A stretch of DNA of 64,000 bases from a virus (taxonomy: Duplodnaviria > Heunggongvirae > Uroviricota > Caudoviricetes): positions 1,134 through 65,133 of the IMG/VR virus record IMGVR_UViG_3300032220_001761; one strand, given 5' to 3'. A model generated the notes under the pieces. The model made no database searches and was not told where the DNA came from. It saw nothing but the letters and a program-made list of their open reading frames with translations. Shown piece after piece: positions 1 to 64,000 of this stretch; the first letter of the stretch is position 1; every line of letters starts with the position of its first letter. Both the position numbers and the translations under genes were made by a program.

Positions 1-293
1 AAAAAATGGCTAGCAAATAAAACACCTTCCTTTATTATTTCTACCTGCAATCTTAATTCCTCTTCATTCTTTTTAACTATGTAGAACTTTAAACTGTTGC
101 CTGTGAATAAAAAATTAACAGAGTAGATTAATATTCTTTCTTTTTTAAATTTCCAAGGTGAGAATCCTTTAAAAGGTACAAATGAAAATCCATGTATCTT
201 CTTCTTTATAAACGGAAATAAAGGAAGCTTACTTCGTAACGAAGATAAAATATTGCTATGAAAAAATTTCACATATTATTTATCACAAAAAAT

Positions 294-461
294 CTACAAA
301 CTGTATTTATTGCCTCCTAATTTTTCTTCAAGCTGCTCGAGAGTAAATTTTTTAAATGCAACTATAAGAAGTTCCATCTTCATTTCGTCCTCTAATGTTT
401 CAATTCTAAAATCTGGATCTATCTTACTCATAGATTCCGCTAGGTCATATAAATTTTCCAT
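294..461 (-). CDS. small hypothetical protein (about 55 aa). Not in the ORF track (<60 aa). More protein-like than the overlapping + ORF 310..525
   Basis: Reverse-strand ATG at 461 to stop at 294. Charged, mixed composition (MENLYDLAESMSKIDPDF...). The + ORF 310..525 is low-complexity (S/I/F-rich). Confidence 0.3.
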   Translation of the reverse strand: MENLYDLAESMSKIDPDFRIETLEDEMKMELLIVAFKKFTLEQLEEKLGGNKYSL

Positions 462-488
462 CTCTAATTATTTGTTTAATATTTCTAT

Positions 489-833
489 TTGTGTAATAAA
501 ATATTGTTTCGGAACAAAAAAATAAAAAGTGATAAAACATACATGACTTCGATTAAGAATAAAGTAGATCCAGAAAAATTAGAGAACTGGTTCATCGATA
601 ACCGTGAATTAGTTTATACAAGGTCTATAGAGACTGCTAAACAGATGGTAGATAATAAGGATTTAAACGAGGAGATACTTTTCGAATTTTACTGGGGAGA
701 TGCTGTATATTCTAAAATTTTCATGGCAAGAAAAGATATAAAAACAGCCATGGAAAAAGCTCTTAAATATTTCGTTTCGGAAGAGATGTTTGAAAAAGCT
801 CAGGAGATAAAAAATCTCACGGATGCGCTTTGA
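489..833 (+). CDS. hypothetical protein (start more likely the Met at 543)
   Basis: ORF with balanced composition. No recognisable motif. Confidence 0.4.
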   Translation: MCNKILFRNKKIKSDKTYMTSIKNKVDPEKLENWFIDNRELVYTRSIETAKQMVDNKDLNEEILFEFYWGDAVYSKIFMARKDIKTAMEKALKYFVSEEMFEKAQEIKNLTDAL

Positions 834-946
834 AATAGTAGAAAAATCTAAATATTTACGATTTTTTGCCTAAATATTTTTTTTGTTAACATCTTATTGT
901 TAATTTAGCAGTGTAATTAAAAAGATACAAACAAATACTTAAAGAC

Positions 947-1159
947 ATGGGTTCCAAGATTACTCCTACTGAGAAAGGTAAAATCAACGTAAGAGACGAG
1001 AAAGAATTTAAGCTTTGGATAAAGTTTATCGCATCCGTTTACAAAAGCGGCGGTGATATTAACAAGCCAGCTGATATTCTATGGAAAAGTTTCGAAGGGG
1101 AAATTAAAATGGCGGAGACAAGATGTAGGATTAAAAACCAATCCGCAATCTTTTCTTAA
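947..1159 (+). CDS. hypothetical small protein
   Basis: 70-aa ORF, lysine/glutamate-rich, in an intergenic slot. Confidence 0.35.
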   Translation: MGSKITPTEKGKINVRDEKEFKLWIKFIASVYKSGGDINKPADILWKSFEGEIKMAETRCRIKNQSAIFS

Positions 1160-1164
1160 GGCAA

Positions 1165-1737
1165 TTAGTAAAAGAAAATCGAAGATTTTTTAATTCTGGC
1201 TTTTGAAATCCTGTAATTTTTGCGGGAAATTCGATTATCGATTAAAAAATTAAAGAAATCTCCATTTTTAACATTCTTGACCATGGACCTTTCTGTGTTT
1301 TTACATAAAACACTAGTTATTTCCATTTGTCCTTTGTTGATATAATAGTGTGGAAAAAAGCTCTTAAAAAACGTCTTTGTGTTATCTATAGTATAAGCAC
1401 AGCTTTTATTGGTTATGATATTTCTGTTGATCTCGTCCATTAAAAAATCTCTATCTTCTAACACTACCCCAGGTGAAACCCAAAAACAATATGGGGTATA
1501 AACACCAAATTGCGGATTTTTTTCCTTAAAATCCAAACACTCTATTTTTATTGTTCTGTAAAAATCTGAAGACGCCTGGGCTGCATATTGCACGGATCCA
1601 TCGTTAGATCCATAATCTAAAATTATTACGCTAACTCCCCTTATCTTGGTCTGTAATAAAATGCTGTTTAAGGTCGATTTTAGTCCTTCTAGCGTGTTAT
1701 TTGAAGGAATCAATATGGTAACTAGGGTATTAATCAA
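1165..1737 (-). CDS. glycosyltransferase family 2 (GT-A fold)
   Basis: N-terminal VTILIPSNN...L.SIL.QT and DYGSNDGS, matching the GT2 nucleotide-sugar binding region (IPTYN...SL.NQT, DDGSTD). Confidence 0.6.
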   Translation of the reverse strand: MINTLVTILIPSNNTLEGLKSTLNSILLQTKIRGVSVIILDYGSNDGSVQYAAQASSDFYRTIKIECLDFKEKNPQFGVYTPYCFWVSPGVVLEDRDFLMDEINRNIITNKSCAYTIDNTKTFFKSFFPHYYINKGQMEITSVLCKNTERSMVKNVKNGDFFNFLIDNRISRKNYRISKARIKKSSIFFY

Positions 1738-1743
1738 ATCGCT

Positions 1744-2064
1744 TTATTTAAAAAATAATTGATGGATAGTAAGAGCCACAGCACCTACAAATAATATTCT
1801 AAAAAGTCTATTCATACTAGGAAGAATTATCTCCGGTAAAAAATCCTTAATAGGTTTATCTTTTTCTGATATCCTTATCCTATTTCTTGTCATCATAAGG
1901 ATAAAACTAAGTCCTATTATTTGATAGTATTGAAAAGATGAAAGATAAGGAATTTCATAAACTTTAACTATTACATAGACCACTAGTGCTTCCAAAAGAG
2001 CTAGAGGTAAAGCTATTAATACTGCTAAAAATATTGCAGAGGTTATTCTTTTTATTAATTCCAT
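1744..2064 (-). CDS. small integral membrane protein
   Basis: Two to three hydrophobic helices (AIFLAVLIALPLALLEALVVYVIV; IIGLSFILMM; LFVGAVALTI). Confidence 0.45.
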   Translation of the reverse strand: MELIKRITSAIFLAVLIALPLALLEALVVYVIVKVYEIPYLSSFQYYQIIGLSFILMMTRNRIRISEKDKPIKDFLPEIILPSMNRLFRILFVGAVALTIHQLFFK

Positions 2065-2067
2065 GTC

Positions 2068-2484
2068 TTATGTATTCTCTACTGTGTGTGGGATCAATAC
2101 TCTAATACAAGTTTGCGGAAGTCTGCAATTTTTTAGATAGTTATTGATGTATCCCATAATGTTTGCTGATCCTATAGGATTAGCACTGTGTGTAACAGTC
2201 AGAGGTAATTTTTTACCTGTCGATATGCTTTGATCAACAAGCCATTTTGCACAATCGTATCCGGTTTTTTCAGTAATGTTATCGTAGTCTAGAACATAGT
2301 TCTTAGATACATTACCGAAATATTCTTTTATTGCAGAATCCCCAAGGTCATGATCGAGCGAGATTTTTTCTATATTTTCCATCCCAATTTTGCTGACTGT
2401 TTTTACAAACTCGTGATAGTTTCTACAAATGATCCATCCGCTTTCAATTGGTGTTCGTATATCGTCTAAGTAAATGTTTTCCAT
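2068..2484 (-). CDS. hypothetical protein
   Basis: 138-aa ORF. 4-bp spacing to neighbours in a co-directional block. Confidence 0.45.
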   Translation of the reverse strand: MENIYLDDIRTPIESGWIICRNYHEFVKTVSKIGMENIEKISLDHDLGDSAIKEYFGNVSKNYVLDYDNITEKTGYDCAKWLVDQSISTGKKLPLTVTHSANPIGSANIMGYINNYLKNCRLPQTCIRVLIPHTVENT

Positions 2485-2488
2485 GCCT

Positions 2489-2878
2489 CTATTTATCTGT
2501 CATTAGTCTAACCCAATTATTACATTTTTTTCCATGCTTTTTAGCATAATTTTCAGCGGTTATTTCATACGGATGATTTCTACCCTTTCTCCTATAAACA
2601 ACCTCGTATTTGTCGTACATAGAAGCTATGTTTTGCTGATAATGCTTCCATTCATGTATTATCGTTTCACATAGATCAAGACTTGATATATGATTCTGTA
2701 GGTATACTGTTATAAGATTTTTACCCTCTTTGTAATATCCCTTTAAAAAAGAATCGGTCTTTTTAGATCTAATAAAAATCCTAGGTATACCTTCGTGGTA
2801 TTTTGACGTTTTTAAATTTGCTATACACCAAATATATGCAAAGTTACAGATGTCGGTTTTTTGTTTGGTAGAAAGCAT
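2489..2878 (-). CDS. hypothetical protein with an HExxH-like motif (possible small zinc metallopeptidase-like)
   Basis: Motif CETIIHEWKHY (HEWKH = HExxH). Otherwise no match. Confidence 0.4.
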   Translation of the reverse strand: MLSTKQKTDICNFAYIWCIANLKTSKYHEGIPRIFIRSKKTDSFLKGYYKEGKNLITVYLQNHISSLDLCETIIHEWKHYQQNIASMYDKYEVVYRRKGRNHPYEITAENYAKKHGKKCNNWVRLMTDK

Positions 2879-2892
2879 AATTTTTTTCAGAG

Positions 2893-3306
2893 TTATAATA
2901 TGTCTTTGAATGAGTCTTGATCTTTTGGAATAGCATCGAAAGATAGAATTTTTTCGATATTTACCGTTCCGTCTTCGTTTACTGTCCCAATAGATCTTGA
3001 TCTAAAAACAATAGAATTATCAATCTCTGACATTATATTTTTTAATTCATTACCTTTTGGTGTATCAAGAATATTCATTTCCCCGTATAGAGTGTTATTC
3101 TCTACCCATATTCTTTCAACGTTGTGTGACACCTTAGAAAGGTTAACATCCATATCTTCCGGGAATCCCATTTGTCCAAAGAAAACGCCGTTGGTGTTTT
3201 TTTTCTCCATAAATTGATTTACAATTTCATTTACGGCTTCTTCTGTATAGATTCTTCCATTTAGATTTTTTTCACCGATTTTTAGTAGTACAGTCTTTAT
3301 CTTCAT
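2893..3306 (-). CDS. hypothetical protein
   Basis: 137-aa ORF. Overlaps next gene by 4 bp (operon-like). Confidence 0.45.
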   Translation of the reverse strand: MKIKTVLLKIGEKNLNGRIYTEEAVNEIVNQFMEKKNTNGVFFGQMGFPEDMDVNLSKVSHNVERIWVENNTLYGEMNILDTPKGNELKNIMSEIDNSIVFRSRSIGTVNEDGTVNIEKILSFDAIPKDQDSFKDIL

Positions 3307-3605
3307 AGTATTTTTATTTCCAGGAATTCTTCGCAGTCATTTCTACCAACTAAAGCAGAAGAATCCTCCTTGTTATCAATCACTTTTAAATCTCCAACGT
3401 AATCCTGGTGAAATTCATCTAGTAGGGATTTATCAACCTTTACATAGTTTGCATATCCTTTTTTTGTAATGTTATTAAAACTAAATGACCCGGATAAAAT
3501 TCTAGAGACCAATCTTCTATTTTTTGCCATAGGATCTTCAATAGATGAAAGATCTAATTCTGGATTGAATCCGATGGATTCTAATTTTCGCTTTTCGATT
3601 TTCAT
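3303..3605 (-). CDS. hypothetical protein
   Basis: 100-aa ORF. 4-bp overlaps on both sides. Confidence 0.45.
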   Translation of the reverse strand: MKIEKRKLESIGFNPELDLSSIEDPMAKNRRLVSRILSGSFSFNNITKKGYANYVKVDKSLLDEFHQDYVGDLKVIDNKEDSSALVGRNDCEEFLEIKIL

Positions 3606-4120
3606 ATTCCGTATTTTCCTTTTATGATTCTTCTGCTATCAATATCAGATTGTATAAAATTTGCGATTGCTTCAATCTCCGATTCAACCGAACCTATCAT
3701 TCTCATTCCTGGGTAGAACAAGATACCTTTGATGATTTTATCGTTGACAGAAAGACGATCTCCTCTGCTTGGCTCGACTCTATATTCTTTGAATTTTTCT
3801 TGTAGCCCTTTGAGAACTTGCCAATAAGGTCTGCATTTTTTTGCCAGAGAGTTGTACTCCTCAGAACCTGAAAAAACCATCTGGCCGCTTTCGTTAATAA
3901 TAAAGAAACCCCTACCAAAGGAATGGCCATAATCCCCATAGAGGTGTGTCGACTCATACGAGTTGATCGATCTCCCACCGTTTTCATATACTGTAACAGT
4001 GTTTCCCATATGATCTTTGTAGGTTTCTTTGATTTCTGGACCTTCCAATGAGGGTGTAACTGGGATGATTTCATCAGCTATTGTTTTTGAGAATATCTTT
4101 TTTACTATTGGGAATTTCAT
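3602..4120 (-). CDS. hypothetical protein
   Basis: 172-aa ORF with balanced composition. The embedded ORF 3703..4074 in another frame is judged spurious. Confidence 0.5.
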   Translation of the reverse strand: MKFPIVKKIFSKTIADEIIPVTPSLEGPEIKETYKDHMGNTVTVYENGGRSINSYESTHLYGDYGHSFGRGFFIINESGQMVFSGSEEYNSLAKKCRPYWQVLKGLQEKFKEYRVEPSRGDRLSVNDKIIKGILFYPGMRMIGSVESEIEAIANFIQSDIDSRRIIKGKYGI

Positions 4121-4375
4121 TTGAATATTGTGTCTTGTGGTAGAGGATTCGTATTCTTTTTAGTCTTCTTTTCTTGTTTTATTTCTACTTGGATAAATTC
4201 ACAGAACTTTCTAACCATATTAGTTTTATTGTATGTCATATCTAGAAGCAAAAAGATAATTCAAATTTTAACCATCCAATAATCAATTCATAGTCTCCGT
4301 TTAATACCCTTGAATATGTCACCTTTATATAGGGAATTAAATAGAATTGATAACAAACTTCGTTTATTTGTACTT

Positions 4376-4588
4376 TCATTTTTTAAGTTTAATTTCTGGA
4401 TCAACCTCGATTATTTCAGGTGCCATGTATAAGTGCATAAGTGTCCCGGCTTTATCTGAATCCAATCCGATTAACCAATTTCTACCGAGACCTTTAATAT
4501 CATCTTTATTGATTAAAAAATTGTGGATATATTCACTTTGCTTAAGAAGATCTTGCTTTTGTTCTTCAGTTTCAACTATTATTTTCAT
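4376..4588 (-). CDS. hypothetical small acidic protein
   Basis: 70-aa ORF, 1 bp downstream of the thyA-like gene on the same strand. The overlapping + ORF 4347..4601 is low-complexity. Confidence 0.4.
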   Translation of the reverse strand: MKIIVETEEQKQDLLKQSEYIHNFLINKDDIKGLGRNWLIGLDSDKAGTLMHLYMAPEIIEVDPEIKLKK

Positions 4589-4589
4589 A

Positions 4590-5828
4590 TTAATTACTTA
4601 GCGGTGCTTTAATTGTTTCGTGTGATTGATAGTCACTTAGAATAAAATCATTAATAGAACTAGAAAATATCCCATCTCTAACATGAACTGTAGGTAAAGG
4701 GAAAGGCTCTCTTGTTTTCTTAGGTATTTTATACGAATCATAATACTCGCTTAATCCTCCTCCAAAAGGAACCATTTCAGAAACTGCTGTGCTATAAAAA
4801 TCTCCCATAGCAGTCTTTAACATATCATGTCTTTCTTCGTGAGTGTAGTTTCTGCCAATCTGCTCCTTTGCTTGTTCAATATGATTTGAATAAAGATGAA
4901 CATCACCCAAGTTACCAATCAATTCATCAGGAATCATATTAACCTCGTCTGCAATCATCATCAATAACAATCCGTAAGATGCAATGTTAAATGGTAAACC
5001 TAAGAATGTATCTACTGAACGTTGATTCCACATTAGAGAGATTGCTCGTTTAGGAACACCATAAGGTCTAAAAAACTCATCCATAGAAAATTCAACATCG
5101 AATTCTCTCATAGGTAAACCAATTTTAGGTCTATTTTTCTTCATCCAATCCAATCTTTCTTCATTACTCAACTCTCTTGTATAAACTTGAAATCCATAAT
5201 GACAAGGTGGAAGTACCATTTGGTCTAATTCTCCAACATTCCAAGCATTAACCATTAATCGTCTTGAGTCTGGATTTGTTTTAAGGTCGTTGATTAGATT
5301 TTGAATTTGGTCTATTGGTTTATAAACAATCTTTGGCCATTGTAATCTATCATCATTTGGCCATTCCACTAAATCACCAGATTTACACTTTTCTGGTGTA
5401 TTCCAACTTCTCCATTGCTTACCATAAATTGGACCTAATTCACCCCACTTCTTGGCAAACTCATCATCTATTTTGATCTTCTCAATGAATTCTTCTTGTG
5501 ACAATAACTTATCTTTTTCAGTTTCACCAATTACATCTAATGCTTTTTTTTCATAATTCTTATAAGCATCACCATCCCAAATATGACAATTATTATCAAC
5601 AAGGTATTTGATATTAGTATCGCCACGTAAGAACCAAATCAATTCAGTTACAACTGTCTTAAATGGCATCTTTTTGGTTGTAAGGAGTGGGAATCCTTCT
5701 GACATCTTATGACGGATTTGTCTTCCGAATACTGATAGTGTACCAGTCCCTGTTCTGTCTTTCTTTTCTACACCATTATCAAGGATATCTTGAAGGAGTG
5801 CTATGTATGTTTTATCTAGGTTGTTCAT
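4590..5828 (-). CDS. thyA: thymidylate synthase (ThyA) family enzyme with three large insertions (412 aa). Could be a dUMP methylase or a dUMP hydroxymethylase
   Basis: ThyA motifs present: ELGPIYGKQWRSW (dUMP-binding loop), MVLPPCHYGFQ (catalytic Cys), NQRSVDTFLGLPFNIASYGLL with Asn retained in PFNIAS (uracil specificity), and C-terminal HETIKAP. About 100 extra residues inserted relative to 264-320 aa ThyA. Confidence 0.75.
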   Translation of the reverse strand: MNNLDKTYIALLQDILDNGVEKKDRTGTGTLSVFGRQIRHKMSEGFPLLTTKKMPFKTVVTELIWFLRGDTNIKYLVDNNCHIWDGDAYKNYEKKALDVIGETEKDKLLSQEEFIEKIKIDDEFAKKWGELGPIYGKQWRSWNTPEKCKSGDLVEWPNDDRLQWPKIVYKPIDQIQNLINDLKTNPDSRRLMVNAWNVGELDQMVLPPCHYGFQVYTRELSNEERLDWMKKNRPKIGLPMREFDVEFSMDEFFRPYGVPKRAISLMWNQRSVDTFLGLPFNIASYGLLLMMIADEVNMIPDELIGNLGDVHLYSNHIEQAKEQIGRNYTHEERHDMLKTAMGDFYSTAVSEMVPFGGGLSEYYDSYKIPKKTREPFPLPTVHVRDGIFSSSINDFILSDYQSHETIKAPLSN

Positions 5829-6030
5829 TATCCTTATTATCGTATTTCATTTCAATATAGTAAAGTTGCCCACTCGGAGGTGGCATTGGAGAAACCTCTA
5901 CGTCTTTGGCATCTACTTGTTTAAATTCTACCTTGGTCCATTTAAAACCCCAAGCCTTTGCTAGTTTATCTAAAAAACTTTGCGGATACCTGTGTTTAAA
6001 TCCTCCTAATAATCTGCTCATTTCTATCAA
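5812..6030 (-). CDS. hypothetical protein
   Basis: 72-aa ORF overlapping the thyA-like start by 17 bp. Confidence 0.4.
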   Translation of the reverse strand: MIEMSRLLGGFKHRYPQSFLDKLAKAWGFKWTKVEFKQVDAKDVEVSPMPPPSGQLYYIEMKYDNKDNEQPR

Positions 6031-6281
6031 TTTTTTTTATAAAATCTCTCGTAGTTTTCATCGAATATTTTGTCTATCTGTTCTTTGTACTTAGGATCTT
6101 CTGAAACAATTTCCATTAGATCCCTATACATTTGATAGCCAAATCTAAGATCTCTTAGATATCCTTTGCAGTAATCGCCTTTTTCGGATTGCTTGCAAAC
6201 TAAAGCAGAACAGCATCCTTCTTCTCCACAAGCATCACACTCTTTACAGTATGGTAAATAGGTATTTTCGTTATACTCCAT
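6027..6281 (-). CDS. small cysteine-rich (probable zinc-binding) protein
   Basis: CKECDACGEEGCCSALVCKQSEKGDYCKGY cluster. Confidence 0.4.
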   Translation of the reverse strand: MEYNENTYLPYCKECDACGEEGCCSALVCKQSEKGDYCKGYLRDLRFGYQMYRDLMEIVSEDPKYKEQIDKIFDENYERFYKKN

Positions 6282-6537
6282 CCTCCTCAGGCTGCGGGTT
6301 AAAATTCTCGAAATGTGGATTCTCTAATTGCTTAAATCCCCCTTCGCTATCATCGTACATGTAGGCGAGTGTTACTATGCAATTTCTTAAACCTTCCATT
6401 TCATTTTCAATAGAATCTACACCTATTACAATTGTAGGATCTGAGTCTTTATCCCTGGTATTCTTATTCAATTTTCTAGTTAATGAATTATAGCTAGATA
6501 ATAGGTGGTTTCTTAAACCATCCATGCTTACTGTCAT
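6271..6537 (-). CDS. hypothetical protein
   Basis: 88-aa ORF in operon-like tandem. Confidence 0.4.
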   Translation of the reverse strand: MTVSMDGLRNHLLSSYNSLTRKLNKNTRDKDSDPTIVIGVDSIENEMEGLRNCIVTLAYMYDDSEGGFKQLENPHFENFNPQPEEDGV

Positions 6538-6725
6538 GATTTCTCCGTATTGTAGTGTTCTAATTGATCCTCATTAAAAATATGTAGTAATCCATATTCG
6601 TCCATTTCGCCAACTACGCGAATATTTCCTCCTACCGTTTTGAATACACTTACTATTGTACAAGGAAATTTATATCCCTTAGACTTGTAAGCTTTATCTC
6701 CTACTTTGAATTTTGTATTTTCCAT
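6534..6725 (-). CDS. hypothetical small protein
   Basis: 63-aa ORF with 4-bp overlap. Confidence 0.35.
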   Translation of the reverse strand: MENTKFKVGDKAYKSKGYKFPCTIVSVFKTVGGNIRVVGEMDEYGLLHIFNEDQLEHYNTEKS

Positions 6726-6726
6726 T

Positions 6727-7197
6727 TTAGTATGTTTTTCCTTCTGTGTTGATGCCTATAAATTCGTCAAGTTTTTTCAAATCAGGTTTCATTGAACCTG
6801 GATATTTTGAGTAATTGATTGTTTCTCCTTTGCTGTCAGTAATAATAAGTTCTCCATGAACAAAGTTCTGAATTTCCATCACAGATAAAACACCAACATG
6901 TTTTTTGTATTGATCTATAATTTCGTATCCGTGATCTCTAAGAACAGCAGTTAGGATAGGGCCTTCACTATTCAGAAGTTCCATTGATTTTGATTTTTCC
7001 ATATTATAAAAATTATCATCTATTTCTTCATAGAAATATTCGTTGTTTGGATCTTCCTCTTCTCCACAAAAGCTAATGCAATGATGTATAAGTTTAATAT
7101 TTTCCTCAGAACAGAAAAGAATAGAAATAACTCTTGTTTCTGTTGTGTCCCCAGTATCTGGATCTATGTGTTTGTACTTTAGCTTATATAGTGGCAT
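6727..7197 (-). CDS. hypothetical protein
   Basis: 156-aa ORF. Confidence 0.45.
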   Translation of the reverse strand: MPLYKLKYKHIDPDTGDTTETRVISILFCSEENIKLIHHCISFCGEEEDPNNEYFYEEIDDNFYNMEKSKSMELLNSEGPILTAVLRDHGYEIIDQYKKHVGVLSVMEIQNFVHGELIITDSKGETINYSKYPGSMKPDLKKLDEFIGINTEGKTY

Positions 7198-7216
7198 ATA
7201 GTAAATGTAAGTTTTC

Positions 7217-7537
7217 TTATGATTTTATTCTGAAATAATTATTAACACACAGATACTCATAAAGTCCTTTTAAATCCTCACAAATAGGATTTTTATTTTC
7301 GTCCCAAGCATTCATATCTTTTCTTGGCTCACCCGAAATAGCATCTTTTTCCCACAGGAACCACTCTAACCAGTCAAGTCCTTCTGGTGTTAATATTTCT
7401 TCCCATAACATTCTAAAAAGGGTATGATACTGGTCAGTAAAATCTAGAATGTCAACCCCAACAGAGTATGCTTTTTTTACTTTTTTATCCTGTTCCGAAA
7501 GAAGGTTAATGTATTTTTCAAGCTTTTCGTACTCCAT
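7217..7537 (-). CDS. hypothetical protein
   Basis: 106-aa ORF. First gene of the minus block, diverging from the 7609 gene. Confidence 0.45.
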   Translation of the reverse strand: MEYEKLEKYINLLSEQDKKVKKAYSVGVDILDFTDQYHTLFRMLWEEILTPEGLDWLEWFLWEKDAISGEPRKDMNAWDENKNPICEDLKGLYEYLCVNNYFRIKS

Positions 7538-7568
7538 AATTACTTATTTTTAGGTGCAAAAACAAAGA

Positions 7569-7582
7569 AAGTTCCGGAACTT
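7569..7582. promoter_or_regulatory. 14-bp perfect palindrome AAGTTCCGGAACTT in a 71-bp divergent intergenic region (candidate operator)
   Basis: Read directly. It equals its own reverse complement. Lies between divergently transcribed genes 7217..7537(-) and 7609..8232(+). Confidence 0.4.
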
Positions 7583-7608
7583 AAGCTATTAGCAATCATA
7601 AAATAAGC

Positions 7609-8232
7609 ATGATATATTTTACATCAGATACACATTACAGCCACAAGAATCTTGTTAAAGGAACTTCAAGATGGGAGGATACTTCACGATGTAGGGATTT
7701 TAAATCTCTAAAGGAGCATGACGATTTAATAGTTAATTCTATAAATTCTTTAGTAGGACAGGAAGATACCCTTTATCATCTAGGTGATTGGAGTTTTGGT
7801 GGGATCGAAAACATAGAAATTTTCAGAAGAAGAATCAACTGCTTTGATGTCCATTTGATTTTAGGAAACCACGATCAGCATATTGAAGCTAATCCTGAAA
7901 ACTTTATACATCTTTTTAGCAGTATTTCACACTATAAAGAAATAAGTGTTGGTGGAAATAAAATAGTATTAAGTCATTGGCCAATGAAGGTGTGGCATAA
8001 ATCACATCGAGGTTCTTGGCAATTACATGGTCACTGTCACGATCATCTTAGACCTGATGAATGGTGGACTAAATCAAAACCGCAGGAAAGAAGAAGAACA
8101 ATGGACGTGGGGATGGACACCAACGATTATAAACCTTGGTCTTTTGAAGTTCTCGAGAAAATGATGTTGAAATTAACTAAGCATCCTGACGGACTAGACA
8201 ACCATAAGCCTTTTAGATCTGAGGAAGACTAA
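7609..8232 (+). CDS. calcineurin-like metallophosphoesterase
   Basis: Metallophosphoesterase motifs DTHYSH (DxH), LGDWSFGG (GDxx), ILGNHD (GNH[DE]), HGHCH. Confidence 0.65.
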   Translation: MIYFTSDTHYSHKNLVKGTSRWEDTSRCRDFKSLKEHDDLIVNSINSLVGQEDTLYHLGDWSFGGIENIEIFRRRINCFDVHLILGNHDQHIEANPENFIHLFSSISHYKEISVGGNKIVLSHWPMKVWHKSHRGSWQLHGHCHDHLRPDEWWTKSKPQERRRTMDVGMDTNDYKPWSFEVLEKMMLKLTKHPDGLDNHKPFRSEED

Positions 8233-9277
8233 TACTCTGCAATAATCCATCAGGAACTTTATTTTCTATTTCCGACCAAACAGATGGTGCTGTGGCAGTA
8301 GAATCATTAGTCATGGTTAAAGCTTTTCCAGCCCACTCGCTTTTTACAGCAAGATTTAAAGCCTGTATATGTGATGTAGCTTCTAAACTTTCTTTAGATA
8401 AAGATTCAAGTATTATCTTAGAGGCTTCTCCTATTAGATTTAAGCAACAGTCTTTATGATTTTTATCCACCGTTAAGTCGTGGAATTCAAATATACTGGA
8501 TTTATAATTTTTACTAGTTTGCCCGTTTATCTTTATTAAAAGAGCATTTCCTATTTCTGTTAATGCCTTCTGCTTCAGATCCGAGATTTCAGATTCGTTT
8601 TTAGCTTCTGTGTGACAAATAAGATCTGAATGAATTTCTAACATGGTGTTTATAGCTTGAACCTCTTTAGCACCGTGTATTCCTTCAATCGATAATTTTA
8701 CATGATCGTCATTAAAGATCTTATCAGGATCGATGTTTGGAAGATCAATCCCTATGAATTCTGACATATAATCAAGAACCACACTCATAGCTTGATCCGG
8801 AGTTTTAGTTGTGGTATTTAGCCATATATGGTTGGCAACATGAGTAAATGGAGTTATTGCTCTGTATTTGAAAAAGAATTCCGCATCTATTTTTAACTCA
8901 CCGTTATAAGCGAGTCCAGTTACAGTATCAATTCCACCTTTTATTATTATATCACCTTCTGAAAAATCAGAAGGAGTTTGGAATACACCAAAAGAATCAG
9001 TAGTAGAGTTTTTAATAGATCCGTCAGAATATAAAAAAATGACCTGTGCTCCTGAAAGAGTAGCATCTGAAGCTACCCCAGAAAACCCGCCATTTCCAAA
9101 AACACCTACAAAATAATCGCCAGTATCGCTATCTCCTTCTTCATAAGAGAATGGTATTTTTTTCTTGAGAGCTTCATAAATCTGTTGCTCTCTTTCCTTC
9201 TCTTTTTCCCAGATTTTGTACTTAATTCTAAGCTGTTCTTCTGTAAGCCCTGGATATTTTTCTCTAAAACTTTTCAT
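8213..9277 (-). CDS. hypothetical protein
   Basis: 354-aa ORF. Converges on and overlaps 7609..8232 by 20 bp. No family recognised. Confidence 0.5.
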   Translation of the reverse strand: MKSFREKYPGLTEEQLRIKYKIWEKEKEREQQIYEALKKKIPFSYEEGDSDTGDYFVGVFGNGGFSGVASDATLSGAQVIFLYSDGSIKNSTTDSFGVFQTPSDFSEGDIIIKGGIDTVTGLAYNGELKIDAEFFFKYRAITPFTHVANHIWLNTTTKTPDQAMSVVLDYMSEFIGIDLPNIDPDKIFNDDHVKLSIEGIHGAKEVQAINTMLEIHSDLICHTEAKNESEISDLKQKALTEIGNALLIKINGQTSKNYKSSIFEFHDLTVDKNHKDCCLNLIGEASKIILESLSKESLEATSHIQALNLAVKSEWAGKALTMTNDSTATAPSVWSEIENKVPDGLLQSISLPQI

Positions 9278-9302
9278 TCTAGATTATATATCCCCTCAAT
9301 TA

Positions 9303-10298
9303 TTATCTAGGACCAAGGAAGCCTAAATTACCGCCTCTTTTTATTTTAGGAGCCTTTTTCATATCTGTAAGATTTCCTAGAGCTTCTGAAAAATCTTTTC
9401 CCATTACAATAACAGATATGATTAATTCTTTAAGATGAGATAATGACATACCCTCGGTTGATTCTATCCAAACAGGCATATCTACATTACTAAGATCCTC
9501 TTCAGATAGCTTATTTTTTATGTATGCTTCTCTAATTTCTTTAGAAGGCATTTCAACTTGATATCTTCTATCAAATCTTGAAGGTCTGTTAGTTATTCTT
9601 TCTTGTAGTTTTTCCGGATAGTTAGTGGTTGCTATATAAACAACATTTTCGATTTGCTTAACTCCATCAAGGATATTTAAAAGCTTGGTTGTCGAATAAC
9701 GGTCTTCACCAGCAAGAGCATCAATATCCTCAAGAATAACAATTAAAGGTCTTTCTGGCTCGATCTTACGAATGGTTGGAATAAATTCAACGAAAGATTT
9801 AAAATCGTCTTCCTCCTTAATGTTTATTACAATTCCGTTCTCTCTATCGATTAATTTCTTTATACAAAGCTGTATTATCCCTGATTTTCCACACCCAGGT
9901 TCTCCCCATAAAAGTATACCTCTTTTGTGTACGAAGTTGTATTTTCTGTAAACATCTTTTTTGTCCCAAAATAGCTGTATATCGCTAAGGATACTTTGTA
10001 TCTCTGGTGATGGCAATTCGTAAAGTTCATCTACCTTCAATTTTTGTTTAACCATGACATGGGTCTGAAGGTTAGAATTCCATATGATCTCATAGAGACC
10101 AGATGGAACTTTCGGTATCGAAACGTAAGAAGGGGCAAATGTCTCATTTTGAAGTATAGACCATTCAGTTGGAGATTGGATATCTATGTTATCTAATCCT
10201 TCCTGGTCCATTATATAGTCGTCTATAATGTGGTTATTTCTCATATTTTTAATTAAGCGGTTTATACCTGACTGCCTCATCCCTCTCTTATTTTTCAT
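9303..10298 (-). CDS. AAA+ ATPase (classic AAA clade)
   Basis: Walker A GEPGCGKSG, Walker B IVILEDIDA, second region of homology NRPSRFDRR with arginine fingers. Confidence 0.8.
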   Translation of the reverse strand: MKNKRGMRQSGINRLIKNMRNNHIIDDYIMDQEGLDNIDIQSPTEWSILQNETFAPSYVSIPKVPSGLYEIIWNSNLQTHVMVKQKLKVDELYELPSPEIQSILSDIQLFWDKKDVYRKYNFVHKRGILLWGEPGCGKSGIIQLCIKKLIDRENGIVINIKEEDDFKSFVEFIPTIRKIEPERPLIVILEDIDALAGEDRYSTTKLLNILDGVKQIENVVYIATTNYPEKLQERITNRPSRFDRRYQVEMPSKEIREAYIKNKLSEEDLSNVDMPVWIESTEGMSLSHLKELIISVIVMGKDFSEALGNLTDMKKAPKIKRGGNLGFLGPR

Positions 10299-11397
10299 TC
10301 AATAGAAACTTGTTACTTATAGCCTTGAACGAGATTTTTCTGTTCTTGCTCCTCATAACAACTCCCTCACGATCGAAATGCTGATTAAGAATTGATTTTC
10401 CATCAGCATATTTTAAAATCTCTTCTATTGTAGAAGGGAGAATATAATTTGTTTCTATTTTTGGAACTGTTTCTAAGCCTAACACATTAATAGTTTCCTC
10501 GAATTCATTTAGACCTGCATACTCATGATTATCAATATTAAATACGTTGAAGAAGTATACTTTTTGTCCCTTAATTTTATAAGGATTTCCTTGTATTCCC
10601 TCTCCCACTAATTCACCTTGGAAAGATACATTGTACCCTAGAGATTTCATCTTATTTTCTAGATTCATTTCCCTTGCTACTCTCCAGAATGTATTTCCTT
10701 CTGTTTCCAAAAGTTCTAAATTTCTAGAGCAAACACCAAATACACCGTCATTATAGTAGAAGGTTGAAGATGATCCATCAAGTTTTTCAGAAACGTAAAA
10801 TCCATCAGAAAACTCTTCTCTCCATTTTTCTACCTCAGAGCTTAGATTTTGTATTCTCTCCTCGTCGGTTTTTGGTATGAAAGAAGGAAAAAGACCTTTA
10901 GCAAGTCCAGCTAATTCTGCTGGCATAGGTGGCTCGTATTTAACGATACCAAGTACTTCCGTAAGATCCTCTCCTTCTCTTACAGGAACCATGTCTTTAG
11001 GTGTTATCAAAACTCCGTTTGGCTCTATAGCAAAAAAAGTACCTTCTTCTAAAACCAATGCAGTTTCAGAGAGCCTATAATTTGCAGAGTTGATAGCATC
11101 CTTTAGTGGTATTATCAATCCTTGAGAAACCTGCCCTCTAAGTTTGATTGTCTTTAATCTGAATCCCTCAGACCCATCAGCCATTTTTTTATAGGATGAC
11201 TTACGTAGAAATTCGAACTGCTCCTTTATAGGAAGAAATGAATCAATCTCGCAATAAACTGCTAGATCTCCAACTTTATGTCCTACATTTTTTGCTACGA
11301 CCACTTTCCATCCGTTTACAATTGCTAACTCTATAGCATCTGCACCTTCGATAGGAAGAATATCTTTTATCTTTTGTATACTTGCTAGTTTTCTCAT
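10288..11397 (-). CDS. ATP-dependent RNA ligase (Rnl family, N-terminal OB-like domain plus nucleotidyltransferase domain)
   Basis: Ligase motif I EKLDGSS (KxDG), motif IV EGVV, motif V KISFKAISNKF. N-terminal ASIQKIKDILPIEGADAIELAIVNGWKVVVAK resembles the DraRnl/Pab1020-type N-domain. Confidence 0.7.
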   Translation of the reverse strand: MRKLASIQKIKDILPIEGADAIELAIVNGWKVVVAKNVGHKVGDLAVYCEIDSFLPIKEQFEFLRKSSYKKMADGSEGFRLKTIKLRGQVSQGLIIPLKDAINSANYRLSETALVLEEGTFFAIEPNGVLITPKDMVPVREGEDLTEVLGIVKYEPPMPAELAGLAKGLFPSFIPKTDEERIQNLSSEVEKWREEFSDGFYVSEKLDGSSSTFYYNDGVFGVCSRNLELLETEGNTFWRVAREMNLENKMKSLGYNVSFQGELVGEGIQGNPYKIKGQKVYFFNVFNIDNHEYAGLNEFEETINVLGLETVPKIETNYILPSTIEEILKYADGKSILNQHFDREGVVMRSKNRKISFKAISNKFLLNEK

Positions 11398-11681
11398 CTT
11401 ATATTTTGTTTTGCACGTTCTAAATTAATTTCACCTATGTAATAAAAATCTGCTTCCACACAGGTACCAACACCCCAAACAGGTTTTACCCCGTCCCATA
11501 TTCCTTCAGAGTCCCTATAAATTATATCTAAAGTACGTATTTTATTACCGACGGTCTCAGTAATTTCATTTATCACGTTAGTAATATCGTTAGTTACAGA
11601 TTTTCCTCCAATATTTAGATCTACTATATGAAGGACATTACCCGTAATCTTCCAATCATAGTGGCTTGTTCCCATTTTCAT
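11394..11681 (-). CDS. hypothetical protein
   Basis: 95-aa ORF, 4-bp overlap with the RNA ligase. Confidence 0.45.
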   Translation of the reverse strand: MKMGTSHYDWKITGNVLHIVDLNIGGKSVTNDITNVINEITETVGNKIRTLDIIYRDSEGIWDGVKPVWGVGTCVEADFYYIGEINLERAKQNIR

Positions 11682-11779
11682 TTTTTCCTAATTTAATAAT
11701 GCAATTTTAGAAAATTCTTACCATATAAAAAAACTTTTAAGGATAAAAATATTCACAACCCGGTTTTAATATATAAATC

Positions 11780-12172
11780 ATGAATTCGATCTTACTAGAT
11801 TTTTCTTGGTATTATGAAAACCCTATAGATTTCGAGCATAAGCAATGGGTTCTTTTTTCATATCTGCAGAAGGTAGATAATGCTTTTTATGAAAGAAATT
11901 TTTCCCCGTGGCTTTTACATACTGAAAAATTGTGCGACGATATGAGAATATCTTTAGAATATCTTCGCAGCTTTCAAAAGGGAATAACAAAGAAATCTTT
12001 ACTTCTATCAATGGAGGGAATAAAAATGATTGAAGCCAAACCTACAACTAAAGAGATAGAGGTTGTAGAGGAAATAGTTAATTTTTCAATACCACTTTTA
12101 GAACAAAGAATAGATCTAGGAAGAAAACTACACAAACAATATCCAACAATTCTATATGATACAGAATTATAA
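11780..12172 (+). CDS. hypothetical protein
   Basis: 130-aa ORF. Confidence 0.45.
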   Translation: MNSILLDFSWYYENPIDFEHKQWVLFSYLQKVDNAFYERNFSPWLLHTEKLCDDMRISLEYLRSFQKGITKKSLLLSMEGIKMIEAKPTTKEIEVVEEIVNFSIPLLEQRIDLGRKLHKQYPTILYDTEL

Positions 12173-12365
12173 TGACTACATGGAGCAGATCAAGAAGAAA
12201 CTTGATGCTATGAATAAAGCAGCAGGATTCGATCCAAATGCTGCAAAAATAGAGAGAGCACATGCAAATAATTCAATGCCTTCTAATGAAATCTTTGACA
12301 TGATAGGAGCAGGAGCTCAAAGATATTTACAACAGAAAAAAGATCAAGAGAAAAATAATCTATAA
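12156..12365 (+). CDS. hypothetical small protein
   Basis: 69-aa ORF between 11780 gene and the sigma factor. Confidence 0.3.
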   Translation: MIQNYNDYMEQIKKKLDAMNKAAGFDPNAAKIERAHANNSMPSNEIFDMIGAGAQRYLQQKKDQEKNNL

Positions 12366-12421
12366 TCCGTAACTAAATCCATTTCTACTTGTAGAATATT
12401 GAAATCTTAAGACCAAACTAG

Positions 12422-13294
12422 ATGAAGGATTTCAAGATAAATATTAGGTACACGGACACATCTGAAAACCTTTCAAGATATTTCTCAGAAGTTAGTAAAC
12501 ACAAGATTCTGAGCCCAGATGAAGAGGCAGAATTAGCATTTAAAGCAAAAGAAGGGGATCCAATTGCTAAGGATAAAATAATAAAGTCCAACCTCAGATT
12601 TGTAATTACAGTTGCAAAATCATACGCTTCAAAAAATTCTCCACTGGAAGATTTGATATCAGAGGGAAATAAAGGATTAGTAGAAGCTATAGAAATCTTT
12701 GACCCAACAACAGGATTCAAATTTATAAGCTATGCTGTTTGGCACATAAGAAAAAATATATTCGTATATCTTAATAATCATTCCCGAATGGTAAGACTTC
12801 CTCAGAATGTTTTAAGCGAGATGAAGAAGGTAGAAAAAGTACAGGATTACTTTGTAAGAAATTATGGAAGGGAAGGGAATTATAAAGAGATAATTGAATT
12901 GATGGAAGAAAATGGTATGGGAATACCATCAGATAGAATATTAGACATCATAGAAAATAAGCCAGTTACGATAGCTTTAGATTCTGGTAATTCTAGTGAG
13001 AATGAAGCTCTTTCCCCTATAGACTGGCTAAAATCGGAAGATGATATAGACGTTACTATTTTTAGAACTGACGAAAAAGAAATTGTTGATCAAATACTTC
13101 CTTACTTAAATGATATAGACAGGAAGATCGTTAAAATGAAATACGGTTTAGATGACAAGGGTGAAAGATCCTATTCGGAAATAGGCATGTACTTCGAAAG
13201 ATCCAGTGAATGGGTTAGATTATCTCTCAGAAAAGCAATTAAGAGAATGATGGTAATAGCAAGAAGGAAAAAAATAGAATTACCTTTTAGATAA
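12422..13294 (+). CDS. RNA polymerase sigma-70 family factor
   Basis: Region 2 DLISEGNKGLVEAIEIFDP..GFKFISYAVWHIRKNI and region 4 helix-turn-helix YSEIGMYFERSSEWVRLSLRKAIKRM. Confidence 0.8.
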   Translation: MKDFKINIRYTDTSENLSRYFSEVSKHKILSPDEEAELAFKAKEGDPIAKDKIIKSNLRFVITVAKSYASKNSPLEDLISEGNKGLVEAIEIFDPTTGFKFISYAVWHIRKNIFVYLNNHSRMVRLPQNVLSEMKKVEKVQDYFVRNYGREGNYKEIIELMEENGMGIPSDRILDIIENKPVTIALDSGNSSENEALSPIDWLKSEDDIDVTIFRTDEKEIVDQILPYLNDIDRKIVKMKYGLDDKGERSYSEIGMYFERSSEWVRLSLRKAIKRMMVIARRKKIELPFR

Positions 13295-13613
13295 TATCTG
13301 TCTCTTGTATCTTAAACGGTAATTGGTTTTTGTATCGGTAAAAATAAAAAAGAGCGTATTCGTCTTCGTTCATAGAAGAGGTATCGTATATTCTTTCGCT
13401 CCATTCTCCTTTAGCCGGGTCAGTTTTAAGATACTTCATCGCTACATCAGATCCTTTCTCTATAAGATCTATTAACTGCCTATTAAGTCTATCCTTTTCT
13501 TCCTTAGCTTTTTTTAAGGAGAGAGAAATTCCTTGTATCCATTCTCTTGGAGTATCACCTTTGATAGAATAGTACCCCATTATAATATACACTTTTTTAC
13601 TTTTTGTCTCCAT
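13287..13613 (-). CDS. hypothetical protein
   Basis: 108-aa ORF converging on the sigma gene. Confidence 0.45.
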   Translation of the reverse strand: METKSKKVYIIMGYYSIKGDTPREWIQGISLSLKKAKEEKDRLNRQLIDLIEKGSDVAMKYLKTDPAKGEWSERIYDTSSMNEDEYALFYFYRYKNQLPFKIQETDII

Positions 13614-13916
13614 TTATTCGTTTCAATAATTCAATCTCTTTCTTTTTTATTCTCTCATCATAAGAATCCATCTTTCTTCCATTGGTGAAAAACCACCCAA
13701 ATTTAGAATCAATTAAATAATCCAATTTTAAAAAAAATAATTTCATTGCTTACACTTTTAATAAGGTCAATTTAATACAAATTTTCTTTTTGACCAAAGA
13801 AACTTTTTAACATATATAGGTTTAAATGTATTATGTCACTAGCATCTATAATACTAATAATAATCTTATACCAATCTATTGGTTTATTGCTAATATATCT
13901 AAACGGAGAAAAAGAA

Positions 13917-13994
13917 ATGAATCCGATAGCTATACCAATTTTTGTTTTAGCTTGGCCTTTAGTTTTTATCGGTAGATGGCTTAGAATTTTTTAG
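13917..13994 (+). CDS. candidate 25-aa hydrophobic micropeptide (MNPIAIPIFVLAWPLVFIGRWLRIF)
   Basis: ATG preceded by GGAG 8 nt upstream. Single predicted TM helix. Sits in an otherwise empty 377-bp AT-rich gap. Too short for the ORF track. Confidence 0.25.
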   Translation: MNPIAIPIFVLAWPLVFIGRWLRIF

Positions 13995-14626
13995 TCCCAC
14001 CATCCTCTTATCCCTGATCCATCAAATTGTCTTAACCAATTATCATATGATTCGTTATGATCAGTTCCCTCAGGTGATTGTTGAAATTTGCTATAATCTT
14101 GGCCTTCTAGTGTAGTCCATAATTCTTTAAACATACTTTCCTCGATCTCTCTGGCTCTATCAAATATTCTTCTGTTGTTATCCTTCTCCTCCTCAGTTTC
14201 ATTATCCACAAGTGATACGGTTCCATTTCCTTCACCAGAATCTTCAAATTCCCAATCTCTATGAATAATGCTTATTCCTAGATCTTTTTCAGCAAGGTCT
14301 ATAAAATCCTCTTTTCTAAAATGACCAAGTATCTCAACTACTCTTCGCATTTTTTGAATTTTCTTTTCTGATGTTTCTCTTACCTCATTACCTCTTTCAT
14401 CCACATTTTTTGCAATGTCAGAAATAGAGGTTTCAATAAAGTTAAAAACCGTATGGTGACCAGACCACCATCGGTGATTGTAGAGGGCTTTTCTGAAAAT
14501 CCATATATTTCTGAAAAATCTTGGGAGATCATATCTTAAAAAATCCCAGGTCTTCCAGTACCATCTTTCTCGGGCAATCATTTTTTCGAAGCTTTCGAAA
14601 AATGTGTCTTTAAATTTTACTTCCAT
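13991..14626 (-). CDS. hypothetical protein
   Basis: 211-aa ORF, Trp/Arg-rich N-terminus, acidic C-terminal half. Confidence 0.45.
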   Translation of the reverse strand: MEVKFKDTFFESFEKMIARERWYWKTWDFLRYDLPRFFRNIWIFRKALYNHRWWSGHHTVFNFIETSISDIAKNVDERGNEVRETSEKKIQKMRRVVEILGHFRKEDFIDLAEKDLGISIIHRDWEFEDSGEGNGTVSLVDNETEEEKDNNRRIFDRAREIEESMFKELWTTLEGQDYSKFQQSPEGTDHNESYDNWLRQFDGSGIRGWWD

Positions 14627-14696
14627 ATCAATCTTATTTATTCACCACACAAAGGTTTCTTTTTTAAATCAGGATAAATACAAGAATAAAACATAC

Positions 14697-15551
14697 ATGA
14701 TGAAACACATCAAGACAAGAAATCAATTTTTAAACGAACAGCTATTTGGTAACGCCTACGGGCAATTATTAGATCTTTTAGGAATAGGAGATCCTAAAGA
14801 TATAAAAGAACCTAAGGCATCAGTGGTTAACGGGGAAGTTAAGTTTAACCAGTCTGGAGATAAAGCAAAAAATATACAGATACTAATTGATACCATGAAA
14901 AAACACGGCATCACTAATCCTTACACACAAATTGCAATTTTAGGAGTTATAGGTAAGGAAAGTAACTACATTCCAAAGATTGAAAAAGGATACGGAAATA
15001 CATCAAATCAAAGAATCAGAAAAATATTTGGATCAAGAGTTAGCGATTTAAGTGATGCACAATTAGACCAAATTAAAAAAGACGACGCTAAGTTTTTTGA
15101 TCTTGTTTATGGTCCAGGTGACAAGACTGGAAAATCTCAAAAATATGGAAATTCTTCTGTTGGTGACGGATGGAAATACAGAGGTAGAGGATTCAATCAA
15201 TTAACCTTTAAAGGATCTTACGAAAAGATGCAAAAGCTCTTGGATGCTAAAACTAAATTGAATAAATCTGCTAACATTGTAACTAATCCAGATCTTTTAG
15301 ACGATCCAGAGGTTGCTGCAGAAATTGCAACGCTATATTTTATATCAAGAGCAGCAAGTCCTCAAATGGCTCAAAAGTTCGGTGTATCCGATATAAATGG
15401 ATTTAAAGACCAATTTACTGCAACTAAAGCTATGACTAACGCAAACGCAGGATGGGGCAACGATGTAACGAACGATGAAGGATTTACAAGAGCTCAACAA
15501 TACGCTGCTAACTTTAACGTGGATCAGTCAGGAACTGCATCCATGGCTTGA
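14697..15551 (+). CDS. glycoside hydrolase family 19 (chitinase/lysozyme-like) protein. Paralog of the 51758 endolysin
   Basis: GH19 core motifs ILGVIGKESNY..., KYRGRGFNQLTFKGSY. Start moved to Met at 14697 because the ORF-track start at 14604 overlaps the upstream minus gene. Confidence 0.65.
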   Translation: MMKHIKTRNQFLNEQLFGNAYGQLLDLLGIGDPKDIKEPKASVVNGEVKFNQSGDKAKNIQILIDTMKKHGITNPYTQIAILGVIGKESNYIPKIEKGYGNTSNQRIRKIFGSRVSDLSDAQLDQIKKDDAKFFDLVYGPGDKTGKSQKYGNSSVGDGWKYRGRGFNQLTFKGSYEKMQKLLDAKTKLNKSANIVTNPDLLDDPEVAAEIATLYFISRAASPQMAQKFGVSDINGFKDQFTATKAMTNANAGWGNDVTNDEGFTRAQQYAANFNVDQSGTASMA

Positions 15552-15677
15552 TATATAATAAGTTAACTTTTTGACTCGTGTTCCATTGATCGAAATGGAA
15601 TCCTATAGGGGAAGGCTGCTATTGAAAGCTTAAAGTCTTTCTTATTTTTTATCCCCACAAATAAAATAATTTTTTAA

Positions 15678-17945
15678 ATGAAAAACTTTTTGGTTTTATT
15701 GTTGTGCTTTATAGCACACGTGGGATTTTCGCAAAATCTATTTAAGGACGTAAACAAGCAGGTAATGCTTGTTCCAACACCAGGACAAGAAACGTCTCTG
15801 GTAAATTTTGTATCTGAAAGTAATTCTGAGATTGTATTACACTTTAAGGAACTAAATTGGTATTTGATAAAAATACCAGACGAAGTTTCCCAGGACGAAT
15901 ATCTTTCATATTGTAAGGGTAAAAATTTCATAAAAGCATTTTATAAGGATGAGGTTATGGAATACAACAGGGATTATATTCCAAACGATCCTAATTTTAA
16001 TCTATCCTGGCACTTAAAACAAGCATCAGATGCAGATATAGATGCAGACGAGGCTTGGGATTTAGTATCTAATAATGGTGGCTACACAACAGTTGCAGTT
16101 TTTGATGGTGGATTCGAGCCATTGCACGAGGATCTAGTAGGTAACTACAATAACATTTTTAATGCTGTTACAAATCTTCCTTATAATGGAGCTTTTGCAA
16201 ATTCATTTGATAGACATGGGGTTGCTTGTTCTGGAGTTATAGCTGCTGTTACCAATAATGGAATTGGTGTATCAAGCGTGGGAAATAATCTGGTTCAGGT
16301 TATGCCAATCAATATAATGTCGGGTGTTTATAGTGGAGGATCTTTTAATACATCTTCTTCGATTCAAATTAATGCTATAAATGCTGCAATGGCTAATCCA
16401 ACTTGTGTTGCTATATCTATGTCATACAGCGGATCTTCTTTTAGCCAAGCACTAAATGATGCCTTTTTGACCGCTAGTACAACAGCTAGAGGTGGAAAAG
16501 GAATACTATGTTTTGCAAGTTCTGGTAATGGATATTCAGGAACTGCAACAAATTATCCAGCTTGGTACCCTTCAGTATGGGGTGTTGGAGCTACAGGTCA
16601 ATCAGATACAAAAGCATCTTTCTCCAATTTTGGTCAAATATGTGACATATCAGCTCCAGGATCTTCAATAGTAACAACTGATAGAATAGGTTCAGAAGGA
16701 TATAGCTCCACTTCGAATTATGCAACAGTATCAGGAACTTCTTTTAGTTGTCCAATGACAGCTGCAGCATCAGCATTGGTTGCTTATAGAAATAGTACAT
16801 TAACTGCCGATCAGATTATGTCTATACTATCCCAGACTTGCGATAAAGTTGGAGGATATTCATACACAAATAATCCAAATTTTCCATATTCGACTAGATC
16901 TAATGAATTAGGATACGGAAGAATTAATCTGAAGAATGCAATATTAATGACCCCAGACAACGGAGGGGGAACACCTCCTCCTGTTACAAATCATGATATT
17001 GTTCTAATAAACCCATCAGTTTCTCCACAGACTGGATTATATGGATCTACAATTTCTATATCATGTACACAATTAACAATGAATCCTTCATTGGGAAGTG
17101 TAAATAGTATTATACAATATAGATATTCTTCCAATACAACATGGGGTGATGCTGACGACATTATAATAGGAACTGACACAACGGTTCTTGGTGGAGGTGT
17201 TATATCTGGGACTGAAAATATTTCCTTTATAGTTCCAAGCCAGTCCGGAACTAAATACATTCTAATTAAGTCTAATTTTGATGGATCTATAATAGAATCT
17301 AATTATAGCAATAATCTAGGTGTGGCTAATTTTATACCTATAGATCCTAATATAGCTCTTGCTGATTTGTCGGTGGAATATTTACTTCCTACAACTTCTG
17401 AAATTGTTTTAACTCCTAATCAGATCTCTGTCAATTTTAGATGGAGATTTACAAACACAGGGACAGTTCCTATTACATCCTTCTCATATGAGAAAAAATG
17501 GGTAAATTGCACAGGAAGTTTTATTTTTAGCTGTTACTCAAATTCGTCATGGAGCGGAAATCTTTTACCTGGTCAATCAGTAGTTCTTCCAGGACAGAAT
17601 TCTTGGATTTCATCAAATACTTGCCCACAGCTATCTAATCCTTCCTCGACAGTTTGTTTTGTTCCTTTAGGTGGATCTAACACATACAGGACAACGATTG
17701 TTTCAGTGAATGGATCAACTGGAGATTATAATTCTTTAAATAACATAAGGGATATTAACTTTTCAAGACCTCTTCCTGCAGAAGGATCTGTTGATCTCTA
17801 CAGTGTAGATCCAACATACGTTGAAATATACACAGTTACAGGCAGTCTTTTAGATAAAGCAAGATGGGATGAATTACCTAGCGGGATCTATCTAGTAAAA
17901 GAGATTTATCCAGATGAAACTAGAGTGATAAAAAGAGCAAAATAA
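15678..17945 (+). CDS. secreted subtilisin-like serine protease (S8) with C-terminal beta domains and a type IX secretion (Por) C-terminal sorting domain
   Basis: Signal peptide MKNFLVLLLCFIAHVGFSQ. Catalytic triad contexts VAVFDGG (Asp), HGVACSGVIAA (His), GTSFSCPMTAAAS (Ser). CARDB-like segment. C-terminus ELPSGIYLVKEIYPDETRVIKRAK resembles the T9SS CTD. Confidence 0.8.
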   Translation: MKNFLVLLLCFIAHVGFSQNLFKDVNKQVMLVPTPGQETSLVNFVSESNSEIVLHFKELNWYLIKIPDEVSQDEYLSYCKGKNFIKAFYKDEVMEYNRDYIPNDPNFNLSWHLKQASDADIDADEAWDLVSNNGGYTTVAVFDGGFEPLHEDLVGNYNNIFNAVTNLPYNGAFANSFDRHGVACSGVIAAVTNNGIGVSSVGNNLVQVMPINIMSGVYSGGSFNTSSSIQINAINAAMANPTCVAISMSYSGSSFSQALNDAFLTASTTARGGKGILCFASSGNGYSGTATNYPAWYPSVWGVGATGQSDTKASFSNFGQICDISAPGSSIVTTDRIGSEGYSSTSNYATVSGTSFSCPMTAAASALVAYRNSTLTADQIMSILSQTCDKVGGYSYTNNPNFPYSTRSNELGYGRINLKNAILMTPDNGGGTPPPVTNHDIVLINPSVSPQTGLYGSTISISCTQLTMNPSLGSVNSIIQYRYSSNTTWGDADDIIIGTDTTVLGGGVISGTENISFIVPSQSGTKYILIKSNFDGSIIESNYSNNLGVANFIPIDPNIALADLSVEYLLPTTSEIVLTPNQISVNFRWRFTNTGTVPITSFSYEKKWVNCTGSFIFSCYSNSSWSGNLLPGQSVVLPGQNSWISSNTCPQLSNPSSTVCFVPLGGSNTYRTTIVSVNGSTGDYNSLNNIRDINFSRPLPAEGSVDLYSVDPTYVEIYTVTGSLLDKARWDELPSGIYLVKEIYPDETRVIKRAK

Positions 17946-18353
17946 ATGATATCTAAGAATTTCATTATTCTATTGTTCGTCTTTATTTCAAGCGTATCTT
18001 ATTCTCAATCTACTAAGGATTCTTATATAAGAGAGCTTGAAATAAAGATAGAACAGCAGCAGCTATCGATAGATTCACTGGATTTTTATTTACAGTCCTC
18101 AAAAATAGTTATGCTTAAGCAAAACGAAAAGAGGAAGATCTGGATGAAAATAGCAGGATCTGAAATGTTAGTAGGAGCTGGTATAGGTATAGGTGTTTTA
18201 ACAGGATTATGGGTTCCAGTTTTCATGGGTGTTGCATTGGTTGAACTTTTTATAATCACTGAAGGAAATTATAGACTAAATCTAAAATCTATAAAAAAGA
18301 ATAAACCAATTTACAGGAGGGATAAGCCAGACGGTAAATTAGGTCACAAATAA
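17946..18353 (+). CDS. small exported/membrane protein
   Basis: Signal peptide (ILLFVFISSVSYSQ) and a C-terminal TM helix. Start codon abuts the protease stop. Confidence 0.45.
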   Translation: MISKNFIILLFVFISSVSYSQSTKDSYIRELEIKIEQQQLSIDSLDFYLQSSKIVMLKQNEKRKIWMKIAGSEMLVGAGIGIGVLTGLWVPVFMGVALVELFIITEGNYRLNLKSIKKNKPIYRRDKPDGKLGHK

Positions 18354-18355
18354 AA

Positions 18356-18733
18356 ATGAAAATGAAAAAAATATGTTTTTTAATAATCCTTTCTTTAGTT
18401 GTCCTTTCCTCATTTAAACCAAGAGAAGATAAAGACGGAATAATTTACTGGATAGACAGAGAGGAAAAAGATGTTTTTATAAGCGTATTTGGTGCAAGAT
18501 ATAATATCGAGTACGAGATAGCAGACTCTCTGGTCGAAAGATTTGAAAAGGATACGATCACTAGACAGATAGAAATAAACTCCAAAATAGGAGTTATAAC
18601 AGGATGCTATGATTACTATGACAATGTCAACCATATCTTAGTTACTTTCTGTGTAGACAAATATGAGCTATCTAATGGTGATGTATACTATCCAAGGAAG
18701 ACTACAGATTATTGCTCTTGTATAGGATTTTAA
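18356..18733 (+). CDS. small secreted protein
   Basis: Signal peptide MKMKKICFLIILSLVVLSSF. Four Cys. Confidence 0.45.
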   Translation: MKMKKICFLIILSLVVLSSFKPREDKDGIIYWIDREEKDVFISVFGARYNIEYEIADSLVERFEKDTITRQIEINSKIGVITGCYDYYDNVNHILVTFCVDKYELSNGDVYYPRKTTDYCSCIGF

Positions 18734-18737
18734 TAAA

Positions 18738-19328
18738 TCACTTAATAATATAATCCTTATACGAACTAGTTTTAGGCTTTTCGTTGGCGAAGTAGTATAC
18801 CTCTGTTACTTCCCCGTATTTTATTTCTTTAGTAAATCCACTAGGTACAGTTGCTCCAGTAGGTAGTTTTATAGATTTCTCATCAAATTTAAGGATGATA
18901 TGAACGCTAACTTTCGTTTTTAAAGCAATCTCCCTTTCGTGTATTTCCAATAATCTCCATGCCCCTCTATTTAGGTATTGATCTTGTAGGGCACAATTTA
19001 GATAAGAGAATGTTTTTTGTATTGTAGCTCTGTCGCAAGAAAAATCCGCAGCAGGAGCCATATGTCCTTTATCGTAAATATTATTTTCGTAATCCTCCTT
19101 AGATGAGGTATGAATGCTATCGTTTGTGTAAAAATCTAATCCTGCTCTAGAAGCTTTACCTCCTGGACACTGAACGTTGTACCAAACCTCTAATGGCTGC
19201 TCAAGATCTTCCGAATAGATCACTGTATAAATCCCTGCATCTACTTTTCTTGGTTGTCTATCATCAGTTGTAAGGGATAATAAAAAGAATGATAGTATTA
19301 ATAATGATAGAATTAATAGTTTTTTCAA
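18738..19328 (-). CDS. secreted DNA/RNA non-specific endonuclease (Serratia-nuclease/EndoG family)
   Basis: Signal peptide. Active-site motif DKGHMAPAADF (DRGH-type) followed by NCALQDQYLNRGAWRLLE (N..PQ..LN.G.W..LE). Confidence 0.7.
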   Translation of the reverse strand: MKKLLILSLLILSFFLLSLTTDDRQPRKVDAGIYTVIYSEDLEQPLEVWYNVQCPGGKASRAGLDFYTNDSIHTSSKEDYENNIYDKGHMAPAADFSCDRATIQKTFSYLNCALQDQYLNRGAWRLLEIHEREIALKTKVSVHIILKFDEKSIKLPTGATVPSGFTKEIKYGEVTEVYYFANEKPKTSSYKDYIIK

Positions 19329-19672
19329 TTTCTGAACTTATGTGGGTAGAGCATTCTTAATTCATGCCCCATTGGTATATCTTTTTTTCTTATACCAAAT
19401 ATCTTTTCCTCCGGACAAGGATCTAATGAATTTTGTAATCTTCCATTAATCCACGTCTCAATGGTTTTAAAATTATTGTTGCAAGCCCAAGTCTCAATTG
19501 ATCTGTTCCAGATTGATCCCTCATTGAAAGGGAATCTTATATTTGTTCCGTTAACAACCTCTTTTATTTGGCTTCCTTGCAATTCTACAGTGATTTCTCC
19601 AGCCATTTTATGTCTGAGCATCATTGTTCTTTGATTAAAGTTTTCGTATAGTTCTAAATTTTTCATTACCAA
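19325..19672 (-). CDS. hypothetical protein
   Basis: 115-aa ORF, 4-bp overlap. Confidence 0.4.
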   Translation of the reverse strand: MVMKNLELYENFNQRTMMLRHKMAGEITVELQGSQIKEVVNGTNIRFPFNEGSIWNRSIETWACNNNFKTIETWINGRLQNSLDPCPEEKIFGIRKKDIPMGHELRMLYPHKFRN

Positions 19673-20238
19673 GGTCTGCTTGATTTTATTCCGAGTAATT
19701 TGCGATACCTCGCTACGTTACAAGCCCAATACCTAGCTTTCCATTTAGGTCCTGGACTATCACAACCCATTCTTTTTCTGAAGGATCTAGCTTTAGCAGG
19801 GTCATTATTATTAACTCTCATCCCCGGCTCTCCGAATCCAACCTTAACTACGTTTCCTTTCTCGTTTTTAGTATAGACCGCAAATTTTCTTGGACCTGAT
19901 GGTGTTCTAAAAGGTCTGTTAAGATTAACTTTTTTTCCTCTATACTCTGCTTCGTTAACATCCTCAATATCTTCAAACGGGATGTCTAGAAAAACTATTT
20001 TGTTTTCGAAGATAGCAGTTTTACCAGCATCAGTACCTATTAACCAGATCTCATCATCTGTAAGGCCTATCTTTCCATCATTGTATAAATTTCTTGCCTC
20101 ACAAACAAGTCCTAGCCATGCTTCAGAGTCCACTCTGAAAACGCTCTCAAAAAGACCTATATTTTGGTCAAAATGGTACGAAAGATTCTCTGATATTGAA
20201 TGATCTCCAAAATTATCAAATTCGTCTATATTTCTCAT
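19666..20238 (-). CDS. hypothetical protein with basic C-terminus
   Basis: 190-aa ORF. C-terminal RSFRKRMGCDSPGPKWKARYW. Confidence 0.45.
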   Translation of the reverse strand: MRNIDEFDNFGDHSISENLSYHFDQNIGLFESVFRVDSEAWLGLVCEARNLYNDGKIGLTDDEIWLIGTDAGKTAIFENKIVFLDIPFEDIEDVNEAEYRGKKVNLNRPFRTPSGPRKFAVYTKNEKGNVVKVGFGEPGMRVNNNDPAKARSFRKRMGCDSPGPKWKARYWACNVARYRKLLGIKSSRPW

Positions 20239-20258
20239 ATAGACTATATATCCAGATT

Positions 20259-21449
20259 TTAATCTAATGAATAGAACTTCCTTCTTATATTGATCAACAT
20301 AGAGGAAGTTAAATCTGGATCAACAGTATCTGGTAGATCTGATTCATTAAATAAACGATCGATTTCTAGAATGTCATTTTCAGCACGATCGATTAAGCTT
20401 TGCAAATCAACTTCACCTCTACGAATGGCCAACAGTTCTTGAGCATTTTCTCTTCTAACTAAGATACCTTTACCCTGAGCAATTTCTTTAGCCATTTCAA
20501 GTAGCCTACGACAGTGCATCATGTTTTTACCATCGATCTTTTGACCGTGAGTTTCAACATCAACCCATCTTTGTAAGTTTCTTTTATCTAGCCATTCTTG
20601 GTATTCGTTGTAATCTTTACAATGTTGAGTGTATCCATCTTTATTGTAAATGATATTACAGATCGGTTTTTCTCCTTTAGGAATAGAAGATAAACGTAAT
20701 TGGTTCGATTCTGCTAGGTTAGATCCCTCCCCAGTTTTCACAAGACCTTTATATCCAAATCCGAAAGGTTCCCCCTTTATATTTTGAGAATCCTTTTGGA
20801 ATCTACGTAATTCTCCTGGGATAGATTCACTAAAACAACAATAAGCAATACTATCAAAGAAAACTGCATATAGGTCTCTGGCGTTAGGAACATTAGAAAC
20901 CCCACAGAATTTTTCTTCAAATCCTTCCTTCTCGTTCCATATCTTCCATGGGATTGATTTTTCACCTTCAATAACATAGCAGAAATCAAGAACATCCTTT
21001 CTGGTAACCTTTTCTTTTTCCCAGTTTTGCTTCTTATCCTGTCCTTTTGCCTTCTTGATCTGTTGGATAGCATATCCACCAAACGAATTAGAGCACTTTT
21101 TAGTGATAAATTGGTCCCGTAGCTCAATTATTTCCCCTATCAATGGGTGTTTGTATAGAATACAGTCTTCTGGTGTGTTTAAGAGCTCTAAAATAGTTGG
21201 ATTATTAGAAGCAACTAATTCTAGAAATCTTTTGACCTCATAAAAAACTGTGTCGTTCTTGTCGTCATTGATCTGCTCTTTATAATGGAAGCCTAAGATG
21301 TCGTCTATCTTTTGTATATAAACACCAGCATAGTCTATATCAGAGGTAGGTAAAGCAGTACCATAAGCCTGTGATCCTCTTTTAACAATAAGTAAGGGCT
21401 GAGCCCCAGGGGACTTGCTTTCTATCAAGTCCAAAAATTCTTGTAACAT
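20259..21449 (-). CDS. polymerase-beta-superfamily nucleotidyltransferase (minimal NTase N-domain plus helical C-domain)
   Basis: NTase signature KRGSQAYGTALPTSDIDYAGVY (GS...SDxD). Confidence 0.5.
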   Translation of the reverse strand: MLQEFLDLIESKSPGAQPLLIVKRGSQAYGTALPTSDIDYAGVYIQKIDDILGFHYKEQINDDKNDTVFYEVKRFLELVASNNPTILELLNTPEDCILYKHPLIGEIIELRDQFITKKCSNSFGGYAIQQIKKAKGQDKKQNWEKEKVTRKDVLDFCYVIEGEKSIPWKIWNEKEGFEEKFCGVSNVPNARDLYAVFFDSIAYCCFSESIPGELRRFQKDSQNIKGEPFGFGYKGLVKTGEGSNLAESNQLRLSSIPKGEKPICNIIYNKDGYTQHCKDYNEYQEWLDKRNLQRWVDVETHGQKIDGKNMMHCRRLLEMAKEIAQGKGILVRRENAQELLAIRRGEVDLQSLIDRAENDILEIDRLFNESDLPDTVDPDLTSSMLINIRRKFYSLD

Positions 21450-21856
21450 TATAGCAATTTTAAATGATTAGTAACAGGATCTATTTCATCCGCCCAATTT
21501 GGTCCAATGGCAATACATGTTTTTGTAGGTACACCACTAAATTCAGTAAGACCCGCATCAGTGATTATAGATGCAATAAGTCCCGCATCCTTAGCCTTTT
21601 CGTATATCTCTATTAATTCAGATTCGGAATCTACTGAAACACAAACCTTAGTAAATAACCCATTGATCCAAGACTCCATTGGGGTTCCACTTTCAAGTAT
21701 GAGTGTTTTTTCTTGAATTTCTTTTCTGTGCGACAATATAACCATTCGATCTAGTACTGCTGCCATTGATGCGTGTGCACCTTGAGCTACCATCTTGCCT
21801 TTTCTCATATTCAGGTCTTTGCGCATGACAATAACCTGCTTTGCTATTCTTTCCAT
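21449..21856 (-). CDS. peptidyl-tRNA hydrolase, PTH2 family
   Basis: QVIVMRKDLNMRKGKMVAQGAHAS, ITDAGLTEF...TKTCIAIGP, VTNHLKLL, all matching PTH2 conserved blocks. Confidence 0.75.
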   Translation of the reverse strand: MERIAKQVIVMRKDLNMRKGKMVAQGAHASMAAVLDRMVILSHRKEIQEKTLILESGTPMESWINGLFTKVCVSVDSESELIEIYEKAKDAGLIASIITDAGLTEFSGVPTKTCIAIGPNWADEIDPVTNHLKLL

Positions 21857-21898
21857 ACCGTAAAGATAGAAATTTCCAGTTAAATAAAAAAATGTTTC

Positions 21899-22402
21899 TT
21901 AATAATGAAGGTCTAGAAAAAGAACATCTGGGTCATCTTTATAGAAAACTGGACACCAGACAGGATGATATTGGGTCTTTAAATTATCATCTAGTTCCAT
22001 TATGTATTTTTGAGGATCTTCTATTTTAGGAAATTTACCAGGTTCTCCATTTTTTCTCCTGCTTATTTCATCCTTCATACGAATGTTCATTGTTTCAACA
22101 TCGTAATATGAATCTCCTTTCTTAAGGTATACTCCCCAACCATCAGATTTAGATCCGGGAGGATATATTCCATCTTCAGTGTCTGGGCATCCGGCCATTC
22201 CTGAAATATCATTTCCCTCGTAATATCGATCTTCTACTCTTTCAACAATCACAGGAGCATCGTCGGGAAGATTGTTTTCCTCTATGAATTTTTTAAGTGC
22301 ACCAACAGTTAAAAACCCACTTTTTGTGTAGCTAAAAAGTTTTTCTTTGTCTATCTTATTCATTCCAGTAAGTATTAATGTGGGTTTGTTTTGTATATCC
22401 AT
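21899..22402 (-). CDS. hypothetical protein
   Basis: 167-aa ORF. Confidence 0.45.
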   Translation of the reverse strand: MDIQNKPTLILTGMNKIDKEKLFSYTKSGFLTVGALKKFIEENNLPDDAPVIVERVEDRYYEGNDISGMAGCPDTEDGIYPPGSKSDGWGVYLKKGDSYYDVETMNIRMKDEISRRKNGEPGKFPKIEDPQKYIMELDDNLKTQYHPVWCPVFYKDDPDVLFLDLHY

Positions 22403-22643
22403 AGATGGTTATGGATATTTAAAAAGTCTAATTCCATTTCAAAACGAGGTGAATGATCACTCTCATACCGGTCCAAGTTTATTTTAAAGTTAAAGAAATC
22501 TACTCCATCGGAATAATCTCTAACTTTAGCAAATAGTTGTACCTCCCAATAGAGGTTTCTTTTTTTGGAGATTGAGCCAAATTTACAGATTCCTAAAAAT
22601 CCAATCATACCATGTTAAATTTGTATTCCATAACTTGGAATTT

Positions 22644-22907
22644 TTATTTAATCTTGTTAAGCCAATCGTTTAGGTGCTCGTAGATTTCTTTTTCTTCCCA
22701 CTCGTATTGGGTGAATCCATTTCTGCAATATTCACCAAAATTGATCATATCAACAGCAGTAAATCCAGGGGTCATTTTAAGAACATCTTCTACTTTCTTA
22801 GGATCTGCTTCTTCACCTAATTTTTCAATTTCCTTCCATTCTTTTTCGATCTTATCAGGATCTAGAGCATTAAATTTCTCAGAGAGAGATTCTATAATAG
22901 GATTCAT
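22644..22907 (-). CDS. hypothetical small acidic protein
   Basis: 87-aa ORF. Confidence 0.4.
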   Translation of the reverse strand: MNPIIESLSEKFNALDPDKIEKEWKEIEKLGEEADPKKVEDVLKMTPGFTAVDMINFGEYCRNGFTQYEWEEKEIYEHLNDWLNKIK

Positions 22908-22950
22908 ATATTTTTTTTATTTTTTACACCTTTAAATCATTAAGTTTCAG

Positions 22951-23667
22951 TTACCCCAGACACACTGAGCATTTTCCTTCTCTAGTTGAGGGGGATTCAA
23001 ATTTAAAAGGGATCTCGCCGTCAACCACTACAGTTTCAGTTTCTATCTCAACCTTTTCGTCTGCTATTATTTTTTGTATATCTGAAAAATCTAAAGAGTT
23101 AAATTTCTCTTTCCATCCTGGATATCCAGGCTCAGATTCAAACTCGCCTTTGGTATATTCTCTTACGTAACTTCTTATAGGTGCTTCGTCCTCTCTCATC
23201 TTAGATTCGTCCAATACCATGATTCGATCTACCCAATAATAAGCCTGATGTGCAGTTAATCCATAATCAGAAATCCATTCTCTATAGTCCCCATATTTTC
23301 TAATCTTATTGCCAATCTGAAGTGGGTTAGCATCAACTATAAATGCCTCTTCTATTTGGTCTCCCATCATATCTAAAGGGCCTGCTAAAACATACTCTGA
23401 GTTTATTTTAAAAAGAACCTCCGGGTCGACATATTCGATTTTTCCGTTTACAAAGAATAAAAGAAGCATTTCATTGGATTTTTCAATGTCATCTATTCTT
23501 CTAGTTTTTTCAGACTGATCCTCTAATAAAGTATAGGAATCGTTTTTTTCTTTGATCCTAAATATTTGATTGTTACCTGAACTTATTAGGAATACTCCTT
23601 CTTTTAAAAATTCAGGGAAAAATCTACAAGGAACTAATTTTGCTAAAGTTGTTTTGAATTGTATCAT
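22951..23667 (-). CDS. hypothetical protein
   Basis: 238-aa ORF ending GKCSVCLG. Confidence 0.45.
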   Translation of the reverse strand: MIQFKTTLAKLVPCRFFPEFLKEGVFLISSGNNQIFRIKEKNDSYTLLEDQSEKTRRIDDIEKSNEMLLLFFVNGKIEYVDPEVLFKINSEYVLAGPLDMMGDQIEEAFIVDANPLQIGNKIRKYGDYREWISDYGLTAHQAYYWVDRIMVLDESKMREDEAPIRSYVREYTKGEFESEPGYPGWKEKFNSLDFSDIQKIIADEKVEIETETVVVDGEIPFKFESPSTREGKCSVCLG

Positions 23668-23739
23668 GTCATTTTTATTATTGTTCGAGCTTATGTTTCA
23701 TAGCCCAAATATAGAAAAATCCTAAAAGATACATACAAT

Positions 23740-24072
23740 ATGTGTCTAGGTTATGTTTATCTAATAGTCGAGTCAGACCAAAACGGGAACGAAAAATATA
23801 AAATTGGGGTGACTAAAAAGAACCCAGAGGAAAGGGTTAAGAAATTAAGAACTGGAAATTCCAACGAACTTTTTGTAATAAGGAAATATGAAAGTTACAA
23901 TTATAGGAAAATAGAAAAATGGCTACATAGAAAGTATTCAGGACAAAGAACAATATCTATGAATGAATTTTTTAACCTAACAGATGATCAAGTAGCAAAC
24001 TTTATAGATGACTGTAAAAAAATAGATAAAATTATAAGCTATATGCTTGAGAATAACCCGTATTTTAAATAG
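23740..24072 (+). CDS. GIY-YIG-like / T5orf172-domain protein
   Basis: GYVYLIVESDQNGNEKYKIGVTKKNPEERVKKLRTGN...EKWLHRKY matches the GIY-YIG/T5orf172 core (GYVY..KIG.T....R...L). Confidence 0.55.
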   Translation: MCLGYVYLIVESDQNGNEKYKIGVTKKNPEERVKKLRTGNSNELFVIRKYESYNYRKIEKWLHRKYSGQRTISMNEFFNLTDDQVANFIDDCKKIDKIISYMLENNPYFK

Positions 24073-24074
24073 AT

Positions 24075-24641
24075 CTAATCTTTTATTCCAAAGTTATTTA
24101 AAAGAGATCCGCCAGATCCAGCATAAGCATCAACCCATTCTTGATTTAACATCGCATTAATTAGCCTTACAAATCTAGTTCTTGTTTTCATTTCTTTTCT
24201 TAGCATAGAACCAAATTCTATTGGACGATCTTCCATAATATCAAGCATATCTAAGAATGCTTCTATAACTTTTGTTTTCTCATCCTCAGTGCCTTTACCA
24301 AAAATAGTATAGGATTCTTGGAAGATTTTAAGCTGAGCTTCTAGATCTTGTTTTTCGTCTATCCATTTTTCCTCCTGTTTACCCCAACTTTCTATTTCGG
24401 ATTCAAATTTGGAATTTTCTTTTTCTAGTTTTGAATATGAATCTTCTAATCCATAGATCTCGTCGTCTTTTTTCTCGACAGTTTTTTCCAGATCCCTAAT
24501 ATCCTCTTCTAGCTCGTCTATTCTATCCACGAGATCAGAATTTTTATCCTCTAAAGATTCTATCTGGTCCAACAGTTTTTGAATGTAATCGTTAGATACT
24601 TCCTCCTCGTTTAATTTATATTCGCTAAAATTCTTTATCAT
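24075..24641 (-). CDS. coiled-coil protein
   Basis: Heptad-rich acidic sequence (LEDKNSDLVDRIDELEEDIRDLEKTVEKKDDEI). Confidence 0.45.
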   Translation of the reverse strand: MIKNFSEYKLNEEEVSNDYIQKLLDQIESLEDKNSDLVDRIDELEEDIRDLEKTVEKKDDEIYGLEDSYSKLEKENSKFESEIESWGKQEEKWIDEKQDLEAQLKIFQESYTIFGKGTEDEKTKVIEAFLDMLDIMEDRPIEFGSMLRKEMKTRTRFVRLINAMLNQEWVDAYAGSGGSLLNNFGIKD

Positions 24642-25222
24642 TTCTTTTCCTTCCTATTCTTTTTAGCTTGTTGATATAATTTCTTATCACTCATCTTGGT
24701 AGTTTTACCGCCGGTTACAAAAGAATTAACTCTTGCCATAGCCCATTGCTGTGGGGTTGTTCCTGGAATATGACCTGTTTTCCAAGCAGCATATCCTCTT
24801 TTCCATACCTGAGTTAGAATACCCTGAGGAAACCCTGTTTTATCTGATTTATTTTTTAACGCTTTTCTTACAGGACTGCTTGGTGAGCTAGCTCCCTCCA
24901 TTAAAAACCCCTCAATCTCTAATATTTCAGACTCTGACATATTGTTCAGCTCTTGAATAAATTCATTTTCAATTTCCTCCATTACTTCCATAAACTGGTA
25001 AGGATCTGTCATTAAATTTTCGCCAAACATTTGCTTGTATTTTTTAGTGTATTTACTAGATTTTGTATCTACAGGTTTACCTTTTCCTGCTTTTCCCGAC
25101 TTATAATCAGCGTCCCATGGTCCATAAGCAGAGGAGTCATCATCGGCTTTATGTCCGTGTTTTTTGATCTCCCTCTTCATTATGTTGGGATTTTTTGTGA
25201 GGTATTTTTTTGGAAGTTTCAC
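24638..25222 (-). CDS. hypothetical basic protein
   Basis: 194-aa ORF, 4-bp overlap with downstream gene. Confidence 0.45.
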   Translation of the reverse strand: MKLPKKYLTKNPNIMKREIKKHGHKADDDSSAYGPWDADYKSGKAGKGKPVDTKSSKYTKKYKQMFGENLMTDPYQFMEVMEEIENEFIQELNNMSESEILEIEGFLMEGASSPSSPVRKALKNKSDKTGFPQGILTQVWKRGYAAWKTGHIPGTTPQQWAMARVNSFVTGGKTTKMSDKKLYQQAKKNRKEKK

Positions 25223-25250
25223 TAGACTACATTTATTTCTATATGTATCT

Positions 25251-25263
25251 CTGAAAATTTCAG
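25251..25263. promoter_or_regulatory. inverted repeat CTGAAA-A-TTTCAG upstream of the plus-strand block starting at 25299
   Basis: Read directly in the 76-bp gap between divergent genes. Confidence 0.25.
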
Positions 25264-25298
25264 AAAAGATTTTTTTTATATGTTAGAAGTTTCTATCT

Positions 25299-25724
25299 TT
25301 GGCCCAAGAAACAAACAATGAGGTCTTCAGTAATATAGCCATGATAAGAAGCAAATATAGCAGGAGAATAAGGAAAAAGAAGAGACTGGGCGAATTTACA
25401 GAGAACGGATTTCTCATTTATCTTTATTGTGGGGAAGACAAAGACTTTTTCATAATCGATTCATTTATCGACCTTATTGTTAAAAAAAGGATGTATTGCT
25501 CCGGGGGTGGTGATTCTAAAAAATATTCATTCCTTGTAGAAAGACAAAGAAAAGAAATAACACCAGAAGAGAGAGAATTTGTAATAGAGGAGGCTAGAAA
25601 AATACAAGGGGTAAATGATGTATTAGCTTTAGATTTAGTCAATCTATGGTACAGCGACTCAGATGAGTATTTCGAAAAAGCAGAAGAAAAAATTAAAGAG
25701 CATGAAGAAAAAAGAGGAATATAA
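25299..25724 (+). CDS. hypothetical protein
   Basis: 141-aa ORF. Confidence 0.4.
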   Translation: MAQETNNEVFSNIAMIRSKYSRRIRKKKRLGEFTENGFLIYLYCGEDKDFFIIDSFIDLIVKKRMYCSGGGDSKKYSFLVERQRKEITPEEREFVIEEARKIQGVNDVLALDLVNLWYSDSDEYFEKAEEKIKEHEEKRGI

Positions 25725-26244
25725 ACAACAAATCCTTGGAGAAGTATTTACACCTGTTTTTATGACAGAGGATGAATTCGAAAAAGGATACAAAGAATCT
25801 ATATTTTGGACAGATAAGGATTTCATGTCAGAGTATAGAAAGCACATAGCTGCAATGTCTCATGTATCTGAATGTGCGAAGATATACATTCTTAAAAATT
25901 GGGCGAAGGTCAAGGATTGGAGCGAATTAGATGTGGTTATAGTACATGGTCCTTCTGGAAAAATGACGGAATACTATAATTATGTTCCTAGAGAAATTAA
26001 CAACGACCATAAAATAAAGGAAGGGGCTTATTCAAATCTGTTAAAAGAAATTGATGAGAAAAACAAGCTAAAGCATAATCCCATAAGGGAATTTAACGAG
26101 GTTATCCTTGACCCCACAGACGGTGATTTTTCAGTTACAGTAAATGGCAACGAAGAGCACTGGTGGATACAAGACGAAGCTGTTATAATAATAGCAGATT
26201 ATATTGAAGAACAATTAAAAAAACAAGATAATGAGGAAGCTTAA
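25663..26244 (+). CDS. hypothetical protein (start probably the Met at 25702)
   Basis: 193-aa ORF with lysine-rich N-terminus. Confidence 0.45.
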   Translation: MSISKKQKKKLKSMKKKEEYKQQILGEVFTPVFMTEDEFEKGYKESIFWTDKDFMSEYRKHIAAMSHVSECAKIYILKNWAKVKDWSELDVVIVHGPSGKMTEYYNYVPREINNDHKIKEGAYSNLLKEIDEKNKLKHNPIREFNEVILDPTDGDFSVTVNGNEEHWWIQDEAVIIIADYIEEQLKKQDNEEA

Positions 26245-27127
26245 CTTAGCAAATCCAGAAAAAAGTGGGATAGAATTTCAAATTTCTAAATTCCCAGATG
26301 GTCAGCAATCAGTGACTATAAATTCTCCGTTCTTAGCATCAACAGAACCTATAACAATAATCTCTAGAATGAACTCGTTCCGAGATCTTGAGCTTATCAT
26401 CTGTGCTAATGTCGCATTAAAAGAAATAGGAACTAAAGAAATCCATCTCTTTGTACCTTATTTTTTAGGAGCAAGATCAGATCGTAAATTCGTAGACGGA
26501 GGATCTAACTACCTAAAAGATGTCATCTGTCCTATCATCAACATGCAGAATTTCGAAACGGTTACGGTTTTAGATCCTCACTCTGATGTTTTAGAAGCTT
26601 GTCTTAAAAATTTCAGAAAAGAAACCAATATTGAATTTGTAAGAAAAGCTCTTACAAAGATCGATAATACAAATGATGCTAGAGAAAAAATGGTTATCAT
26701 TTCACCTGATGCAGGAGCAATGAAAAAGATCTATCAGGTTGCAGAAGCATTCTCGTTAGACAAAATTGTTATCGCTGCTAAACACAGGGATTTGAAATCT
26801 GGAAAGATTACTCACACGGAAGTACCAGATCTCAATAAATATTCACCAGATTCAAACTTTGTCATTATAGATGACATCTGCGATGGAGGTAGAACATTTA
26901 CTGAAATATCTAAAGTAATCAAATCTCATGTCTGGCCGAGGGACGAATATTTCAGAGGTAAGATCTATTTGATTATTACCCATGGTATTTTCTCTGCTGG
27001 TCTTTTAGATTTGAGTAGAAACTTCGACAATGTATTTACAACAAACAGTGTAAGGGATCTTGAGGTCGAGGATTTTTCAGATTACACTGTATCAAAAGAT
27101 TTTGTAATCCAATTTGAAGTTGTCTAA
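26231..27127 (+). CDS. ribose-phosphate pyrophosphokinase (PRPP synthetase) family protein. Candidate ADP-ribose pyrophosphokinase (Adps) of an NAD+ reconstitution pathway
   Basis: Prs-like blocks: FPDGQ (FsDGE), LELIICANVALKEIGTKEIHLFVPYFLGARSDRK (PYfgYaRQDRK), ISPDAGAMKK, and PRPP-binding loop VIIDDICDGGRT. Confidence 0.7.
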   Translation: MRKLNLANPEKSGIEFQISKFPDGQQSVTINSPFLASTEPITIISRMNSFRDLELIICANVALKEIGTKEIHLFVPYFLGARSDRKFVDGGSNYLKDVICPIINMQNFETVTVLDPHSDVLEACLKNFRKETNIEFVRKALTKIDNTNDAREKMVIISPDAGAMKKIYQVAEAFSLDKIVIAAKHRDLKSGKITHTEVPDLNKYSPDSNFVIIDDICDGGRTFTEISKVIKSHVWPRDEYFRGKIYLIITHGIFSAGLLDLSRNFDNVFTTNSVRDLEVEDFSDYTVSKDFVIQFEVV

Positions 27128-27129
27128 TT

Positions 27130-27498
27130 ATGAAAACAGAATTTAAAATCTCATCTATAGTCGGTATAAAAACCATTAATGAGAGAGAAAATACGTCATT
27201 TCAATGGTTTGATGAAATTCCAAGTAAATCTACATTTTTTGGAATGTTCAAATCTGAAAAAGTATCAGAAGGATTTGGAGAGATTGGGTACAATACGAGG
27301 TATACGGATCTGGACCTAATAAAAAGAGGTTATAACGTAAGTGGAAAGAAGGTATTTTACAGACCATATGCTACAGTCTATTTGGAACACGAGTACGAGG
27401 TACAAAAAACATTTAGATCCAATGAAGAAATGTCAGCATGGGTAAACTACCTAAAGACTGAAAATGGTGGAAATTTTGAAATTGTTAATCACAAATGA
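27130..27498 (+). CDS. hypothetical protein
   Basis: 122-aa ORF between the Prs-like and macro genes. 4-bp overlap downstream. Confidence 0.45.
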   Translation: MKTEFKISSIVGIKTINERENTSFQWFDEIPSKSTFFGMFKSEKVSEGFGEIGYNTRYTDLDLIKRGYNVSGKKVFYRPYATVYLEHEYEVQKTFRSNEEMSAWVNYLKTENGGNFEIVNHK

Positions 27499-28019
27499 GA
27501 TACGAAGAAATACAGGGGGATCTAATCAAATTAGCCAAAGAAGCTAAATTTGATGTTATAGCTCACGGATGCAATTGTCATTCACAAATGGGAGCTGGTT
27601 TAGCACCTCAAATGGCTAAAGCTTTTGGATGTGATAAATTCGAAATGGAATCTTGGGGATCCACTATTGAAAAACTTGGATGTATAGATTTTGAAACATT
27701 GGTATTAGGAAAAAATTCAATTTGGAGTTTAGCTGATGCAGACAACAAAGAAGGTGATCCTGAACTAGCAGTAGTTAATGCCTACACCCAATATAACTAT
27801 GGAAGAAATCACTCGGATGGGGATTTAAAACCTATAGATTATGAAGCACTTACCCTTTGCATGAGAAAAATGAATAAAATTTTTACAGGCAAACATATAG
27901 GTCTTCCACAAATAGGTGCAGGATTAGCAGGAGGAAATTGGAACAGAATTAAAAACATTATTCAAACAGAACTAGTTGACTGCAAAGTCACTGTAGTCAT
28001 TTACAACAAATTAGTATGA
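27495..28019 (+). CDS. macro domain protein (TARG1/OARD1-like ADP-ribose processing)
   Basis: VIAHGCNCHSQMGAGLA and GLPQIGAGLAGG match the OARD1-type macro ADP-ribose pocket (hGCNC..mGaGiA ... G.GlaGG). Confidence 0.65.
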   Translation: MRYEEIQGDLIKLAKEAKFDVIAHGCNCHSQMGAGLAPQMAKAFGCDKFEMESWGSTIEKLGCIDFETLVLGKNSIWSLADADNKEGDPELAVVNAYTQYNYGRNHSDGDLKPIDYEALTLCMRKMNKIFTGKHIGLPQIGAGLAGGNWNRIKNIIQTELVDCKVTVVIYNKLV

Positions 28020-28471
28020 CACTAAAAGACAAAATTCAAAAAGAATTCGTTGAAGCTATGAAAGCTAAAAACGATGTTGCTAAATCTGCCCTTAGCGGAT
28101 TAAAGGCAAAAATTACAGAGGCTGAAAAGGCTAACGGAAACGTATCCCTTGGAGATCCAGAGGTTGTTAAAGTCGTAAGCTCCGCAATCAAACAAAGAAA
28201 GCAATCTGTTGATGCTTTTGAGCAAGCTGGAAGAACTGATCTAGCCAATAAAGAAAAAGGCGAGATTATAGTATTGGAAACATTCCTTCCTAAGCAAATG
28301 ACAGAGGACGAGATTGAAAAGGCCGTAAGAGAAATCATTGCAAATATGCCAGAAGTTGCTACCAATGCTAATGCTCTTCAAGGAAAAACAATGGGTGCTT
28401 TCAACAAAGCTTATTCAGGTCAAGCAGATTCTAAAGTTGTAATGGAGATCATTAAAAAAGTAACAACATGA
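28016..28471 (+). CDS. GatB/YqeY domain protein
   Basis: DKIQKEFVEAMKAKNDVAKSALSGLKAKI...QRKQSVDAFEQAGRTDLANKEKGEIIVLETFLP...ANALQGKTMGAFNKAYSGQADSKVV follows the YqeY/GatB C-terminal domain pattern. Confidence 0.65.
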   Translation: MTLKDKIQKEFVEAMKAKNDVAKSALSGLKAKITEAEKANGNVSLGDPEVVKVVSSAIKQRKQSVDAFEQAGRTDLANKEKGEIIVLETFLPKQMTEDEIEKAVREIIANMPEVATNANALQGKTMGAFNKAYSGQADSKVVMEIIKKVTT

Positions 28472-28692
28472 AACCTATAACAGCTAAAGAAGCTAGAGAA
28501 ATAACTGATGCTTATTCCGAAGCGGGAATGGACGATATTCTAAAAAATATCAGAGAAGGTGCTGCTGGTGGAAATGACCATTTAACAATGGACTACGTTT
28601 CAAAAGGTCAAAAAAAGGTTTTGGAATCTCTTGGATATGGTGTTAATTGGCATGACATGGGGAGAGATGGGTATTGGAAAATTTCATGGTAA
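28468..28692 (+). CDS. hypothetical small protein
   Basis: 74-aa ORF, 4-bp overlap. Confidence 0.4.
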   Translation: MKPITAKEAREITDAYSEAGMDDILKNIREGAAGGNDHLTMDYVSKGQKKVLESLGYGVNWHDMGRDGYWKISW

Positions 28693-28736
28693 AAACAAGA
28701 AAATATTAATCAATACTATTTACACTGGAGTGGATA

Positions 28737-28925
28737 ATGGATAAAAAATTAGAATCTGAGTACATCTATTGGGTAAAGAGGCTAAGGCTCGAAGACCTTC
28801 ATACAGAAATGCAAAATATAGAGTGGGGGATTCAAAATATAAAATCCGAAAAAACTTTAGAAAATGTCCTTGTCAAAAAAGGAATACTCGAAAAAGAATA
28901 CGAAACAAGAAATAACAAGAAATAA
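28737..28925 (+). CDS. hypothetical small protein
   Basis: 62-aa ORF. Confidence 0.3.
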   Translation: MDKKLESEYIYWVKRLRLEDLHTEMQNIEWGIQNIKSEKTLENVLVKKGILEKEYETRNNKK

Positions 28926-28926
28926 A

Positions 28927-29418
28927 ATGGAAAAAAATAGCAAATACTATTTCTTCTATAAAACAAGGCATCCATTTTCCAATTGGCATCCATGTTCATT
29001 TGAAGACAAAGAAGGAAATCAATACACTTGCTCAGAGCAATACATGATGGCTCAGAAAGCTTTACTCTTTGGAGATAAAGAAATATTTGAAGAAATCATG
29101 GACGAACCGGATCCAAAATTTCAAAAAGAATTGGGAAGGAAGGTTAAAGGGTTCGATTCTAAGATATGGAACGATAATGCGAAAAGAATAGTTTATGAAG
29201 GATGTAAGCTTAAATTTGAACAAAATGAAAAGTTACTAAAAGTATTACTTGATACAAAAGGAACTTTTCTAGTAGAGGCTTCTCCATATGATAGAATCTG
29301 GGGTATAGGTCTTGGAGAAGACGATCCAGCAATACACGATCCTGCTAATTGGAATGGATTGAATTGGCTAGGTGAAGTTCTTACCGACTTAAGAGATGAC
29401 ATAATTAATAATCAATAA
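28927..29418 (+). CDS. NADAR-domain (YbiA-like) N-glycosidase / ADP-ribosyl glycohydrolase
   Basis: FSNWHPCSF...YTCSEQYMMAQKALLFGD...LGRKVKGFD...KFEQNEKLLKVLLDTKGTFLVEASPYDRIWGIGL matches the NADAR/YbiA family. Start set to Met at 28927, immediately after the preceding stop. Confidence 0.65.
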   Translation: MEKNSKYYFFYKTRHPFSNWHPCSFEDKEGNQYTCSEQYMMAQKALLFGDKEIFEEIMDEPDPKFQKELGRKVKGFDSKIWNDNAKRIVYEGCKLKFEQNEKLLKVLLDTKGTFLVEASPYDRIWGIGLGEDDPAIHDPANWNGLNWLGEVLTDLRDDIINNQ

Positions 29419-29430
29419 AAACAAAACAAA

Positions 29431-30993
29431 ATGTTCAAACCAAACAGTTTATTCTACAGCGACGGCTATAAGATTGGCCACAAAAAAATGCTTGCTAAAG
29501 GAACTTCTCGTCTTTATGGTACATGGATTCCTAGAAGCATTAAGCATGCTCCTAAAGGTGTTAAGAAAATCCTTTCATTCGGACAACAACTTGCAATGAA
29601 ATGGCTTCATGATGAATTTTCAGAAAACTTTTTTAAACTATCCAAAGAAGATGCAATGCAATTCGGAAATGATATGTCATTGTATCTTGGTATGGATTAT
29701 GATGCTTCGCACTTTGAAGCTCTTCATGATCTAGGATATCTTCCAATTCGTGTAAAATCTTTACCAGAGGGGATCGAGACTTTACCAAATATCCCTCATA
29801 TGACATTCATTAACACTCTTGATGGATTTGCTTGGCTTACTCTTTATCTTGAAACTATCATTTCTTCACTTTCTTGGAAGCCTTCAACTTCGGCAACCAT
29901 TGCATTACAATACAAAAGAAACGTGGTTGAATGGGTAATGAAAACGGATCCAGCAAATTCTTTCCTCATTCCTTTTCTTTGCCATGATTTTTCTGCTAGG
30001 GGATTAAGTCCTTGGGATATGTTATCAAGCGGTCTAGGACACGCTACATCATTTCTAGGATCTGATACAATCATTTGTATCCCAGGAGCACGTTACTTCT
30101 ATAACGAGCCTAATGACCAAGTTGCAATCTACTCTGTAAATGCTTCTGAACACTCCGTATCGACAACTAAGATTTTTACAGTTGGTGAACAACAAATGAT
30201 AGCGGATTGGTTGGTAGATTTTCCTAAAGGTATCTTATCAATTGTATCTGATACTTTTGACCTTTGGAAGTTAATCACCGAGTACTTACCAGCAAATAAA
30301 GAAGCTATCATGGCTCGTGACGGTAAGTTAGTTATTCGTCCCGATTCTGGTGATCCTGTTGATATTATTTGTGGAATCAATACAAGGAATGATCCTGATA
30401 ATCGTTACGTTAAATTAGCTGGTACTCCTGAATACAAAGGAGTAATTGAATTACTTTGGGACATCTTCGGTGGCACAACCAATGAACAGGGTTACAAAGT
30501 ACTAGATCCTCATATCGGAGCAATCTATGGGGATTCAATTAATTTGGATCGTCAAATTCAAATCTATGAAAGATTGGAAGCTAAAGGTTTTGCTGCAACT
30601 AACATTGTTTTAGGAGTAGGATCTTTTACGTACCAAATGAACACTAGAGATACTTTTGGTTTTGCAGCTAAAGGAGCTTGGTTCGAGGTTAAAGAAGAGA
30701 TTGGTCAAACAGTTGATACATTACAGCCAATTTACAAATACACTGGATTTGATATTTTTAAGGATCCTGTAACAGATGATGGTACTAAAAAATCTCTAAA
30801 AGGTATGGTTGCTGTATTTGAAAATGACGGAGACCATTATGTTAAGATTCAATGTACACAGGAAGAAGAGGAAACAGGATTACTACAAGTTATCTATGAA
30901 AATGGTAATTTTTATAACCAATCTTCATTAACTGAGATTAGAGCAAAAATCAATGAGCTTTGTAACGAAAAAGTTCTTGAAACAGAAATTTAA
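29431..30993 (+). CDS. nicotinamide phosphoribosyltransferase (NAMPT/NadV) family protein. Candidate nicotinamide-ADPR transferase (Namat)
   Basis: N-terminal SDGYKIGHKKM...GTSRLYGTWIPRS (TDSYK..H...YP.T...ys.R) and overall 520-aa NAMPT-like length. Confidence 0.8.
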   Translation: MFKPNSLFYSDGYKIGHKKMLAKGTSRLYGTWIPRSIKHAPKGVKKILSFGQQLAMKWLHDEFSENFFKLSKEDAMQFGNDMSLYLGMDYDASHFEALHDLGYLPIRVKSLPEGIETLPNIPHMTFINTLDGFAWLTLYLETIISSLSWKPSTSATIALQYKRNVVEWVMKTDPANSFLIPFLCHDFSARGLSPWDMLSSGLGHATSFLGSDTIICIPGARYFYNEPNDQVAIYSVNASEHSVSTTKIFTVGEQQMIADWLVDFPKGILSIVSDTFDLWKLITEYLPANKEAIMARDGKLVIRPDSGDPVDIICGINTRNDPDNRYVKLAGTPEYKGVIELLWDIFGGTTNEQGYKVLDPHIGAIYGDSINLDRQIQIYERLEAKGFAATNIVLGVGSFTYQMNTRDTFGFAAKGAWFEVKEEIGQTVDTLQPIYKYTGFDIFKDPVTDDGTKKSLKGMVAVFENDGDHYVKIQCTQEEEETGLLQVIYENGNFYNQSSLTEIRAKINELCNEKVLETEI

Positions 30994-31005
30994 TAAGTAT
31001 TGAAT

Positions 31006-31043
31006 CCTCTGCTGTAAATCCCCAACGGCAGAGGGTTTATTTT
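31006..31043 (+). terminator. rho-independent terminator after the NAMPT-like gene
   Basis: CCTCTGC...GCAGAGG stem followed by GTTTATTTT. Confidence 0.6.
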
Positions 31044-31075
31044 AAAGGGGTTTAATTTTTTTCAAATAAACAAAA

Positions 31076-32935
31076 ATGTTAGAAACAGTAATTCAGTATT
31101 GGTGGACAATTATTCCACTGTTAGCAATTGTATTCTACAAGTTTACATTGCGTGTATTTTTCGGGATGGTAATTATCCCGGAAGATAAAATCGGTTTGGT
31201 AACCAAAAAATTCGTTCTCTTCGGAGCAAACAAACAATTACCAGACGGAAAAATTATTGCTCTCAACGGAGAAGCAGGTTATCAAGCAAATGCTTTAGCT
31301 CCTGGTTTATACTGGGGTTACTGGGTTTGGCAGTTCTCTGTAGATCAAGCGGATCTTACAGTCATTCCTAAAGGGAAAATTGGTTTGTTGTCAGCAAAGG
31401 ACGGAACGCAACTTCCTACTGGTGCTATCCTTGCACGTCACGTAGAATGTGACAACTTCCAGGATACAGTTGCTTTCCTAAACAACAAGGGACAAAGAGG
31501 TAAACAGGTCGGTTATCTAAACAACGGGGTTTACCGTATTAATACATTCCTATTTGATATAGCAATTGCGGATATCACTTATATAGAAGACGGAATGGTT
31601 GGTGTTGTAACTACATTGGATGGAACACCATTAGATCAAGGAAACATTGCTGGTAAAGTTATTCCAGGACACAACAATTTCCAGGATTTTGATAAATTCT
31701 TAAGCAGTGGCGGACAACGTGGTCTACAAGAACAAGTAATTCAAGCTGGTAACTATTCTCTTAATCCTTGGGCAGTTGAGGTTGAAAAAGTTCCAATGAC
31801 AGAAATCGCTATTGGACACGTAGGTGTGGTAATTTCATATGTTGGGGACAAAGGCGAAGATTTAACTGGATCTGGCTTCAAGCATGGTAATATTGTTAGA
31901 GAAGGACAAAAAGGTGTATGTATTACTCCTTTCGATCCTGGTAAATATGCGGTTAACCCTTACACACATAAAATTGAAAGAGTCCCAACAACAAACCTTG
32001 TATTGAACTGGGCAAACGCAAGAACAGAATCGCATAACTTAGATAAGAGTTTAAGTACGATCACTGTTCGTTCAAAAGACGGCTTCCCGTTTAATCTTGA
32101 TGTATCCCAAATTATTCACATTCCTTCTACGGAAGCTCCGAAGGTGATTGCACGATTTGGATCTATGCAAAACTTGGTATCTCAAGTATTAGAGCCAACT
32201 ATCGGTAACTACTTCCGTAACTCTGCTCAAGGCTCAGATGTTATTGCTTTCTTAGCTACCCGACAAGATCGTCAAAATGCAGCTAAAGAAGCTATCAGTA
32301 AGGTTTTAGAGGAATACAACGTTCATGCGGTTGATACACTTATAGGTGATATAGTTCCACCTGATTCTCTAATGAAGACCTTAACCGACCGTAAGATTGC
32401 ACAGGAAGAAGAGGTAACTTTCGAAACACAGCGTAAAGCACAAGACCAACGTAAGACACTAGAGTCTGCTAAGGCTCTTGCTGATATGCAAGGTAAAATG
32501 GTAGCTGCACAACAATCAGTTGAAATCTCACAACGTGAAGCAGAAGCAGCAGTTAAGAAATCAGAAGGGGAAGCGAAAGCATTAGAACTTAAAGCTGGTG
32601 CTCAGGCAAAAGCTAAAAAGCTAATGGCTGAAGCTGATGCTGCTCAGATTAAATTAACAGGTGAAGCTGAAGCATCAAAAATTGCAGCAATTGGTAAATC
32701 TACAGCGGAAGCTTACGAGAAACAGGTTAAAGCAATGGGTGCAGATAACTTCGGTAAATTAAAAGTTACTGAGATGATAGGTACAAACGGAATCAAGATC
32801 ATTCCTGAGATTCTAATCTCTGGCAACGGAGATTCATCTCCGATTAATGGACTTTTAGGGATGGAACTTCTTAAGCAAATTCAAGAAAAGAAAGAAAAAT
32901 CTGGAAACATTAATGAGGGTAAGGTGATAGAATAA
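31076..32935 (+). CDS. flotillin/SPFH-family membrane protein (YqiK-like)
   Basis: N-terminal TM helix. Internally duplicated NFQD...GQRG.Q repeats. Ala/Glu/Lys-rich C-terminal coiled-coil region (AKALELKAGAQAKAKKLMAEADAAQIKLTGEAEASKIAAIGKSTAEAYEKQ) typical of bacterial flotillins. Confidence 0.65.
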   Translation: MLETVIQYWWTIIPLLAIVFYKFTLRVFFGMVIIPEDKIGLVTKKFVLFGANKQLPDGKIIALNGEAGYQANALAPGLYWGYWVWQFSVDQADLTVIPKGKIGLLSAKDGTQLPTGAILARHVECDNFQDTVAFLNNKGQRGKQVGYLNNGVYRINTFLFDIAIADITYIEDGMVGVVTTLDGTPLDQGNIAGKVIPGHNNFQDFDKFLSSGGQRGLQEQVIQAGNYSLNPWAVEVEKVPMTEIAIGHVGVVISYVGDKGEDLTGSGFKHGNIVREGQKGVCITPFDPGKYAVNPYTHKIERVPTTNLVLNWANARTESHNLDKSLSTITVRSKDGFPFNLDVSQIIHIPSTEAPKVIARFGSMQNLVSQVLEPTIGNYFRNSAQGSDVIAFLATRQDRQNAAKEAISKVLEEYNVHAVDTLIGDIVPPDSLMKTLTDRKIAQEEEVTFETQRKAQDQRKTLESAKALADMQGKMVAAQQSVEISQREAEAAVKKSEGEAKALELKAGAQAKAKKLMAEADAAQIKLTGEAEASKIAAIGKSTAEAYEKQVKAMGADNFGKLKVTEMIGTNGIKIIPEILISGNGDSSPINGLLGMELLKQIQEKKEKSGNINEGKVIE

Positions 32936-32938
32936 AGG

Positions 32939-33415
32939 ATGAAATTACAAGTCCTTAAACCAACTGACGGTGACTCTGTAAAAAACAGAGTCACCGTTTT
33001 TCTTGCAGGATCTATTGAGATGGGTGCTGCAGAAGATTGGCAAACAAAATTAGCCAACGATTTACAAGACATCCCGGTAACACTTTTTAACCCAAGAAGA
33101 GATTCTTGGGATTCTTCATGGGAGCAAAGAATGTCTAATCCAGAGTTCAGATACCAGGTAAACTGGGAGATGAACATGCTAGAATCTTCCGATATAATAT
33201 TTCTTTATCTTTCTCCGGAAACTAAATCCCCTATTTCACTACATGAATTAGGACTTCATGCTGACAGTGGAAAAATGATAGTTTGTTGTCCCGATGGATT
33301 TTGGAGAAAGGGAAACGTTGAAATAACTTGTGCTAGACACGGTATTCCTTTATACAACGATATAAACCATGCAAAGGATGCTTTAATCACGCTAATAAGC
33401 TCTAAAACAATATAA
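32939..33415 (+). CDS. nucleoside 2-deoxyribosyltransferase-like / DNPH1-like N-glycoside hydrolase fold protein
   Basis: VFLAGSIE (iYlAGP-type start), ...SLHELGLHADSGKMIV (catalytic-Glu ELG motif of the NDT/DNPH1 family). 3 bp after the flotillin stop. Confidence 0.5.
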   Translation: MKLQVLKPTDGDSVKNRVTVFLAGSIEMGAAEDWQTKLANDLQDIPVTLFNPRRDSWDSSWEQRMSNPEFRYQVNWEMNMLESSDIIFLYLSPETKSPISLHELGLHADSGKMIVCCPDGFWRKGNVEITCARHGIPLYNDINHAKDALITLISSKTI

Positions 33416-33416
33416 A

Positions 33417-34343
33417 ATGAATGATTTAAAATTTTTGAATACTGCCTTCGTAATAAAAAAGGACAGTAAAACAGGTGGGAACGGAACTATTACCTATATG
33501 GATTTAGAAATGTCACCATCTTCCGACAGGGTTGAAACCTGGGGACTTACAGAAGCAGGGGAAGCCCCACACGAACTTAGAATGGTTACTAGATCTAAAT
33601 TTTTTGAGCTTCAAAGATTTCAGGTAAAGTCGACATACCCTTCAGAACTTATATCTGATCTTAATTATTACCACGGAGTAGATGGTAATTCTATGATTGA
33701 TGAGGCATTGAATAATGAGATGGATCAATCTCTCATTAAAAATCTATACAAAAAATACAGTGAGATTGGAGAAATAACAAGGGTATCCCAATATACAAAA
33801 TGGCAAAAGTTCATTCTTAAAATCTCCCCTAAAATGATTTTTACCAATTATATTAAAGAGGATAGAAATGGATCTGAAATGCTCTATAATAAGATTGTGG
33901 TAGAAGCTAATAAGATAGCATCTAGAACAAGAATAAAACCAGGAGATTTTATTGTATGTGGTTCACTAGTAGGGTCTTTATTACAGGATCACCCAGGATT
34001 TTCATTCGAGTCATTAAATAACTCGATCTCTATGAAAACACCTAGCATAGACTATGTTGGAAACATTGCAGGAAGAATAGCTGTTTATGTTAATGCAAAT
34101 GAAAAGTTTAGTGATGGATGGGTAATTATAGGCAGAAAAACAAACACACATGAAACTGGTGTCTATTTTATTTATGAGGACAGAGAAAAAATTCAACTAG
34201 CGGATATAGATCCATCAAAAAATAAATTTGGTATAACACAAAGAGCTGCAATAGTTGATACCCACGGGGCAGAAAAATCATTTTCAAAAATACACTTCAC
34301 AGTGGGTAAAAAACCATTCTGGAAAAAACTTTTTAATATTTAA
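33417..34343 (+). CDS. hypothetical protein
   Basis: 308-aa ORF, 1 bp after the upstream stop. Confidence 0.5.
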   Translation: MNDLKFLNTAFVIKKDSKTGGNGTITYMDLEMSPSSDRVETWGLTEAGEAPHELRMVTRSKFFELQRFQVKSTYPSELISDLNYYHGVDGNSMIDEALNNEMDQSLIKNLYKKYSEIGEITRVSQYTKWQKFILKISPKMIFTNYIKEDRNGSEMLYNKIVVEANKIASRTRIKPGDFIVCGSLVGSLLQDHPGFSFESLNNSISMKTPSIDYVGNIAGRIAVYVNANEKFSDGWVIIGRKTNTHETGVYFIYEDREKIQLADIDPSKNKFGITQRAAIVDTHGAEKSFSKIHFTVGKKPFWKKLFNI

Positions 34344-34351
34344 AAAAATCC

Positions 34352-35845
34352 ATGGCTATCTTAGGAGATATTAAATATATCGACATGGATATTAATGATC
34401 CATTAGAATTTAAAGAATTCCCAGGGAGAATAGTTTTAGTTACTTCTTTTTTAGATATAGGGAGAGGAAACTGGAAGGATTATTCAAGAAATGCAGATAC
34501 CTATATAAGATCTTTTTTGAATTATCTAGATTATGAGTATGAGATGATAATATTCATAGACGAGAGATACCATAGTGAAATAGTCGGGTATTACAATGAA
34601 TCTAAGTATAAAAATAAAACGATAATCCCAATTAATAAGGATTGGTGCAATGAAAATTTAGATTCGTGGAAAAAGTTAAATTCCTATAATAACATAATGT
34701 CATCAGATTACTATAAAGGAATTGTAGGGCATAGGATAACATCAGGGTCTCCAGAAAATATATCACCAGAGTATAACATTATAAATCATTCAAAGATAGA
34801 TTTTTTAAAGTATTGTATAGATAACAGATTATCAGAATCTGATTTTTTCTGCTGGACTGATTTTGGATACTTCAATGCAATACTCCAAAATAATAATGAT
34901 TACTATCCTAAATCTATTTTAAGCAACAAGAAATTTAATTACGACAAGATAAGTTTTTTTCTTAGAAACAAAATAGAGGAGGTAGATGCAGATACTATCT
35001 ACACTCTAATAAATTCACCAGAGAAATTTACTGGATCATTTTGGGGTGGAAATACAAAAAATATAAATGCTCTTCATAGTTTATATCATGAATCTTTAGA
35101 TGAAATGATGGAGCAAAATATAGCTGACGACGATCAGCATGTATACCTAAAATGTTTTTTAAAAAATCCAGGAATTTTCCAACTGTACTTATCTAATAAA
35201 GAATGGCCAAAAGCTCTTAAATACATGGAGGACAAAAAATATTATACAGGGAAGAAATTTTTTGATTGCGGAACTCACTTTTTTGAAGGATTTGAGAAAT
35301 TCGCTAAAATGTATAATATTGATGATAAATGGAAATGCTATTGTTTCGAAGCTAATCCTATCACTTATTCGATGTCAATAAAAAAGATGAAAGAATTAAT
35401 AGGTGTGGGGCACAATATAGATTATTTCAATTTAGCAGTTACTAATAAAAACACAGAAATCAAAATAAACTGTGCATTAGATTCAGGATCTTTTACAAAT
35501 CAAGGATCAAATATATTAGATTCCCCGCCAGATAGAGACATAGTATATGGGGGTGTTTTTAATTATAACAGCGATTCTTTTTATGTTAGAGGATTAATAT
35601 TCTCAGACTTTCTAAAACAAACTGTAAATGAAGGAGATTTTGTTGTAATTAAAATGGACATAGAGGGATCTGAATTTGATGTTATGGATTCACTAATTGA
35701 AACTGGAACATTCAAACTTATAAGCCAGATTTATGTAGAATATCACGAAAGATTTTTTGAAGATGTTGAAGCTTATAGTGAGAAGAAAAAATCATACGAA
35801 AGAATATTCAAAGAACACAATATAGCAATAAAAGAATGGGAATAG
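34352..35845 (+). CDS. two-domain protein: N-terminal putative glycan-modifying domain plus C-terminal FkbM-family methyltransferase domain
   Basis: C-terminal FkbM blocks FDCGTHFFEGF...YCFEANPITY...NLAV...GDFVVIKMDIEGSEFDVM...IYVEYHE. Confidence 0.5.
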   Translation: MAILGDIKYIDMDINDPLEFKEFPGRIVLVTSFLDIGRGNWKDYSRNADTYIRSFLNYLDYEYEMIIFIDERYHSEIVGYYNESKYKNKTIIPINKDWCNENLDSWKKLNSYNNIMSSDYYKGIVGHRITSGSPENISPEYNIINHSKIDFLKYCIDNRLSESDFFCWTDFGYFNAILQNNNDYYPKSILSNKKFNYDKISFFLRNKIEEVDADTIYTLINSPEKFTGSFWGGNTKNINALHSLYHESLDEMMEQNIADDDQHVYLKCFLKNPGIFQLYLSNKEWPKALKYMEDKKYYTGKKFFDCGTHFFEGFEKFAKMYNIDDKWKCYCFEANPITYSMSIKKMKELIGVGHNIDYFNLAVTNKNTEIKINCALDSGSFTNQGSNILDSPPDRDIVYGGVFNYNSDSFYVRGLIFSDFLKQTVNEGDFVVIKMDIEGSEFDVMDSLIETGTFKLISQIYVEYHERFFEDVEAYSEKKKSYERIFKEHNIAIKEWE

Positions 35846-36420
35846 GAGAGCTTCACAGTCTAGGGATAAGATATGGAACTGACAAGGCAACATATCACGA
35901 TTATCTTAATTTTTACGAAAATAATATAGGTCATTTAAAAAACGAAAGGATTAATATTATGGAAATAGGATTTCTGCACGGGAATTCTATAAAAATGTGG
36001 CTAGATTACTTTACAAATGCTAGAATATATTGCTTAGATATTATAGATTGCTCTTTTACTCACGAAAGATTTCACTATATTAAGATATCACAGGATAATC
36101 CTATTTTAGATAATATTTTTCCAGATTCTTTTTTCGACTTAATTATAGATGATGGTAGTCATATGACATCACATCAGATAAAATCTTTAGAGATATTATG
36201 GAAAAAAGTAAAATCTCCAGGATTTTACATATTAGAGGATTTACATACATCATTTTCTAAGGAGTATGTTGATACTGAAATAACAGCATATGAAATAATA
36301 AATGGGGAGAAATCTATACAATCTATTTCTCCTATCATGGAAGAAACATCTTCTATTGAAATATTTAGAAAAAATCACGGGGTTGGTTCTAATAGTTTAA
36401 CCTCAATCTTAAAAAAATAA
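35836..36420 (+). CDS. SAM-dependent methyltransferase (CmcI/TylF-like)
   Basis: YGTDKATYHDYLNFY N-terminal motif and MEIGFLHGNSIKMW...ARIYCLDI SAM-binding region. Confidence 0.45.
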   Translation: MGIGELHSLGIRYGTDKATYHDYLNFYENNIGHLKNERINIMEIGFLHGNSIKMWLDYFTNARIYCLDIIDCSFTHERFHYIKISQDNPILDNIFPDSFFDLIIDDGSHMTSHQIKSLEILWKKVKSPGFYILEDLHTSFSKEYVDTEITAYEIINGEKSIQSISPIMEETSSIEIFRKNHGVGSNSLTSILKK

Positions 36421-36426
36421 AAAATT

Positions 36427-37008
36427 ATGGCGGTTTCCAGAAAAACATTTAGAATTTGCGAAAATTATTTCGTCTCTGGTAAAAAAATAGCTGAATTGGG
36501 ATCACAATTTGTTGTCGGTGAAGAATGGGGATCTTATGGTCCTCCATATTTTAAAGATGTTTTCAAACATCTTGACATAACATCATTTGATTACAATGGA
36601 GAGAATGGAGCAATAAAAGTAGATCTTTCCATTCCTATAGGCGAAGAATACAAAAATCAGTATGACATAGTCACTAATTTTGGAACAACAGAACATGTTT
36701 CAAATCAGCACACATGTTGGAAAAATATTTTTGATATGCTAAAACCTGATGGCTTAGTCATTAGCGAGATACCAAGAAAAAATAATTGGCCAAACCATTG
36801 TAAATACTATTATGACGAAGTTAGTTTTAATTCACTGTCGGATGATTTTATAATAATGGAAATCTCCAATATATTCTATGATGGACAAGGAGATTTAATC
36901 TATACGGTTTTAAGAAAAAAACATGATGGTGAATTTAAAACTACCACATACAATCTAATGAATTCTGTACAGGTTGATCAATATTTTGTAGACCCACAAG
37001 GACATTAA
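36427..37008 (+). CDS. hypothetical protein (possibly another methyltransferase-fold protein)
   Basis: 193-aa ORF, KKIAELGSQ.. weakly SAM-motif-like. Confidence 0.4.
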   Translation: MAVSRKTFRICENYFVSGKKIAELGSQFVVGEEWGSYGPPYFKDVFKHLDITSFDYNGENGAIKVDLSIPIGEEYKNQYDIVTNFGTTEHVSNQHTCWKNIFDMLKPDGLVISEIPRKNNWPNHCKYYYDEVSFNSLSDDFIIMEISNIFYDGQGDLIYTVLRKKHDGEFKTTTYNLMNSVQVDQYFVDPQGH

Positions 37009-37026
37009 AAATAAAAAAATAAAAAA

Positions 37027-38631
37027 ATGGATAAGTTAATAGATTGCTTCACATTCTATAATGAGCTAGATATGCTAGAGCTCAGATTTAGAGAGATATA
37101 TGATACTGTCGATAAATTCATAATAGTTGAAGCCGATAAAACATTCGGAGGAGAAAAAAAGCCTTTTTTACTGGATGAGAACATAGAAAGATTCTCTAAA
37201 TGGAGTGATAAAATAATTCATATCAAGATAAATTTTCCTAATATAGGATCAAATCCTTGGGACTATGAAAGGTATCAAAGGAATTCTTTCATGCAAGCTC
37301 TGTATTTTTTAGGATTGACAGATTCTGACAAGGTTATGATAACAGATGTTGATGAAATCCCAGATCCCAATACTATCTCATACATTAAGACTTATCCATT
37401 GAATGGAATTTATAAATTAGAGATGGATCATTATTTTGGTTCTTTTAGAAATAAAATGTCCAATCCGGAAAAATGGTATCATCCTAAGATAATGAATTGG
37501 GGGCATCTTAAAAATTCAACCCCAGATAACTGTAGATCCGACTTCAATTGCCAATGGTGGGAAAGAGGAGGATGGCATCTTTCTTATTTCGGAGGTCCAG
37601 AAAAGATATCAAAAAAGATTGGAAGTTTTTCTCATCAAGAATACAATAATGAAGTAATAAGGGATGTAAACAGGATATCAGATAAAATAAAATCTAACAG
37701 GGATTTTTTAGATGATTGGAGATCCTTCGTTAATATAAACCCGGAATCTAATCCTTATCTACCAAAAAATTGGAGAATACTTGAAAAATACGAAGAGGAG
37801 TATTTTCCTGAACTTTATGCTAAAAAAGATTTAGTCCTAGGATCTGCTATAAACATAGATCTAAATTCCATAATGACATTTATTAGGTCGTTGAGAAAAT
37901 ACAATAAAGAATGTAGCATATCAATCATAGTTGAAAATAATATAGACGAAGTTAAAAAATCTTCTATCAAAAAGGAGGGGGTAAATCTTATTTTTACATC
38001 AATCAGTACATTTTTAGAATCACCAATAAATAACATCAGATACCTAAAGTTTTTTGAATTTATCAAAGATCATGAAAATGAATATAAAAACGTATTGATC
38101 TCTGATGTTAGAGACGTTTATTTTCAAAATGATCCATTTAAAGGATTGGAAAAAAACTCAATATTCTTTGCTGAGGAGGATGAATCTAAGACAATAAAGG
38201 ATGATGATAGATTTAACTCGAGATGGATTAGACAAACATATGGGGATATTATTTTAGAGGATCTAAATAATGAAAAAATAACATGCTGTGGAACAGTAAT
38301 AGGATCATATAGAAACATATCAGCATATCTAGAATTTATGACTAATGAAATAATTAGATTCTATAAAGAGAAAAATCCTTTCTTTAATGATATGCTAGAC
38401 ACAGCAATTCATACCTATATTTATTACAAAAGGAGGGATTTGCTAGAAAATCCTTCTATGAAAAATAATGGGGATTTATTTGGGACAGTGGGAATAACGG
38501 TAAAAGAATTCCCAGATAAAATAACAATAAAGAATAATTTAATAGAGGTGAACGGAAAAATTCCTTCTATAATCCATCAATACGATAGGTCAGAATGGTT
38601 AAAAAAATTTATTAATCTAAATTCAAAATAA
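37027..38631 (+). CDS. glycosyltransferase family 17-like (bisecting-GlcNAc-transferase-like N-domain) with a C-terminal extension
   Basis: LIDCFTFYNELDMLELRFREIYDTVDKFIIVEADKTFGGEKKP matches the GT17 N-terminal signature (CF.F.NE.D.LE.R...L...VD.F.IVE...TF.G..K). Confidence 0.55.
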   Translation: MDKLIDCFTFYNELDMLELRFREIYDTVDKFIIVEADKTFGGEKKPFLLDENIERFSKWSDKIIHIKINFPNIGSNPWDYERYQRNSFMQALYFLGLTDSDKVMITDVDEIPDPNTISYIKTYPLNGIYKLEMDHYFGSFRNKMSNPEKWYHPKIMNWGHLKNSTPDNCRSDFNCQWWERGGWHLSYFGGPEKISKKIGSFSHQEYNNEVIRDVNRISDKIKSNRDFLDDWRSFVNINPESNPYLPKNWRILEKYEEEYFPELYAKKDLVLGSAINIDLNSIMTFIRSLRKYNKECSISIIVENNIDEVKKSSIKKEGVNLIFTSISTFLESPINNIRYLKFFEFIKDHENEYKNVLISDVRDVYFQNDPFKGLEKNSIFFAEEDESKTIKDDDRFNSRWIRQTYGDIILEDLNNEKITCCGTVIGSYRNISAYLEFMTNEIIRFYKEKNPFFNDMLDTAIHTYIYYKRRDLLENPSMKNNGDLFGTVGITVKEFPDKITIKNNLIEVNGKIPSIIHQYDRSEWLKKFINLNSK

Positions 38632-38637
38632 CAAAAA

Positions 38638-39183
38638 ATGAGAAATAAAATTTTCGACAAAATATGGGATCTACAGACTAAAGTCCCTACTATAAATAAG
38701 TTCTTCTCTTTTAGTCTTGAAGACTTACATGAAAATCCAGAAAAATGTCTGGAGGAGATAGAGCATTATCTAGAAAAACACGGAGATAAAATAGAGGATT
38801 TTTCATTCGAATCATGGATTGACGAAGATACCTTTAAGCCTGTTCTTATGTTAAAGATGGTACCTGTTGAAGAATTGGCGAAACATCTATTCCCTTCGAA
38901 TGTTCTAAACCTTCTTCTTCCCTCATCTAAAGAATCAGAGATCCTAAGAAATAGAATCACTTCAGTTCTTTCGAAATATGCTTTTGATTTTAACGATGAT
39001 GATACTAGAAAAGCTATGGCTAGTGATCTAGAATTCGTTCTTTCTGGGGTAGAAGTACTGGATAAAACCACATTTGAAAATATTGACAAAGGGATACTTA
39101 ATTTCATCGTAAGACACGATGATCATGAAATGACATTACAAGAGTATTTGGAGCTTGTAGCGGACAAAAAAAGATATGAATAA
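38638..39183 (+). CDS. hypothetical protein
   Basis: 181-aa ORF. Confidence 0.45.
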   Translation: MRNKIFDKIWDLQTKVPTINKFFSFSLEDLHENPEKCLEEIEHYLEKHGDKIEDFSFESWIDEDTFKPVLMLKMVPVEELAKHLFPSNVLNLLLPSSKESEILRNRITSVLSKYAFDFNDDDTRKAMASDLEFVLSGVEVLDKTTFENIDKGILNFIVRHDDHEMTLQEYLELVADKKRYE

Positions 39184-39574
39184 AGAGATTTTAAATATAG
39201 CTTTAATAGCACACGACGGAAAAAAAGCTGACATGGTTAGCTTTGTAGCGAAAAGGTTGGATTTTTTCAACAGAAATAGCGTAGAAATTTACGCTACAGG
39301 TACTACTGGTAAGTTTTTGAAGTTTGCCGGGATACAAAAAGTTCATCCTATGCTCAGTGGGCCTAACGGTGGAGATGCACAAATAGGTGCTATGGTTGCA
39401 GAAGGAAAAATAAAGGCTGTGCTCTTTTTTAGAGATCCTTTGAATCCACACCCACATGAACCAGATATACAGATGTTAATGAGAATATGTGATGTTCACA
39501 CTGTTCCTTTAGCAACTAATTACATGACAGCAAAATATGTAATAGACTGGTTTGATACTAATATCCCTGAATAA
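39176..39574 (+). CDS. mgsA: methylglyoxal synthase
   Basis: Collinear with E. coli MgsA: IALIAHDGKKADMV, YATGTTGKF, MLSGPNGGDAQIGAMVAEGKI, LFFRDPLNPHPHEPD, PLATN. The catalytic His-Asp and GGD residues are conserved. Confidence 0.8.
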   Translation: MNKEILNIALIAHDGKKADMVSFVAKRLDFFNRNSVEIYATGTTGKFLKFAGIQKVHPMLSGPNGGDAQIGAMVAEGKIKAVLFFRDPLNPHPHEPDIQMLMRICDVHTVPLATNYMTAKYVIDWFDTNIPE

Positions 39575-39611
39575 TTTCAAGGTATATCACATATAGGATA
39601 TTTTAATTGGA

Positions 39612-40715
39612 TTATGAGAAGTTTTCAGATATTTGATTATCTTCAAATGATCCGCCAGCTCCGGCACCTCCAAAATGACCCCCTCCAAAATGTGTTTCGT
39701 GTTTATCTTCAAATAGGGTAGAACCATCTCCAACTACTTCTCTTAACAGGAAATAGTTTATCATATAATTTTGATCATCTAAATTATTGGTTAGATATAA
39801 ACCATTTTCGTCAGTTTCTGTAATACTCTTAGCTTTAGGCGTAAAGTCTTGGATTCTTTTCAGATAGCTTCTTTTGGTTAAATCCCCGTGCCATATATGA
39901 AAAAGATTTCCTTTAACATATCCAATCTTTCCTTGTACAACCCAATAGAATTTTGATGACCATCCGTTTACATTTCCGAGATCATCAGAAAAAGATTTGG
40001 CTATACATGAGTGACCAATTTGGCCTGCTGCTGCATGTGCAATTATATGATCCGCTCCACCGACCAAGGCTTTATCGAAAAGTGGAACCTCCTCTAATAC
40101 TTCTCTTCTTGCACCCCATGCAAATCCTACATGACCGTGGATATCATAATTTTCTCTGGCAGATAGATGTTTAGAGTAAACGTAATTAGCGCAGAAGCTT
40201 CTCCACATATCAGGATGCCTTAAATCTTTATCCATGGAAAACTTCTTGTGATTTTCAAAATCAAAATTGGGTTTGTCCATATCTTTTTGAAGATGAATGC
40301 ACCATTCAAAAGGTTGAATAATCTTATTAGAATGAAGTTCTTGAACTCCTTCTACTATCCAATTTTCGTTGTCAAAAATAACATCCGCGTCTACCCAGAA
40401 AACAAATTTATATTCCTCTGGAAGTGTTGAAACTATTTTATTCAAAAGCGATTCCTTGTGCCATAGGAGATTTTTTGTTCTTATGACAGATACATTCTTG
40501 AGATGAGAAAACTCCGGTGAATCTTCACCAATTACACACTCAATAATCCTGAAATTTGTGTGCTTAATAGATTCATAGAATTTCATGAATGCTTTTCTTC
40601 GATACTCAGATTTCTGAGGGTTAAAGAAGCAAGAAATTATAACAGCCTCCGGATGGGATTTGTATCCAGATTGTTTTTGTTTTTTAAAAAAATTTGAAAA
40701 GAACATTTTATGCAA
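39612..40715 (-). CDS. putative GT-A-fold glycosyltransferase with glycine-rich C-terminus
   Basis: FVFWVDADVIF (DxD-type motif), overall nucleotide-diphospho-sugar transferase-like. C-terminal HFGGGHFGGAGAGGSF. Confidence 0.4.
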   Translation of the reverse strand: MHKMFFSNFFKKQKQSGYKSHPEAVIISCFFNPQKSEYRRKAFMKFYESIKHTNFRIIECVIGEDSPEFSHLKNVSVIRTKNLLWHKESLLNKIVSTLPEEYKFVFWVDADVIFDNENWIVEGVQELHSNKIIQPFEWCIHLQKDMDKPNFDFENHKKFSMDKDLRHPDMWRSFCANYVYSKHLSARENYDIHGHVGFAWGARREVLEEVPLFDKALVGGADHIIAHAAAGQIGHSCIAKSFSDDLGNVNGWSSKFYWVVQGKIGYVKGNLFHIWHGDLTKRSYLKRIQDFTPKAKSITETDENGLYLTNNLDDQNYMINYFLLREVVGDGSTLFEDKHETHFGGGHFGGAGAGGSFEDNQISENFS

Positions 40716-41214
40716 GTCTTAAGGGTGATAAAAATTTTCTCAATGCAACTATTTTTTCGGCTTCCTGTGGATCTGATGAAAAATTCTCGACCCAAGAATC
40801 ATAAGGGGGGATAAAATCACCGCCTCCGGCCTTGGCGTAGTCTGAAACGATCTTTTCGTAATCTGTCCAGTTTTCCTTATCCCAAACTCTATCTTCTACC
40901 AAGAAAACAACAGCTGTTAATTGATCTCCTAGATCTGGCTCATAGAATAAAGCGACCTTCTTTTCACCAATCAGCATTCTTAAAAATGAAGCATGTTGAT
41001 TAAGAGTACCAGGAGAAATTGGATTTGTACTTGTTGTGCCTCCATTTAAGATGATAAAGGTCTTATCCTCTTTAGCCCATCTTTGGTATTCAGGTGTTTC
41101 TCCATAGAGTAACCCATACTCAACTACTGCATGTCCAAATTGTATCCCTTGTTGGATAGGACTGATGTTATATGGGACTAACCCATACATTCTATATTTT
41201 CTTTCTGTATTCAT
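40708..41214 (-). CDS. hypothetical protein, possibly a divergent PTH2-fold protein
   Basis: YGLVPYNISPIQQGIQFGHAVVEY and ALFYEPDLGDQLTAVVF loosely parallel the PTH2 blocks (DL.M..GK.AAQ..HA and DAGRTQI..GS.TV.AIGP). Confidence 0.35.
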   Translation of the reverse strand: MNTERKYRMYGLVPYNISPIQQGIQFGHAVVEYGLLYGETPEYQRWAKEDKTFIILNGGTTSTNPISPGTLNQHASFLRMLIGEKKVALFYEPDLGDQLTAVVFLVEDRVWDKENWTDYEKIVSDYAKAGGGDFIPPYDSWVENFSSDPQEAEKIVALRKFLSPLRLA

Positions 41215-41948
41215 TGCTTTTCAAATGTTGGTTTTAACCATAATCCCCTACCAAAAACTAGTTTAGTAAATCCTGGAAGTACTTCTTCTACAGATCTGAA
41301 AAGCTCTAGTGTTCTAACAGTATCAGCTTTCATCATCTTGTAAACTTCCTCCCTGATTCTTTCAGCACTAACCACCTTTTCTAATTTTTCAAGGATATCA
41401 GGCTGGTTCATTGCATTCATGATGTCAAGATGAATATCAAATCCCTTAGTAATTGAGAATCTCAAAGCTCTTAAGAATCTCAAAGGATCGTCCATCATAG
41501 TTTTGTATGCGGGCAGGGGGGTTCTCAAAATTCTTCTCTCGAGATCCTTTACCCCTCCGAATAGATCTATCAGATTACCATCGACATCTTTTGCCATGGC
41601 ATTAAGAGTAAAATCTCTTCGGATCAAATCGTCTTCAAGTGTTCCTAGAACAAGAATAGGGTTTCTTGTCCCTTCTTGGTATCCTATCTCTTTCCTAGCC
41701 ATAACAAAGTCAGCGACTAGGCCATTGAATTTATGATCCTTTGGAAACTTAGCTCTAATCGTAAACATTTCTGGAGTAGACAAGAATATTTCGTATCCCC
41801 TTTCTTTCATCCATTGCGTCATCTCATCGAATCCCTCACCTACAGTCTTGTTTAGATCATCAAGAACAAAGGTAAAGTCAATATCCTTAGATTCGATACC
41901 TAGTATCTCATCTCTTACGCATCCTCCTACAAAAAATATCTCTGGCAT
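41211..41948 (-). CDS. tRNA nucleotidyltransferase (CCA/CC/A-adding enzyme, class II head-and-neck only)
   Basis: IFFVGGCVRDEILG..SKDIDFTF (GGxVRD...DxD), RRDFTLNAMA, DPLRFLRALRF. Confidence 0.8.
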   Translation of the reverse strand: MPEIFFVGGCVRDEILGIESKDIDFTFVLDDLNKTVGEGFDEMTQWMKERGYEIFLSTPEMFTIRAKFPKDHKFNGLVADFVMARKEIGYQEGTRNPILVLGTLEDDLIRRDFTLNAMAKDVDGNLIDLFGGVKDLERRILRTPLPAYKTMMDDPLRFLRALRFSITKGFDIHLDIMNAMNQPDILEKLEKVVSAERIREEVYKMMKADTVRTLELFRSVEEVLPGFTKLVFGRGLWLKPTFEKQ

Positions 41949-41951
41949 ATC

Positions 41952-41992
41952 TCAAAAATTATCCCGCTAGAATAGAAACTTCTAGCGGGATA
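41952..41992 (-). terminator. intrinsic terminator for the minus-strand vWA operon
   Basis: 12-bp perfect stem ATCCCGCTAGAA/TTCTAGCGGGAT with a 7-nt loop. On the minus strand it is followed by TAATTTTTG. Confidence 0.6.
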
Positions 41993-42010
41993 AAAAAATG
42001 TTTATGAGTA

Positions 42011-42670
42011 TTATTTTGATTCGTCTCTTTGCTTATCATTAAAATCAAGATCCTTTGAAATCTGATCTAGATCAAAATCTGATAGATTCAAAGAAGCAAG
42101 TTTAGAGCTTCTGTATTTCTTCATGTTGCTAGAAACGCTCTGGAAAACATTAGAAGTAGAAAGATCATTGCTCGAATAGTTAATCGAGTTAGATCCTTTA
42201 ATACCAATAGAACCACCTGCTTGTATTGCGTCCTGATTTGCAGCCAAGAATAAGAATTTCCATCCCTCGTTGGTTTGAGTCTCAATCATTTTCATGATAG
42301 CCTCTCTCTTGTAAGTTCTGCTAGCATTTTCTTCTCCATCTGTGATGATTACAAAAATCACGTCACGGTCGGTTTTTAGATCCTCAATTGTTTTACCAAT
42401 TGCATCAAGAAGAGCAGTAGATCCACGTGGAATAAATGTCTCATTCAACACTAGGTTATCCACGTTTTTAACAGGTACGCTCTGATAGTTCATCTCGTAT
42501 CTGTCATCGAATTGTACAAGGGTAACAAATGCTTCGCCCTCTGCATTTTTTTGTTCGTCAAGGAATTTATTAAACCCTTCTACAGTTGCTTTATCAATTC
42601 CTCTCATTGACCCAGATCGGTCTAGCACCATAACGATCTCAGTCTGTGCTAATTTTTTTTCTTCTTTCAT
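42011..42670 (-). CDS. von Willebrand factor A domain protein
   Basis: MIDAS motif VMVLDRSGSM, plus ...TALLDAIG... and VIFVIITDGEEN. Confidence 0.7.
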   Translation of the reverse strand: MKEEKKLAQTEIVMVLDRSGSMRGIDKATVEGFNKFLDEQKNAEGEAFVTLVQFDDRYEMNYQSVPVKNVDNLVLNETFIPRGSTALLDAIGKTIEDLKTDRDVIFVIITDGEENASRTYKREAIMKMIETQTNEGWKFLFLAANQDAIQAGGSIGIKGSNSINYSSNDLSTSNVFQSVSSNMKKYRSSKLASLNLSDFDLDQISKDLDFNDKQRDESK

Positions 42671-43929
42671 TTTGTAAATATTTGTTTAACACTGGAAATT
42701 AAATTATTCCATTTTTTCTTTATAGAGTCTTTTACAGAAAGAATTCGGTTATCGATTCTTTTTATAAGTTCCTCCTCGTCTGTAACTATATTATTAACCA
42801 CTGCCCAGTAACAAAGACCAAATGTCAAGAGAATAGTAATTATATAGGTTGTAATTATAGCCCAGGTTGGGGGATCGACAGTAACGTAATTAAACTCTTT
42901 GAAATCCTTTCTTTCAAAGTCTTTCATGCTCTTATCGATAGCTGCTGTTATTCTTTCTGGATTAAACATATCAATGTTCACGATATCCTCTCTTAGATTA
43001 ACCAGGATCTCTCTATTAGGTGTCCAAGAAAAGGCCTTAACCCATTGCATATGGTTAGTAGCAGATGAAAGACCTATACAGACAACAAGATCATTGTCGT
43101 TTCCTCCGTCCCAGTAAGATTCTTGCATTAAAGCTGCAGTTTGTGGTTGATCCTGGAATAAAAGTACCCATATCTTCCCGTGTTTTTTCGGTCCCCAATA
43201 CCCAGATGAATATTGCAATAACCTATCGAATGTCCATTTATCATTATCGCTAATCCATTGGATAGAATCCTCTCCAAGTAAAACGTCTTGTCTGAATTCG
43301 TTCAATTCGGGGTAATCGTACAGTTTGTATGTTTTCTTATCGTCTTCAGAAACCTCCGGGAAATCAAATGCTGAATGAGCAGCTTGTATTCTGTTTTCGT
43401 ACCAATGTGAAGTTACTGTTTGTTCAGAAGTAAGATGGTTTTTATCCCAATAGATTTCATACTTATCTCCGTCTTGTCCGCAAGATCCGTTATAATTTAT
43501 ACTTCTATTTAATTCTACAAATTGAAGGCTTGCTTTCCATCTTTTTTGCAGTTCCGTATAGAAATCCCTATTGATAGAAAATGATTCTCCTAGATCATTA
43601 ACCACCTTATATTGTGGAGGATTTTCATCGCAGTATGAACAATCATAATAAACTGTAGTTGTGGTTTTACCAACTTTGACTGTTCTACTACATGTTTTAT
43701 GAACCCATGTTGTGTAGGGCTCGTAATACTCAGCTTTTACTACTAATGCAGAATGATATTCAGTATCTGTAGTTTCGATCTTCTCCACACTAAATTTAAA
43801 AATAAGGGTAAAGATCAAACAAGCAAGAATTGGAATTAAAACTTCCCACCAAGCCAAATGTGATCTAAACCACCTTAGCATAATAAAAGCTCCAATCAAT
43901 GGAATTAAAAGAGACAGCCAGATTACCAT
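42667..43929 (-). CDS. large membrane protein with an extracytoplasmic domain
   Basis: Two N-terminal TM helices and one C-terminal TM helix. Cys-rich middle domain. 4-bp overlap with the vWA gene. Confidence 0.5.
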   Translation of the reverse strand: MVIWLSLLIPLIGAFIMLRWFRSHLAWWEVLIPILACLIFTLIFKFSVEKIETTDTEYHSALVVKAEYYEPYTTWVHKTCSRTVKVGKTTTTVYYDCSYCDENPPQYKVVNDLGESFSINRDFYTELQKRWKASLQFVELNRSINYNGSCGQDGDKYEIYWDKNHLTSEQTVTSHWYENRIQAAHSAFDFPEVSEDDKKTYKLYDYPELNEFRQDVLLGEDSIQWISDNDKWTFDRLLQYSSGYWGPKKHGKIWVLLFQDQPQTAALMQESYWDGGNDNDLVVCIGLSSATNHMQWVKAFSWTPNREILVNLREDIVNIDMFNPERITAAIDKSMKDFERKDFKEFNYVTVDPPTWAIITTYIITILLTFGLCYWAVVNNIVTDEEELIKRIDNRILSVKDSIKKKWNNLISSVKQIFTK

Positions 43930-43949
43930 TCTTTATAGATTAAATTGTT

Positions 43950-44372
43950 TTAAGCCATTGGCTTTAATTTTACTTCGTAAATGATGATATCCGCAGGATC
44001 CTTCATAAAGTAGAATTTGTCTATAATCTCTATGAACGATATTCCATGGAACCATGAGATATTACTTTTTCCCTCACCTTTCTTAGCCCATAAAACCTCA
44101 TAATTCATCCGATTAGTTTTATAATCAGACCTGATATAAGTGAGCATTGATTTTAGAGAATCAATCTTGTTTTTCGAGGTGCATTTATGAAAAAGAAATC
44201 TCTCTCCGTGATTTTTAGAAATTGTAATAAGAGAAAGATCTGTCTCGTCGTCGTTTTCCTGATAGTCAAAATAAACTATGACATCGCTAAGCTCTTTTTT
44301 AATTTCATCTTCTAGTTTTAGTTCCTCTAATAAGATAGAAGAAGGCTTGTTATTGAATGACATTGATTCCAC
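43950..44372 (-). CDS. hypothetical protein
   Basis: 140-aa ORF. Confidence 0.45.
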   Translation of the reverse strand: MESMSFNNKPSSILLEELKLEDEIKKELSDVIVYFDYQENDDETDLSLITISKNHGERFLFHKCTSKNKIDSLKSMLTYIRSDYKTNRMNYEVLWAKKGEGKSNISWFHGISFIEIIDKFYFMKDPADIIIYEVKLKPMA

Positions 44373-44374
44373 AA

Positions 44375-44935
44375 TTAAAACACTTTAACATCGTTGTCTT
44401 TACCAGTTCTTATAACCTCATCAGTTCGGTCAGATGTAATTGGCTTATACTCTAGATGCTTACGACCTAGAAAAGCATTCCAAAGACTTCCTGGGAATTT
44501 ATCGATGAGATTATTGTGCTCCATTACTATATTCTGGATCATTTTTTCTTCCATGAAGAATCCATCTCTCTGTCCCTCTACCGTACGGCTAAGATCTTGA
44601 TACAATACAGAGACCTGGTCATAATTTGCATTAGGATTTGATTCCTGTACCCATTTCATAAATAGATCCCCTGCGTCTTTTCGTCCCTCCATAATTGCGT
44701 TTACATTTTTTGTAAAAGAGGAATCGTTCTTAAGAGCGATTTGTGATTTCTGAGAGATTGTCTTCCACATTTTATCGTAGAAGGCTGTTCTTTCGTCCAT
44801 CTTTTGTTTAAACCTGTTTGATAAATCAATTTCTCCATTAGAGAAAGAAAGAAAAGATCCAATTGTTACCATGAATAAAATGGCGATAATCCCTACAATT
44901 GAGAGAGATACGATCAACTTTTTGTTAATGTTCAT
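44375..44935 (-). CDS. N-terminally membrane-anchored protein
   Basis: TM helix LIVSLSIVGIIAILFMVTIGSFL, then a soluble domain. Confidence 0.45.
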   Translation of the reverse strand: MNINKKLIVSLSIVGIIAILFMVTIGSFLSFSNGEIDLSNRFKQKMDERTAFYDKMWKTISQKSQIALKNDSSFTKNVNAIMEGRKDAGDLFMKWVQESNPNANYDQVSVLYQDLSRTVEGQRDGFFMEEKMIQNIVMEHNNLIDKFPGSLWNAFLGRKHLEYKPITSDRTDEVIRTGKDNDVKVF

Positions 44936-45031
44936 TTTTTTTATTTTTAAACTGGTTTCTTATTAATATAGGGTGAAACCTTGCCCTTTGTTTTTACTTA
45001 AAGAATTTTATATAGTTTCAATATATAAGAT

Positions 45032-45307
45032 ATGAACGAGCTACCATTTGAAGAAAAATGGATAAACCCTAATCAATCCATTAGAAAGTTTTCTTCTGAA
45101 TTAGATGATGAAGAACTAAAGTGGCATACGGACAACGAAGATCGAATCATCGAATGCACACATCCTACTGATTGGGAATTTCAATTCGATAACCTATTAC
45201 CACAGCCAATAGTTGGAAAAATCATCATACATGCAGGTACTTGGCATAGATTGATAAAAGGTACCGGTGATATTGAAATTAAAATCACGAGGATTAATCT
45301 TAGTTAA
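45032..45307 (+). CDS. hypothetical protein
   Basis: 91-aa ORF. Confidence 0.4.
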   Translation: MNELPFEEKWINPNQSIRKFSSELDDEELKWHTDNEDRIIECTHPTDWEFQFDNLLPQPIVGKIIIHAGTWHRLIKGTGDIEIKITRINLS

Positions 45308-45690
45308 GACATAAAATACATAACAACACCAATCAGATTTACAAAATGAGCTAGTCTAATAATTATTGCAAAAAGTGATTGGCCTTTACTCATCAACATC
45401 ATCAATGATATTAACCCGGAACATCCCAAAGCTGGATAGGTCATAAATGGAGGTTCCATTCCTTTTATGATAGATCCAACACAAATGACAGAGAGAATAA
45501 GGCCTATTCCGAGATTTAAAGCCCTCATCGCTTTTGCAGCACCATTATTAATCTCCCAAAGTACACTGCTGACTGAAGTTATCAGAGCGCATACAATTAA
45601 AATTATTTCTTTTGTTTCCATGGAGTAAAGATAGAAATTACTACTCAAGATAAAAAATGTTTTCTGTAAAAAATAAGATAAATATATCAT
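45304..45690 (-). CDS. small polytopic membrane protein
   Basis: Three to four hydrophobic helices. Confidence 0.45.
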   Translation of the reverse strand: MIYLSYFLQKTFFILSSNFYLYSMETKEIILIVCALITSVSSVLWEINNGAAKAMRALNLGIGLILSVICVGSIIKGMEPPFMTYPALGCSGLISLMMLMSKGQSLFAIIIRLAHFVNLIGVVMYFMS

Positions 45691-45865
45691 GACAAATGAA
45701 GAGCACCTCGAAGAGATTCTACACCATGCCCATCAGTTAGGAATAGTGAAGGAGTTAGAAAGTAGGATACCGGCAAATGTAAAATACCCCGATCTTTCAA
45801 CAGTTTATCTCCGCGAGATGCTCAAGATTGTAAAGGAAAAGAATCTTACCTATTCATCAGATTAA
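45689..45865 (+). CDS. hypothetical small protein (58 aa, below ORF-track cutoff)
   Basis: ATG at 45689 to TAA at 45863 in an otherwise empty gap. Charged/helical composition. Confidence 0.3.
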   Translation: MTNEEHLEEILHHAHQLGIVKELESRIPANVKYPDLSTVYLREMLKIVKEKNLTYSSD

Positions 45866-46645
45866 CGATTTAATCTCAGATAAGATTTCTCTGAACCTTG
45901 GAATTTCTTTAATCCCCTCCTTATATGCAAGACCTTCTTCTAAGAGGTCATAAGTTTTTACAACAGTACTTCCTGTGTTGTCCTTGTTAGCCAATACAAA
46001 TACAGTGTCCGCAATTGCACAAGAGGATTCAATATCGTGGGATACAACCACTAAGGTATTCATCTCATCTAGATTTGATACCTTAACTAGCAGATCAACA
46101 ACCTTGTCCTTCATTATCGTATCTAATCCAGAAAATGGTTCATCCAAAAGAATAAACTTGTTCCCTGCTAGAACCTGCTGTAGAATAGAAACTCTCTGTC
46201 TCTGTCCTCCTGAAAGATCACATGGGTATTTTTCAAGTTGATCGGATAGCTCAAAATGCTCTGCATATTGATTGATGATGTCAGTTTTTTCTTTACCCTT
46301 AAGGCTGGTTAAAGCTAGGGAAAGGTTTGACATAATAGTTCGATGGTTAAATAAAGGGTAGTCTTGAGGAACCACTCCCATCTCTCCGGTTTTAACATCG
46401 TGCTGGTCTTCACCTACCTTAATCTCTCCGGATGTGGATTTATTGTAACCAGATAGCAATTTGAATAAGGATGTTTTACCACATCCGCTTCTTCCACATA
46501 TTGCTATAATCTGTCCTTGAGTAAATCCAGGTCTTGTAACGTTATGGACCTGCATATTGATATCCCTTAGGATTGGTCTCTCATCGTAAGTAAGACTTAC
46601 ATTATTTACAGAGAGGATCAACTGTTCTTTTTTGTAATCGATCAT
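45857..46645 (-). CDS. ABC transporter ATP-binding protein (SsuB/TauB-like)
   Basis: Walker A GRSGCGKTS, signature LSGGQRQRVSIL, Walker B FILLDEPFSGLD, H-loop VVVSHD. Confidence 0.85.
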   Translation of the reverse strand: MIDYKKEQLILSVNNVSLTYDERPILRDINMQVHNVTRPGFTQGQIIAICGRSGCGKTSLFKLLSGYNKSTSGEIKVGEDQHDVKTGEMGVVPQDYPLFNHRTIMSNLSLALTSLKGKEKTDIINQYAEHFELSDQLEKYPCDLSGGQRQRVSILQQVLAGNKFILLDEPFSGLDTIMKDKVVDLLVKVSNLDEMNTLVVVSHDIESSCAIADTVFVLANKDNTGSTVVKTYDLLEEGLAYKEGIKEIPRFREILSEIKSLI

Positions 46646-47454
46646 TTTCTCAAAATTTTATTGATCCATAAATTATTGTATCTCTTAGTATCTGTATAAG
46701 GGAAGATCCAAACTTTCATTACGTCGAATAGGTAATCGAATATAATACCCAGTGCGAGAATAACTATCAAGACTCCAAATACATCGTCGATCTTTAGATA
46801 CTTATTTGATTTGATCATCATTGTACCTAGTCCTCCTTCAGACATACAAATCCCTTCTACTGAGGTTATCATCATCCAGGCGATAGCAAAATTCTGTCTG
46901 ATAACTTCCAGTACTAAATGGAGCTTACCTCGGATAACCACTTCATAAAGTGTTTTCCATGTGTTGAATTTAAGAGAATAGCAAAGCTCATATTCTTTTT
47001 TTGGTATATCCTCTATGTAAGATAATAGAGATGTAACAAAGTATGGTATAATACCAAATAGGAGCAGTGAAATCTTAATATCGCTTCCGTCCTGGATAAG
47101 TATAGTGAATACAAATAAAAGTCCCGTATAAGTCAAAAAACGAAGCTTAGAGACAAATACTGTTATTCCTTTAAATGCAGGTATTAATGAAAGGTATACT
47201 AGCAAAAGGGAAATTGATATGGATATTAGCATCCCCTTTAAAATTAGTCCCAGAGTTGCAAAGAAGTTATCCAAGAATCCTGCTCCTGTAATAATATTCC
47301 AAGATGAATTTAATATACCGAGAGGCTTAGGAACTAATTCATTCCCGTTTATCTGAGCTAGGAATACGAATAGTGTAATTTGGATTGCTGCAATAATCAG
47401 CATTGTCCTTACACTTATGTTTGTTAAAAATAGAGGTGAAAATATCTTTTTCAT
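46642..47454 (-). CDS. ABC transporter permease (SsuC/TauC-like)
   Basis: Six hydrophobic segments, 270 aa. 4-bp overlap with the ATPase gene. Confidence 0.6.
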   Translation of the reverse strand: MKKIFSPLFLTNISVRTMLIIAAIQITLFVFLAQINGNELVPKPLGILNSSWNIITGAGFLDNFFATLGLILKGMLISISISLLLVYLSLIPAFKGITVFVSKLRFLTYTGLLFVFTILIQDGSDIKISLLLFGIIPYFVTSLLSYIEDIPKKEYELCYSLKFNTWKTLYEVVIRGKLHLVLEVIRQNFAIAWMMITSVEGICMSEGGLGTMMIKSNKYLKIDDVFGVLIVILALGIIFDYLFDVMKVWIFPYTDTKRYNNLWINKILRK

Positions 47455-47469
47455 TTTCTTTTTTAAAAA

Positions 47470-47499
47470 GAAGGACTATCCAGTTAAGAATAGTCCTTC
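47470..47499. terminator. 10-bp perfect hairpin GAAGGACTAT/ATAGTCCTTC between the binding-protein gene and the permease gene. Possible internal terminator/attenuator
   Basis: Read directly. Flanked by T-runs on both strands (TTTTTAAAAAAG on the minus strand). Confidence 0.45.
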
Positions 47500-47510
47500 A
47501 GATTATTTTA

Positions 47511-49286
47511 TTATTGACCTAAGATTGAGATTTCCACTCTTCGGTTTTGAGCTCTTCCTGATGCGCTCGAGTTATCAGCAATCGGATTTGAAGATCCGTA
47601 TCCTTTAGACTCTAGACGTGTAGGGGTCAATCCTTTTTCTTTTAGGTAGTTCAATACTGACAAAGCTCTTTGCTCTGATAGATTCATATTAGATGATTCG
47701 TTACCTACATTATCAGTATAACCTCCAATAAGGATCTTAGTACCATCTGCAGTTACAGCATCTTGGAAAATTTGATCTAATACATCTTTAGAAGATTCAG
47801 AGATTTGTGCAGATCCAGTAACGAATTCTATATGGTAAGATTTATTACCAATTTTATTGGTCATCTTAGTATTAGAGTAATCTGTCAAATTGATTTTACC
47901 TTTCAATAGATCCGGGTTATTCGCAACTACTGACATTAGTACAGATTTATCAAAAGCCTTAGTGTAGTCCAAGTACGAAGGTAAATCCTTAGAGTAATAC
48001 TTAGATTGTAGAGTACCAAAAGTGTTATAGATAGATTTGTAGATGTCAATGTTATCAGTTTTACCCTCTACATAGATACCTAACATATTAGCCATATCAC
48101 CTAAGTTAAATACCATTGAACCTCCTAAGTGTGTGTCCTCGTCAGCTTTGATACCATTGTAGTAATCGTACCAGTATTTCCCATTTTGCTCATCGTAGAT
48201 TTTAGCATTCAATTCACAAGCAAATTTCTTAGCATCATCGAAAGAACGAATTTGATCGCCTGCAATAGCAGCATCTTTTGTAATTTCTTCAGCTTCTGTG
48301 CGGTGATCATTTAACCACTTACGACATGTAATGGTAATGTTAGGCATAATTGAAGAATATTCCTTAGTGGAAATAATTGTTACACCGCCACGTCCATTAT
48401 GTGCATTAACGTCTCCAGGCGTCCATGTTGCAACTAGATCTGCTGTGACAGTAGTATCACGACCAATTGTTTTACCGTTCTTAACAATGTGACGTGATTC
48501 TTTATAGCCTGAGTTATATTTAACTACCGCATCCAAGAAATCTTTACAATACATGAAGTTAAGAGCCTCTGGGTCATATGTTGTCTCGTCTACGTTAACC
48601 TTAACCCCGTTGTCTCCTGCTAATTTAAGAGCTAAGTCAAGGTCACCGTCCATACGATATCCAACAATAGTTGCTCCTTTGAGATTTTGTTTATTGTCCT
48701 TATATTTTCGGTCTCCAATAACTTGGTCTTCTCCGTAAGATTTACCAGTTGTCAAGAAAGCTACAGGTTGATATTCAGGGCCTAAATCTTTAACAGCATT
48801 AGAGATACCTGTAATATAAGCTGGAATACCAGATCCCATGAAGGTAATAAATACGCCAGGAGTTTTAGGATTTTCCTTGTATTCTTTACAGAACTTAACT
48901 AGTTCTGCACAAGATTGAGCGCAATCGTCTTGGCGAATAAGGCTAATATCCAATCCAGAGCGATCAAATAATGATCCTTTAGTTGTTTGTTTACCTCCGT
49001 TTGCATAAGCCATCCCGTTTTGAGATTGCCAAGCCATGATGTACCAGTTGATTTTAGTACCTCCGTTGTTTGCAGGAGCTTCTGAAGGTAGACTCAATTT
49101 GATAGCTGCGTTTCCAGAAAGGGAAGCTTCAGGAGAGTCTGGAATTGCCACTTGACCGAAGGTTTTTGAATCCTCAACATCATGAGGTCGTTTATCCCAC
49201 CAAAATACTTTAAGTGAGAAAGCTAAAGCTACTGCGAATAGTCCGATTACGACTTTACCGCTTGTTTTCAATTTTACATTTGCCAT
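47511..49286 (-). CDS. membrane-anchored periplasmic solute-binding-like protein fused to a C-terminal OmpA/MotB peptidoglycan-binding domain
   Basis: N-terminal TM helix. About 400-aa middle domain. C-terminal OmpA-family block ILIGGYTDNVGNESSNMNLSEQRALSVLNYL...NRRVEISI. Confidence 0.65.
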   Translation of the reverse strand: MANVKLKTSGKVVIGLFAVALAFSLKVFWWDKRPHDVEDSKTFGQVAIPDSPEASLSGNAAIKLSLPSEAPANNGGTKINWYIMAWQSQNGMAYANGGKQTTKGSLFDRSGLDISLIRQDDCAQSCAELVKFCKEYKENPKTPGVFITFMGSGIPAYITGISNAVKDLGPEYQPVAFLTTGKSYGEDQVIGDRKYKDNKQNLKGATIVGYRMDGDLDLALKLAGDNGVKVNVDETTYDPEALNFMYCKDFLDAVVKYNSGYKESRHIVKNGKTIGRDTTVTADLVATWTPGDVNAHNGRGGVTIISTKEYSSIMPNITITCRKWLNDHRTEAEEITKDAAIAGDQIRSFDDAKKFACELNAKIYDEQNGKYWYDYYNGIKADEDTHLGGSMVFNLGDMANMLGIYVEGKTDNIDIYKSIYNTFGTLQSKYYSKDLPSYLDYTKAFDKSVLMSVVANNPDLLKGKINLTDYSNTKMTNKIGNKSYHIEFVTGSAQISESSKDVLDQIFQDAVTADGTKILIGGYTDNVGNESSNMNLSEQRALSVLNYLKEKGLTPTRLESKGYGSSNPIADNSSASGRAQNRRVEISILGQ

Positions 49287-49325
49287 TTTGTTTTGTTTTT
49301 AATTATTACTGATTTTACTGATTTT

Positions 49326-50318
49326 TTACTTTAAAAGACTGTCGTACGAATCTGAGCTCGATTTAGGTGTAGGTATTGCTACAACAGGTTGAGCGGTTTG
49401 ACCCTCATTATTGTACGTGAATAATTCAGGCTTGTATTCTTCAAGCATTCTTAATCCTTCAACTTGATAAGAAGCATTTTCCAAATCAATAGACTTCATA
49501 AAGTCTGAAGAATAACTGATTGCTTTTTTCATTGAAGCAAGTTTACCTGCGATGTCATCCTTAAGATAGTCCATGCTTTGTTCTACCATTAAGCGTTTTT
49601 CCACGTCTCCGTTGAAGATGGACATTGCAGATTTAAGAGCATTGTTACCCTTGGTTACCGAGTGGTAAAGATCTTTTTTCAACTCCAAGTCATTTTTCAT
49701 GTCATCCAACATGTACTTAGAATTCTTGTGCACCTGTGTGAGATAATCACCTATCTTTTGTAGGTTGTCTCGTATTGGTGTTAATTGTTGGATATACCCA
49801 TCCAATCTAGAAACTTGACGTGTAGCATTAGCAAGTTCCATTCCCATGTTGTTTGCTTTTGCAGCAGCAGCTATATCAAGTTGCTTACGCTTCTCTTTTT
49901 CTTTTTCCTTGATCTTAGCATCGATCCCTTCTTTTTGGCCATCAACCTCGATTGTTTTATTATAGAGGTTATCCCTCTCTTTTTCGATGTCCTTGATGTA
50001 ATCCTCCGCTATAATAAAAGGATCCAATTCAATCACAATACCTACCAATTTCTTCAAAAGAATTTCGTAAAGGTAGAAGAGGCTCATCCACAATTTACGG
50101 TTTGATAAGATCATATAGAGGGCGAAAGCAACCGCACATGCAATACCAAAATTAACGGTATTCCAAACGATAGTAGTTAAGATCGGGATTAGGAAATAGC
50201 CTATTGCCCCAAGAATACCCAATCCTAGGATTGTCCCGATTTTACCTCCTGGTCGATTCCAGTAGGATTTAATTTTGTTGTCTTTAGAGTCTCCCGTAGG
50301 AAATACTTGTGTGTTCAT
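49326..50318 (-). CDS. membrane protein with cytoplasmic coiled coil
   Basis: Two to three N-terminal TM helices, then a lysine/glutamate heptad region. Confidence 0.45.
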   Translation of the reverse strand: MNTQVFPTGDSKDNKIKSYWNRPGGKIGTILGLGILGAIGYFLIPILTTIVWNTVNFGIACAVAFALYMILSNRKLWMSLFYLYEILLKKLVGIVIELDPFIIAEDYIKDIEKERDNLYNKTIEVDGQKEGIDAKIKEKEKEKRKQLDIAAAAKANNMGMELANATRQVSRLDGYIQQLTPIRDNLQKIGDYLTQVHKNSKYMLDDMKNDLELKKDLYHSVTKGNNALKSAMSIFNGDVEKRLMVEQSMDYLKDDIAGKLASMKKAISYSSDFMKSIDLENASYQVEGLRMLEEYKPELFTYNNEGQTAQPVVAIPTPKSSSDSYDSLLK

Positions 50319-50327
50319 CCTTTTACT

Positions 50328-51026
50328 TTATTTGATTAGACTATTAATTTTTTGTAGATCTGATGAGATGATAACCTTACGAGCTTCGCATGCTGCTTTA
50401 TAAGTCATCGATTTCTGATTTGCTTTTTGTTCTTGATCTAAGGCCTCTGATTCCAATTTAGAAATCTCAGAAAATTCATTTGCAATCTCTTGCTGAAGGT
50501 TCTTAATCATCTCCTCCCTTTCGGAAATTGATTTTCTTTTTTGTTCTGCTGCAGAACGTTTACTTTGTACTTCTGCTAAGATCTTTTGATCAATTGCATT
50601 ATTGAATTTGCTAGCATCCTCATCAATAATATTAATGTAGTGGTTTGCAGATTCTACCAATTTTTCTTTGGTTAATCCCTGTACCTGTAAACCTCCAAAT
50701 GCTGCAGGAAATTTTATTTCCTCTGTTAGAGTGTTCATTGCCTGACACATTTTAGAAAATTCAAAATAGTCAGGTCCAGGAAGATTTGCCTTTTCAAATA
50801 ATTCATCAAAATGCTGATTGAACTTCTGAAGGTCGTCCTGTGAAACAGATACTGCGCCTTGATATGGAGACGGTGAAGCTCCAGGTACTGGAGGTACCGT
50901 TGTAGTTTTTGTGAGAGATGGTGGAGCGTTCTTTGGAACTGATTCCGTAGGTGTCTCGTCACGTTCGATGAAAAAATCTAAAAATCCCATTTGCCTTGAT
51001 TTGTTTTTTTGATTAATACTCCCCAA
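50328..51026 (-). CDS. coiled-coil protein
   Basis: Pro-rich linker, then a long helical region. Confidence 0.45.
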   Translation of the reverse strand: MGSINQKNKSRQMGFLDFFIERDETPTESVPKNAPPSLTKTTTVPPVPGASPSPYQGAVSVSQDDLQKFNQHFDELFEKANLPGPDYFEFSKMCQAMNTLTEEIKFPAAFGGLQVQGLTKEKLVESANHYINIIDEDASKFNNAIDQKILAEVQSKRSAAEQKRKSISEREEMIKNLQQEIANEFSEISKLESEALDQEQKANQKSMTYKAACEARKVIISSDLQKINSLIK

Positions 51027-51027
51027 A

Positions 51028-51043
51028 GATAGAAACTTCTATC
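51028..51043. promoter_or_regulatory. inverted repeat GATAGAA-AC-TTCTATC just upstream of the 50328..51026 start
   Basis: Read directly. Confidence 0.25.
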
Positions 51044-51102
51044 TGATAAAAAAAATATTTCCTTATTTTTATAGCATATTCATGAAAAATTTCTAATCCA
51101 AC

Positions 51103-51130
51103 AAAAAAAGCCGGGGTGTCCCGGCTTTTA
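51103..51130 (-). terminator. bidirectional-type intrinsic terminator after the lysis-gene block
   Basis: AGCCGGG-GTGT-CCCGGCT hairpin with A7 upstream and T4 downstream (T7 tract on the minus strand). Confidence 0.65.
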
Positions 51131-51152
51131 AATATAGTGATAGTGTTTCAGT

Positions 51153-51752
51153 TTAAGCTATGTCTGATGATAATAATAATGTATAACTAAAATGGTTCCC
51201 GTGGATTTTTTTAGCTTTTTTACAAATAGACATGAATTCATTAAAGTCCTTAACCTTTTTGAACACCTGACACCCTTCACTCCAATTTTCAACATATTCT
51301 GATTCAGTTTTTGGATTAGATCTATGTATGTTTATTCCAAACATACCCTGATCAACCGTAACCTCTTCAAATAACATATCTCTGTTTCTGTCTCTCCAAA
51401 CCTTTACCTCTCCGTTTCTTTGACAAAGAGCTTCATATTTTCCTTGGTGTAGATCTATAGACCAAACCCCTCTATATTGCCCAGGGATTAATCTAGCAAC
51501 ACCATTGGGGTTATGGAATTCTTTAACAGCTTTAGTTCCAGGATCTGTAGTGCACGACCAGCAATATGATTCCCACATATTGTTAACCTTGTAGCTAATC
51601 GTCATCCAGTCATCAAAAACATTAGTAACCTTTTTTTCAGTTGAATGGTTTCTTATTCCTACGATATTAACATCATAATCTAATGGGCTATCAAACCACG
51701 CATAGCCTTTTTTTCTGACTGCATTTTCTATTTGTTCTCTTGTAAAGTTCAT
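51153..51752 (-). CDS. putative cell-wall-active enzyme (L,D-transpeptidase/YkuD-like His-Cys fold?). Lysis-cassette member
   Basis: INIHRSNPKTESEYVENWSEGCQVF resembles the YkuD catalytic HG...S.GC[IV]R block. Immediately downstream of the GH19 endolysin. Confidence 0.35.
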   Translation of the reverse strand: MNFTREQIENAVRKKGYAWFDSPLDYDVNIVGIRNHSTEKKVTNVFDDWMTISYKVNNMWESYCWSCTTDPGTKAVKEFHNPNGVARLIPGQYRGVWSIDLHQGKYEALCQRNGEVKVWRDRNRDMLFEEVTVDQGMFGINIHRSNPKTESEYVENWSEGCQVFKKVKDFNEFMSICKKAKKIHGNHFSYTLLLSSDIA

Positions 51753-51757
51753 ATTGA

Positions 51758-52585
51758 TTACTTAAGTAAAGAATAATACTCGTTGAAGTGCTTTATTCTG
51801 TCAGGTAAACCTATAGTACCACCGTTAACTCTCTTAGTAACTGCGGTAACGGTTGCTTCGTCTGCACCCTTGTCACAAATAGACCAAAGTCCGTTATTAT
51901 TGAAAAAGAAAGCTGCTGACATTAGAGGGTATTTAGTAGCAACAAGATCAGGATTTGCTAAGATATCCTCATCTACCATTTTATCAAAAGCAGAATAGTT
52001 AGATTTTCCTGTTAATTGGATATAGCCTCTACCTCTGAATTTATAACCTTCACCTGAAGCCTCGTCACCATTACCCATCCTGGACGAATAAACACGATTA
52101 GCAATTTTCTCAGGCTGTCTTGCATACGATTCGTTTAGATTACCTGGAAAATATTTAGGGAATATCTTCTTTAATCCGTCTGATGAATAATTAAGATTCT
52201 CACTAATTGCTTTGAAACCTCCTGATTCATGACCACACTGTGCTAAAAAGTGTGCTAGTCTTAGTGTATTAGTGATATTGAATTTTTTTGCAGTGTCAGG
52301 GATCTGAGCGATAACTGCATCTGGGATGTGACCCTTGAGTTTATCTAATTTGAAAACTGATGTGTCGAAGACACTTTCAGAGACACTTTGTCCTTGAGCG
52401 GGTGAGCTAAACATTTTAGCCCAAGTTGCAGCACCAACAATACCATCTGCGGTTAGACCATTTGCAGACTGCCACTGTTTAACTGCTTTTTCAGTTCCTG
52501 GACCGAAACTTCCGTCGGCTCCAATTCCTAATTTTTGTTGAAGTTTTTTTACATCCTCTCCGGATGAACCAATTTTTAATAGCAT
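51758..52585 (-). CDS. endolysin: N-terminal peptidoglycan-binding domain plus GH19 glycoside hydrolase
   Basis: PG_binding_1-like DVKKLQQKLGIGADGSFGPGTEKAVKQWQSANGLTADGIVGAATWAKM. GH19 blocks LAHFLAQCGHESGGF and YKFRGRGYIQLTGKSNY. Confidence 0.8.
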   Translation of the reverse strand: MLLKIGSSGEDVKKLQQKLGIGADGSFGPGTEKAVKQWQSANGLTADGIVGAATWAKMFSSPAQGQSVSESVFDTSVFKLDKLKGHIPDAVIAQIPDTAKKFNITNTLRLAHFLAQCGHESGGFKAISENLNYSSDGLKKIFPKYFPGNLNESYARQPEKIANRVYSSRMGNGDEASGEGYKFRGRGYIQLTGKSNYSAFDKMVDEDILANPDLVATKYPLMSAAFFFNNNGLWSICDKGADEATVTAVTKRVNGGTIGLPDRIKHFNEYYSLLK

Positions 52586-52627
52586 AGGGATATATTTTTA
52601 AATATATATCCCCTAATCTTGGTGTAT

Positions 52628-52870
52628 TTACCTATATTCTACGATTTGTATTTCTATCGTATCTCCCTTTTTATATTCCCTGTAAACTGGAAATATTCTA
52701 CCACAAGAATATACTCGCCATCTTTTTCTCATTATCTCGTCATGGACAGAAATCACAGGAACCACTTCGCATGAATCTATTGCACATTTAACTACAGTAA
52801 CATTCTTCTCCATATTGTTACACGAGGAGAGTACTAATAAAATCGATCCTAAAAAAATTACGTTTTTCAT
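52628..52870 (-). CDS. small lipoprotein (spanin candidate)
   Basis: Lipobox LLVLSSC after signal peptide. Adjacent to the endolysin. Confidence 0.45.
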   Translation of the reverse strand: MKNVIFLGSILLVLSSCNNMEKNVTVVKCAIDSCEVVPVISVHDEIMRKRWRVYSCGRIFPVYREYKKGDTIEIQIVEYR

Positions 52871-53085
52871 ATTGTTGGTTTAAAGCATCTCATATAAACT
52901 TCTATTCTTTCTTCTGATATACTAAGACAAAAATTTAATTGGACTTCTGGATTTCCTTTAGGGTGGCTTTTTCTGATTGAATCATATAATTCCTTTCTTC
53001 TTGGGTCGGTTATTGAGGTCATGAATATTTTACCAAGAAATCCTATGATTGTTTCTCTTTTGCGTATTCTATAATATCCTTGCAT
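52867..53085 (-). CDS. hypothetical small protein
   Basis: 72-aa ORF, 4-bp overlap. Confidence 0.35.
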   Translation of the reverse strand: MQGYYRIRKRETIIGFLGKIFMTSITDPRRKELYDSIRKSHPKGNPEVQLNFCLSISEERIEVYMRCFKPTI

Positions 53086-53765
53086 TTATTTGGATAGAAA
53101 ATTTCTATCCAGGTTCTAGCCATTTTTTTATATAAAGGAGCATCTTCGTCCTCACCCCAATAATTCTTTCCCGAGATCAATGTAAAACACTCTCCGAAGC
53201 TAGATTTATTTGCATCCTTATTTTTTGACCAAGATTCATAATCTGAGTGAAATTTACTAATTACAAATCTAAACATCTTGGTTATTGGAATTACACTGCT
53301 GTACCCAATATCACCATTTTTCTTCCTATAGTAACTGATTGAATATCTTCTCCAGCTTGGATTGTATCTTTCGTCTTCTGGATAATTCCAGCCTTTATCT
53401 TTAGGCTCGATTTTAATCATCCAATTAAAAATATAGATGCTCTTTGATCTTTTCTTTTTCTTTATTTGACCTAACTGGTAGTAGTGTTGCCAAGAATCTA
53501 GTGCATAAGGAGTTCCTGATACTGAGCACTTTTCTATTACCTCAGAAGCAACCCCAAAATTTATCCCCTTAGGGGGATGTGTAAAGATATCACCATCCTC
53601 TATCCAAGTACATCTTAGATTATTAGCTATACAATATTTATTTACACATTGATATCCATCCTTCATTGACGGATCTCCATTAGGATTTGAAACATGTTCA
53701 CTAAGATCCTGGTACCTTTCTCTGTGGGTTACCTCTAAAGGTTTTTCACAACATGGACATCTCAT
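53043..53765 (-). CDS. hypothetical protein with N-terminal CxxC pair
   Basis: MRCPCCEKPLEVTHRE start. Trp/Tyr-rich. Confidence 0.45.
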   Translation of the reverse strand: MRCPCCEKPLEVTHRERYQDLSEHVSNPNGDPSMKDGYQCVNKYCIANNLRCTWIEDGDIFTHPPKGINFGVASEVIEKCSVSGTPYALDSWQHYYQLGQIKKKKRSKSIYIFNWMIKIEPKDKGWNYPEDERYNPSWRRYSISYYRKKNGDIGYSSVIPITKMFRFVISKFHSDYESWSKNKDANKSSFGECFTLISGKNYWGEDEDAPLYKKMARTWIEIFYPNKCKDIIEYAKEKQS

Positions 53766-53812
53766 ATTTAATCTTTTTCACAAGATTAAATAGATTTTTC
53801 CAGATAAAAAAA

Positions 53813-54394
53813 TTATTCAGGTTTTTTATTACTCTCAGAGGCATATTTAACCCCCATGATAGTACCGACTATAGAAAAAGCATTTGTTAAAAGTATACCA
53901 AACATATTACTCCAGGTAGATCCTATTATTTGTGTATCCTTCCCTGTTATCATTGCGATAGAATACATAATAGTAGTAATAACACCAACACCCAATATTA
54001 CTAAAAGAGCAACTTTTACTATTGTCCCTATTAATTCTGTTTGTGTCTTTTTTTGTATAATATCTAAATCGTTTAATGCAATATCTTTTGCCGCTAAAGC
54101 TTCGTTTTTAGAATCTTCCGCTTCTTGAAGTGCGGCTTTAAGCTCTTCGTTTATTCTTAAATTCTCATCTTCTGAAGCTTGTAATTCACGGTTTCTTTCC
54201 TGTACTTGCTTTGTAATTTCAAGTCTTTTCTTTCTGCTTTCTTTATCCTTTTCTATGGAAGTTGAAAGATATGCTTTAAATTCATTATCCCCATCTTCAG
54301 CTTCGATTAGCTTCAATATATTACCCTCTAATCCTATTCTTTTATTTTTCTGGATCTCAAGTAAGCAATCTCGGACTTCTTTACTAACTTTCAT
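53813..54394 (-). CDS. coiled-coil protein with two C-terminal TM helices
   Basis: Long helical N-part, then VKVALLVILGVGVITTIMYSIAMI and FGILLTNAFSIVGTIMGV. Confidence 0.45.
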   Translation of the reverse strand: MKVSKEVRDCLLEIQKNKRIGLEGNILKLIEAEDGDNEFKAYLSTSIEKDKESRKKRLEITKQVQERNRELQASEDENLRINEELKAALQEAEDSKNEALAAKDIALNDLDIIQKKTQTELIGTIVKVALLVILGVGVITTIMYSIAMITGKDTQIIGSTWSNMFGILLTNAFSIVGTIMGVKYASESNKKPE

Positions 54395-54825
54395 TATTTG
54401 TAAATTTTAAAAGGATTAGTTCTATTTTTATACCCAGGAAAATCTTTTCTGAATTCTTCTAATCTAGGTTCAATATCATCAGATTTTATAATCCAAAATT
54501 GAGCTCCTGATTTAACTGCTTTTGCTTGTTCTTCCGGCTCGTTAGACGAAGAAATAATCCCAATAACAACATTATTACCATAATCGAAATTTATTTTTCT
54601 AACCAGTTCTATCCCATCATAAGAAGAACCTATTATATTCAAATCAACAAATACACATTCGGGTTTACCGTTTGAATTTTTTTGCCACCCTTCAAAAAGT
54701 TTAGCAGCCTCATCAGAGCTGTCAAGGCTTTCAAGAGAAAGTGAAATATCAAGAAGACTACAAGCATCTTCAAATACGAGGTGAAATAGACTTTCGTCAT
54801 CCACTAATAAAATAGAATCAATCAT
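54394..54825 (-). CDS. stand-alone response-regulator receiver (REC) domain protein
   Basis: ILLVDDESL, acidic pocket, phospho-acceptor context CVFVDLNIIG, no output domain. Confidence 0.7.
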   Translation of the reverse strand: MIDSILLVDDESLFHLVFEDACSLLDISLSLESLDSSDEAAKLFEGWQKNSNGKPECVFVDLNIIGSSYDGIELVRKINFDYGNNVVIGIISSSNEPEEQAKAVKSGAQFWIIKSDDIEPRLEEFRKDFPGYKNRTNPFKIYK

Positions 54826-56947
54826 TTTTTAGGTTTATTTTTATTTGACTTCCAATATCTGGAAGTTTATCGCAAGAAACACTGAACCCGTGTTCTTCGA
54901 GTATAGCTATACATATGTTTAATCCCAAACCTGTTCCAGACTCTTTTTGCCCTTCTTTACGTGTATATGGTTGTGAAAGTATTTTAAATTCCTCTGAGCT
55001 TAGACCTCTACCATTATCCTCAATGTATAATGTATCATCATTCCTATAGATTTTTACAATCTTATTATTACTATCATTATATTTTAAACCGTTTCTAATT
55101 AAGTTATCTAATGCTGTACAAAAAAGAGCTTCATTTACGCTTAATTCCCCTAGTTCTAATAGATTAACCTGTGGTCTATATGCAGTTGCAGATAAGTAGT
55201 CTTCGAGAATGTCGTTAAGTTTACACTCAGATCTATTAAGAACTACGTCTTTTTTTACAAGATTGGTAAATTCATATACCCCTTTATAAACCTTCTGCGT
55301 ATGTCTAAGTCCTTCCTTAATCATTTTTATAGGGGCTTCAATTTTAAGATCCTTTACTTGGTCATCTGATAATCTTCTATCCAAAGAGCTCAATCCACGA
55401 GGCATATAAGTATTAATCCCACTGTGCATGTCATGTCTAAGAATCTTAGCAGCATGTTCAAGATAGGTATTTTTCTTTTCTATCTCTTTTTGTTGATTAA
55501 AATTTTCAGTAATATCGGTAGCAATTTTCATTATCCGATAAGGTTTTCCGTCATTTCCTATAATAGGATTGTAAGTTGCTTGAAGATAAATTAGTGTACC
55601 ATCTTTTTTCCTTCTTGTGATTTCTCCTCTAAAGAATGTTCCTTCTCTTAGGGATTTCCAAAAATCTTTATATTCATCGCTATCTTTTAATGAATTTTCT
55701 ACAAATAAGCTGTGGTGCTTTCCAACAATTTCATCATGAGAATATCCCAAGGTATCTAAAAAAGCATTATTTGCAAATTTTATATTACCATCTAGATCAA
55801 ATTCAATAACAGCATTCGATCTATTAATGGCGTTCATTCTGTTAGATATTTCAACCTCTTTTCTTTTTAATTCTGTTACGTCTTGTCTTATAGAAGAGAA
55901 TCCAATAAGTTTATCATTATTAAATTTAGCTTTTATAAAAGTGTCAACGTAATATAAACTCCCGTCTTTAGCTTTATTTACACAAACTGAATTCCAGATT
56001 TTTTTATCTTTTATTACAGTTTTGTACATATTAGTCCAAAACTCTTTAGGGTGTGTACCCGAGTTTACTATGTTATGATCCTTTCCAATAACATCTTCTA
56101 ATGTATACCCAGAAACATCGGTAAATCTTTGGTTTACATAAGTTATTTTACCATTTTTGTCTGCAACTGAAATAATAGAAGAAGCATCTAAGAATTTATC
56201 ATTCTCTATCATTTGCTCAGATAAAAAATTAGATTCTTTAACAGAAAATCCAAATGAATATAATGAAGAGATCATTTGTAAATAAGAAATCTCTAGAACT
56301 TTCCATTCTCTTTGTGTTAGATTTTCAATACATATAACACCTATTAAAGATCCCTTATAATATATTGGGATATCAAGCATTGATTTTATACCGAGGGGCC
56401 TAAGATAAGAATCAGTAAAGCATGATGTTGCAATATGAGTTTCCGCATCATTTGCAACGATTATTGGATCATTTTCTAATGCTTCGAAATATTGATAAAA
56501 ATCTTTTTTAAAAATCTCAATCCCATTATAAAATTTATTCTCTCCTCTTACATAAAGTTGATCGCAGATAATAGATTCTTTATTTTCCGAATAAAGCCAT
56601 ACTGAAACCCTATCAGTTTCAGTAACCATTGATATTTCCCTTGTGATTAATTTTGCAGAACCAGATATATCACCAACATAAAAGCATTCACTTCTAGACT
56701 GCCATATAAGGGAGGAATTTAATTCAAATGTGTATTTATTTTCCTTGATCGATTCCTTGCTTTTTTTGATAAAATCTTTCATTATCAGCCAGAAAAGTGG
56801 TACAAATGAAAGGAAGCACAGATACTCTATCCCTCTAGTATTTGGGGTTGACGGTACTATCTCAAATAGTACTGAGGTCTTTACTAAAAAAAACACTAGC
56901 ATAATAGCTAGCGCAAGACCAAATAGAAGATTAGATCTCTTTAGCAT
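54818..56947 (-). CDS. sensor histidine kinase with N-terminal TM segments and PAS-like repeats
   Basis: H-box ILRHDMHSGINTY, N/G boxes NLIRNGLKY, IEDNGRGL, GTGLGLNICIAILEEHG. Repeated PAS-like blocks (GKITYVNQRFTDVSGYTLEDVIGK..; GNIKFANNAFLDTLGYSHDEIVGK..). Confidence 0.8.
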   Translation of the reverse strand: MLKRSNLLFGLALAIMLVFFLVKTSVLFEIVPSTPNTRGIEYLCFLSFVPLFWLIMKDFIKKSKESIKENKYTFELNSSLIWQSRSECFYVGDISGSAKLITREISMVTETDRVSVWLYSENKESIICDQLYVRGENKFYNGIEIFKKDFYQYFEALENDPIIVANDAETHIATSCFTDSYLRPLGIKSMLDIPIYYKGSLIGVICIENLTQREWKVLEISYLQMISSLYSFGFSVKESNFLSEQMIENDKFLDASSIISVADKNGKITYVNQRFTDVSGYTLEDVIGKDHNIVNSGTHPKEFWTNMYKTVIKDKKIWNSVCVNKAKDGSLYYVDTFIKAKFNNDKLIGFSSIRQDVTELKRKEVEISNRMNAINRSNAVIEFDLDGNIKFANNAFLDTLGYSHDEIVGKHHSLFVENSLKDSDEYKDFWKSLREGTFFRGEITRRKKDGTLIYLQATYNPIIGNDGKPYRIMKIATDITENFNQQKEIEKKNTYLEHAAKILRHDMHSGINTYMPRGLSSLDRRLSDDQVKDLKIEAPIKMIKEGLRHTQKVYKGVYEFTNLVKKDVVLNRSECKLNDILEDYLSATAYRPQVNLLELGELSVNEALFCTALDNLIRNGLKYNDSNNKIVKIYRNDDTLYIEDNGRGLSSEEFKILSQPYTRKEGQKESGTGLGLNICIAILEEHGFSVSCDKLPDIGSQIKINLKND

Positions 56948-56988
56948 TACAAGTTTATAGAAATATATATTCCTATAATGCTAGGTAA

Positions 56989-57420
56989 TCAAGTGAAACT
57001 TTTAATTTCTTTAGATAATTCTCTTTCTTTTATTGAATTTCTTTTATCGTAATTCTTTTTACCTTTAGCAAGGGAAACCTTCAATTTAATTTTACCTCTT
57101 TCATTAGAAAATATCAGTGTTGGGACTATCGTAATTCCTTGATCTAATCCTCTTTCCAATTTGTTAAGTTCCTTTCTTTTAAGTAAAAGCTTTCTTACCC
57201 TTAAAGGATCAGGTGAAAAATCTCCCATGGGAGATATGTTTAATCCCTTTATGTAAAGCTCGTTTTTTTCTAAATAACAAAAAGCATCCACCATAGATAC
57301 TTTACCTGCTGCTATCGATTTTACTTCGGATCCAAATAATTGGATGCCAGCTGTGTATTCTTCGATAAAGAAATAATCGAAAGAAGCTTTTCTATTTTTT
57401 ATGTGTATATTCTTAGGCAC
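56989..57420 (-). CDS. smpB: SsrA-binding protein SmpB
   Basis: Near-collinear with bacterial SmpB: NRKASFDYFFIEEYTAGIQLFGSEVKS..AGK, RVRKLLLKRKEL, GKIKLKVSLAKGKKNYDKR and basic C-terminal tail. Confidence 0.85.
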   Translation of the reverse strand: MPKNIHIKNRKASFDYFFIEEYTAGIQLFGSEVKSIAAGKVSMVDAFCYLEKNELYIKGLNISPMGDFSPDPLRVRKLLLKRKELNKLERGLDQGITIVPTLIFSNERGKIKLKVSLAKGKKNYDKRNSIKERELSKEIKSFT

Positions 57421-57778
57421 TTACTGAAAAATAAATTATTTTAGGAAAATCCCCAAATACAAATTTAGTCACATCGCAAAGCCACATATCTAGATTAAAG
57501 TGTGATATTCCCTTATACGAGTCTAATCTATACCAAGCTCCTTCTCCGAGTTCCCATCCCTCAAGTCTACCTAATTCTTTTATTTTCAGATTGTCTGATC
57601 CTTCAAAATACTCATCAGAAAGAACTACATGCACTTCCGCTTCTCCCTCAGCTAGTATATCTAAAAAAGAATCCGCTCCTGCAACCATTTGAAGTTCTGC
57701 TTTAGTACCTTCCCACTCTGGTAGATCTACATACCAATTTCCATTCGTCTCTTTGTAAAATCTAAATCTTCTTGTCAT
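57413..57778 (-). CDS. hypothetical protein
   Basis: 121-aa ORF. Confidence 0.45.
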   Translation of the reverse strand: MTRRFRFYKETNGNWYVDLPEWEGTKAELQMVAGADSFLDILAEGEAEVHVVLSDEYFEGSDNLKIKELGRLEGWELGEGAWYRLDSYKGISHFNLDMWLCDVTKFVFGDFPKIIYFSVSA

Positions 57779-58578
57779 ATTTTTATTTTTAAAGCCTCGT
57801 CATAATCTTCCCAAAGACAATCAATAAAGTAGTGATTAACTCCTTTACACCAATCTGTTTTAATACCTCTTTGAGGTGTATGACCAACAACCTGATTTAT
57901 CCCTTCTAATGGATATTCATTGAAAACCCTAGGTCTTACCCAAACCGGACCAGCCCATAGGTCAAATCCCCCACTCTGTGCATCAACATTAAAAAGAATA
58001 TCAAGTCTCATTTCTAATGCTGTATTAAGAAGATCACAAAGATCTAGTTCTTTTAGAATGTCATAGAATCTGTGGTTTGGATTATAAACTTCTTTTCTTA
58101 ACTCAGTAAGCCATCCACTTGTAACCCCTGCGTGTGTCCATAACCATTGCTGTCCATCATCACCAACCTCATAGTGTGCTAATTTGAAACCTGCTTCTTT
58201 ATCCGTATAGATATCAAGAAGATCATGTTTCATCTCTGGCCTGAATCCGCTACATATTTCATTTTCTATAAAATATTGAACATCATGATTTCCAATAAGA
58301 AGCTCCACTCTATTCGGAACCATTTTTTTAAAGAAAACTATATCTCTTAGATTATTTAAAATAACATCGTTTTTTAGATCATAGCTGTCTGCATAATCAC
58401 CAACGAAAATAATCTTGTCATATTTCATATAGGGATAATCATCCCAAAAAGTATCATCACCAGGAGCACCATTTTCCACTGCAGTCTTCCACAGGTTAAA
58501 TTCATATGGACTTCCATGTGTATGGAACATCCAACGATCTCTTCCGTGTATATCTCCCAGTGTTAATATCATTTTCAT
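57775..58578 (-). CDS. calcineurin-like metallophosphoesterase
   Basis: LGDIHGR, FVGDYAD, IGNHD, VGHTP motifs. Confidence 0.65.
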   Translation of the reverse strand: MKMILTLGDIHGRDRWMFHTHGSPYEFNLWKTAVENGAPGDDTFWDDYPYMKYDKIIFVGDYADSYDLKNDVILNNLRDIVFFKKMVPNRVELLIGNHDVQYFIENEICSGFRPEMKHDLLDIYTDKEAGFKLAHYEVGDDGQQWLWTHAGVTSGWLTELRKEVYNPNHRFYDILKELDLCDLLNTALEMRLDILFNVDAQSGGFDLWAGPVWVRPRVFNEYPLEGINQVVGHTPQRGIKTDWCKGVNHYFIDCLWEDYDEALKIKI

Positions 58579-58615
58579 CTTTCCGTAAAATTAATAGAAA
58601 AATCCAAATAAAAAA

Positions 58616-59089
58616 TTAAATATCGACGTTTAATTTCTTAAATAGATGCTCAGGCATGGATCTTTTAATAATCTGATCCTCCGTTGTTGGCCAGTATCCT
58701 AGAACTTTTAGCATGTTTAGAAGCACTCTTTCATTTGCAGTCTCCACCTTAAAGTTTCCGTGATGGAAGATAGAAGTAACAGTTGCAAGTGCCCAATCCT
58801 TCATAGAATTAGTTGAGTTTTGCTCCCCTTGAACTCTTCCAAGAATACTTATATTCATTAAAGCACTCTTTAGTTTCTCCTTATCGTCACCGATGATTTC
58901 AATGATTTCGTCTACAAGAACATCCATTATTTGTTCGTGCATTAGATCCCCCTGATATCCTCCATGTCGTAATTCAGATTCCAATTGAGCATATCTCAAT
59001 GCGTACTTTAGAGCATCATTATTTTTCATGCTTAATTTTTTTATTGTTTTTATCCCTACACTCTTTACAAAGCTGATAGACCCATCCAT
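58616..59089 (-). CDS. hypothetical protein (start probably the internal Met near 59029)
   Basis: 157-aa ORF. The N-terminal 20 codons overlap the next gene. Confidence 0.4.
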   Translation of the reverse strand: MDGSISFVKSVGIKTIKKLSMKNNDALKYALRYAQLESELRHGGYQGDLMHEQIMDVLVDEIIEIIGDDKEKLKSALMNISILGRVQGEQNSTNSMKDWALATVTSIFHHGNFKVETANERVLLNMLKVLGYWPTTEDQIIKRSMPEHLFKKLNVDI

Positions 59090-59471
59090 AATTTACAGAC
59101 TTAACTGATTGATTGGATCCGCACTTCTCGCATGTATTGTTACATTTTTTTTCGGCCTCCGATATCACGTTCCCTATATCCTGACCAAAAAATCCATAAA
59201 TCCTTAAAGTAGCATACTTATCCTTTATGTCTGTAATTATTTGGCCTTTGGTTAATTTTTCTCTGATCTTATACCAAAACTTACTTTTAACCTTAACAAC
59301 AGAGTTATCAGTGGCCAAATAATGAATTTTTCTTTTCAAAAACATAGGTATCCAAGAAGGCCACATTTCCTTCTCTATTTTAATTATAGCTTCCTCAACT
59401 ATAGGAACCCATCCTTTAGGAACCCCTGGATAAGAGTATCCAATGTGTCTATATTTCTCTGATATCTTCAT
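59019..59471 (-). CDS. hypothetical protein with C-terminal zinc-ribbon-like CxxC...CxxC
   Basis: CEKCGSNQSVKSVNYGWVYQLCKEC. Confidence 0.45.
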   Translation of the reverse strand: MKISEKYRHIGYSYPGVPKGWVPIVEEAIIKIEKEMWPSWIPMFLKRKIHYLATDNSVVKVKSKFWYKIREKLTKGQIITDIKDKYATLRIYGFFGQDIGNVISEAEKKCNNTCEKCGSNQSVKSVNYGWVYQLCKECRDKNNKKIKHEK

Positions 59472-59784
59472 TATAATTGTTTAGATAGATTAGGGATTTG
59501 ATCCACATCAATAAACAGATAGATGAATCTATTACCTTAAGTGGATGGTCAGGAAGTCCTAAGGAAACAAGTATTATGTACATTAAAGCTGATAAACCAA
59601 CTATTCCAAATGCACCTCTCCATATCCACGGAGATAAGGAATTAGAGAACATTCTTATTATAATATAGATAAAAAAAACCAGGTATGGTAATTCTATATA
59701 AATCCTAGGTGGTAGAGAAAATATCTGTGCAATCTCCTTAGCTGAAGCTATTGCAAGAAAAATCGCGTATGCTGTTTTTCCCAT
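59449..59784 (-). CDS. small polytopic membrane protein
   Basis: Three hydrophobic helices. Confidence 0.4.
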   Translation of the reverse strand: MGKTAYAIFLAIASAKEIAQIFSLPPRIYIELPYLVFFIYIIIRMFSNSLSPWIWRGAFGIVGLSALMYIILVSLGLPDHPLKVIDSSICLLMWIKSLIYLNNYNEDIREI

Positions 59785-60242
59785 TATTTCTGTTTAATTC
59801 TTGATTCGTATTTTTTCTTTACTGTCAATCCTATAGGAATAGCAGATCCCTCCTCGTCGATTCTAACAAAGGTTGCTCTAGCTTTAAGACAAACAACTTC
59901 AGCATCGTTTCTGACATTGTATTTTCTCATTTCTATCAGGATAGTTATAGAAGTGTTTCCAATGCTTTCTATTCCGCAATATGTTTTAATCACATTACCG
60001 ACTTTCATTGGGATAAGAAATTCGGAATCCAAACTTCTAGTTACCATCATAGGTGTATCACAGATCTCAGCAGCGAAAAAAGCACTTATCTCATCCACGT
60101 GAGCCAATAATATTCCACCGAAAGCATTATTATGAACCCCAAGATCCTTAGTCATACAAACCCATGTTGATCTCATCACCATACCTCCTTCCTGGAGTGT
60201 CAAGATGTTTATATCGGTTATCTGCTTCATTCTGTCTACCAT
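59784..60242 (-). CDS. acyl-CoA thioesterase, hotdog fold (YciA-like)
   Basis: AFGGILLAHVDEISAFFA...MMVTRSLDSEFLIPMKVGNVI...SITILIEMRKY...AT(F)VRIDEEGSAIPI follows the YciA/4HBT family pattern. Confidence 0.65.
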   Translation of the reverse strand: MVDRMKQITDINILTLQEGGMVMRSTWVCMTKDLGVHNNAFGGILLAHVDEISAFFAAEICDTPMMVTRSLDSEFLIPMKVGNVIKTYCGIESIGNTSITILIEMRKYNVRNDAEVVCLKARATFVRIDEEGSAIPIGLTVKKKYESRIKQK

Positions 60243-60262
60243 GATTAAAATTAATGTGTGAG

Positions 60263-60547
60263 TTATTTATACTTTTTTGATGTTTGAGAAACACTCGAGC
60301 TAAAAGCTCCAACTCCAAGACAAAAACCAAAAGCATACCATCCGCCATTGTTATTAGGAGCGTAAACGGCAACATCGTCCCATATTAGCATACCTATAAA
60401 ATCAAAAGGAGCTATCATACCGTGCCATAAACCTCCCCAGAAACCATATACGTGACCGCTAACGCACTCGTGAACGTCTTGACTATCTGCACATCCGGTA
60501 AGAGATAAAAGCGCAAATACGAGTAAGAAAATAGTGTATTTTTTCAT
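60263..60547 (-). CDS. lipoprotein
   Basis: Start taken at MKKYTIFLLVFALLSLTGC (lipobox LTGC). Gly/Trp-rich mature part. Confidence 0.45.
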   Translation of the reverse strand: MKKYTIFLLVFALLSLTGCADSQDVHECVSGHVYGFWGGLWHGMIAPFDFIGMLIWDDVAVYAPNNNGGWYAFGFCLGVGAFSSSVSQTSKKYK

Positions 60548-60592
60548 TCTTTCCTTTATCATTGTTAGAGCAAAAGAAAGAAATAATTTCAA

Positions 60593-61315
60593 TTAATGTA
60601 GATAATTCTTAAGAATAAATTTATCCCCCTCCCAAATAATATAGCTAGTATTTTCTATCCAGTCACCAGTATTCAAATATCTTATCCCATCAGCCTCTTT
60701 ATCAGACGGTGTATGTATATGACCACATATAACGGTATTGCAATCTCTTTTGATACACTGCCTTATTAACTCAGATTCAAATTGGGTAATAAACTTAATG
60801 GCTTGTTTTACATTATTTTTTAAAAATTTACTAAGACTTGTTTTAATACCTATCTTTTTAGCCCATTGATCTATCCCTATAGCAAAATCGTATCCAACAG
60901 ATCCTAAGATACCAAGCCATCTTAATTTAACTACCCCATCATATAAATCTCCATGAACTATCCAAACATCGCCTTCTATAAATTCATTAACAATCGATAT
61001 ATTTCCAATTGAATGTGGAGCATATTCTCTAAGAAATTCGTCATGATTGCCAGTAATGTATATGACCTCTTTCTTTTTTGATATTTTTAAAATTTTCTTG
61101 ATTACTTTAATGTGGGATTCAGGGAACCAATGATATTTTTTAATTAACCATCCATCTATTATATCGCCAACTAAAATTAGCCTATCGTATTTTTCTTTTG
61201 CTAAAAGCTTTAGTAAATCTTCTGTCCTAGATCCTTTAGATCCTAAGTGGACGTCACTTATTATTAGAGTTCTTTTATTATTTCCAGTACCCGTGATCTG
61301 CTTTAAAATACTCAT
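60593..61315 (-). CDS. LpxH-like metallophosphoesterase (UDP-2,3-diacylglucosamine pyrophosphatase family)
   Basis: LIISDVHLGS, LILVGDIIDGW, ITGNHDEFL, VHGDLYD, CGHIH. 240 aa as in LpxH. Confidence 0.65.
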   Translation of the reverse strand: MSILKQITGTGNNKRTLIISDVHLGSKGSRTEDLLKLLAKEKYDRLILVGDIIDGWLIKKYHWFPESHIKVIKKILKISKKKEVIYITGNHDEFLREYAPHSIGNISIVNEFIEGDVWIVHGDLYDGVVKLRWLGILGSVGYDFAIGIDQWAKKIGIKTSLSKFLKNNVKQAIKFITQFESELIRQCIKRDCNTVICGHIHTPSDKEADGIRYLNTGDWIENTSYIIWEGDKFILKNYLH

Positions 61316-61973
61316 TGTTATTTTTATTTTTCCAAAATCCTATCAGGAGTTTTATCATATAAAAAACACCCTTGTTATGGAATCTTCTAGGGGATGTATA
61401 AATTTTAGAATACAGTATTACGAATTTGGACGGATTAACAAGTTTGCTTAATTTATAATCCTCTGCAACTTTTGCATTAATATCAAACATTCCATATTTT
61501 TTAAAAGCATTAGAATCCCATAATTGAAATCCACCTAAAGCAAATGGACTTTTGTATTTGCTTATTAACTGTAAGATGTAAAAAATAAACATTACGACAG
61601 AATACGGAAAATCTGTATATGTTCTAATGGTAAGTAATTCTTTTCCCGATATCCTATCAATACAATTTTTAATTGTATTTTTATCCTTTAAGATCATATC
61701 AGCATCTAAAAAAAGAACATACGGGGTTCTACAAAAAGAAAATCCATTATTTCTTGCAACTGAGGGTAATCCCCCTTTAGTCACAAATACATCAATATTT
61801 TTTAAATCAGAATTAAGAACTATGTCTATTGTATTATCATCGCTAGAATCGCAGATGATTACCCTCGTACCATTTATACTGTTTTGAGAATCAATTGACT
61901 CCAAAAAATAATAGATACCTCTTTCTTCATTCTTACAAGGAACTACTATAGTCAAAAGATCTTTTATCCCCAT
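61278..61973 (-). CDS. glycosyltransferase family 2
   Basis: LLTIVVPCKNEERGI..FLESIDSQ and VLFLDADM (DxD). Confidence 0.7.
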   Translation of the reverse strand: MGIKDLLTIVVPCKNEERGIYYFLESIDSQNSINGTRVIICDSSDDNTIDIVLNSDLKNIDVFVTKGGLPSVARNNGFSFCRTPYVLFLDADMILKDKNTIKNCIDRISGKELLTIRTYTDFPYSVVMFIFYILQLISKYKSPFALGGFQLWDSNAFKKYGMFDINAKVAEDYKLSKLVNPSKFVILYSKIYTSPRRFHNKGVFYMIKLLIGFWKNKNNNEYFKADHGYWK

Positions 61974-62040
61974 CCATTATATATTTAGATGAGCGCGTAT
62001 TAAGCAGTAAAAAATTCTTTATTAAATTATTAACAAATAA

Positions 62041-63462
62041 TTAGAATCTCTTAAGAACATAAAGTTTGTTACTAGATCTTGTGTATGCTGTGTACTTTAT
62101 TCTATTTCTCTCTATAACATCCAGATTTACGTTTATGTCATCCTCGAGAACGAATGTTGTTACATAGGTGCTTCCTTGAGATTTATGAGCAGTTATTGCA
62201 TAGGCATAACTTACATCTGCATACCTTCTTAAAAAATCATAGTATTTTACCCAGGATTTTTCCTTCCCTTTCTTTTCTATTGCGATCTTCTTCAGATTAT
62301 TTGCAATTCTATCAAAATCAAATTGACTGCTCTCGTGGAGAATATCAATATACATCTTAATATTTTTATCCTCGTCGTTTAGATAGATTACTCCTGTCTC
62401 GTAATATTTTATATGTAAGATCTCGTCATCTAACTTAAACCTGCTTTCCTTTATCTTATAATCCTCTACAGTAAATTCGTCATTAGTATTGAAGATTATC
62501 TCGTTATTTTCAATAATAGGATTATTCGCTATAAGCTTTTCTCCTATCAATATTTTTGATTCCTGTGATTTTTCACCATATATGACCTTCCTTACAAGAT
62601 TATTCATAGTGGCCACTGTTTTATTTCTCCAAGCAATAATCTTAGCGTATTCTGGGTCGCTTTTAAAATCTTCAGAATTGAAATATACATCCAATATGGA
62701 CTGGAAGCTTTCTTTTATGTCAGGAGAACTCAGATTAAGAAATTCTATACCTTCGCCAGATTCTGATAAGATTGATTCCTTCCCTGTATCAATAGTTGGA
62801 TTTTCTAGACTCTCTCTTATTTTTACAGATGTATCAATTATAGGATTTCCTTTCTTCTGTCTCATTATAGTTTTAAGCTCTACAGTCTTAATTCCATACT
62901 GATCTGCAAGTTCGTCTCTAAAAGGAATACAATCCGGTCTTCCGACAGGTGGTATCTGTGCGGGATCTCCCATACAGATTATTTTTATCTTATCCCTATA
63001 CTTGATAATCTCATGAAAAAGATCATCGCTTAGCATGGAAACCTCATCTATAATTAAAAGCTTTGTTGATTCTATAGGAGGTCTAAAATCTCCCTGGTTA
63101 ACAAATTCCTGCTTTCCATCTGAAGTTATCCTTTCAGTTAGACCAAGCATTTTATGTATAGTGTTAAAAGAAACTCGATGGCTTAAAATACCTGTAGATC
63201 TTTTTATAACTCTAACTGATTTATTCGTTGGCCCAGTTACAGCTATTTTATACCAGCTATTATTCGGCTTCATTACTTCAAGGACGTATTTAACCAGCAG
63301 GCTAACACAAAAGGTCTTCCCCGTTCCTGCCCATCCTTTTATGACATAAATGTCGTCACTTTTACCCTGTATAAAATCTCTAAGCTCTTCAAAAGCGTTT
63401 TTTTGATCACTATTTAATACAGAAATATCTACAATATTTTTCTTTTCCTTAACTTCCCCCAT
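62041..63462 (-). CDS. Dda-like SF1B DNA helicase (RecD/Pif1 clan)
   Basis: N-terminal LNSDQKNAFEEL parallels T4 Dda LTEGQKNAFNIV. Walker A GWAGTGKTF, Walker B LIIDEVSML, motif VI AITAHKSQGST. Confidence 0.8.
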   Translation of the reverse strand: MGEVKEKKNIVDISVLNSDQKNAFEELRDFIQGKSDDIYVIKGWAGTGKTFCVSLLVKYVLEVMKPNNSWYKIAVTGPTNKSVRVIKRSTGILSHRVSFNTIHKMLGLTERITSDGKQEFVNQGDFRPPIESTKLLIIDEVSMLSDDLFHEIIKYRDKIKIICMGDPAQIPPVGRPDCIPFRDELADQYGIKTVELKTIMRQKKGNPIIDTSVKIRESLENPTIDTGKESILSESGEGIEFLNLSSPDIKESFQSILDVYFNSEDFKSDPEYAKIIAWRNKTVATMNNLVRKVIYGEKSQESKILIGEKLIANNPIIENNEIIFNTNDEFTVEDYKIKESRFKLDDEILHIKYYETGVIYLNDEDKNIKMYIDILHESSQFDFDRIANNLKKIAIEKKGKEKSWVKYYDFLRRYADVSYAYAITAHKSQGSTYVTTFVLEDDINVNLDVIERNRIKYTAYTRSSNKLYVLKRF

Positions 63463-63512
63463 GTTTTTACGGATTTAAAGTTTACAAATCTAAAAAAAAA
63501 TTCCTCAGTATA

Positions 63513-63545
63513 CAAAAAAAATCCGAGAAAATTCTCTCGGATTAT
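63513..63545 (-). terminator. intrinsic terminator after the 63559..63960 gene
   Basis: TCCGAGA-AAATTC-TCTCGGA hairpin. A8 upstream on the plus strand gives a T8 tract on the minus strand. Confidence 0.55.
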
Positions 63546-63558
63546 TATAGAGGTATTA

Positions 63559-63960
63559 TTATAGAGGGTTTCCCTCAGAATCGAAAATAATATCATTCGA
63601 TTCTATTCTATCCTTTATTTGCTCGTCCTCATATTGATCTTCGATGTCTCTCGTAATTCTTGTGAGAACACTATCCATATGTTGTTTAAACTTCTCGGAA
63701 GCTTTATCTAAATATTCGATTAATCTAGATAATTGGGATTGATCCATTTCATCCTCGTTTTCTATTTCGAACTGTATTCGAGTATATGTTGAATAGTCCT
63801 CGAAATAATAACTAATTTCATCCCAAAAATAAGGAGGAATTCCTAACCATCCTAAGAACATACCATCGTTAGTTACATTCAAAGCTTTTTTACAATGCAA
63901 GAAATAATTCTGATCATCTTTAGAAATATAGCTAATATCATCTCTATCATTTGCAATCAT
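63559..63960 (-). CDS. hypothetical acidic protein
   Basis: 133-aa ORF. Confidence 0.4.
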   Translation of the reverse strand: MIANDRDDISYISKDDQNYFLHCKKALNVTNDGMFLGWLGIPPYFWDEISYYFEDYSTYTRIQFEIENEDEMDQSQLSRLIEYLDKASEKFKQHMDSVLTRITRDIEDQYEDEQIKDRIESNDIIFDSEGNPL

Positions 63961-64000
63961 TGGATTGCCATCAAGGGGATGATTATAATTAGTGCCAAAG

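Follow-up and report, generated by a model that had tools for sequence, protein, structure and literature searches.

A 64-kb stretch of an uncultured tailed phage, probably from the host-takeover arm of a large Bacteroidota-infecting genome

Huge phages of freshwater Bacteroidota have already been published, and the phage analyzed here would be a further member of this kind. The huge phages of freshwater Bacteroidetes that encode bS21 (Chen et al. 2022, PMC9723584) come from lakes, have genomes of 293-331 kb with a GC content of 31-33.7%, and are defined by a bS21 gene situated inside the TerL-capsid-protease-portal block. The moraphages (Perez-Hernandez et al. 2025, PMC12619734), which have been placed closer to the Lak phages than to T4, are mostly of freshwater origin, with genomes of 200-307 kb, predicted Bacteroidota (Flavobacteriia) hosts, a T4-type core, their own sigma factor, several core glycosyltransferases and variable genomic islands. 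Further described systems are the Lak megaphages of Prevotella and the huge phages LR756500-LR756508 (Al-Shayeb et al. 2020), as well as PTm1 (Shirahamavirus), a jumbo myovirus in culture that infects a flavobacterium (Tenacibaculum) and has a 224.7-kb genome with T4-type head genes. Huge phages have been reported to carry SmpB/tmRNA and a sigma-70 factor of their own (PMC7162821), and NAMPT is present in jumbo phages (PMC11662467).

The stretch of DNA considered here (64,000 nucleotides, hereafter the window) is, with a probability of roughly 80%, one contiguous part of the accessory, host-takeover arm of a tailed dsDNA phage, uncultured and descended from T4-like stock, a long-range relative of the Lak, PTm1 and LR7565xx phages within a freshwater, Bacteroidota-infecting lineage whose genomes very probably exceed 200 kb. 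With the bS21 phages it shares the standard genetic code, a thymidylate synthase, many polysaccharide/LPS-type glycosyltransferases and the lack of an integrase, its GC content being about 34% (0.30-0.38), and on a 345-kb contig bearing a distant SmpB relative, SmpB adjoins ClpP, a gene highlighted for the bS21 phages. The block that defines those phages is not present in the window, however, and the six IMG sample numbers looked for, taken from relatives' contigs that bear Dda, are all absent from the supplementary tables of that paper (PMC9723584). The traits of the moraphages listed above are likewise similar; their core markers (Lys-tRNA ligase, ClpA, PhoH, DnaK/DnaJ, gp6/gp13/gp19/gp25) fall outside the window's range, and SmpB, histidine kinase, subtilisin and nicotinamide are unmentioned in the moraphage paper (PMC12619734). 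No deposited phage is close, protein identity reaching at most 36%. The best GenBank-phage matches of the capsid-like, sigma and Dda proteins are found among the LR7565xx and Lak phages (LR756500 at 28%, LR756500 at 36% and LR756508 at 30%, respectively), from which the window nevertheless differs in that protein identity is only 25-36%, nucleotide similarity is absent, no homologue of its S8 protease is found in them, and the window reads cleanly in code 11, unlike the Lak phages, in which a stop codon is recoded.

This reading builds on a demonstrated gene inventory (Table 1), synteny across many relatives, an HK97-fold protein, a translation-initiation signature of the Bacteroidota type and an SmpB with affinity to Bacteroidota. 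An earlier, sequence-only reading had described dense coding with about 100 genes and 4-bp overlaps, which is borne out by 96 ORFs (minimum 60 aa) covering 98% of the window, with 15 same-strand 4-bp overlaps; searches of the 64 kb for tRNAs and Rfam families gave none. The phage hallmark genes it named (Dda-like helicase, RNA ligase, ThyA, T5orf172, endolysin and sigma factor) were all recovered by Pfam, NCBIfam or PHROGs, and its cellular-type genes held for the two-component pair, the ABC ATPase and permease, the flotillin-like protein, MgsA, the S8 protease and Endonuclease_NS. Its “LpxH-like” protein did not keep that identity, as the LpxH equivalog reaches 38.9 of the 134 bits set as its cut-off. 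From its translation-system set, SmpB and Pth2 score above their cut-offs and YqeY is matched, the CCA enzyme staying below the equivalog cut-offs. It had overlooked the gp23-family and gp21-like proteins and an NAD/ADP-ribose cluster (NAMPT, PRPP-synthetase-like, NADAR and macro-domain).

Table 1. Annotated features of the window, with positions, strand and supporting matches
Feature	Position	Strand	Evidence
cREC_REC, divergent receiver domain	2068..2484	-	PF20274 E 2.4e-21; relatives 59-73% identical
T4 gp21-like prohead-protease homologue, short, 137 aa	2893..3306	-	phrog_207 E 7.7e-23
Thymidylate synthase ThyA, with insertions	4590..5828	-	PF00303 E 4e-90; TIGR03284 314 bits (cut-off 108)
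Conserved 354-aa partner of AAA ATPase	8213..9277	-	syntenic with ATPase in relatives
AAA ATPase	9303..10298	-	PF00004 E 2e-15
ATP-dependent RNA ligase, DRB0094 type, PHA02142 OB domain + RNA_ligase	10288..11397	-	PF21189 E 7e-37; PF09414 E 3e-22; TIGR02306 202 bits (cut-off 151)
Sigma-70 family factor, regions 1.2, 2, 3, 4; 290 aa	12422..13294	+	Pfam; RpoS/RpoD-type NCBIfam E 1e-45, all under equivalog cut-offs
Endolysin-like protein, second lysin	14604..15551	+	phrog_181 E 2.6e-25
Secreted subtilisin-family (S8) protease, signal peptide	15678..17945	+	PF00082 E 1e-30
Secreted non-specific DNA/RNA endonuclease (Endonuclease_NS)	18738..19328	-	PF01223 E 7e-18
RlaP nucleotidyltransferase, RNA-repair pathway	20259..21449	-	PF10127 E 5e-17
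Peptidyl-tRNA hydrolase Pth2	21449..21856	-	PF01981 E 6e-31; TIGR00283 99.6 bits (cut-off 82)
T5orf172/MUG113 (GIY-YIG-like) protein	23740..24072	+	PF13455 E 1.4e-14; PF10544 E 2e-12
PRPP-synthetase-like	26231..27127	+	Pfam; TIGR01251 87 bits, under cut-off 113
Macro-domain/phosphatase	27495..28019	+	Pfam
YqeY	28016..28471	+	Pfam
NADAR	28864..29418	+	Pfam
NAMPT-type phosphoribosyltransferase	29431..30993	+	Pfam; NF006629 419 bits (cut-off 405)
SPFH/Band 7 (flotillin-like) membrane protein	31076..32935	+	PF01145 E 3e-25
Nucleoside 2-deoxyribosyltransferase-like	32939..33415	+	PF15891 E 8e-36
gp23-family HK97-fold protein, compact, 308 aa	33417..34343	+	PF07068 E 6.8e-17; phrog_138 E 1e-13
HtrL_YibB + FkbM methyltransferase	34352..35845	+	Pfam
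Methyltransferases	35836..36420 and 36427..37008	+	Pfam
GT17-like glycosyltransferase	37027..38631	+	Pfam
Methylglyoxal synthase MgsA	39176..39574	+	TIGR00160 149.2 bits (cut-off 146.9); NF003559 159 (cut-off 84)
Class II tRNA nucleotidyltransferase (CCA-adding or poly(A)-polymerase head domain), 245 aa	41211..41948	-	PF01743 E 6.5e-21; CCA families E 1e-31, under cut-offs
Envelope-associated block: VWA protein, 420-aa membrane protein (phrog_2087), 140-aa protein, 186-aa protein (phrog_1383, “virion structural”)	42011..44935	-	Pfam, PHROGs
ABC transporter ATPase	45857..46645	-	PF00005 E 9e-26
BPD-type permease	46642..47454	-	PF00528 E 3e-8
591-aa membrane-anchored protein, C-terminal OmpA peptidoglycan-binding domain	47511..49286	-	PF00691 E 5e-21
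phrog_3000/endolysin-like protein, lysis cassette	51153..51752	-	PHROGs
GH19 + PG_binding_1 endolysin	51758..52585	-	Pfam/PHROGs; relatives 74-83% identical
80-aa lipoprotein adjoining endolysin	52628..52870	-	lipobox “LSSC” read from sequence
Stand-alone receiver	54394..54825	-	Response_reg precomputed on identical product; NCBIfam receiver E 1e-6
GAF-PAS-PAS-HATPase sensor kinase	54818..56947	-	Pfam
SmpB (SsrA-binding protein)	56989..57420	-	TIGR00086 154.5 bits (cut-off 119)
DUF6717	within 57413..61973	-	Pfam
Metallophosphoesterase	57775..58578	-	Pfam
4HBT thioesterase	59784..60242	-	Pfam
Generic metallophosphoesterase (“LpxH-like”)	60593..61315	-	Pfam
GT2 glycosyltransferase	61278..61973	-	Pfam
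Dda-like SF1B DNA helicase	62041..63462	-	AAA_30 E 2e-22, PIF1, UvrD_C_2

The overall claim of the sequence-only reading, that this is a segment of a very large Bacteroidota phage, is supported, with the size extrapolated from the contigs of relatives and the host assigned mainly by evidence other than its T9SS signal. The genome probably exceeds 200 kb, a figure taken from relatives rather than seen for the window's own genome, since the contigs that match the window exactly are at most 58 kb long. Homologues of the Dda, SmpB and S8 proteins (64-76% identity) are carried by contigs of 175, 239, 248, 270, 316, 319 and 321 kb, and a 320,792-bp ENA contig is common to the SmpB (76% identity) and S8 (74% identity) lists. 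The alternative that the phage of Bacteroidota is large rather than huge, with a complete genome of about 150-200 kb and thus below the jumbo threshold, is the best surviving of those considered and is nevertheless rather improbable. It would fit the closest IMG/VR relative contig being 175 kb long and others 127-154 kb, the window-equivalent region spanning merely about 39 kb of that 175-kb relative, and a length of 190.7 kb for the longest contig linked to a match of at least 90% identity to a window protein, this contig carrying a sequence that clusters with the S8 protease at 90% identity; yet the SmpB variant of the 175-kb contig recurs on the 239- and 316-kb contigs, the Dda relatives lie on those of 248, 270 and 319 kb, and all such lengths are lower bounds because metagenomic contigs are usually fragments.

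A Bacteroidota host is supported by several lines of evidence. The Shine-Dalgarno core is found upstream of 9.6% of the genes as compared with 11% of control positions, i.e. without enrichment, and the leaders are A-rich, which is the pattern of Bacteroidota (PMC9723584); the predicted Bacteroidetes hosts of the bS21 phages likewise lack Shine-Dalgarno. Among the best 80 cellular SmpB matches, 74 are from Bacteroidota, including all of the top 44, the earliest named one being a Cytophagales bacterium, although this match list may be biased, as the patterns used for the genome scan were built from an alignment including Bacteroidota-like sequences. The T9SS sorting signal, which had been taken to imply this host, turned out to be no more than suggestive: TIGR04183 is the top NCBIfam match of the last 88 aa of the S8 protease, at 14.5 bits and E 0.026, below the cut-off of 23, and Pfam gave no match to this C-terminus, while the highest-probability Foldseek matches of its last 100 aa (AF2 pLDDT 77.5) are the CTDs of F. 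johnsoniae RemZ and RemA (prob 0.94 and 0.90, E 0.7-0.8). A T9SS type-A C-terminal domain is thus possible. A huge phage of some other host, e.g. from another lineage with weak Shine-Dalgarno usage, could be proposed from this sub-threshold domain, from the remaining 6 of the 80 SmpB matches, which belong to Firmicutes or Proteobacteria MAGs, and from capsid-like matches that include cyanophages, pelagiphages and rhizobiophages. This is very unlikely given the exclusively Bacteroidota top of the SmpB list, the initiation pattern, the T9SS CTDs as best fold matches, and the sigma and capsid-like proteins, which are nearest to the Lak (Prevotella), PTm1 (Tenacibaculum) and LR7565xx phages.

Phage origin is supported by the gp23-family HK97-fold and gp21-like proteins, by the presence of two or three lysins, and by the absence of ribosomal or other core cellular genes from the window. 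The gp23-family profile aligns to T4 gp23 residues 248-451 (E 3e-10), and the AF2 model (pLDDT 64) has the P1 and T4 capsids as its best Foldseek matches (E 6e-12 to 1e-8). The protein is fast-evolving and probably not the principal capsid protein: its identity in relatives is 63% or 31-35%, as against 90-95% or 50-90% for the flanking genes, and in the relatives' loci examined it never stands beside a portal or terminase gene. Together with the adjoining glycosyltransferases, this compact gene makes up a hypervariable cassette. In the gp21-like protein, Pfam S77 reaches 23.5 bits, under the cut-off of 27, and in an alignment with T4 gp21 (5JBL) and the PTm1 protease the motif “GEMEHP” of PTm1 is “GQMGFP”, a Phe replacing the catalytic His, so that this protein, whose gene is missing from four relatives, would probably be an inactive accessory paralogue. 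In PTm1 the homologous capsid (616 aa) and scaffold/protease (564 aa) are long, adjacent to each other, situated beside the portal in the head module, and the catalytic His is kept, whereas their counterparts in the window are short, 30 kb apart and outside any head module. Both head-gene homologues therefore look like accessory paralogues, which makes them weaker proof of a virion than at first sight. Terminase, portal, sheath and a canonical capsid gene of about 600 aa were found neither in the window nor in the roughly 90 kb of flanking sequence from relatives, and the principal virion genes would lie elsewhere in the genome. The 175-kb IMG/VR relative, which is syntenic with the window, has tail-fibre or virion genes close beyond both window ends: 2 kb past the right end it encodes a tail-spike or virion protein of 1221 aa, and past the left end lie genes for two collagen-like tail-fibre proteins (1643 and 835 aa) and for a virion protein of 231 aa. 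Core chromosomal genes in the flanks would have spoken for a cellular origin; the relatives' 10-20 kb flanks hold no ribosomal, rRNA or core genes in the available Pfam/PHROG annotation. That the window belongs to a non-viral element of a Bacteroidota bacterium (a chromosomal island, a prophage remnant or a large extrachromosomal element resembling a plasmid, any of which could have gathered phage-derived genes) is the least probable reading, since the missing terminase, portal and sheath genes, the degenerate or accessory look of the capsid-like and protease-like genes, the numerous cellular-type genes and the similar translation-gene sets of some large putative plasmids (Al-Shayeb et al., PMC7162821) are outweighed by the lysis genes, the tail-fibre genes flanking the syntenic region, the cataloguing of relatives as viral genomes (the close relatives of the Dda helicase all come from IMG/VR viral contigs), the lack of any detected integrase, plasmid replication or partition gene, and SmpB matches of at most 54% identity in 185,579 species genomes as against 55-100% within the phage clade, so that sequenced chromosomes do not harbour the element.

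As a phage arm, the window combines regulatory, envelope and repair genes, whose functional roles (counter-defence and kinase timing included) are all predicted from homology. The best phage match of the sigma factor is in a 462-kb genome (LR756500), and Lak phages match as well; it would redirect the host RNA polymerase after infection, possibly via a promoter-like motif, T-tract...TCTAT. The receiver and sensor kinase, which adjoin SmpB and are kept across the lineage, recur in synteny in the 175-kb relative, at 63% and 83% identity, and no full-length kinase counterpart (at least 80% coverage) was found in 50,697 phage records; the pair would probably link a host-state signal to the takeover programme. 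The Dda-like helicase is 27-30% identical to annotated phage Dda-like helicases and 64-76% to its IMG/VR relatives.

The S8 protease has more than 120 full-length homologues, and protease homologues occur on phage-like contigs of 631 and 643 kb. In the glycosyl-/methyl-transferase island (34352..38631, +), which includes a phrog_21658 match, identity is only 31-58% in relatives whose flanks are conserved; the envelope-associated block is kept in two relatives. As to the ABC importer proposed earlier, the ATPase and permease stand, while a substrate-binding role of the OmpA-fused protein is only putative, its N-terminal 460 aa having no match. The lipoprotein beside the endolysin could be a spanin.

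In a distant relative, the genes for Rnl, Pth2, SmpB and the CCA enzyme form a cluster, the SmpB sequences form a lineage-wide clade, and no tmRNA gene was found near SmpB by ARAGORN or Rfam. The cREC domain is tied to cyclic-phosphate, RNA-repair and NAD-ADPr systems, its link to the NAD and RNA-repair ones having been described (PMC7824862). The NAD+/ADP-ribose cluster (26231..30993, +), which contains a phrog_335 match (E 5e-43), is syntenic in three relatives. In the proposed mechanism, a first toolkit (RNA ligase, RlaP, cREC, the CCA-type nucleotidyltransferase, Pth2, SmpB and YqeY) would rescue tRNAs and ribosomes by re-sealing or re-tailing cleaved tRNAs, recycling peptidyl-tRNA and freeing stalled ribosomes via the host tmRNA; a second (NAMPT, the PRPP-synthetase-like enzyme, NADAR and the macro domain) would resupply NAD+ and remove ADP-ribose marks; and a third (glycosyl- and methyl-transferases, the ABC transporter with its OmpA-anchored partner, flotillin, the secreted protease and the secreted nuclease) would serve envelope remodelling, uptake and secretion. 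The three toolkits may together maintain a productive cell against abortive-infection damage, until the cycle would be terminated by the GH19 endolysin cassette.

The sequence-only reading took the window for a segment of a very large, cellular-gene-rich phage of a Bacteroidota host, and this interpretation is supported by the present analysis, with the genome size and the virion module being deduced from relatives. The window has a G+C content of 30-38% and contains 96 ORFs of at least 60 aa, which cover 98% of its length, form long co-directional runs and include 15 overlaps of 4 bp between same-strand neighbours, in agreement with the dense, overlapping coding noted earlier. All ORFs were joined into concatenates with tracked coordinates and compared with Pfam; PHROGs were used in addition for the unassigned ones and NCBIfam for the key ones, and about half of the window ORFs gave no family match. 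It should be noted that scans with concatenated queries can drop weak domains, and the stand-alone receiver escaped Pfam in that way. No tRNA and no Rfam family was found within the 64-kb window.

Nearly all of the gene calls made from the sequence alone have been retained. SmpB (TIGR00086, 154.5 bits against a cut-off of 119), Pth2, MgsA, ThyA and the DRB0094-type RNA ligase all exceed curated equivalog cut-offs, as does a NAMPT-type enzyme (NF006629, 419 bits against 405), and the Dda-like helicase, T5orf172, the sigma-70 factor, YqeY, the CCA-type nucleotidyltransferase, the GAF-PAS-PAS histidine kinase with its stand-alone receiver, the Band 7 protein, the S8 protease, Endonuclease_NS and the GH19/PG_binding endolysin were borne out at the family level. 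The protein called LpxH-like scores 38.9 bits where the LpxH cut-off is 134, so that it can be named no more closely than as a metallophosphoesterase of generic type. Of the proposed ABC importer, the ATPase and permease stand at the family level, while the N-terminal 460 aa of the OmpA-fused protein gave no match that would assign it as the substrate-binding component. The first reading had missed a gp23-family protein, a gp21-like protein and a cluster of NAD/ADP-ribose genes (see the table). Gene calling is ambiguous at one place, where the greedy ORF set retained a minus-strand ORF; an alternative plus-strand ORF with a TTG start may be the real gene, and a promoter-like motif lies 26 nt upstream of it.

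Positions of the features discussed, in window coordinates unless a relative's locus is named
Feature	Position	Strand	Remark
gp21-like protein	2893-3306	-	137 aa
S8 protease	15678-17945	+	
Ambiguous gene call	25223-25724		
ORF retained in greedy set	25424-25642	-	
Alternative ORF	25299-25724	+	TTG start
NAD/ADP-ribose cluster	26.2-31.0 kb		
Capsid-like (gp23-family) protein	33417-34343	+	308 aa
Hypervariable cassette	33417-38631	+	
Predicted receiver	54394-54825	-	
Predicted sensor kinase	54818-56947	-	
SmpB	56989-57420	-	
TTTTTAT-N5-13-TCTA[TA] sites	58614, 53810, 51052, 41996, 21890, 11731	-	may be phage promoters
TTTTTAT-N5-13-TCTA[TA] site	25273	+	may be a phage promoter
tRNA/ribosome gene cluster, L105 (distant relative)	1082-10435		Logan SRR8164854_1320
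RNA-binding protein, L109 (relative)	14536-16275	+	equivalents in L112, L113
PurZ/PurA-like protein, L126 (related phage)	17808-19037	-	IMGVR_UViG_3300008262_006132, 409 aa

The window encodes two or three lysins, with a lipoprotein adjoining the endolysin, whereas integrase and plasmid genes are absent from it, as are genes for ribosomal proteins and other cellular core functions. A giant eukaryotic virus is rejected because of the bacterial-type, HK97 and T4-like genes, and stop-codon recoding is rejected because 98% of the window is coding in code 11. Among deposited phages (50,697 genomes), the best protein identities are about 36% or lower, and a megablast search of 24 kb of the window against the same number of phage records gave no match. 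For the Dda helicase, IMG/VR contains seven relatives that share 64-76% identity with it, and the closest relative, IMGVR_UViG_3300008267_000005 (174,942 bp), is syntenic with both window ends: the order Dda-SmpB-kinase-receiver-endolysin-VWA-MgsA-GT17 is found for the right end and Rnl-AAA-ThyA-cREC-metallophosphoesterase for the left. Outside the window-equivalent region, this contig encodes a 1221-aa tail-spike/virion protein on one side (PHROG E < 1e-51), and two collagen-like tail-fibre proteins of 1643 and 835 aa together with a 231-aa virion protein on the other (E down to 7e-92). The pattern that would have spoken against a phage, core cellular genes in the flanks without any virion gene, is not what this relative shows.

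The proposed search for virion genes succeeded in part. A gp23-family protein lies in the window, and tail genes are known from relatives only (PHROG E values of 1e-47 to 7e-92 for the 1221-, 1643- and 835-aa proteins). Neither terminase nor portal was found in the window (Pfam, PHROGs), and a walk along about 90 kb of flanks of the 175-kb relative and of a 248-kb IMG/VR relative met no terminase, portal or sheath gene; the same walk yielded tail fibres, a sigma factor, glycosyltransferases and an RNA-binding protein. The last of these, of about 550-580 aa (phrog_850, E 2e-45), lies just past the window's left end in relatives and fits the RNA-repair theme of the window; on an ENA contig of the identical phage, the protein listed at this position exceeds 609 aa. 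Another phage, in which the tail-module protein recurs, encodes a protein matching phrog_1211, "2-aminooxy adenylosuccinate synthetase" (E 7e-102), a possible hint at modified-base chemistry.

As to size, the window phage's own genome measures at least 64 kb, and contigs with exact protein matches, which belong to the same phage, range from 6 to 57.8 kb; an exact 60-mer of the window had no match in IMG/VR or in the JGI metagenomes. Its description as a very large phage therefore draws on relatives. The contigs that carry those at 64-76% identity measure 239-321 kb, with Dda homologues on contigs of 248, 270 and 319 kb and SmpB homologues (73-76% identity) on contigs of 239, 264, 273, 316 and 321 kb, the gene order being the same wherever readable. 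A fellow member of the S8 protease's 90%-identity cluster lies on a 190,674-bp contig, and one 320,792-bp ENA contig is common to the SmpB and S8 match lists. Since these contig sizes are lower bounds, a genome of more than 200 kb, extrapolated from the relatives, is likely, with a probability of roughly 0.8. Separately, S8 homologues at 67-73% identity, together with the protease's 135-aa neighbour, were found on two independently assembled phage-like contigs, JGI Ga0621872_00057 (642,751 bp) and scaffold_4 of ENA KRAE22-1_SAMEA7614206 (631,525 bp). Their surroundings consist of dense small ORFs, with a CHU_C (PF13585) protein near the protease on both, PKD_6 proteins and NT5C, a NAD_synthase on one contig and a Phage_lysozyme on the other; they are candidate freshwater megaphages, and have only about 4 genes in common with the window.

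Four independent lines, namely the leaders of the genes, SmpB, the nearest phages and a possible type IX secretion (T9SS) signal, point to a Bacteroidota host, so that the host originally proposed is retained, mainly on other and better evidence. A Shine-Dalgarno core precedes 9.6% of the genes as against 11% of random positions, and the 15 bases preceding the start codons are A-rich and G-poor; ribosomes of Bacteroidetes are known to do without Shine-Dalgarno pairing (PMC9723584). Among SmpB sequences, those of the phages make up a separate clade (55-100% identity), the first named cellular match being a Cytophagales bacterium. When 185,579 species genomes were scanned, the 80 best matches (44-54% identity) included 74 from Bacteroidota, among them the whole of the top 44, with the caveat that the search patterns were derived from an alignment containing Bacteroidota-like sequences, which may bias the list. 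For the capsid-like and sigma proteins, the deposited phages that come nearest include the Lak megaphages of Prevotella, Tenacibaculum phage PTm1 and huge phages of the LR7565xx records. The T9SS sorting signal, on which the sequence-only reading had relied, is no more than suggestive: TIGR04183 is the best NCBIfam match for the last 88 residues of the S8 protease, though sub-threshold (14.5 bits, the cut-off being 23; E 0.026), Pfam gave nothing, and PF18962 occurs in 0 of 120 homologues of the protease. In an AlphaFold (AF2) model of the last 100 residues (pLDDT 77.5), the top-probability Foldseek matches in the PDB are RemZ (0.94) and RemA (0.90) of F. johnsoniae (8gl8_D, 8gl6_D; rmsd 2.6-3.3 Å), with E values of 0.7-0.8 that are not significant; both are type-A CTDs within T9SS translocon structures. 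These two weak, concordant signals are suggestive, below proof, of the modelled C-terminus being a T9SS cargo domain.

From the named families, we infer that the window represents the host-takeover arm of the genome and not its structural module. One set of genes, consisting of the RNA ligase, RlaP, cREC, the CCA-type enzyme, Pth2, SmpB and YqeY, would maintain tRNAs and ribosomes. One distant relative has genes for the RNA ligase, the CCA-type enzyme, a Pth2-like ORF and SmpB spaced no more than 9 kb apart, and this clustering suggests that they may act as one toolkit; on a 345-kb contig, the neighbours of SmpB are a tRNA_bind protein and ClpP. Dozens of SmpB variants, on contigs as long as 403 kb, make up a clade that extends throughout the lineage. 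No tmRNA (ssrA) was found in the window (ARAGORN, Rfam) or in the loci L002-L012 of ten relatives (ARAGORN), and the phage SmpB would therefore have to rely on tmRNA supplied by the host, if the phage genome has no copy outside the regions scanned. A second set, comprising NAMPT, a PRPP-synthetase-like protein (sub-threshold, 87 bits against 113), NADAR and a macro domain, would act on NAD+ and ADP-ribose. The NAD+ salvage of phage KVP40 consists of NAMPT and NMN adenylyltransferase, whereas the window has matches for NAMPT only, with no member of the NMNAT, NadD or NadR families detected in it (Pfam, PHROGs). Precedents in huge or jumbo phages exist for SmpB/tmRNA and sigma-70 (PMC7162821) and for NAMPT (PMC11662467), as does one for cREC with NAD/RNA-repair systems (PMC7824862). 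The arm further contains a sigma factor, a lysis cassette, and envelope, transport and secreted proteins.

Adjoining SmpB, the window encodes a predicted two-component pair. The sensor kinase has GAF, two PAS and HATPase_c domains and an "RHD" H-box candidate read from the sequence; in the receiver, the acidic residues were likewise read from the sequence, PF00072 (Response_reg) is precomputed for an identical product, and NCBIfam receiver families match at E 1e-6. The pair is lineage-conserved at 63% and 83% identity, and in relatives (loci L016, L018 and L019) a second HATPase_c protein lies between kinase and receiver. No record among 50,697 phage genomes matched the kinase at a coverage of at least 80%, and literature phrase searches returned no paper on phage-encoded histidine kinases. 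The motif TTTTTAT-N5-13-TCTA[TA], which may be a phage promoter, occurs at 10 sites in the window as against 2.9 ± 1.6 expected, six of them 26-50 nt upstream of minus-strand start codons; its enrichment is 2.6-fold in lineage loci and absent in Bacteroidota chromosomal loci. For TAnnTTTG, the Bacteroidota -7 promoter consensus, the window shows no enrichment (70 sites against about 86 expected).

The capsid-like protein is a gp23-family protein of the HK97 fold (Pfam Gp23, E 7e-17; PHROG major head protein family, E 1e-13). A profile of 12 homologues matches residues 248-451 of T4 gp23 (E 3e-10), and the first structural matches of an AlphaFold model (pLDDT 64) are the capsid proteins of phage P1 and T4 gp23/gp24 (E 6e-12 to 1e-8, TM 0.46-0.61). 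Nevertheless, it may be a paralogue other than the principal capsid protein, and both head-gene homologues of the window look like accessory paralogues. In PTm1, a capsid protein of 616 aa and a scaffold/protease of 564 aa are encoded together, adjoining the portal gene, whereas the homologues in the window are far shorter and lie 30 kb apart amid metabolic genes. The gp21-like protein reads "GQMGFP" where PTm1 has "GEMEHP", with Phe at the site where PTm1 and another homologue (L014) keep the catalytic His; the same site is Ala in crystallised T4 gp21 (5JBL), which we take to be an inactivating substitution of His85. The gene is absent in four syntenic relatives and has no close relative in IMG/VR, and its product is probably an inactive accessory paralogue.

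The capsid-like gene is always flanked by a nucleoside-deoxyribosyltransferase-like gene on one side and a GT17 glycosyltransferase on the other, and a remote homologue sits amid replication genes. It diverges far faster than its neighbours: relative to locus L129, the flanking genes are 90-95% identical, as against 63% for the capsid-like gene and 52% for GT17, with nucleotide identity, at 0.87-0.94 up to this gene, dropping right at 33.4 kb to 0.68-0.72, and relative to L131, L132 and L135 the flanks are 50-90% identical as against 31-35% for the capsid-like gene. The variable cassette, which is seen in these four relatives and in L010, consists of the compact gp23-like gene and the adjoining glycosyl- and methyl-transferases. 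On the 175-kb relative, alignment-derived patterns found no capsid-like gene, which fits a patchy distribution, short of proving absence. In an exhaustive profile search of public data, the compact family comprises 967 clusters at 50% identity, and the best 100 of these are mostly of 280-330 aa, canonical capsid proteins of 440-620 aa ranking only lower; no earlier description of the compact family as distinct from the capsid protein proper was found. Tentatively, the region from 33.4 to 38.6 kb can be read as a diversity hotspot, combining a non-shell gp23-like protein with swappable transferases. The protein would then be either an accessory capsid subunit, situated at a vertex or as a decoration and glycosylated by the neighbouring enzymes, or a decoy for capsid-sensing host immunity, and either way it would evolve by diversifying selection and cassette exchange.

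Two described groups come closest and can be compared by description, their defining genes lying outside the window. The bS21-encoding Bacteroidetes phages of fresh water have genomes of 293-331 kb with a GC content of 31-33.7% (PMC9723584); the moraphages (PMC12619734), of 200-307 kb and found mostly in fresh water, have Bacteroidota hosts, a sigma factor of their own and core glycosyltransferases. In the former (Chen 2022), bS21 lies within a conserved TerL-capsid-protease-portal block that is not in the window, and six of the IMG sample numbers of the relatives, looked for in the supplementary tables, have no match there. The moraphage core (2025) consists of 26 VOGs, including gp6, gp13, gp19, gp25, sheath, TerL, Lys-tRNA ligase, ClpA, PhoH and the sigma factor, of which the sigma factor alone falls in the window.

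The classification is confirmatory and unsurprising, and its novelty is modest. The lineage is widespread in public metagenomes, where dozens of variants of SmpB, the Dda helicase and the protease are found, and the S8 protease and the SmpB clade can serve as markers for locating it. One arm of its genome unites three toolkits that are now discussed as counter-defence, one for repairing tRNAs and rescuing ribosomes, one for resupplying NAD+ and one for removing ADP-ribose marks. Two oddities of the lineage are open to testing, the hypervariable cassette of capsid-like and glycosyltransferase genes and the kinase pair, the latter being, as a lineage-conserved, phage-borne sensor kinase and receiver, a regulatory device seldom reported in phages. 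Huge Bacteroidota phages are plentiful in lakes and guts, and almost none have been cultured; each well-delimited lineage therefore enlarges the catalogue of ways in which large phages take over the cell.

Follow-up and report, generated by a model that had tools for sequence, protein, structure and literature searches.

The window (the whole stretch of 64,000 nucleotides that was analysed) carries on its minus strand an open reading frame with an ATG start that encodes 412 aa (thyA; 4590..5828, stop codon included) and is assigned as a thymidylate synthase (TS) gene by matches to PF00303, TIGR03284 and PDB entries and by AF2 modelling with Foldseek. The product is a member of the ThyA family: it matches Pfam PF00303 with E = 1.2e-91 and 307 bits (cut-off 24.3), a Pfam scan returning no domain besides Thymidylat_synt; it passes the cut-off of TIGR03284, the NCBIfam ThyA equivalog (313.8 bits; cut-off 108.35); and its score of 319.6 bits against NF002496 lies slightly below the cut-off of 325. 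The best ThyA match in the PDB reaches E = 4e-69 in BLASTP, solved ThyAs lying generally at about 1e-65, and identity to the Escherichia coli enzyme is 52% over the aligned columns. The AF2 model, a monomer with a pLDDT of 81.6 and a pTM of 0.80, falls below a pLDDT of 50 over residues 193-210, the catalytic loop, and retrieves the TS structures of L. casei, E. faecalis and E. coli in Foldseek with E values of about 1e-29 and target-normalised TM-scores of 0.83-0.91. The gene would belong to a large aquatic phage of the T4-like kind (33% G+C) that probably infects Bacteroidota.

The catalytic blocks that the first-pass annotation had listed (PPCH, PFNIAS and a C-terminal IKAP) are all found in alignments, and each is encoded on the minus strand. 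The catalytic pair Cys209-His210 (5199..5204), in the motif LPPCH, corresponds to C146-H147 of E. coli and is invariant among 88 homologs, and the C-terminal IKAPLSN (4593..4613; IKAPVAI in E. coli), a TS-type active-site closure segment, has the E. coli length after KAP. Asn281 (4986..4988), within PFNIAS, is the uracil-specificity residue equivalent to N177 of E. coli, the role of which is summarised in PMC8670742. The arginines and the serine that bind the dUMP phosphate are kept (E. coli R21, R166, R126/R127 and S167 as R25, R270, R189/R190 and S271), as are E58, W80, Y94, Q165 and D169 (E62, W84, Y135, Q269 and D273) and C146, H147, N177, H207 and Y209 (C209, H210, N281, H311 and Y313), and these mapped residues of the query are at least 90% conserved across the same 88 homologs. 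The one departure concerns W83 of E. coli, a contact of folate and the C-terminus, which aligns to D87 in an L. casei-style alignment or to F124 in MAFFT. Human TS bears an Asn (N112) at this position, and the Trp is thus not universal. Activity as a TS is predicted from these residues, and the enzyme, which in classical TSs is an obligate homodimer, would convert dUMP and 5,10-methylene-THF to dTMP and DHF by reductive methylation, supplying dTMP for an AT-rich phage genome; capture of water in place of hydride transfer may also be compatible with the sequence.

The latter chemistry bears on a choice that the first-pass annotation had left between a TS and a dUMP hydroxymethylase, of which the former is borne out by the residues, TIGR03284 and the similarity to ThyAs, and the latter is argued against, its likeness to SPO1 gp29 being marginal and no genes of its pathway being found in the window. 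Production of 5-hmdUMP as the entry to thymidine hypermodification is very improbable indeed, although ThyA-family hydroxymethylases exist, gp29 is likewise expanded (383 aa), Asn281 fits a uracil substrate and W83 is not conserved, and although the window encodes several glycosyltransferases and methyltransferases and one NDT/DNPH1-like protein, the ORF of which (32939..33415) was correctly picked out earlier (PF15891; E = 6e-37). The comparisons proposed there with gp29 and T4 gp42 yielded short stretches with E = 9e-5 (24% identity over 63 aa by BLASTP) and 9e-4, respectively, against about 1e-65 for ThyAs. The extra segments of gp29 sit at other positions than the inserts of the query, which scores above the ThyA equivalog cut-off. 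H147, W80, the TS C-terminal closure segment and the R21 loop have equivalents in the query but are missing from gp29. Enzymes like gp29 form a separate set, found in ViI-like and M6/PaMx11-like phages and in Pseudomonas phages of about 62 kb, lineages with 5-hmdU-derived bases in their DNA. A dCMP hydroxymethylase of the T4 gp42 type is at odds with the kept Asn281 and with the BLASTP E value; gp42 presumably carries its Asp179 at the position equivalent to E. coli N177.

A dUMP hydroxymethylase of the gp29 type would be expected alongside genes for enzymes that deplete dTTP/dTMP, for a dNMP kinase and for 5-HMUDK or aGPT-Pplase (PMC8989533). The search for such genes suggested by the first-pass annotation found no 5-HMUDK, aGPT-Pplase, dTMPase, dCMP deaminase or other pathway gene among the approximately 70 Pfam-annotated ORFs of the window, which covers 64 kb of the approximately 190-kb contig, and none adjoins thyA in four related contigs. 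Furthermore, Flavobacterium phage vB_FspM_immuto, with a single ThyA-family locus encoding an enzyme of the same architecture with different inserted cassettes, has canonical dT in its virion DNA by LC-UV-MS/MS, its DNA containing only dA, dC, dT and fdPreQ1, without an extra pyrimidine peak (PMC10516641). What had been named earlier as arguing against a modifying enzyme, namely insertions in surface loops, intact TS residues and canonical T, is to this extent matched: the inserts sit at loop or turn positions, the catalytic residues are kept, and the dT is seen in immuto rather than in the query phage. The gene product is very probably a TS rather than a dUMP hydroxymethylase, because its catalytic and closure residues are intact, the equivalog cut-off is passed, its similarity is that of a ThyA, genes for 5-hmdU are missing from the window and immuto contains dT. 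For annotation, the gene should be recorded as a thymidylate synthase and not be taken as evidence for T-hypermodified DNA, and length alone is no ground for calling long ThyA homologs hydroxymethylases.

The length of the query resides in discrete inserts. Relative to the E. coli enzyme (264 aa), it has 148 extra residues at four insert sites, with a net gain of 4 at the N-terminus and a loss of 3 in the C-terminal region; relative to ThyAs of the L. casei type (315-316 aa), there are about 100 extra residues at three sites, against which the earlier count of three insertions, about 100 residues and 412 aa is accurate. The first-pass annotation did not remark on the kinship of two of the inserts, which are copies of a single module. 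Insert 1 (residues 85-121, 37 aa; 5466..5576, minus strand) is helical and sits where ThyAs of the L. casei type have their ‘small domain’, as aligned to L. casei and E. faecalis (3uwl) enzymes; its helices are predicted with pLDDT values of about 86-96, and alignments of the family show variability in its N-terminal part. The region of insert 2 (residues 143-171, 22 extra aa; 5316..5402, minus strand) lies, from the alignments, between WRSW and IDQI and contains a 24-nt tandem duplication (5332-5379) that gives rise to DLVEWPN/DRLQWPK; its pLDDT is low (57-62), and its length ranges from 7 to 91 aa among homologs. Both occupy positions that are variable in cellular ThyAs as well.

Inserts 3 and 4, hereafter the cassettes, were located in alignments. 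At site 3, the VADGK turn (E. coli V154-K158) is replaced by residues 217-262 (TRELSNEERLDWMKKNRPKIGLPMREFDVEFSMDEFFRPYGVPKRA; 5043..5180, minus strand), a gain of 41 aa at the β-hairpin turn between the strand of the catalytic Cys and that of Q165/R166/S167; a helix (222-232), a loop and a second helix (249-256) are predicted by AF2. At site 4, S221 is replaced by residues 325-372 (GRNYTHEERHDMLKTAMGDFYSTAVSEMVPFGGGLSEYYDSYKIPKKT; 4713..4856, minus strand), a cassette of the ‘PFGGGLSE’ type that adds 47 aa between helix K (..EQI) and REP (E. coli L220-S221|R222) and is predicted to form three helices with pLDDT values of 72-91. Judged from the strand topology, both cassettes would sit at the protein surface, at a distance from the active site. 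They would not alter the chemistry and may serve in interactions or stability.

The cassettes at sites 3 and 4 are homologous. They are helical, with the common borders RE[LY][ST]x[ED]ER ... [IV]Px[RK][AT], and the site-4 cassette of the query is homologous to the site-3 cassettes of other phages: the site-4 HMM matches the site-3 insert of immuto with E = 1e-20, and the site-4 interior of the query is 45% identical to the site-3 interior of L063 (E = 1e-6). An even closer pair is formed by the site-4 cassette of P0105 and the site-3 cassette of P0102, which share 88% of amino acids and 84% of nucleotides in genes that are 70% identical in nucleotides as a whole. With the borders stripped, 122 of the 131 site-4 interiors still match a site-3 interior in a different protein, and at least five cassette types are present in both slots. 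A cassette comprises about 45 residues; [ST]-x-[ED]-E-R begins its N-terminal helix, and an [IV]-P-x-[RK]-[AT] return closes it.

The architecture is enriched in viruses, with at least 120 occurrences in viral contigs and seven matches in 185,579 cellular species genomes, each of the seven on a MAG contig. A cassette at site 3 only is found in LR756502, in SPN3US and in 36 of 50 parsed viral genes. In the account favoured here, site 3 is the primary slot of viral ThyAs, and site 4 is a secondary slot, loaded several times independently with copies of site-3 cassettes.

Within this architecture the cassettes are hypervariable and are exchanged among viral ThyAs. Median pairwise identity is 91% in the core, 66% in the site-4 interiors and 17% in the site-3 interiors, and 87 proteins with the 91%-identical core carry 46 unrelated types at site 3; interiors also vary in length from about 25 to 60 aa. 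Where the flanking DNA of a gene pair is 90-95% identical, the interiors are unrelated in 83% of the pairs. Motif-based typing of sites 3 and 4 gives six four-gamete violations, and coarse single-linkage clustering gives none because it merges the site-4 types. The junction segments stand out for their raised synonymous codon identity, and the site-3 interior would be swapped wholesale by recombination through this highly conserved junction DNA, although nucleotide-level constraint, not recombination, could account for part of the raised identity.

A plainer account would have the inserts be neutral, with sites 3 and 4 as permissive loops that gather indels and junk and with the similar borders as structural convergence on a helix N-cap and a Pro return. 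Indeed, [ST]xxE is a generic helix-capping box, the site-3 interiors have neither conserved sequence nor conserved length, and inserts 1 and 2 are freely variable too. This account is nevertheless rather unlikely. Convergence does not produce full-length homology of interiors across slots (E = 1e-20; 88% identity), and replacement follows a step-like pattern, unlike gradual drift. The site-4 PFGGGLSE cassette retains 66% median identity and several invariant residues, and constraint is therefore implied. Ordered helices are predicted by AF2, and nearly every member of a large viral clade, like the distant backbones, has kept a cassette.

Movement of the cassettes might alternatively be their own doing: as copies of an RPE/MITE-like mini-element, selfish and mobile, they would invade genes in frame, with ThyA as one of the targets that tolerate them. 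The two sites do share cassette types, which also recur in ThyA backbones as different as the E. coli-like ones of SPN3US and RisingSun and those of the aquatic clade, the swapped cassette is closer in DNA than its host genes, the site-4 cassette is flanked by RE...RE like a duplicated target, and a cassette is present in two small non-ThyA ORFs (P0128 and P0138). Such an element is still highly unlikely: a six-frame HMM and regex scan found no further copy in the 64-kb window, a search for DNA repeats at the borders found neither terminal inverted repeats nor long direct ones, and the interiors, being mutually unrelated, offer no single element sequence. Moreover, a cassette-only profile has just 21 matches in 1.84 billion representative proteins, the convincing ones being ThyAs or fragments with ThyA remnants. 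The top match to this profile, P0121 (5641 aa, 18 stretches), was rejected as an artefact, its total being summed over near-identical repeats of 5-7 bits each. A separate observation is a 29-aa tandem repeat in P0140 with weak likeness to the cassette core (43 bits in total). Rickettsia palindromic elements and other MITE-like insertions add short peptides in frame to the surface of conserved enzymes, and offer an analogy only, as the cassettes of the query lack inverted repeats, copies outside thyA and a common element sequence, and share their borders alone.

Turnover at site 3 could also be driven from outside, by homing endonucleases that target thyA and make of the site a recombination hot spot through double-strand breaks and co-conversion beside the conserved QRS-coding DNA. 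The cassette-bearing thyA of RisingSun is interrupted by a GIY-YIG endonuclease gene at R166|S167, exactly 24 nt downstream of the 3′ edge of the cassette, and the td intron of T4 lies 21 nt further on. A CAACG motif occurs 23-25 nt upstream of the td insertion site, at the distance where I-TevI cuts, and the junction DNA has the unusually high synonymous identity described above. However, none of the 118 evaluable viral cassette-bearing genes is interrupted near the site, a search of the RisingSun locus with Rfam finds no group I intron, and site 4 is left unaccounted for, making this explanation unlikely. Two other kinds of element were considered and set aside. An intein is ruled out by the size of the inserts (about 45 aa) and by the presence of no Pfam domain except Thymidylat_synt; a diversity-generating retroelement target, which would show adenine-specific substitutions at fixed length, is ruled out by interiors of differing length and unrelated sequence, and neither a matching repeat in the gene region nor a reverse transcriptase domain in the scanned window ORFs was found.

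The full account favoured here is that of a classical ThyA with four loop or turn insertions, of which inserts 3 and 4 are exchanged plug-in cassettes, and taken jointly it is given a probability of roughly 80%. What selects for the cassettes is a matter for more tentative proposals. Viral ThyA might, though this is far from assured, be a scaffold with dedicated plug-in slots, in which diversifying or host-specific selection acts on the cassettes, for example for partner docking or evasion of a host factor. In the case of docking, the cassettes would tie the enzyme to phage or host partners, such as a dNTP-synthesis or replication complex; in that of evasion, they would free phage thymidylate synthase from recognition or inhibition by a host factor. 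Cassette turnover in an enzyme with a 91%-conserved core would then be the record of an arms race, with new cassettes passed from slot to slot and from phage to phage as recombination acts at the conserved junctions.

A two-copy, virus-specific ThyA module of about 45 residues has apparently not been described before, as a literature search, with most subscription-journal papers outside its range, returned no description of these inserts. One of the best-studied enzymes of biochemistry has a virus-specific architecture, in which a hypervariable helical module is exchanged at the tip of the catalytic β-hairpin and, in a large clade of aquatic phages, has a duplicate in a second slot. The role of the module is directly testable because it is present in the cultured and genetically tractable phages SPN3US, RisingSun and immuto. 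If the cassettes do mediate interaction or immune evasion, they would represent a new case in which conflict has driven diversification within an enzyme of core metabolism, and the slots would also be natural permissive sites for engineered insertions into ThyA.

Among characterized relatives, SPO1 gp29 and T4 gp42 are phage-encoded members of the PF00303 superfamily, as is the query, but share only 22-25% identity with it, and alignment reveals in neither the TS C-terminal closure segment that the query possesses; gp29 additionally lacks the DRTGTGT loop and H147. The best matches in both sequence and structure are instead the bacterial small-domain ThyAs of L. casei, E. faecalis and S. aureus (1lca/4tms, 3uwl and 4dq1; E = 4e-69, TM-scores of 0.83-0.90), which have all of the catalytic residues and the position of insert 1 in common with the query. 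The query is about 96 aa longer, and the aligned solved ThyAs bear no insert at site 3 or site 4.

The cassette itself is met in jumbo phages. The ThyA of Salmonella phage SPN3US (gp229, 338 aa) has a site-3 cassette at the same hairpin tip, bordered by TRELSIDERLDW...IPRRI, and those of Erwinia phage RisingSun and the uncultured LR756502 (368 aa) have one at the same tip with the same or similar borders; the ThyA of E. coli phage Goslar is a match of similar length to the query, a comparison of length only. The SPN3US and RisingSun enzymes have an E. coli-like backbone, unlike the query, SPN3US and LR756502 have no cassette at site 4, and SPN3US also lacks insert 1. This is the simpler, single-slot architecture. 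The closest cultured relative is the ThyA of immuto (QQO91966.1, 423 aa), annotated as a thymidylate synthase, which is 61% identical in amino acids over its full length and has inserts at all four sites, like the query. Segments of its catalytic core reach 96% nucleotide identity to the query, whereas the immuto genome outside thyA has no nucleotide similarity to the window. In immuto the PFGGGLSE cassette occupies site 3 and a different, degenerate cassette occupies site 4, the reverse of the arrangement in the query.

The ORF at 4590-5828 (minus strand) begins with ATG and encodes, as the first-pass annotation had described, a 412-aa protein of the ThyA family. This protein matches Pfam Thymidylat_synt (E=1.2e-91), the NCBIfam ThyA equivalog TIGR03284 (313.8 bits; cut-off 108.35) and PHROG 160 'thymidylate synthase' (E=7e-106), together with the solved ThyA structures from E. 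faecalis (3uwl; E=4e-69) and E. coli (about 1e-65). Aligned with E. coli ThyA (264 aa; the sequence used agrees with the PDB alignments), it is longer by 148 residues, comprised of 4 at the N-terminus, 37 in insert 1 (residues 85-121), 22 in insert 2 (within residues 143-171), 41 in insert 3 (residues 217-262, in place of the hairpin turn VADGK) and 47 in insert 4 (residues 325-372, in place of S221), less 3 in the C-terminal region. The ThyAs of L. casei and E. faecalis, its best sequence and structure matches, bear a 'small domain' insert at the position of insert 1, and relative to this type the earlier count of three insertions of about 100 residues is correct. Insert 2 contains a 24-nt tandem duplication (5332-5379, minus strand; copies 75% identical) encoding DLVEWPN and DRLQWPK, and is therefore still growing through local duplication. 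Inserts 3 and 4 occupy the β-hairpin turn after the catalytic Cys strand (site 3) and the position after helix K (site 4), respectively; such helical inserts of ~45 residues are termed cassettes here, and their interiors exclude the borders.

All mapped residues are intact in the viral enzyme and each is at least 90% conserved across 88 family members, with W83 as the sole deviation. In E. coli numbering, R21, E58, W80 and Y94 correspond to R25, E62, W84 and Y135; R126/R127, C146/H147 and Q165/R166/S167 to R189/R190, C209/H210 and Q269/R270/S271; and D169, N177 and H207/Y209 to D273, N281 and H311/Y313. The E. coli W83 aligns to either D87 or F124, and human thymidylate synthase has an Asn at this position. 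The C-terminal closure segment, IKAPLSN, is equal in length to the IKAPVAI of E. coli. In many cassette-bearing viral ThyAs, the C-terminus reads ..HPKIYFPLSN, ..IKMPLSN or ..INFPLSN rather than ..IKAPLSN (viral contigs L072, L077, L086, L101, L109, L123, L132 and L134), and the closure motif is therefore variable within this group.

The first-pass annotation had offered a dUMP hydroxymethylase, initiating DNA hypermodification, as an alternative. The experimentally defined hydroxymethylases SPO1 gp29 (dUMP; 383 aa) and T4 gp42 (dCMP; 246 aa), with sequences taken from their own genomes, match the query over short stretches only (E=9e-5 and 9e-4) and with 22-25% identity, compared to 52% for E. 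coli ThyA. Unlike the query, both are without the thymidylate synthase C-terminal tail, and the extra length of gp29 is placed elsewhere than the query inserts. A tblastn search with gp29 recovered similar enzymes from ViI-like phages of Salmonella and from Pseudomonas siphophages of ~62 kb, which we take to be the 5-hmdU-modifying lineages of PMC8989533, and the query falls outside this clade. Among about 70 window ORFs scanned with Pfam, no 5-HMUDK-like kinase, aGPT-Pplase, dTMPase, dCMP deaminase, dUTPase or DHFR was found, nor were any of these pathway genes present in the neighbourhoods of four related thyA genes. The closest cultured relatives, the Flavobacterium immuto myophages, encode a ThyA of 423 aa that is 61% identical to the query, bears inserts at the same four sites and is the single ThyA-family locus of each record. 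By LC-UV-MS/MS, the dA, dC and dT of immuto_2-6A DNA are canonical, and dG alone is replaced, by fdPreQ1 (PMC10516641). With the synthase residues intact, the match to gp29 and gp42 marginal and the pathway genes absent from the ~70 ORFs, we drop the hypermodification reading; as far as computation extends, the observations agree with what the first-pass annotation had named as refuting a hydroxymethylase, and the protein is predicted to be a dTMP-forming thymidylate synthase with a probability of about 0.85-0.9.

The AF2 model (pLDDT 81.6, pTM 0.80) displays target-normalised TM scores of 0.83-0.91 to solved thymidylate synthases. Insert 3 is modelled as two helices (222-232 and 249-256) joined by a loop. 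Three short helices (330-341, 344-355 and 360-365), with pLDDT mostly 72-91, make up the model of insert 4; insert 2 is of low confidence. The catalytic loop NAWNVGELDQMVLPPCH (residues 193-210) has a pLDDT below 50 despite full conservation, in a core that is otherwise confident, and may become ordered only in the dimer. By topology, the C209 strand would lead away from the active site and out to the site-3 turn, and its return partner back to Q269/R270/S271, thus placing the hairpin tip about nine residues, or roughly 25-30 Å, from the catalytic center. Site 4 would follow helix K, which leads away from Y313. The conserved cassette borders resemble a helix N-capping box with hydrophobic anchors and then a return that contains Pro, a pattern suggestive of a structural 'socket' whose interior faces the solvent and can be replaced. 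The best mechanistic reading is that the cassettes leave the chemistry unchanged and serve as a putative surface module for stability or protein-protein interaction.

Unexpectedly, sequence comparisons show inserts 3 and 4 to be a single kind of module present in two copies. Among 120 homologs (64-77% identical, 400-430 aa), both start with x-R-[EK]-[LY]-[ST]-x-[ED]-E-R and finish with [IV]-P-x-[RKH]-[AT]. An HMM built from the usual site-4 cassette alone (..ERxxLLKxAMG..Y..AV.E..PFGGGLSEYY..YKIP..) matches the site-3 insert of immuto over its whole length (E=1e-20), and the site-4 cassette of homolog P0105 shares 86-89% identity with its site-3 counterparts in P0072 and P0102 (E about 3e-23); for P0105 and P0102, the cassette DNA is 84% identical compared to 70% for the whole genes. 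A second viral sample, independent of similarity to the query, was obtained by scanning with a degenerate DNA pattern for the site-3 N-border. Once stripped of borders, 122 of 131 site-4 interiors significantly match the site-3 interior of a different protein. The site-4 interior of the query matches the site-3 interior of contig L063 (45% identity, E=1e-6). At least five distinct types are present in both slots, namely PFGGGLSE, TWEEQVQWVMKN, EERKxIYE..WLESKL, NNYETGxEY and LDLAxKxY..DFGIP.

Site 3 is the primary slot and is hypervariable. Median pairwise identity among 87 close homologs is 91% for the core, 66% for site-4 interiors and 17% for site-3 interiors, the last comprising 46 unrelated types of differing lengths. 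For 165 gene pairs with 90-95% identity over 240 nt of flanking core DNA, the site-3 interiors are unrelated in 83%, and above 95% flank identity they are essentially identical; this step-like pattern indicates wholesale replacement rather than drift in place. Site-3 types and site-4 subtypes also reassort, with six four-gamete violations. Core segments bordering the slots (aa 76-90, 167-226 and 253-267) have raised synonymous codon identity (0.83-0.90), compared to 0.55-0.62 in segments equally conserved at the protein level, and the 91% nucleotide identity between the window and immuto is confined to the central slot-bordering region. These values fit recombination via conserved junctions, with nucleotide-level constraint as an alternative.

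Homing endonucleases could add to the turnover at site 3 through induced breaks and co-conversion. The thyA of Erwinia phage RisingSun (L138, 298-2523), which bears a site-3 cassette, is split at R166|S167 by the gene of a GIY-YIG endonuclease. The split lies exactly 24 nt downstream of the cassette 3' edge, and the T4 td intron site is another 21 nt downstream; in the intervening DNA (1 kb), Rfam detected no group I intron. T4 td (L139) has a CAACG motif 23-25 nt upstream of its intron insertion site, where I-TevI cuts. The proposal is speculative, however, because none of 118 evaluable viral genes is interrupted at the RisingSun-like position.

Across 185,579 bacterial and archaeal species, each represented by a single genome (596 Gb in all), the site-3 border pattern occurs seven times, always in genuine cassette-bearing ThyAs on MAG contigs and never in isolate genomes, compared to at least 120 matches in IMG/VR viral contigs; this makes the architecture an essentially viral one. 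A profile of the cassette alone yielded only 21 hits among 1.84 billion representative proteins, the convincing hits being ThyAs, fragments of ThyA or small ORFs with ThyA remnants (P0128, P0138). No further cassette copy was found within the window and no terminal inverted repeats at the cassette borders, and a general mobile-element origin is therefore unlikely. The top-scoring giant protein, P0121, was rejected as a summation artefact (18 matches of 5-7 bits each). Among the same entries (P0128, 107 aa; P0138, 113 aa; P0122/P0123), small metagenomic ORFs bear a full PFGGGLSE cassette with only short ThyA remnants (..YNHIENEIRPYTHEER.., ..DDKFNNKWG..), and some ThyA variants pass directly from cassette to ..IEPLSN, with about 35 C-terminal residues deleted; gene decay or free-standing cassette proteins may account for such forms. 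P0140 (222 aa) consists of tandem repeats of a ~29-aa unit, KRxELLKAALGDxxYxQLMSDxGTAGGT, whose resemblance to the cassette core (ERxELLKQAMGExxYxKAVDELxPFGGG) is weak, at 43 bits for four repeats combined.

Elsewhere in the window, the NDT/DNPH1-like ORF noted earlier is borne out (32939-33415, plus strand; 158 aa; PF15891, E=6e-37); it lies directly upstream of a 308-aa ORF (33417-34343) with a partial Gp23 major-capsid match, and no link between it and thyA was found. Sugar and methyl transfer genes (34352-38631, plus; 61278-61973 and 1165-1737, minus) include a cluster of an HtrL_YibB and FkbM methyltransferase fusion (497 aa), a small SAM methyltransferase and a GT17-family glycosyltransferase (534 aa), with two GT2 glycosyltransferases outside it; these could modify the virion or cell surface or, conceivably, DNA. 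A two-component pair (54394-56947, minus) is comprised of a 709-aa GAF-PAS-PAS histidine kinase (HATPase_c) and an adjoining 143-aa response-regulator receiver protein, and a PAS protein is found near thyA in related contigs L007 and L008. An ABC transporter ATPase, a binding-protein-dependent permease component and a 591-aa OmpA-domain protein lie together at 45857-49286 (minus). An NAD and nucleotide salvage block (26231-30993, plus) encodes a phosphoribosyltransferase-domain protein, a YqeY-like protein, a NADAR-domain protein (E=6e-52) and an NAPRTase-family enzyme (520 aa). A scattered RNA repair and tRNA toolkit (2068-2484, 9303-11397, 20259-21856 and 41211-41948) features a cREC_REC domain, an AAA ATPase, an RNA ligase with a PHA02142 OB-fold, an RlaP nucleotidyltransferase, peptidyl-tRNA hydrolase PTH2 and a PolyA_pol/CCA-adding head domain.

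JGI and GenBank already label this gene family thymidylate synthase, so its function is not new. The incompletely covered literature yielded no description of a two-slot, exchangeable-cassette architecture in viral ThyAs, which is weak evidence of novelty; interest in this architecture could rise if the cassettes serve as an interaction or conflict interface.

Simpler single-slot architectures suggest that the hairpin-tip slot came first and the site-4 copies later. Site 3 alone is occupied in 36 of 50 parsed viral genes, and the PFGGGLSE cassette is found there in contigs L020, L063 and L099, whose genes are without a site-4 insert. The native site 4 reads KEQ[IL][STG]|REP, and the occupied site KEQIG-RE[LY][ST]...IPxx[TS]-REP. 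In the most economical history, an old hairpin-tip slot, widespread in viral ThyAs, would have been followed by several independent copyings of site-3 cassettes into the second slot after helix K, one of which, the PFGGGLSE cassette, would have become fixed in the window's own clade. The ThyA of uncultured phage LR756502 (642 kb) has inserts 1-3 without insert 4, while those of SPN3US and RisingSun display an E. coli-like backbone with the site-3 cassette as their only slot-type cassette, that of SPN3US (TRELSIDERLDWFEKN...IPRRI) bearing a border nearly as in the query.

Follow-up and report, generated by a model that had tools for sequence, protein, structure and literature searches.

An Rnl5-type RNA ligase gene overlaps the gene of an AAA ATPase in a putative RNA-repair neighbourhood of an uncultured large phage

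A 64,000 nt stretch of viral DNA from an uncultured large phage (IMGVR_UViG_3300032220_001761:1134-65133; hereafter, the window) probably carries the central part of a gene set by which a phage heals and seals RNA ends, with an AAA ATPase as an accessory made together with the ligase, a reading to which a probability of about 0.6 was assigned. The locus is of a kind already known among phage RNA-repair gene sets, its AAA component being possibly new. RNA repair in phages by ligases, kinases, phosphoesterases, cRec and RlaP proteins is a published framework (PMC7824862), and the enzymes considered here are themselves ordinary for phages; the recurrence of the trio of ligase, AAA ATPase and phosphoesterase in a second phage lineage is not known to have been described.

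Examination of the window revealed one tightly packed minus-strand block comprising, from 5' to 3', a 95-aa ORF (11394..11681), the ligase gene (10288..11397; 369 aa), the AAA ATPase gene (9303..10298; 331 aa) and a gene encoding a lineage-restricted 354-aa protein (8213..9277). Between the 95-aa ORF and the start of the ligase gene there is an overlap of 4 bp (ATGA); an 11-bp overlap (ATGAAAAATAA), seen also in the closest long contig (L128), links the end of the ligase gene to the start of the AAA gene, and a gap of 25 bp separates the AAA gene from the last gene of the block. A metallophosphoesterase (MPE) gene (7609..8232; 207 aa) lies on the plus strand, downstream of the block and convergent with it, such that the 3' ends of the MPE and 354-aa genes overlap by 20 bp (8213-8232). 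Four of these ORFs, namely 7609-8232 (+), 8213-9277 (-), 9303-10298 (-) and 10288-11397 (-), had been proposed in a first-pass annotation of the same DNA and are real, as is the 11-bp overlap reported there. By contrast, the placement of the MPE gene 1 kb upstream of the ligase gene had to be corrected, given that it lies on the opposite strand beyond the far end of the block. With respect to co-transcription, which that annotation had expected, the ligase, AAA and 354-aa genes indeed form a single packed block, whereas the MPE gene, being on the opposite strand and convergent, cannot share the ligase transcript. The 95-aa ORF, together with the cREC and RlaP genes described below, had not been listed in the earlier annotation. 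This ORF had no family match in Pfam, PHROGs, PADLOC or NCBIfam, and a homologue at the equivalent position was detected only in the closest IMG/VR relative (L001), with L128 presenting a 101-aa gene at that site as a positional match only. Neither tRNA genes nor Rfam RNAs were found in the window.

Judged by its sequence, the product of the ligase gene is clearly a member of the Rnl5 family (DraRnl/NgrRnl, DRB0094), with predicted activity as an ATP-dependent nick-sealing RNA ligase. The protein passes the curated equivalog TIGR02306 (RNA_lig_DRB0094) with a score of 202 bits, the cut-off being 151.15, matches phrog_968 (E 1.5e-88) and aligns with NgrRnl (5cot; E 7.5e-68) across the catalytic motifs. 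As in DraRnl and NgrRnl, an N-terminal OB-like module (PF21189, the PHA02142 OB fold; residues 4-98, E 2e-37, aligning to NgrRnl residues 4-100) precedes the nucleotidyltransferase domain (PF09414, RNA_ligase; E 9e-23), which carries motif I (KLDGSS, with Lys205 as the predicted site of adenylylation) and motifs III (QGELVGE, 260), IV (REGVVMR, 343) and V (SFKAIS, 356), aligned with their NgrRnl counterparts. The chain ends 9 residues past the SFKAIS stretch, and so shares with DraRnl and NgrRnl the absence of a C-terminal appendage, unlike Rnl1-Rnl4. It differs from NgrRnl in an insert of ~40 residues between the two domains, and coupling of its gene to an AAA ATPase gene is not reported for either DraRnl or NgrRnl. 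Assignment as Rnl1 or Rnl2, as a DNA ligase or as a capping enzyme was ruled out by the TIGR02306 score and the NgrRnl match. The first-pass description of an ATP-dependent RNA ligase with an N-terminal OB-like domain is accordingly upheld by PF21189, PF09414 and TIGR02306, the protein belonging with Rnl5 and not with the DNA ligases or capping enzymes that would have spoken against that description. Rnl5-type ligases were already known in phages (PMC4408790); an Rnl5 homologue is present in 348 phage records.

The AAA protein, earlier assigned to the classic clade, is indeed a soluble classical-clade AAA ATPase, closest to YjoB and Bcs1. It matches PF00004 (E 1.9e-15) as well as DUF815, and its best solved relatives, as found by sequence matches in the PDB, are the classical-clade proteins AFG2, YjoB, VAT and p97. 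In the AlphaFold model (pLDDT 73.6), a poorly predicted segment that is basic in sequence (residues 1-39; pLDDT mostly <50) is followed by four beta strands that form a small domain (45-85) and then by a single AAA module; the top Foldseek matches, YjoB (7w46) and Bcs1 (6u1y), similarly have one AAA module preceded by a small N-terminal domain. Invariant across 30 AAA homologues are the Walker A motif GEPGCGKS (132), the Walker B motif ILEDID (188; ED in place of DE), the sensor-1 residue N226 and the arginine fingers R238 and R241. An ED-type Walker B is also a feature of Bcs1. The pore-loop-1 segment, aligned by eye, reads DFKSFVEF, with F169 and F172 conserved and no glycine, the canonical aromatic-hydrophobic-Gly arrangement not being seen. 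In contrast to Bcs1, the protein yielded no Bcs1 N-domain in Pfam, and it scores below every NCBIfam cut-off. To our knowledge, classical AAA proteins work on proteins, not RNA. Outside phages, a search of 185,579 genomes gave relatives on only 5 contigs, all short and from MAGs, and the AAA protein is as such phage-restricted.

The pairing of an AAA ATPase with an RNA ligase, considered unusual in the first-pass annotation, recurs in a second lineage, that of jumbo phages, where the ligase and phosphoesterase are of other families. There, the genes of AAA orthologues 43-50% identical to the window protein have an Rnl1 ligase gene on one side and the gene of a Pnkp-like MPE on the other. In L294, the Rnl1 gene overlaps the AAA gene by 4 bp and the phosphoesterase gene follows directly, with a similar arrangement being seen in L293, L295, L299, L300 and L077. 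The phosphoesterase of this lineage is not similar to the window MPE by BLAST, and instead matches the CthPnkp phosphatase 4J6O (E 1.5e-4). Both enzyme families have thus been swapped between the lineages while the AAA protein stays, and the link of the latter to repair is better supported than expected.

When 68 non-redundant AAA-anchored loci were considered, at least one repair marker was found within 6 kb in 45, with a phosphoesterase in 39, a ligase in 26 and a directly adjacent ligase in 11, numbers to be read in light of the fact that all such linkage comes from related phages in which accessory genes cluster, so that the lineages are not independent samples. The adjacent ligases were of three types, namely the window-type Rnl5, an Rnl5-like type (26-30% identical), and Rnl1. 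On the other hand, the AAA gene was seen in 2/42 Rnl5-anchored loci and in none of 114 kinase-anchored repair loci, L004-L006 retain the AAA-354aa-MPE order without a ligase (a 26-codon ligase remnant persisting in L004), and no repair gene lies near the AAA orthologues of L296, L297, L298, L301 and three megaphages. The survey of Rnl and AAA pairs that had been suggested earlier therefore shows a pairing that recurs in a second lineage but is not universal.

Such loci, in which the AAA gene stands without a ligase or any repair gene or is missing from a repair set, favour an alternative that we consider possible, albeit unlikely, whereby the ligase, MPE, cREC and RlaP constitute an ordinary repair set, with the AAA and 354-aa proteins being unrelated passengers. 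The AAA protein would then be a Bcs1-like chaperone or translocase serving virion assembly or other protein handling, encoded beside the ligase only through a pile-up of accessory genes in a variable region. Its structural neighbours, Bcs1 and YjoB, are protein-handling machines, and BCS1-like AAA ATPases have been noted in jumbo phages, with a role in assembly being proposed (Iyer et al. 2021, PMC7824862). The 354-aa protein, described as unknown in the first-pass annotation, indeed belongs to no known family (no match in the family searches made, including Pfam, PHROGs, PADLOC and NCBIfam). It begins with a helix, followed by a disordered linker (37-63), a beta sandwich (66-131) that resembles transthyretin and carboxypeptidase-regulatory domains and is of a type typical for surface or structural proteins, and a domain made up entirely of helices (132-350); a catalytic fold was not recognised in it. 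Against the passenger explanation stand the overlap of ligase and AAA genes in two lineages whose ligases belong to different families, the replacement, rather than loss, of the AAA-adjacent phosphoesterase by a non-orthologous one, and the frequency of repair markers near AAA genes, as compared to 1/7 loci in a very small helicase-anchored control. Moreover, the basic and poorly predicted N-terminus suggests that the AAA protein is without the membrane anchor found at the N-terminus of Bcs1.

The likely substrate of the ligase was next considered in light of what is known of its family. DraRnl and NgrRnl seal 3'-OH/5'-PO4 nicks in duplexes, in which only the 3'-OH strand need be RNA, and Rnl5 enzymes are feeble on single-stranded RNA (PMC4408790). 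Sealing of tRNA halves, an activity put forward for testing in the first-pass annotation, in the manner of T4 Rnl1 is hence not the expected specificity. The physiological substrates of Rnl5 enzymes, which prefer nicked duplexes, are given as unknown (PMC4408790; PMC5397189). A second alternative, which we hold to be improbable, assigns Rnl5 and the MPE to DNA transactions rather than to tRNA or rRNA repair, with junctions between RNA-3'-OH and 5'-P-DNA, for instance those at primers or ribonucleotide patches, being sealed and blocked 3' ends being cleaned as the phage genome is replicated or repaired. A role for Rnl5 in DNA repair involving RNA patches was proposed (PMC4408790), Deinococcus is reported to become sensitive to ionising radiation upon loss of DraRnl (PMC5397189), and a nucleotide-metabolism gene, thyA (4590-5828), is found nearby. 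Yet, the co-occurring genes are markers of RNA repair, namely a Pnk-type kinase, Rnl1, HAD_SAK_2, cREC and RlaP, and the second lineage has Rnl1, an enzyme suited to broken RNA loops (PMC4408790), at the ligase position.

RNA end healing would, in the preferred reading, involve the MPE as a candidate enzyme for the healing of 3' ends; within the binuclear metallophosphoesterases it falls into the aq_1665/phrog_547 branch. Its calcineurin-type character, as first annotated, was confirmed by matches to PF00149 and phrog_547 (E 2.7e-47), and its metal-binding motifs, namely DTH (7-9), GD (59-60), GNHD (86-89), H123 and HGHCH (140-144), contain ligands that are invariant in 18 homologues. The earlier comparison to the fold of bacterial Pnkp holds at the superfamily level, although no closer kinship to the Pnkp phosphatase was detectable: in PDB searches with the MPE or its family profile, aq_1665 (1xm7) was the sole relative, with neither 4J6O nor lambda phosphatase being found. 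Placement in the Pnkp/lambda-phosphatase branch was therefore rejected. The gene is absent from the corresponding position in L001. In 42 Rnl5-anchored loci, the MPE appears in 25, mostly just upstream of the ligase gene and on the same strand, with cREC-c19-MPE-Rnl5-Rnl1 as the recurrent order; in L086 the order is MPE-kinase-Rnl5-Rnl1-HAD_SAK_2. Within the 114 non-redundant kinase-anchored loci, it is found in 69, lying at most 300 nt from the Pnk-type kinase gene in 43, while a ligase occurs in 80 and both MPE and ligase in 51; the ligases near MPE homologues in other phages are Rnl1 or Rnl5. An association of the MPE family with RNA repair is thus supported by its kinase and ligase neighbours, and it is these counts that render most improbable a third possibility, namely that the MPE is a counter-defence phosphodiesterase or phosphatase acting on cyclic nucleotide signals or proteins and functionally unrelated to the ligase, even if its gene is a single-gene unit on the opposite strand, its branch includes no characterised member and calcineurin-like phosphodiesterases were proposed as phage signal degraders (PMC7824862).

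Two further repair genes are present on the minus strand of the window, on opposite sides of the block. RlaP, an RNA-ligase-associated Pol-beta nucleotidyltransferase, is encoded 8.6 kb from the block (20259..21449; PF10127, E 9.8e-18, 65.2 bits against a gathering score of 23; phrog_388, E 1.6e-51), at a position kept in L128. The cREC gene (2068..2484; PF20274, E 6e-23, 81.7 bits against a Pfam gathering score of 27) is separated from the MPE gene by 5.1 kb and from the block by about 5.7 kb, and falls into one cluster with genes that lie directly upstream of Rnl5-type ligases in many related loci. This cyclic-phosphate-processing receiver-like protein is a proposed opener of 2',3'-cyclic phosphate ends (PMC7824862). 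Together with the kinase and Rnl1/Rnl5 genes found beside MPE homologues elsewhere, these two genes support the healing-and-sealing neighbourhood first proposed. The 64-kb window, which is the part of the genome seen, yielded neither a phage Pnk-family homologue nor another P-loop kinase candidate, so that the pathway encoded there is incomplete and 5'-OH ends could not be healed by window genes. No methyltransferase, Hen1 or otherwise, was noticed among the family-scanned window genes.

In the proposed pathway, cREC and/or the MPE would convert the 3' end of a broken RNA into a 3'-OH, a Pnk-type kinase, not found in the window but of the sort that adjoins the MPE family in many other phages, would phosphorylate the 5'-OH, and RlaP may put back lost nucleotides. 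Rnl5, adenylylated on Lys205, would then seal the 3'-OH/5'-PO4 break with the ends held in a duplex, such as a stem. The AAA protein, produced alongside the ligase, may be an accessory that uses ATP to remodel proteins, possibly scaffolding the repair enzymes or stripping nuclease or ribosomal proteins off the broken RNA and so exposing its ends. It would be optional, because most phage MPE-Pnk-ligase modules are without it.

Components of the window set are common to the phage RNA-repair sets described by Iyer, Anantharaman, Krishnan, Burroughs and Aravind (2021, PMC7824862), in which ATP-dependent RNA ligases occur with Pnk kinases, phosphoesterases (a minority calcineurin-like), cRec and RlaP. 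In that study, phage BCS1-like AAA ATPases are filed under virion assembly, not RNA repair, and the ligase-AAA-phosphoesterase trio does not figure. The T4 Pnkp and Rnl1 tRNA restriction-repair system shares the theme of a phage-encoded healing and sealing reply to host RNA cleavage; T4, however, relies on the loop-sealing Rnl1 and on a kinase to which a HAD-type phosphatase is fused, whereas in the window the MPE and cREC accompany Rnl5, a ligase of duplex nicks, and neither a kinase nor Rnl1 was found. Relatives of the window phage do, like T4, encode an Rnl1-type ligase, beside either the Rnl5 or the AAA gene. The logic of the bacterial Pnkp-Hen1 and Pnkp1-Rnl-Hen1 systems (Clostridium thermocellum, Capnocytophaga), in which an MPE heals 3' ends, a P-loop kinase acts on 5' ends and an ATP-dependent ligase joins the two, is also shared, with related phages encoding the three functions in separate adjacent genes, in the order MPE-Pnk-Rnl. 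The window differs from these bacterial systems in having separate proteins, an MPE of another superfamily branch, a ligase of the Rnl5 rather than Rnl4 family, no kinase detected and an added AAA ATPase. The second-lineage phosphoesterase, unlike the window MPE, resembles the CthPnkp phosphatase. In one phage of that lineage, L299, a gene encoding a Band_7/SPFH protein adjoins the AAA gene.

The RNA ligase gene lies in an operon-like, tightly packed block of minus-strand genes. This block comprises a 95-aa ORF (11394-11681), the ligase gene (10288-11397), whose start shares 4 bp with that ORF, an AAA ATPase gene (9303-10298), whose start shares 11 bp with the ligase stop (ATGAAAAATAA), and, following a gap of 25 bp, the gene for a 354-aa protein (8213-9277). 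A metallophosphoesterase (MPE) gene (7609-8232) is found on the plus strand, convergent with the block, with the 3' ends of the two overlapping by 20 bp. The ORF list places all four genes named in the first-pass annotation, which had proposed an RNA healing-and-sealing neighbourhood here, at the coordinates assigned to them. The phosphoesterase, however, had been described as lying upstream of the ligase; being on the plus strand and convergent, it is instead downstream of the ligase block and can have no transcript in common with the ligase. Scans of the locus for consensus promoters and terminators revealed no signal over shuffled background.

The ligase comprises a PHA02142 OB-fold and an RNA_ligase domain, and its match to phrog_968 spans the full length of the protein. 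Alignment with Naegleria NgrRnl (E = 7.5e-68) brought motifs I (KLDGSS, containing Lys205), III, IV and V into register, while the curated equivalog model of the DRB0094 (DraRnl) family assigned the protein 202 bits, relative to a cut-off of 151 bits. This assignment, together with the NgrRnl alignment, excludes clustering with DNA ligases or capping enzymes, such that the earlier call of an RNA ligase holds; by these sequence criteria, the protein is an Rnl5 ligase. Rnl5 enzymes act on 3'-OH/5'-PO4 nicks in duplexes where the 3'-OH strand is RNA and are weak on single strands, their physiological substrates are unknown, and phage homologues are already in the literature (PMC4408790; PMC5397189). 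Indeed, 348 phage records hold an Rnl5 homologue, and the ligase taken alone is not novel. The annotated context of the ligase homologue in the cultured phage S-CREM1 offered nothing informative.

Genes for two further proteins, namely a cyclic-phosphate-processing receiver-like (cREC) protein (2068-2484; PF20274, E = 6e-23) and RlaP, an RNA-ligase-associated Pol-beta nucleotidyltransferase (20259-21449; PF10127, E = 1e-17), are found elsewhere in the window, and both families have been connected to RNA ligases through comparative genomics (PMC7824862). No Pnk-type kinase, Rnl1, tRNA gene or Rfam RNA was found within the 64-kb window, and none of the best 80 Pnk kinase matches fell on the contigs of L001-L006, the six from IMG/VR with the gene order of the window. 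The closest long contig (L128; 96.5 kb), with an AAA ATPase 82% identical to that of the window, presents the same order, i.e., RlaP ... sigma ... Rnl5-AAA-355aa-MPE(reverse) ... ThyA ... cREC.

The binuclear-metal motifs of the MPE are complete and invariant across 18 homologues. Sequence and family-profile searches returned uncharacterised Aquifex aq_1665 as the sole solved relative, with no match to either the Pnkp phosphatase or lambda phosphatase, even when the family profile was used. As such, the resemblance to the Pnkp fold suggested in the first-pass annotation stands at the superfamily level only, and closer kinship with Pnkp does not. With window-type Rnl5 as anchor, 42 loci were compared, and an MPE gene was present in 25, mostly directly upstream and on the same strand; cREC-c19-MPE-Rnl5-Rnl1-like ligase was a recurrent order, and one locus (L086) presented MPE-kinase-Rnl5-Rnl1-HAD_SAK_2. 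When an AAA_33-type kinase served as anchor in 114 non-redundant loci, an MPE gene was found in 69, in 43 cases no more than 300 nt from the kinase, a Rnl1 or Rnl5 ligase gene was found in 80, and both MPE and ligase genes were found in 51. These counts reveal MPE-Pnk-ligase to be a common three-gene healing-and-sealing module in uncultured phages, a split analogue of bacterial Pnkp. The MPE of the window is 39-45% identical to the MPE family of these modules, and it is mainly this membership that points to a putative role of the protein in 3'-end healing. In several related loci, a conserved 415-aa protein (cluster c18; L032 1716-2963 and homologues) follows the kinase-MPE pair and, given its HExxH-like motif (SHEIKH), may be a metallopeptidase. 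Members of a second cluster (c27; ~200 aa, no Pfam match) adjoin Rnl1-type ligases in 30 of the 114 loci and are encoded directly upstream of a Dda-like helicase in four helicase-anchored loci (L133 and L135-L137, near 5350-5400).

With its single module, the AAA ATPase belongs to the classical AAA proteins (PF00004 match), and its best PDB sequence matches are AFG2, YjoB, VAT and p97; its score was under the cut-off of every curated family. A structure model obtained with 28 homologues as input (pLDDT 73.6) comprises a poorly predicted N-terminal segment of basic sequence, then a small beta domain of four strands (residues 45-85) and lastly the AAA module, with YjoB and Bcs1 being the nearest structures. 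Across the family there is no variation in Walker A, the ED-type Walker B (ILEDID), sensor 1 or either arginine finger, and the usual glycine is absent from the pore-loop segment. The family is represented by 1,589 metagenomic clusters at E ≤ 1e-10, and in bacterial and archaeal genomes by just five short MAG contigs that are probably phage fragments. A 9.85-kb contig (L302; JAIPIH010000043.1) presenting Rnl5-AAA-354aa-MPE(reverse), as in the window, was binned in a Candidatus Cloacimonadota MAG, which may hint at the host or else reflect a binning artefact. Neither the annotated context of the AAA homologue in the cultured phage phiXF1, which was uninformative, nor an IMG/VR scan with the AAA protein of jumbo-phage locus L077, which matched only L077 itself, added to this picture. 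The reading of the locus as a defence system was rejected, PADLOC having returned just weak generic AAA similarity to IetA.

The neighbours of the AAA gene were considered in 68 non-redundant IMG/VR loci encoding AAA proteins 46-75% identical to that of the window. At least one repair marker was located within 6 kb of the AAA gene in 45 loci, a phosphoesterase of the MPE or HAD type within this distance in 39 and a ligase in 26, with a repair gene directly adjoining the AAA gene in 11. The direct Rnl5-AAA junction is restricted to the closest relatives; in many other loci, a different Rnl5-like ligase (26-30% identical) is encoded a few small genes 5' of the AAA gene, with HAD phosphatases downstream. 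In a more distant, jumbo-phage lineage (AAA 43-50% identical), a protein search and six context look-ups revealed the trio again, now assembled from other parts. In L294, Rnl1 and AAA genes overlap by 4 bp and are immediately followed by the gene for a 305-aa phosphoesterase, while in L293, L295 and L077, Rnl1 precedes AAA, with the phosphoesterase one to four genes further on; L300 presents AAA-MPE, and L299 Band_7/SPFH-AAA-AAA-...-MPE-Rnl5. The phosphoesterase of this lineage showed no BLAST similarity to that of the window, but matched the Clostridium thermocellum Pnkp phosphatase 4J6O (E = 1.5e-4). In L299 (3833-8119), the AAA orthologue is flanked by a Band_7/SPFH protein of 621 aa and by another, divergent AAA protein, this group being upstream of the Pnkp-like MPE and Rnl5 genes; a scaffolding role in RNA repair has been proposed for SPFH modules. 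In L300 (10650-12104), a 484-aa DUF2828/DUF7788 protein and a faint tRNA_bind match are located 3' of the AAA-MPE pair.

Retention of the trio despite replacement of both enzyme families is the pattern expected under functional coupling, and speaks against the main rival explanation, according to which the AAA protein is a Bcs1-like assembly chaperone that sits beside the ligase by synteny alone. Such an assembly role has been proposed for Bcs1-like AAA ATPases in jumbo phages (PMC7824862). General coupling between AAA and repair is opposed by the presence of this AAA gene in none of the 114 kinase-anchored loci, by the lack of repair genes near the AAA gene in the context look-ups of L296, L297 and L298/L301, and by the lack of such genes within 8 kb of the AAA orthologues of three megaphages (tblastn). 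In L004-L006, AAA-354aa-MPE is retained and the ligase is absent; in L004 (5911-5988), the last ~26 Rnl5 codons (88% identical) are left directly 5' of the AAA gene, suggesting that the ligase was recently deleted. It should also be considered that the phages providing the linkage evidence are all related and cluster their accessory genes together, and that the helicase-anchored control for background repair-gene frequency, with a ligase in one of seven loci, is too small for statistics. Participation of the AAA ATPase in a repair pathway is considered clearly less likely than not.

Homologues of the 354-aa protein form 78 clusters, none of them annotated and each at least 38% identical. The confident model of the protein (pLDDT 86.7) combines a beta sandwich resembling transthyretin with a second, all-alpha domain, and no enzymatic fold is seen. 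In relatives of this phage, including those without the ligase, the gene is found 3' of the AAA gene.

The reading of the locus favoured here, at a probability of about 0.6, is that of an RNA end-healing and end-sealing set. The motif-supported identities of the ligase, AAA ATPase, MPE, cREC and RlaP proteins are shown, as are the operon-like packing of the ligase block and the conservation of the neighbourhoods. On this basis, 2',3'-cyclic or 3'-phosphate ends would be converted to 3'-OH by cREC and/or the MPE, the 5'-phosphate would come from a kinase that is encoded elsewhere or provided by the host, missing nucleotides would possibly be restored by RlaP, and duplex-held breaks would be sealed by Rnl5. 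The AAA ATPase could be co-produced with the ligase and serve as a protein-remodelling or scaffolding accessory. A stronger proposal, which we consider rather unlikely, is that this phage-specific YjoB/Bcs1-like protein is an integral, physically associated part of an unrecognised ligase-AAA-phosphoesterase RNA-repair machine. Its production would be translationally coupled to that of the ligase, and it would spend ATP on stripping the attacking ribotoxin or ribosomal proteins from cut RNA, or would offer a ring scaffold on which healing and sealing enzymes assemble. In such a machine, unrelated families could take the ligase position (Rnl5 or Rnl1) and the phosphoesterase position (an MPE of the aq_1665 or Pnkp type, or a HAD protein).

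Phages are known to use RNA repair against host defences that cleave tRNA and rRNA, with ligases, kinases, phosphatases, nucleotidyltransferases and scaffolds making up the parts list so far. The locus shares the healing-and-sealing way of working of T4 Pnkp/Rnl1 and Pnkp-Hen1, yet falls outside the Pnkp family, given that the window lacks the kinase, its MPE belongs to a different branch and its ligase is Rnl5 rather than Rnl4. No Hen1 partner was noticed among those window genes that were compared with protein-family collections. The locus also fits the published list of phage RNA-repair components (PMC7824862). What is new is the recurrent ligase-AAA-phosphoesterase arrangement and the placing of the aq_1665/phrog_547 family in RNA-repair neighbourhoods. 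In many uncultured phages, this family, with a solved structure yet no known role, is usually encoded beside RNA ligases and a Pnk-type kinase, a setting that offers it a concrete, testable function, namely 3'-end healing. The recurrence of the AAA gene beside ligases and phosphoesterases despite unrelated swaps suggests an unstudied energy-dependent step in RNA repair and a possible handle on the physiological substrates of Rnl5; should the link reflect synteny only, the locus would be an ordinary Rnl5-based phage repair set.

The window is AT-rich (G+C 30-38%), and its gene content is phage-like, including thymidylate synthase, a sigma-70-type factor, nicotinamide phosphoribosyltransferase, a Dda-like helicase and a prohead-protease-like gene. 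A DNA similarity search against cultured phages gave a sole match, 180 bp lying within a megaphage AAA gene. The 290-aa sigma-70-family factor (12422-13294, plus strand) is encoded ~0.7 kb from the ligase block and divergently from it, with Sigma70_r2 and weak r1_2 Pfam matches being found on its L128 orthologue. The nicotinamide phosphoribosyltransferase (29431-30993, plus strand) matches phrog_448 (E = 6e-156); NAD+ salvage genes of this sort are tied to countering NAD-depleting defences. A 709-aa sensor protein (54818-56947, minus strand) bearing GAF, two PAS and histidine-kinase ATPase domains (Pfam) is unusual phage cargo. The thymidylate synthase (4590-5828, minus strand), at 412 aa, is apparently longer than usual and may contain an insertion; its L128 orthologue has 437 aa. 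Finally, a 137-aa ORF (2893-3306, minus strand) with a partial match to Peptidase_S77, the prohead core protease (profile positions 47-155 of 198; E = 1e-6), may correspond to a truncated or diverged protease-like gene.
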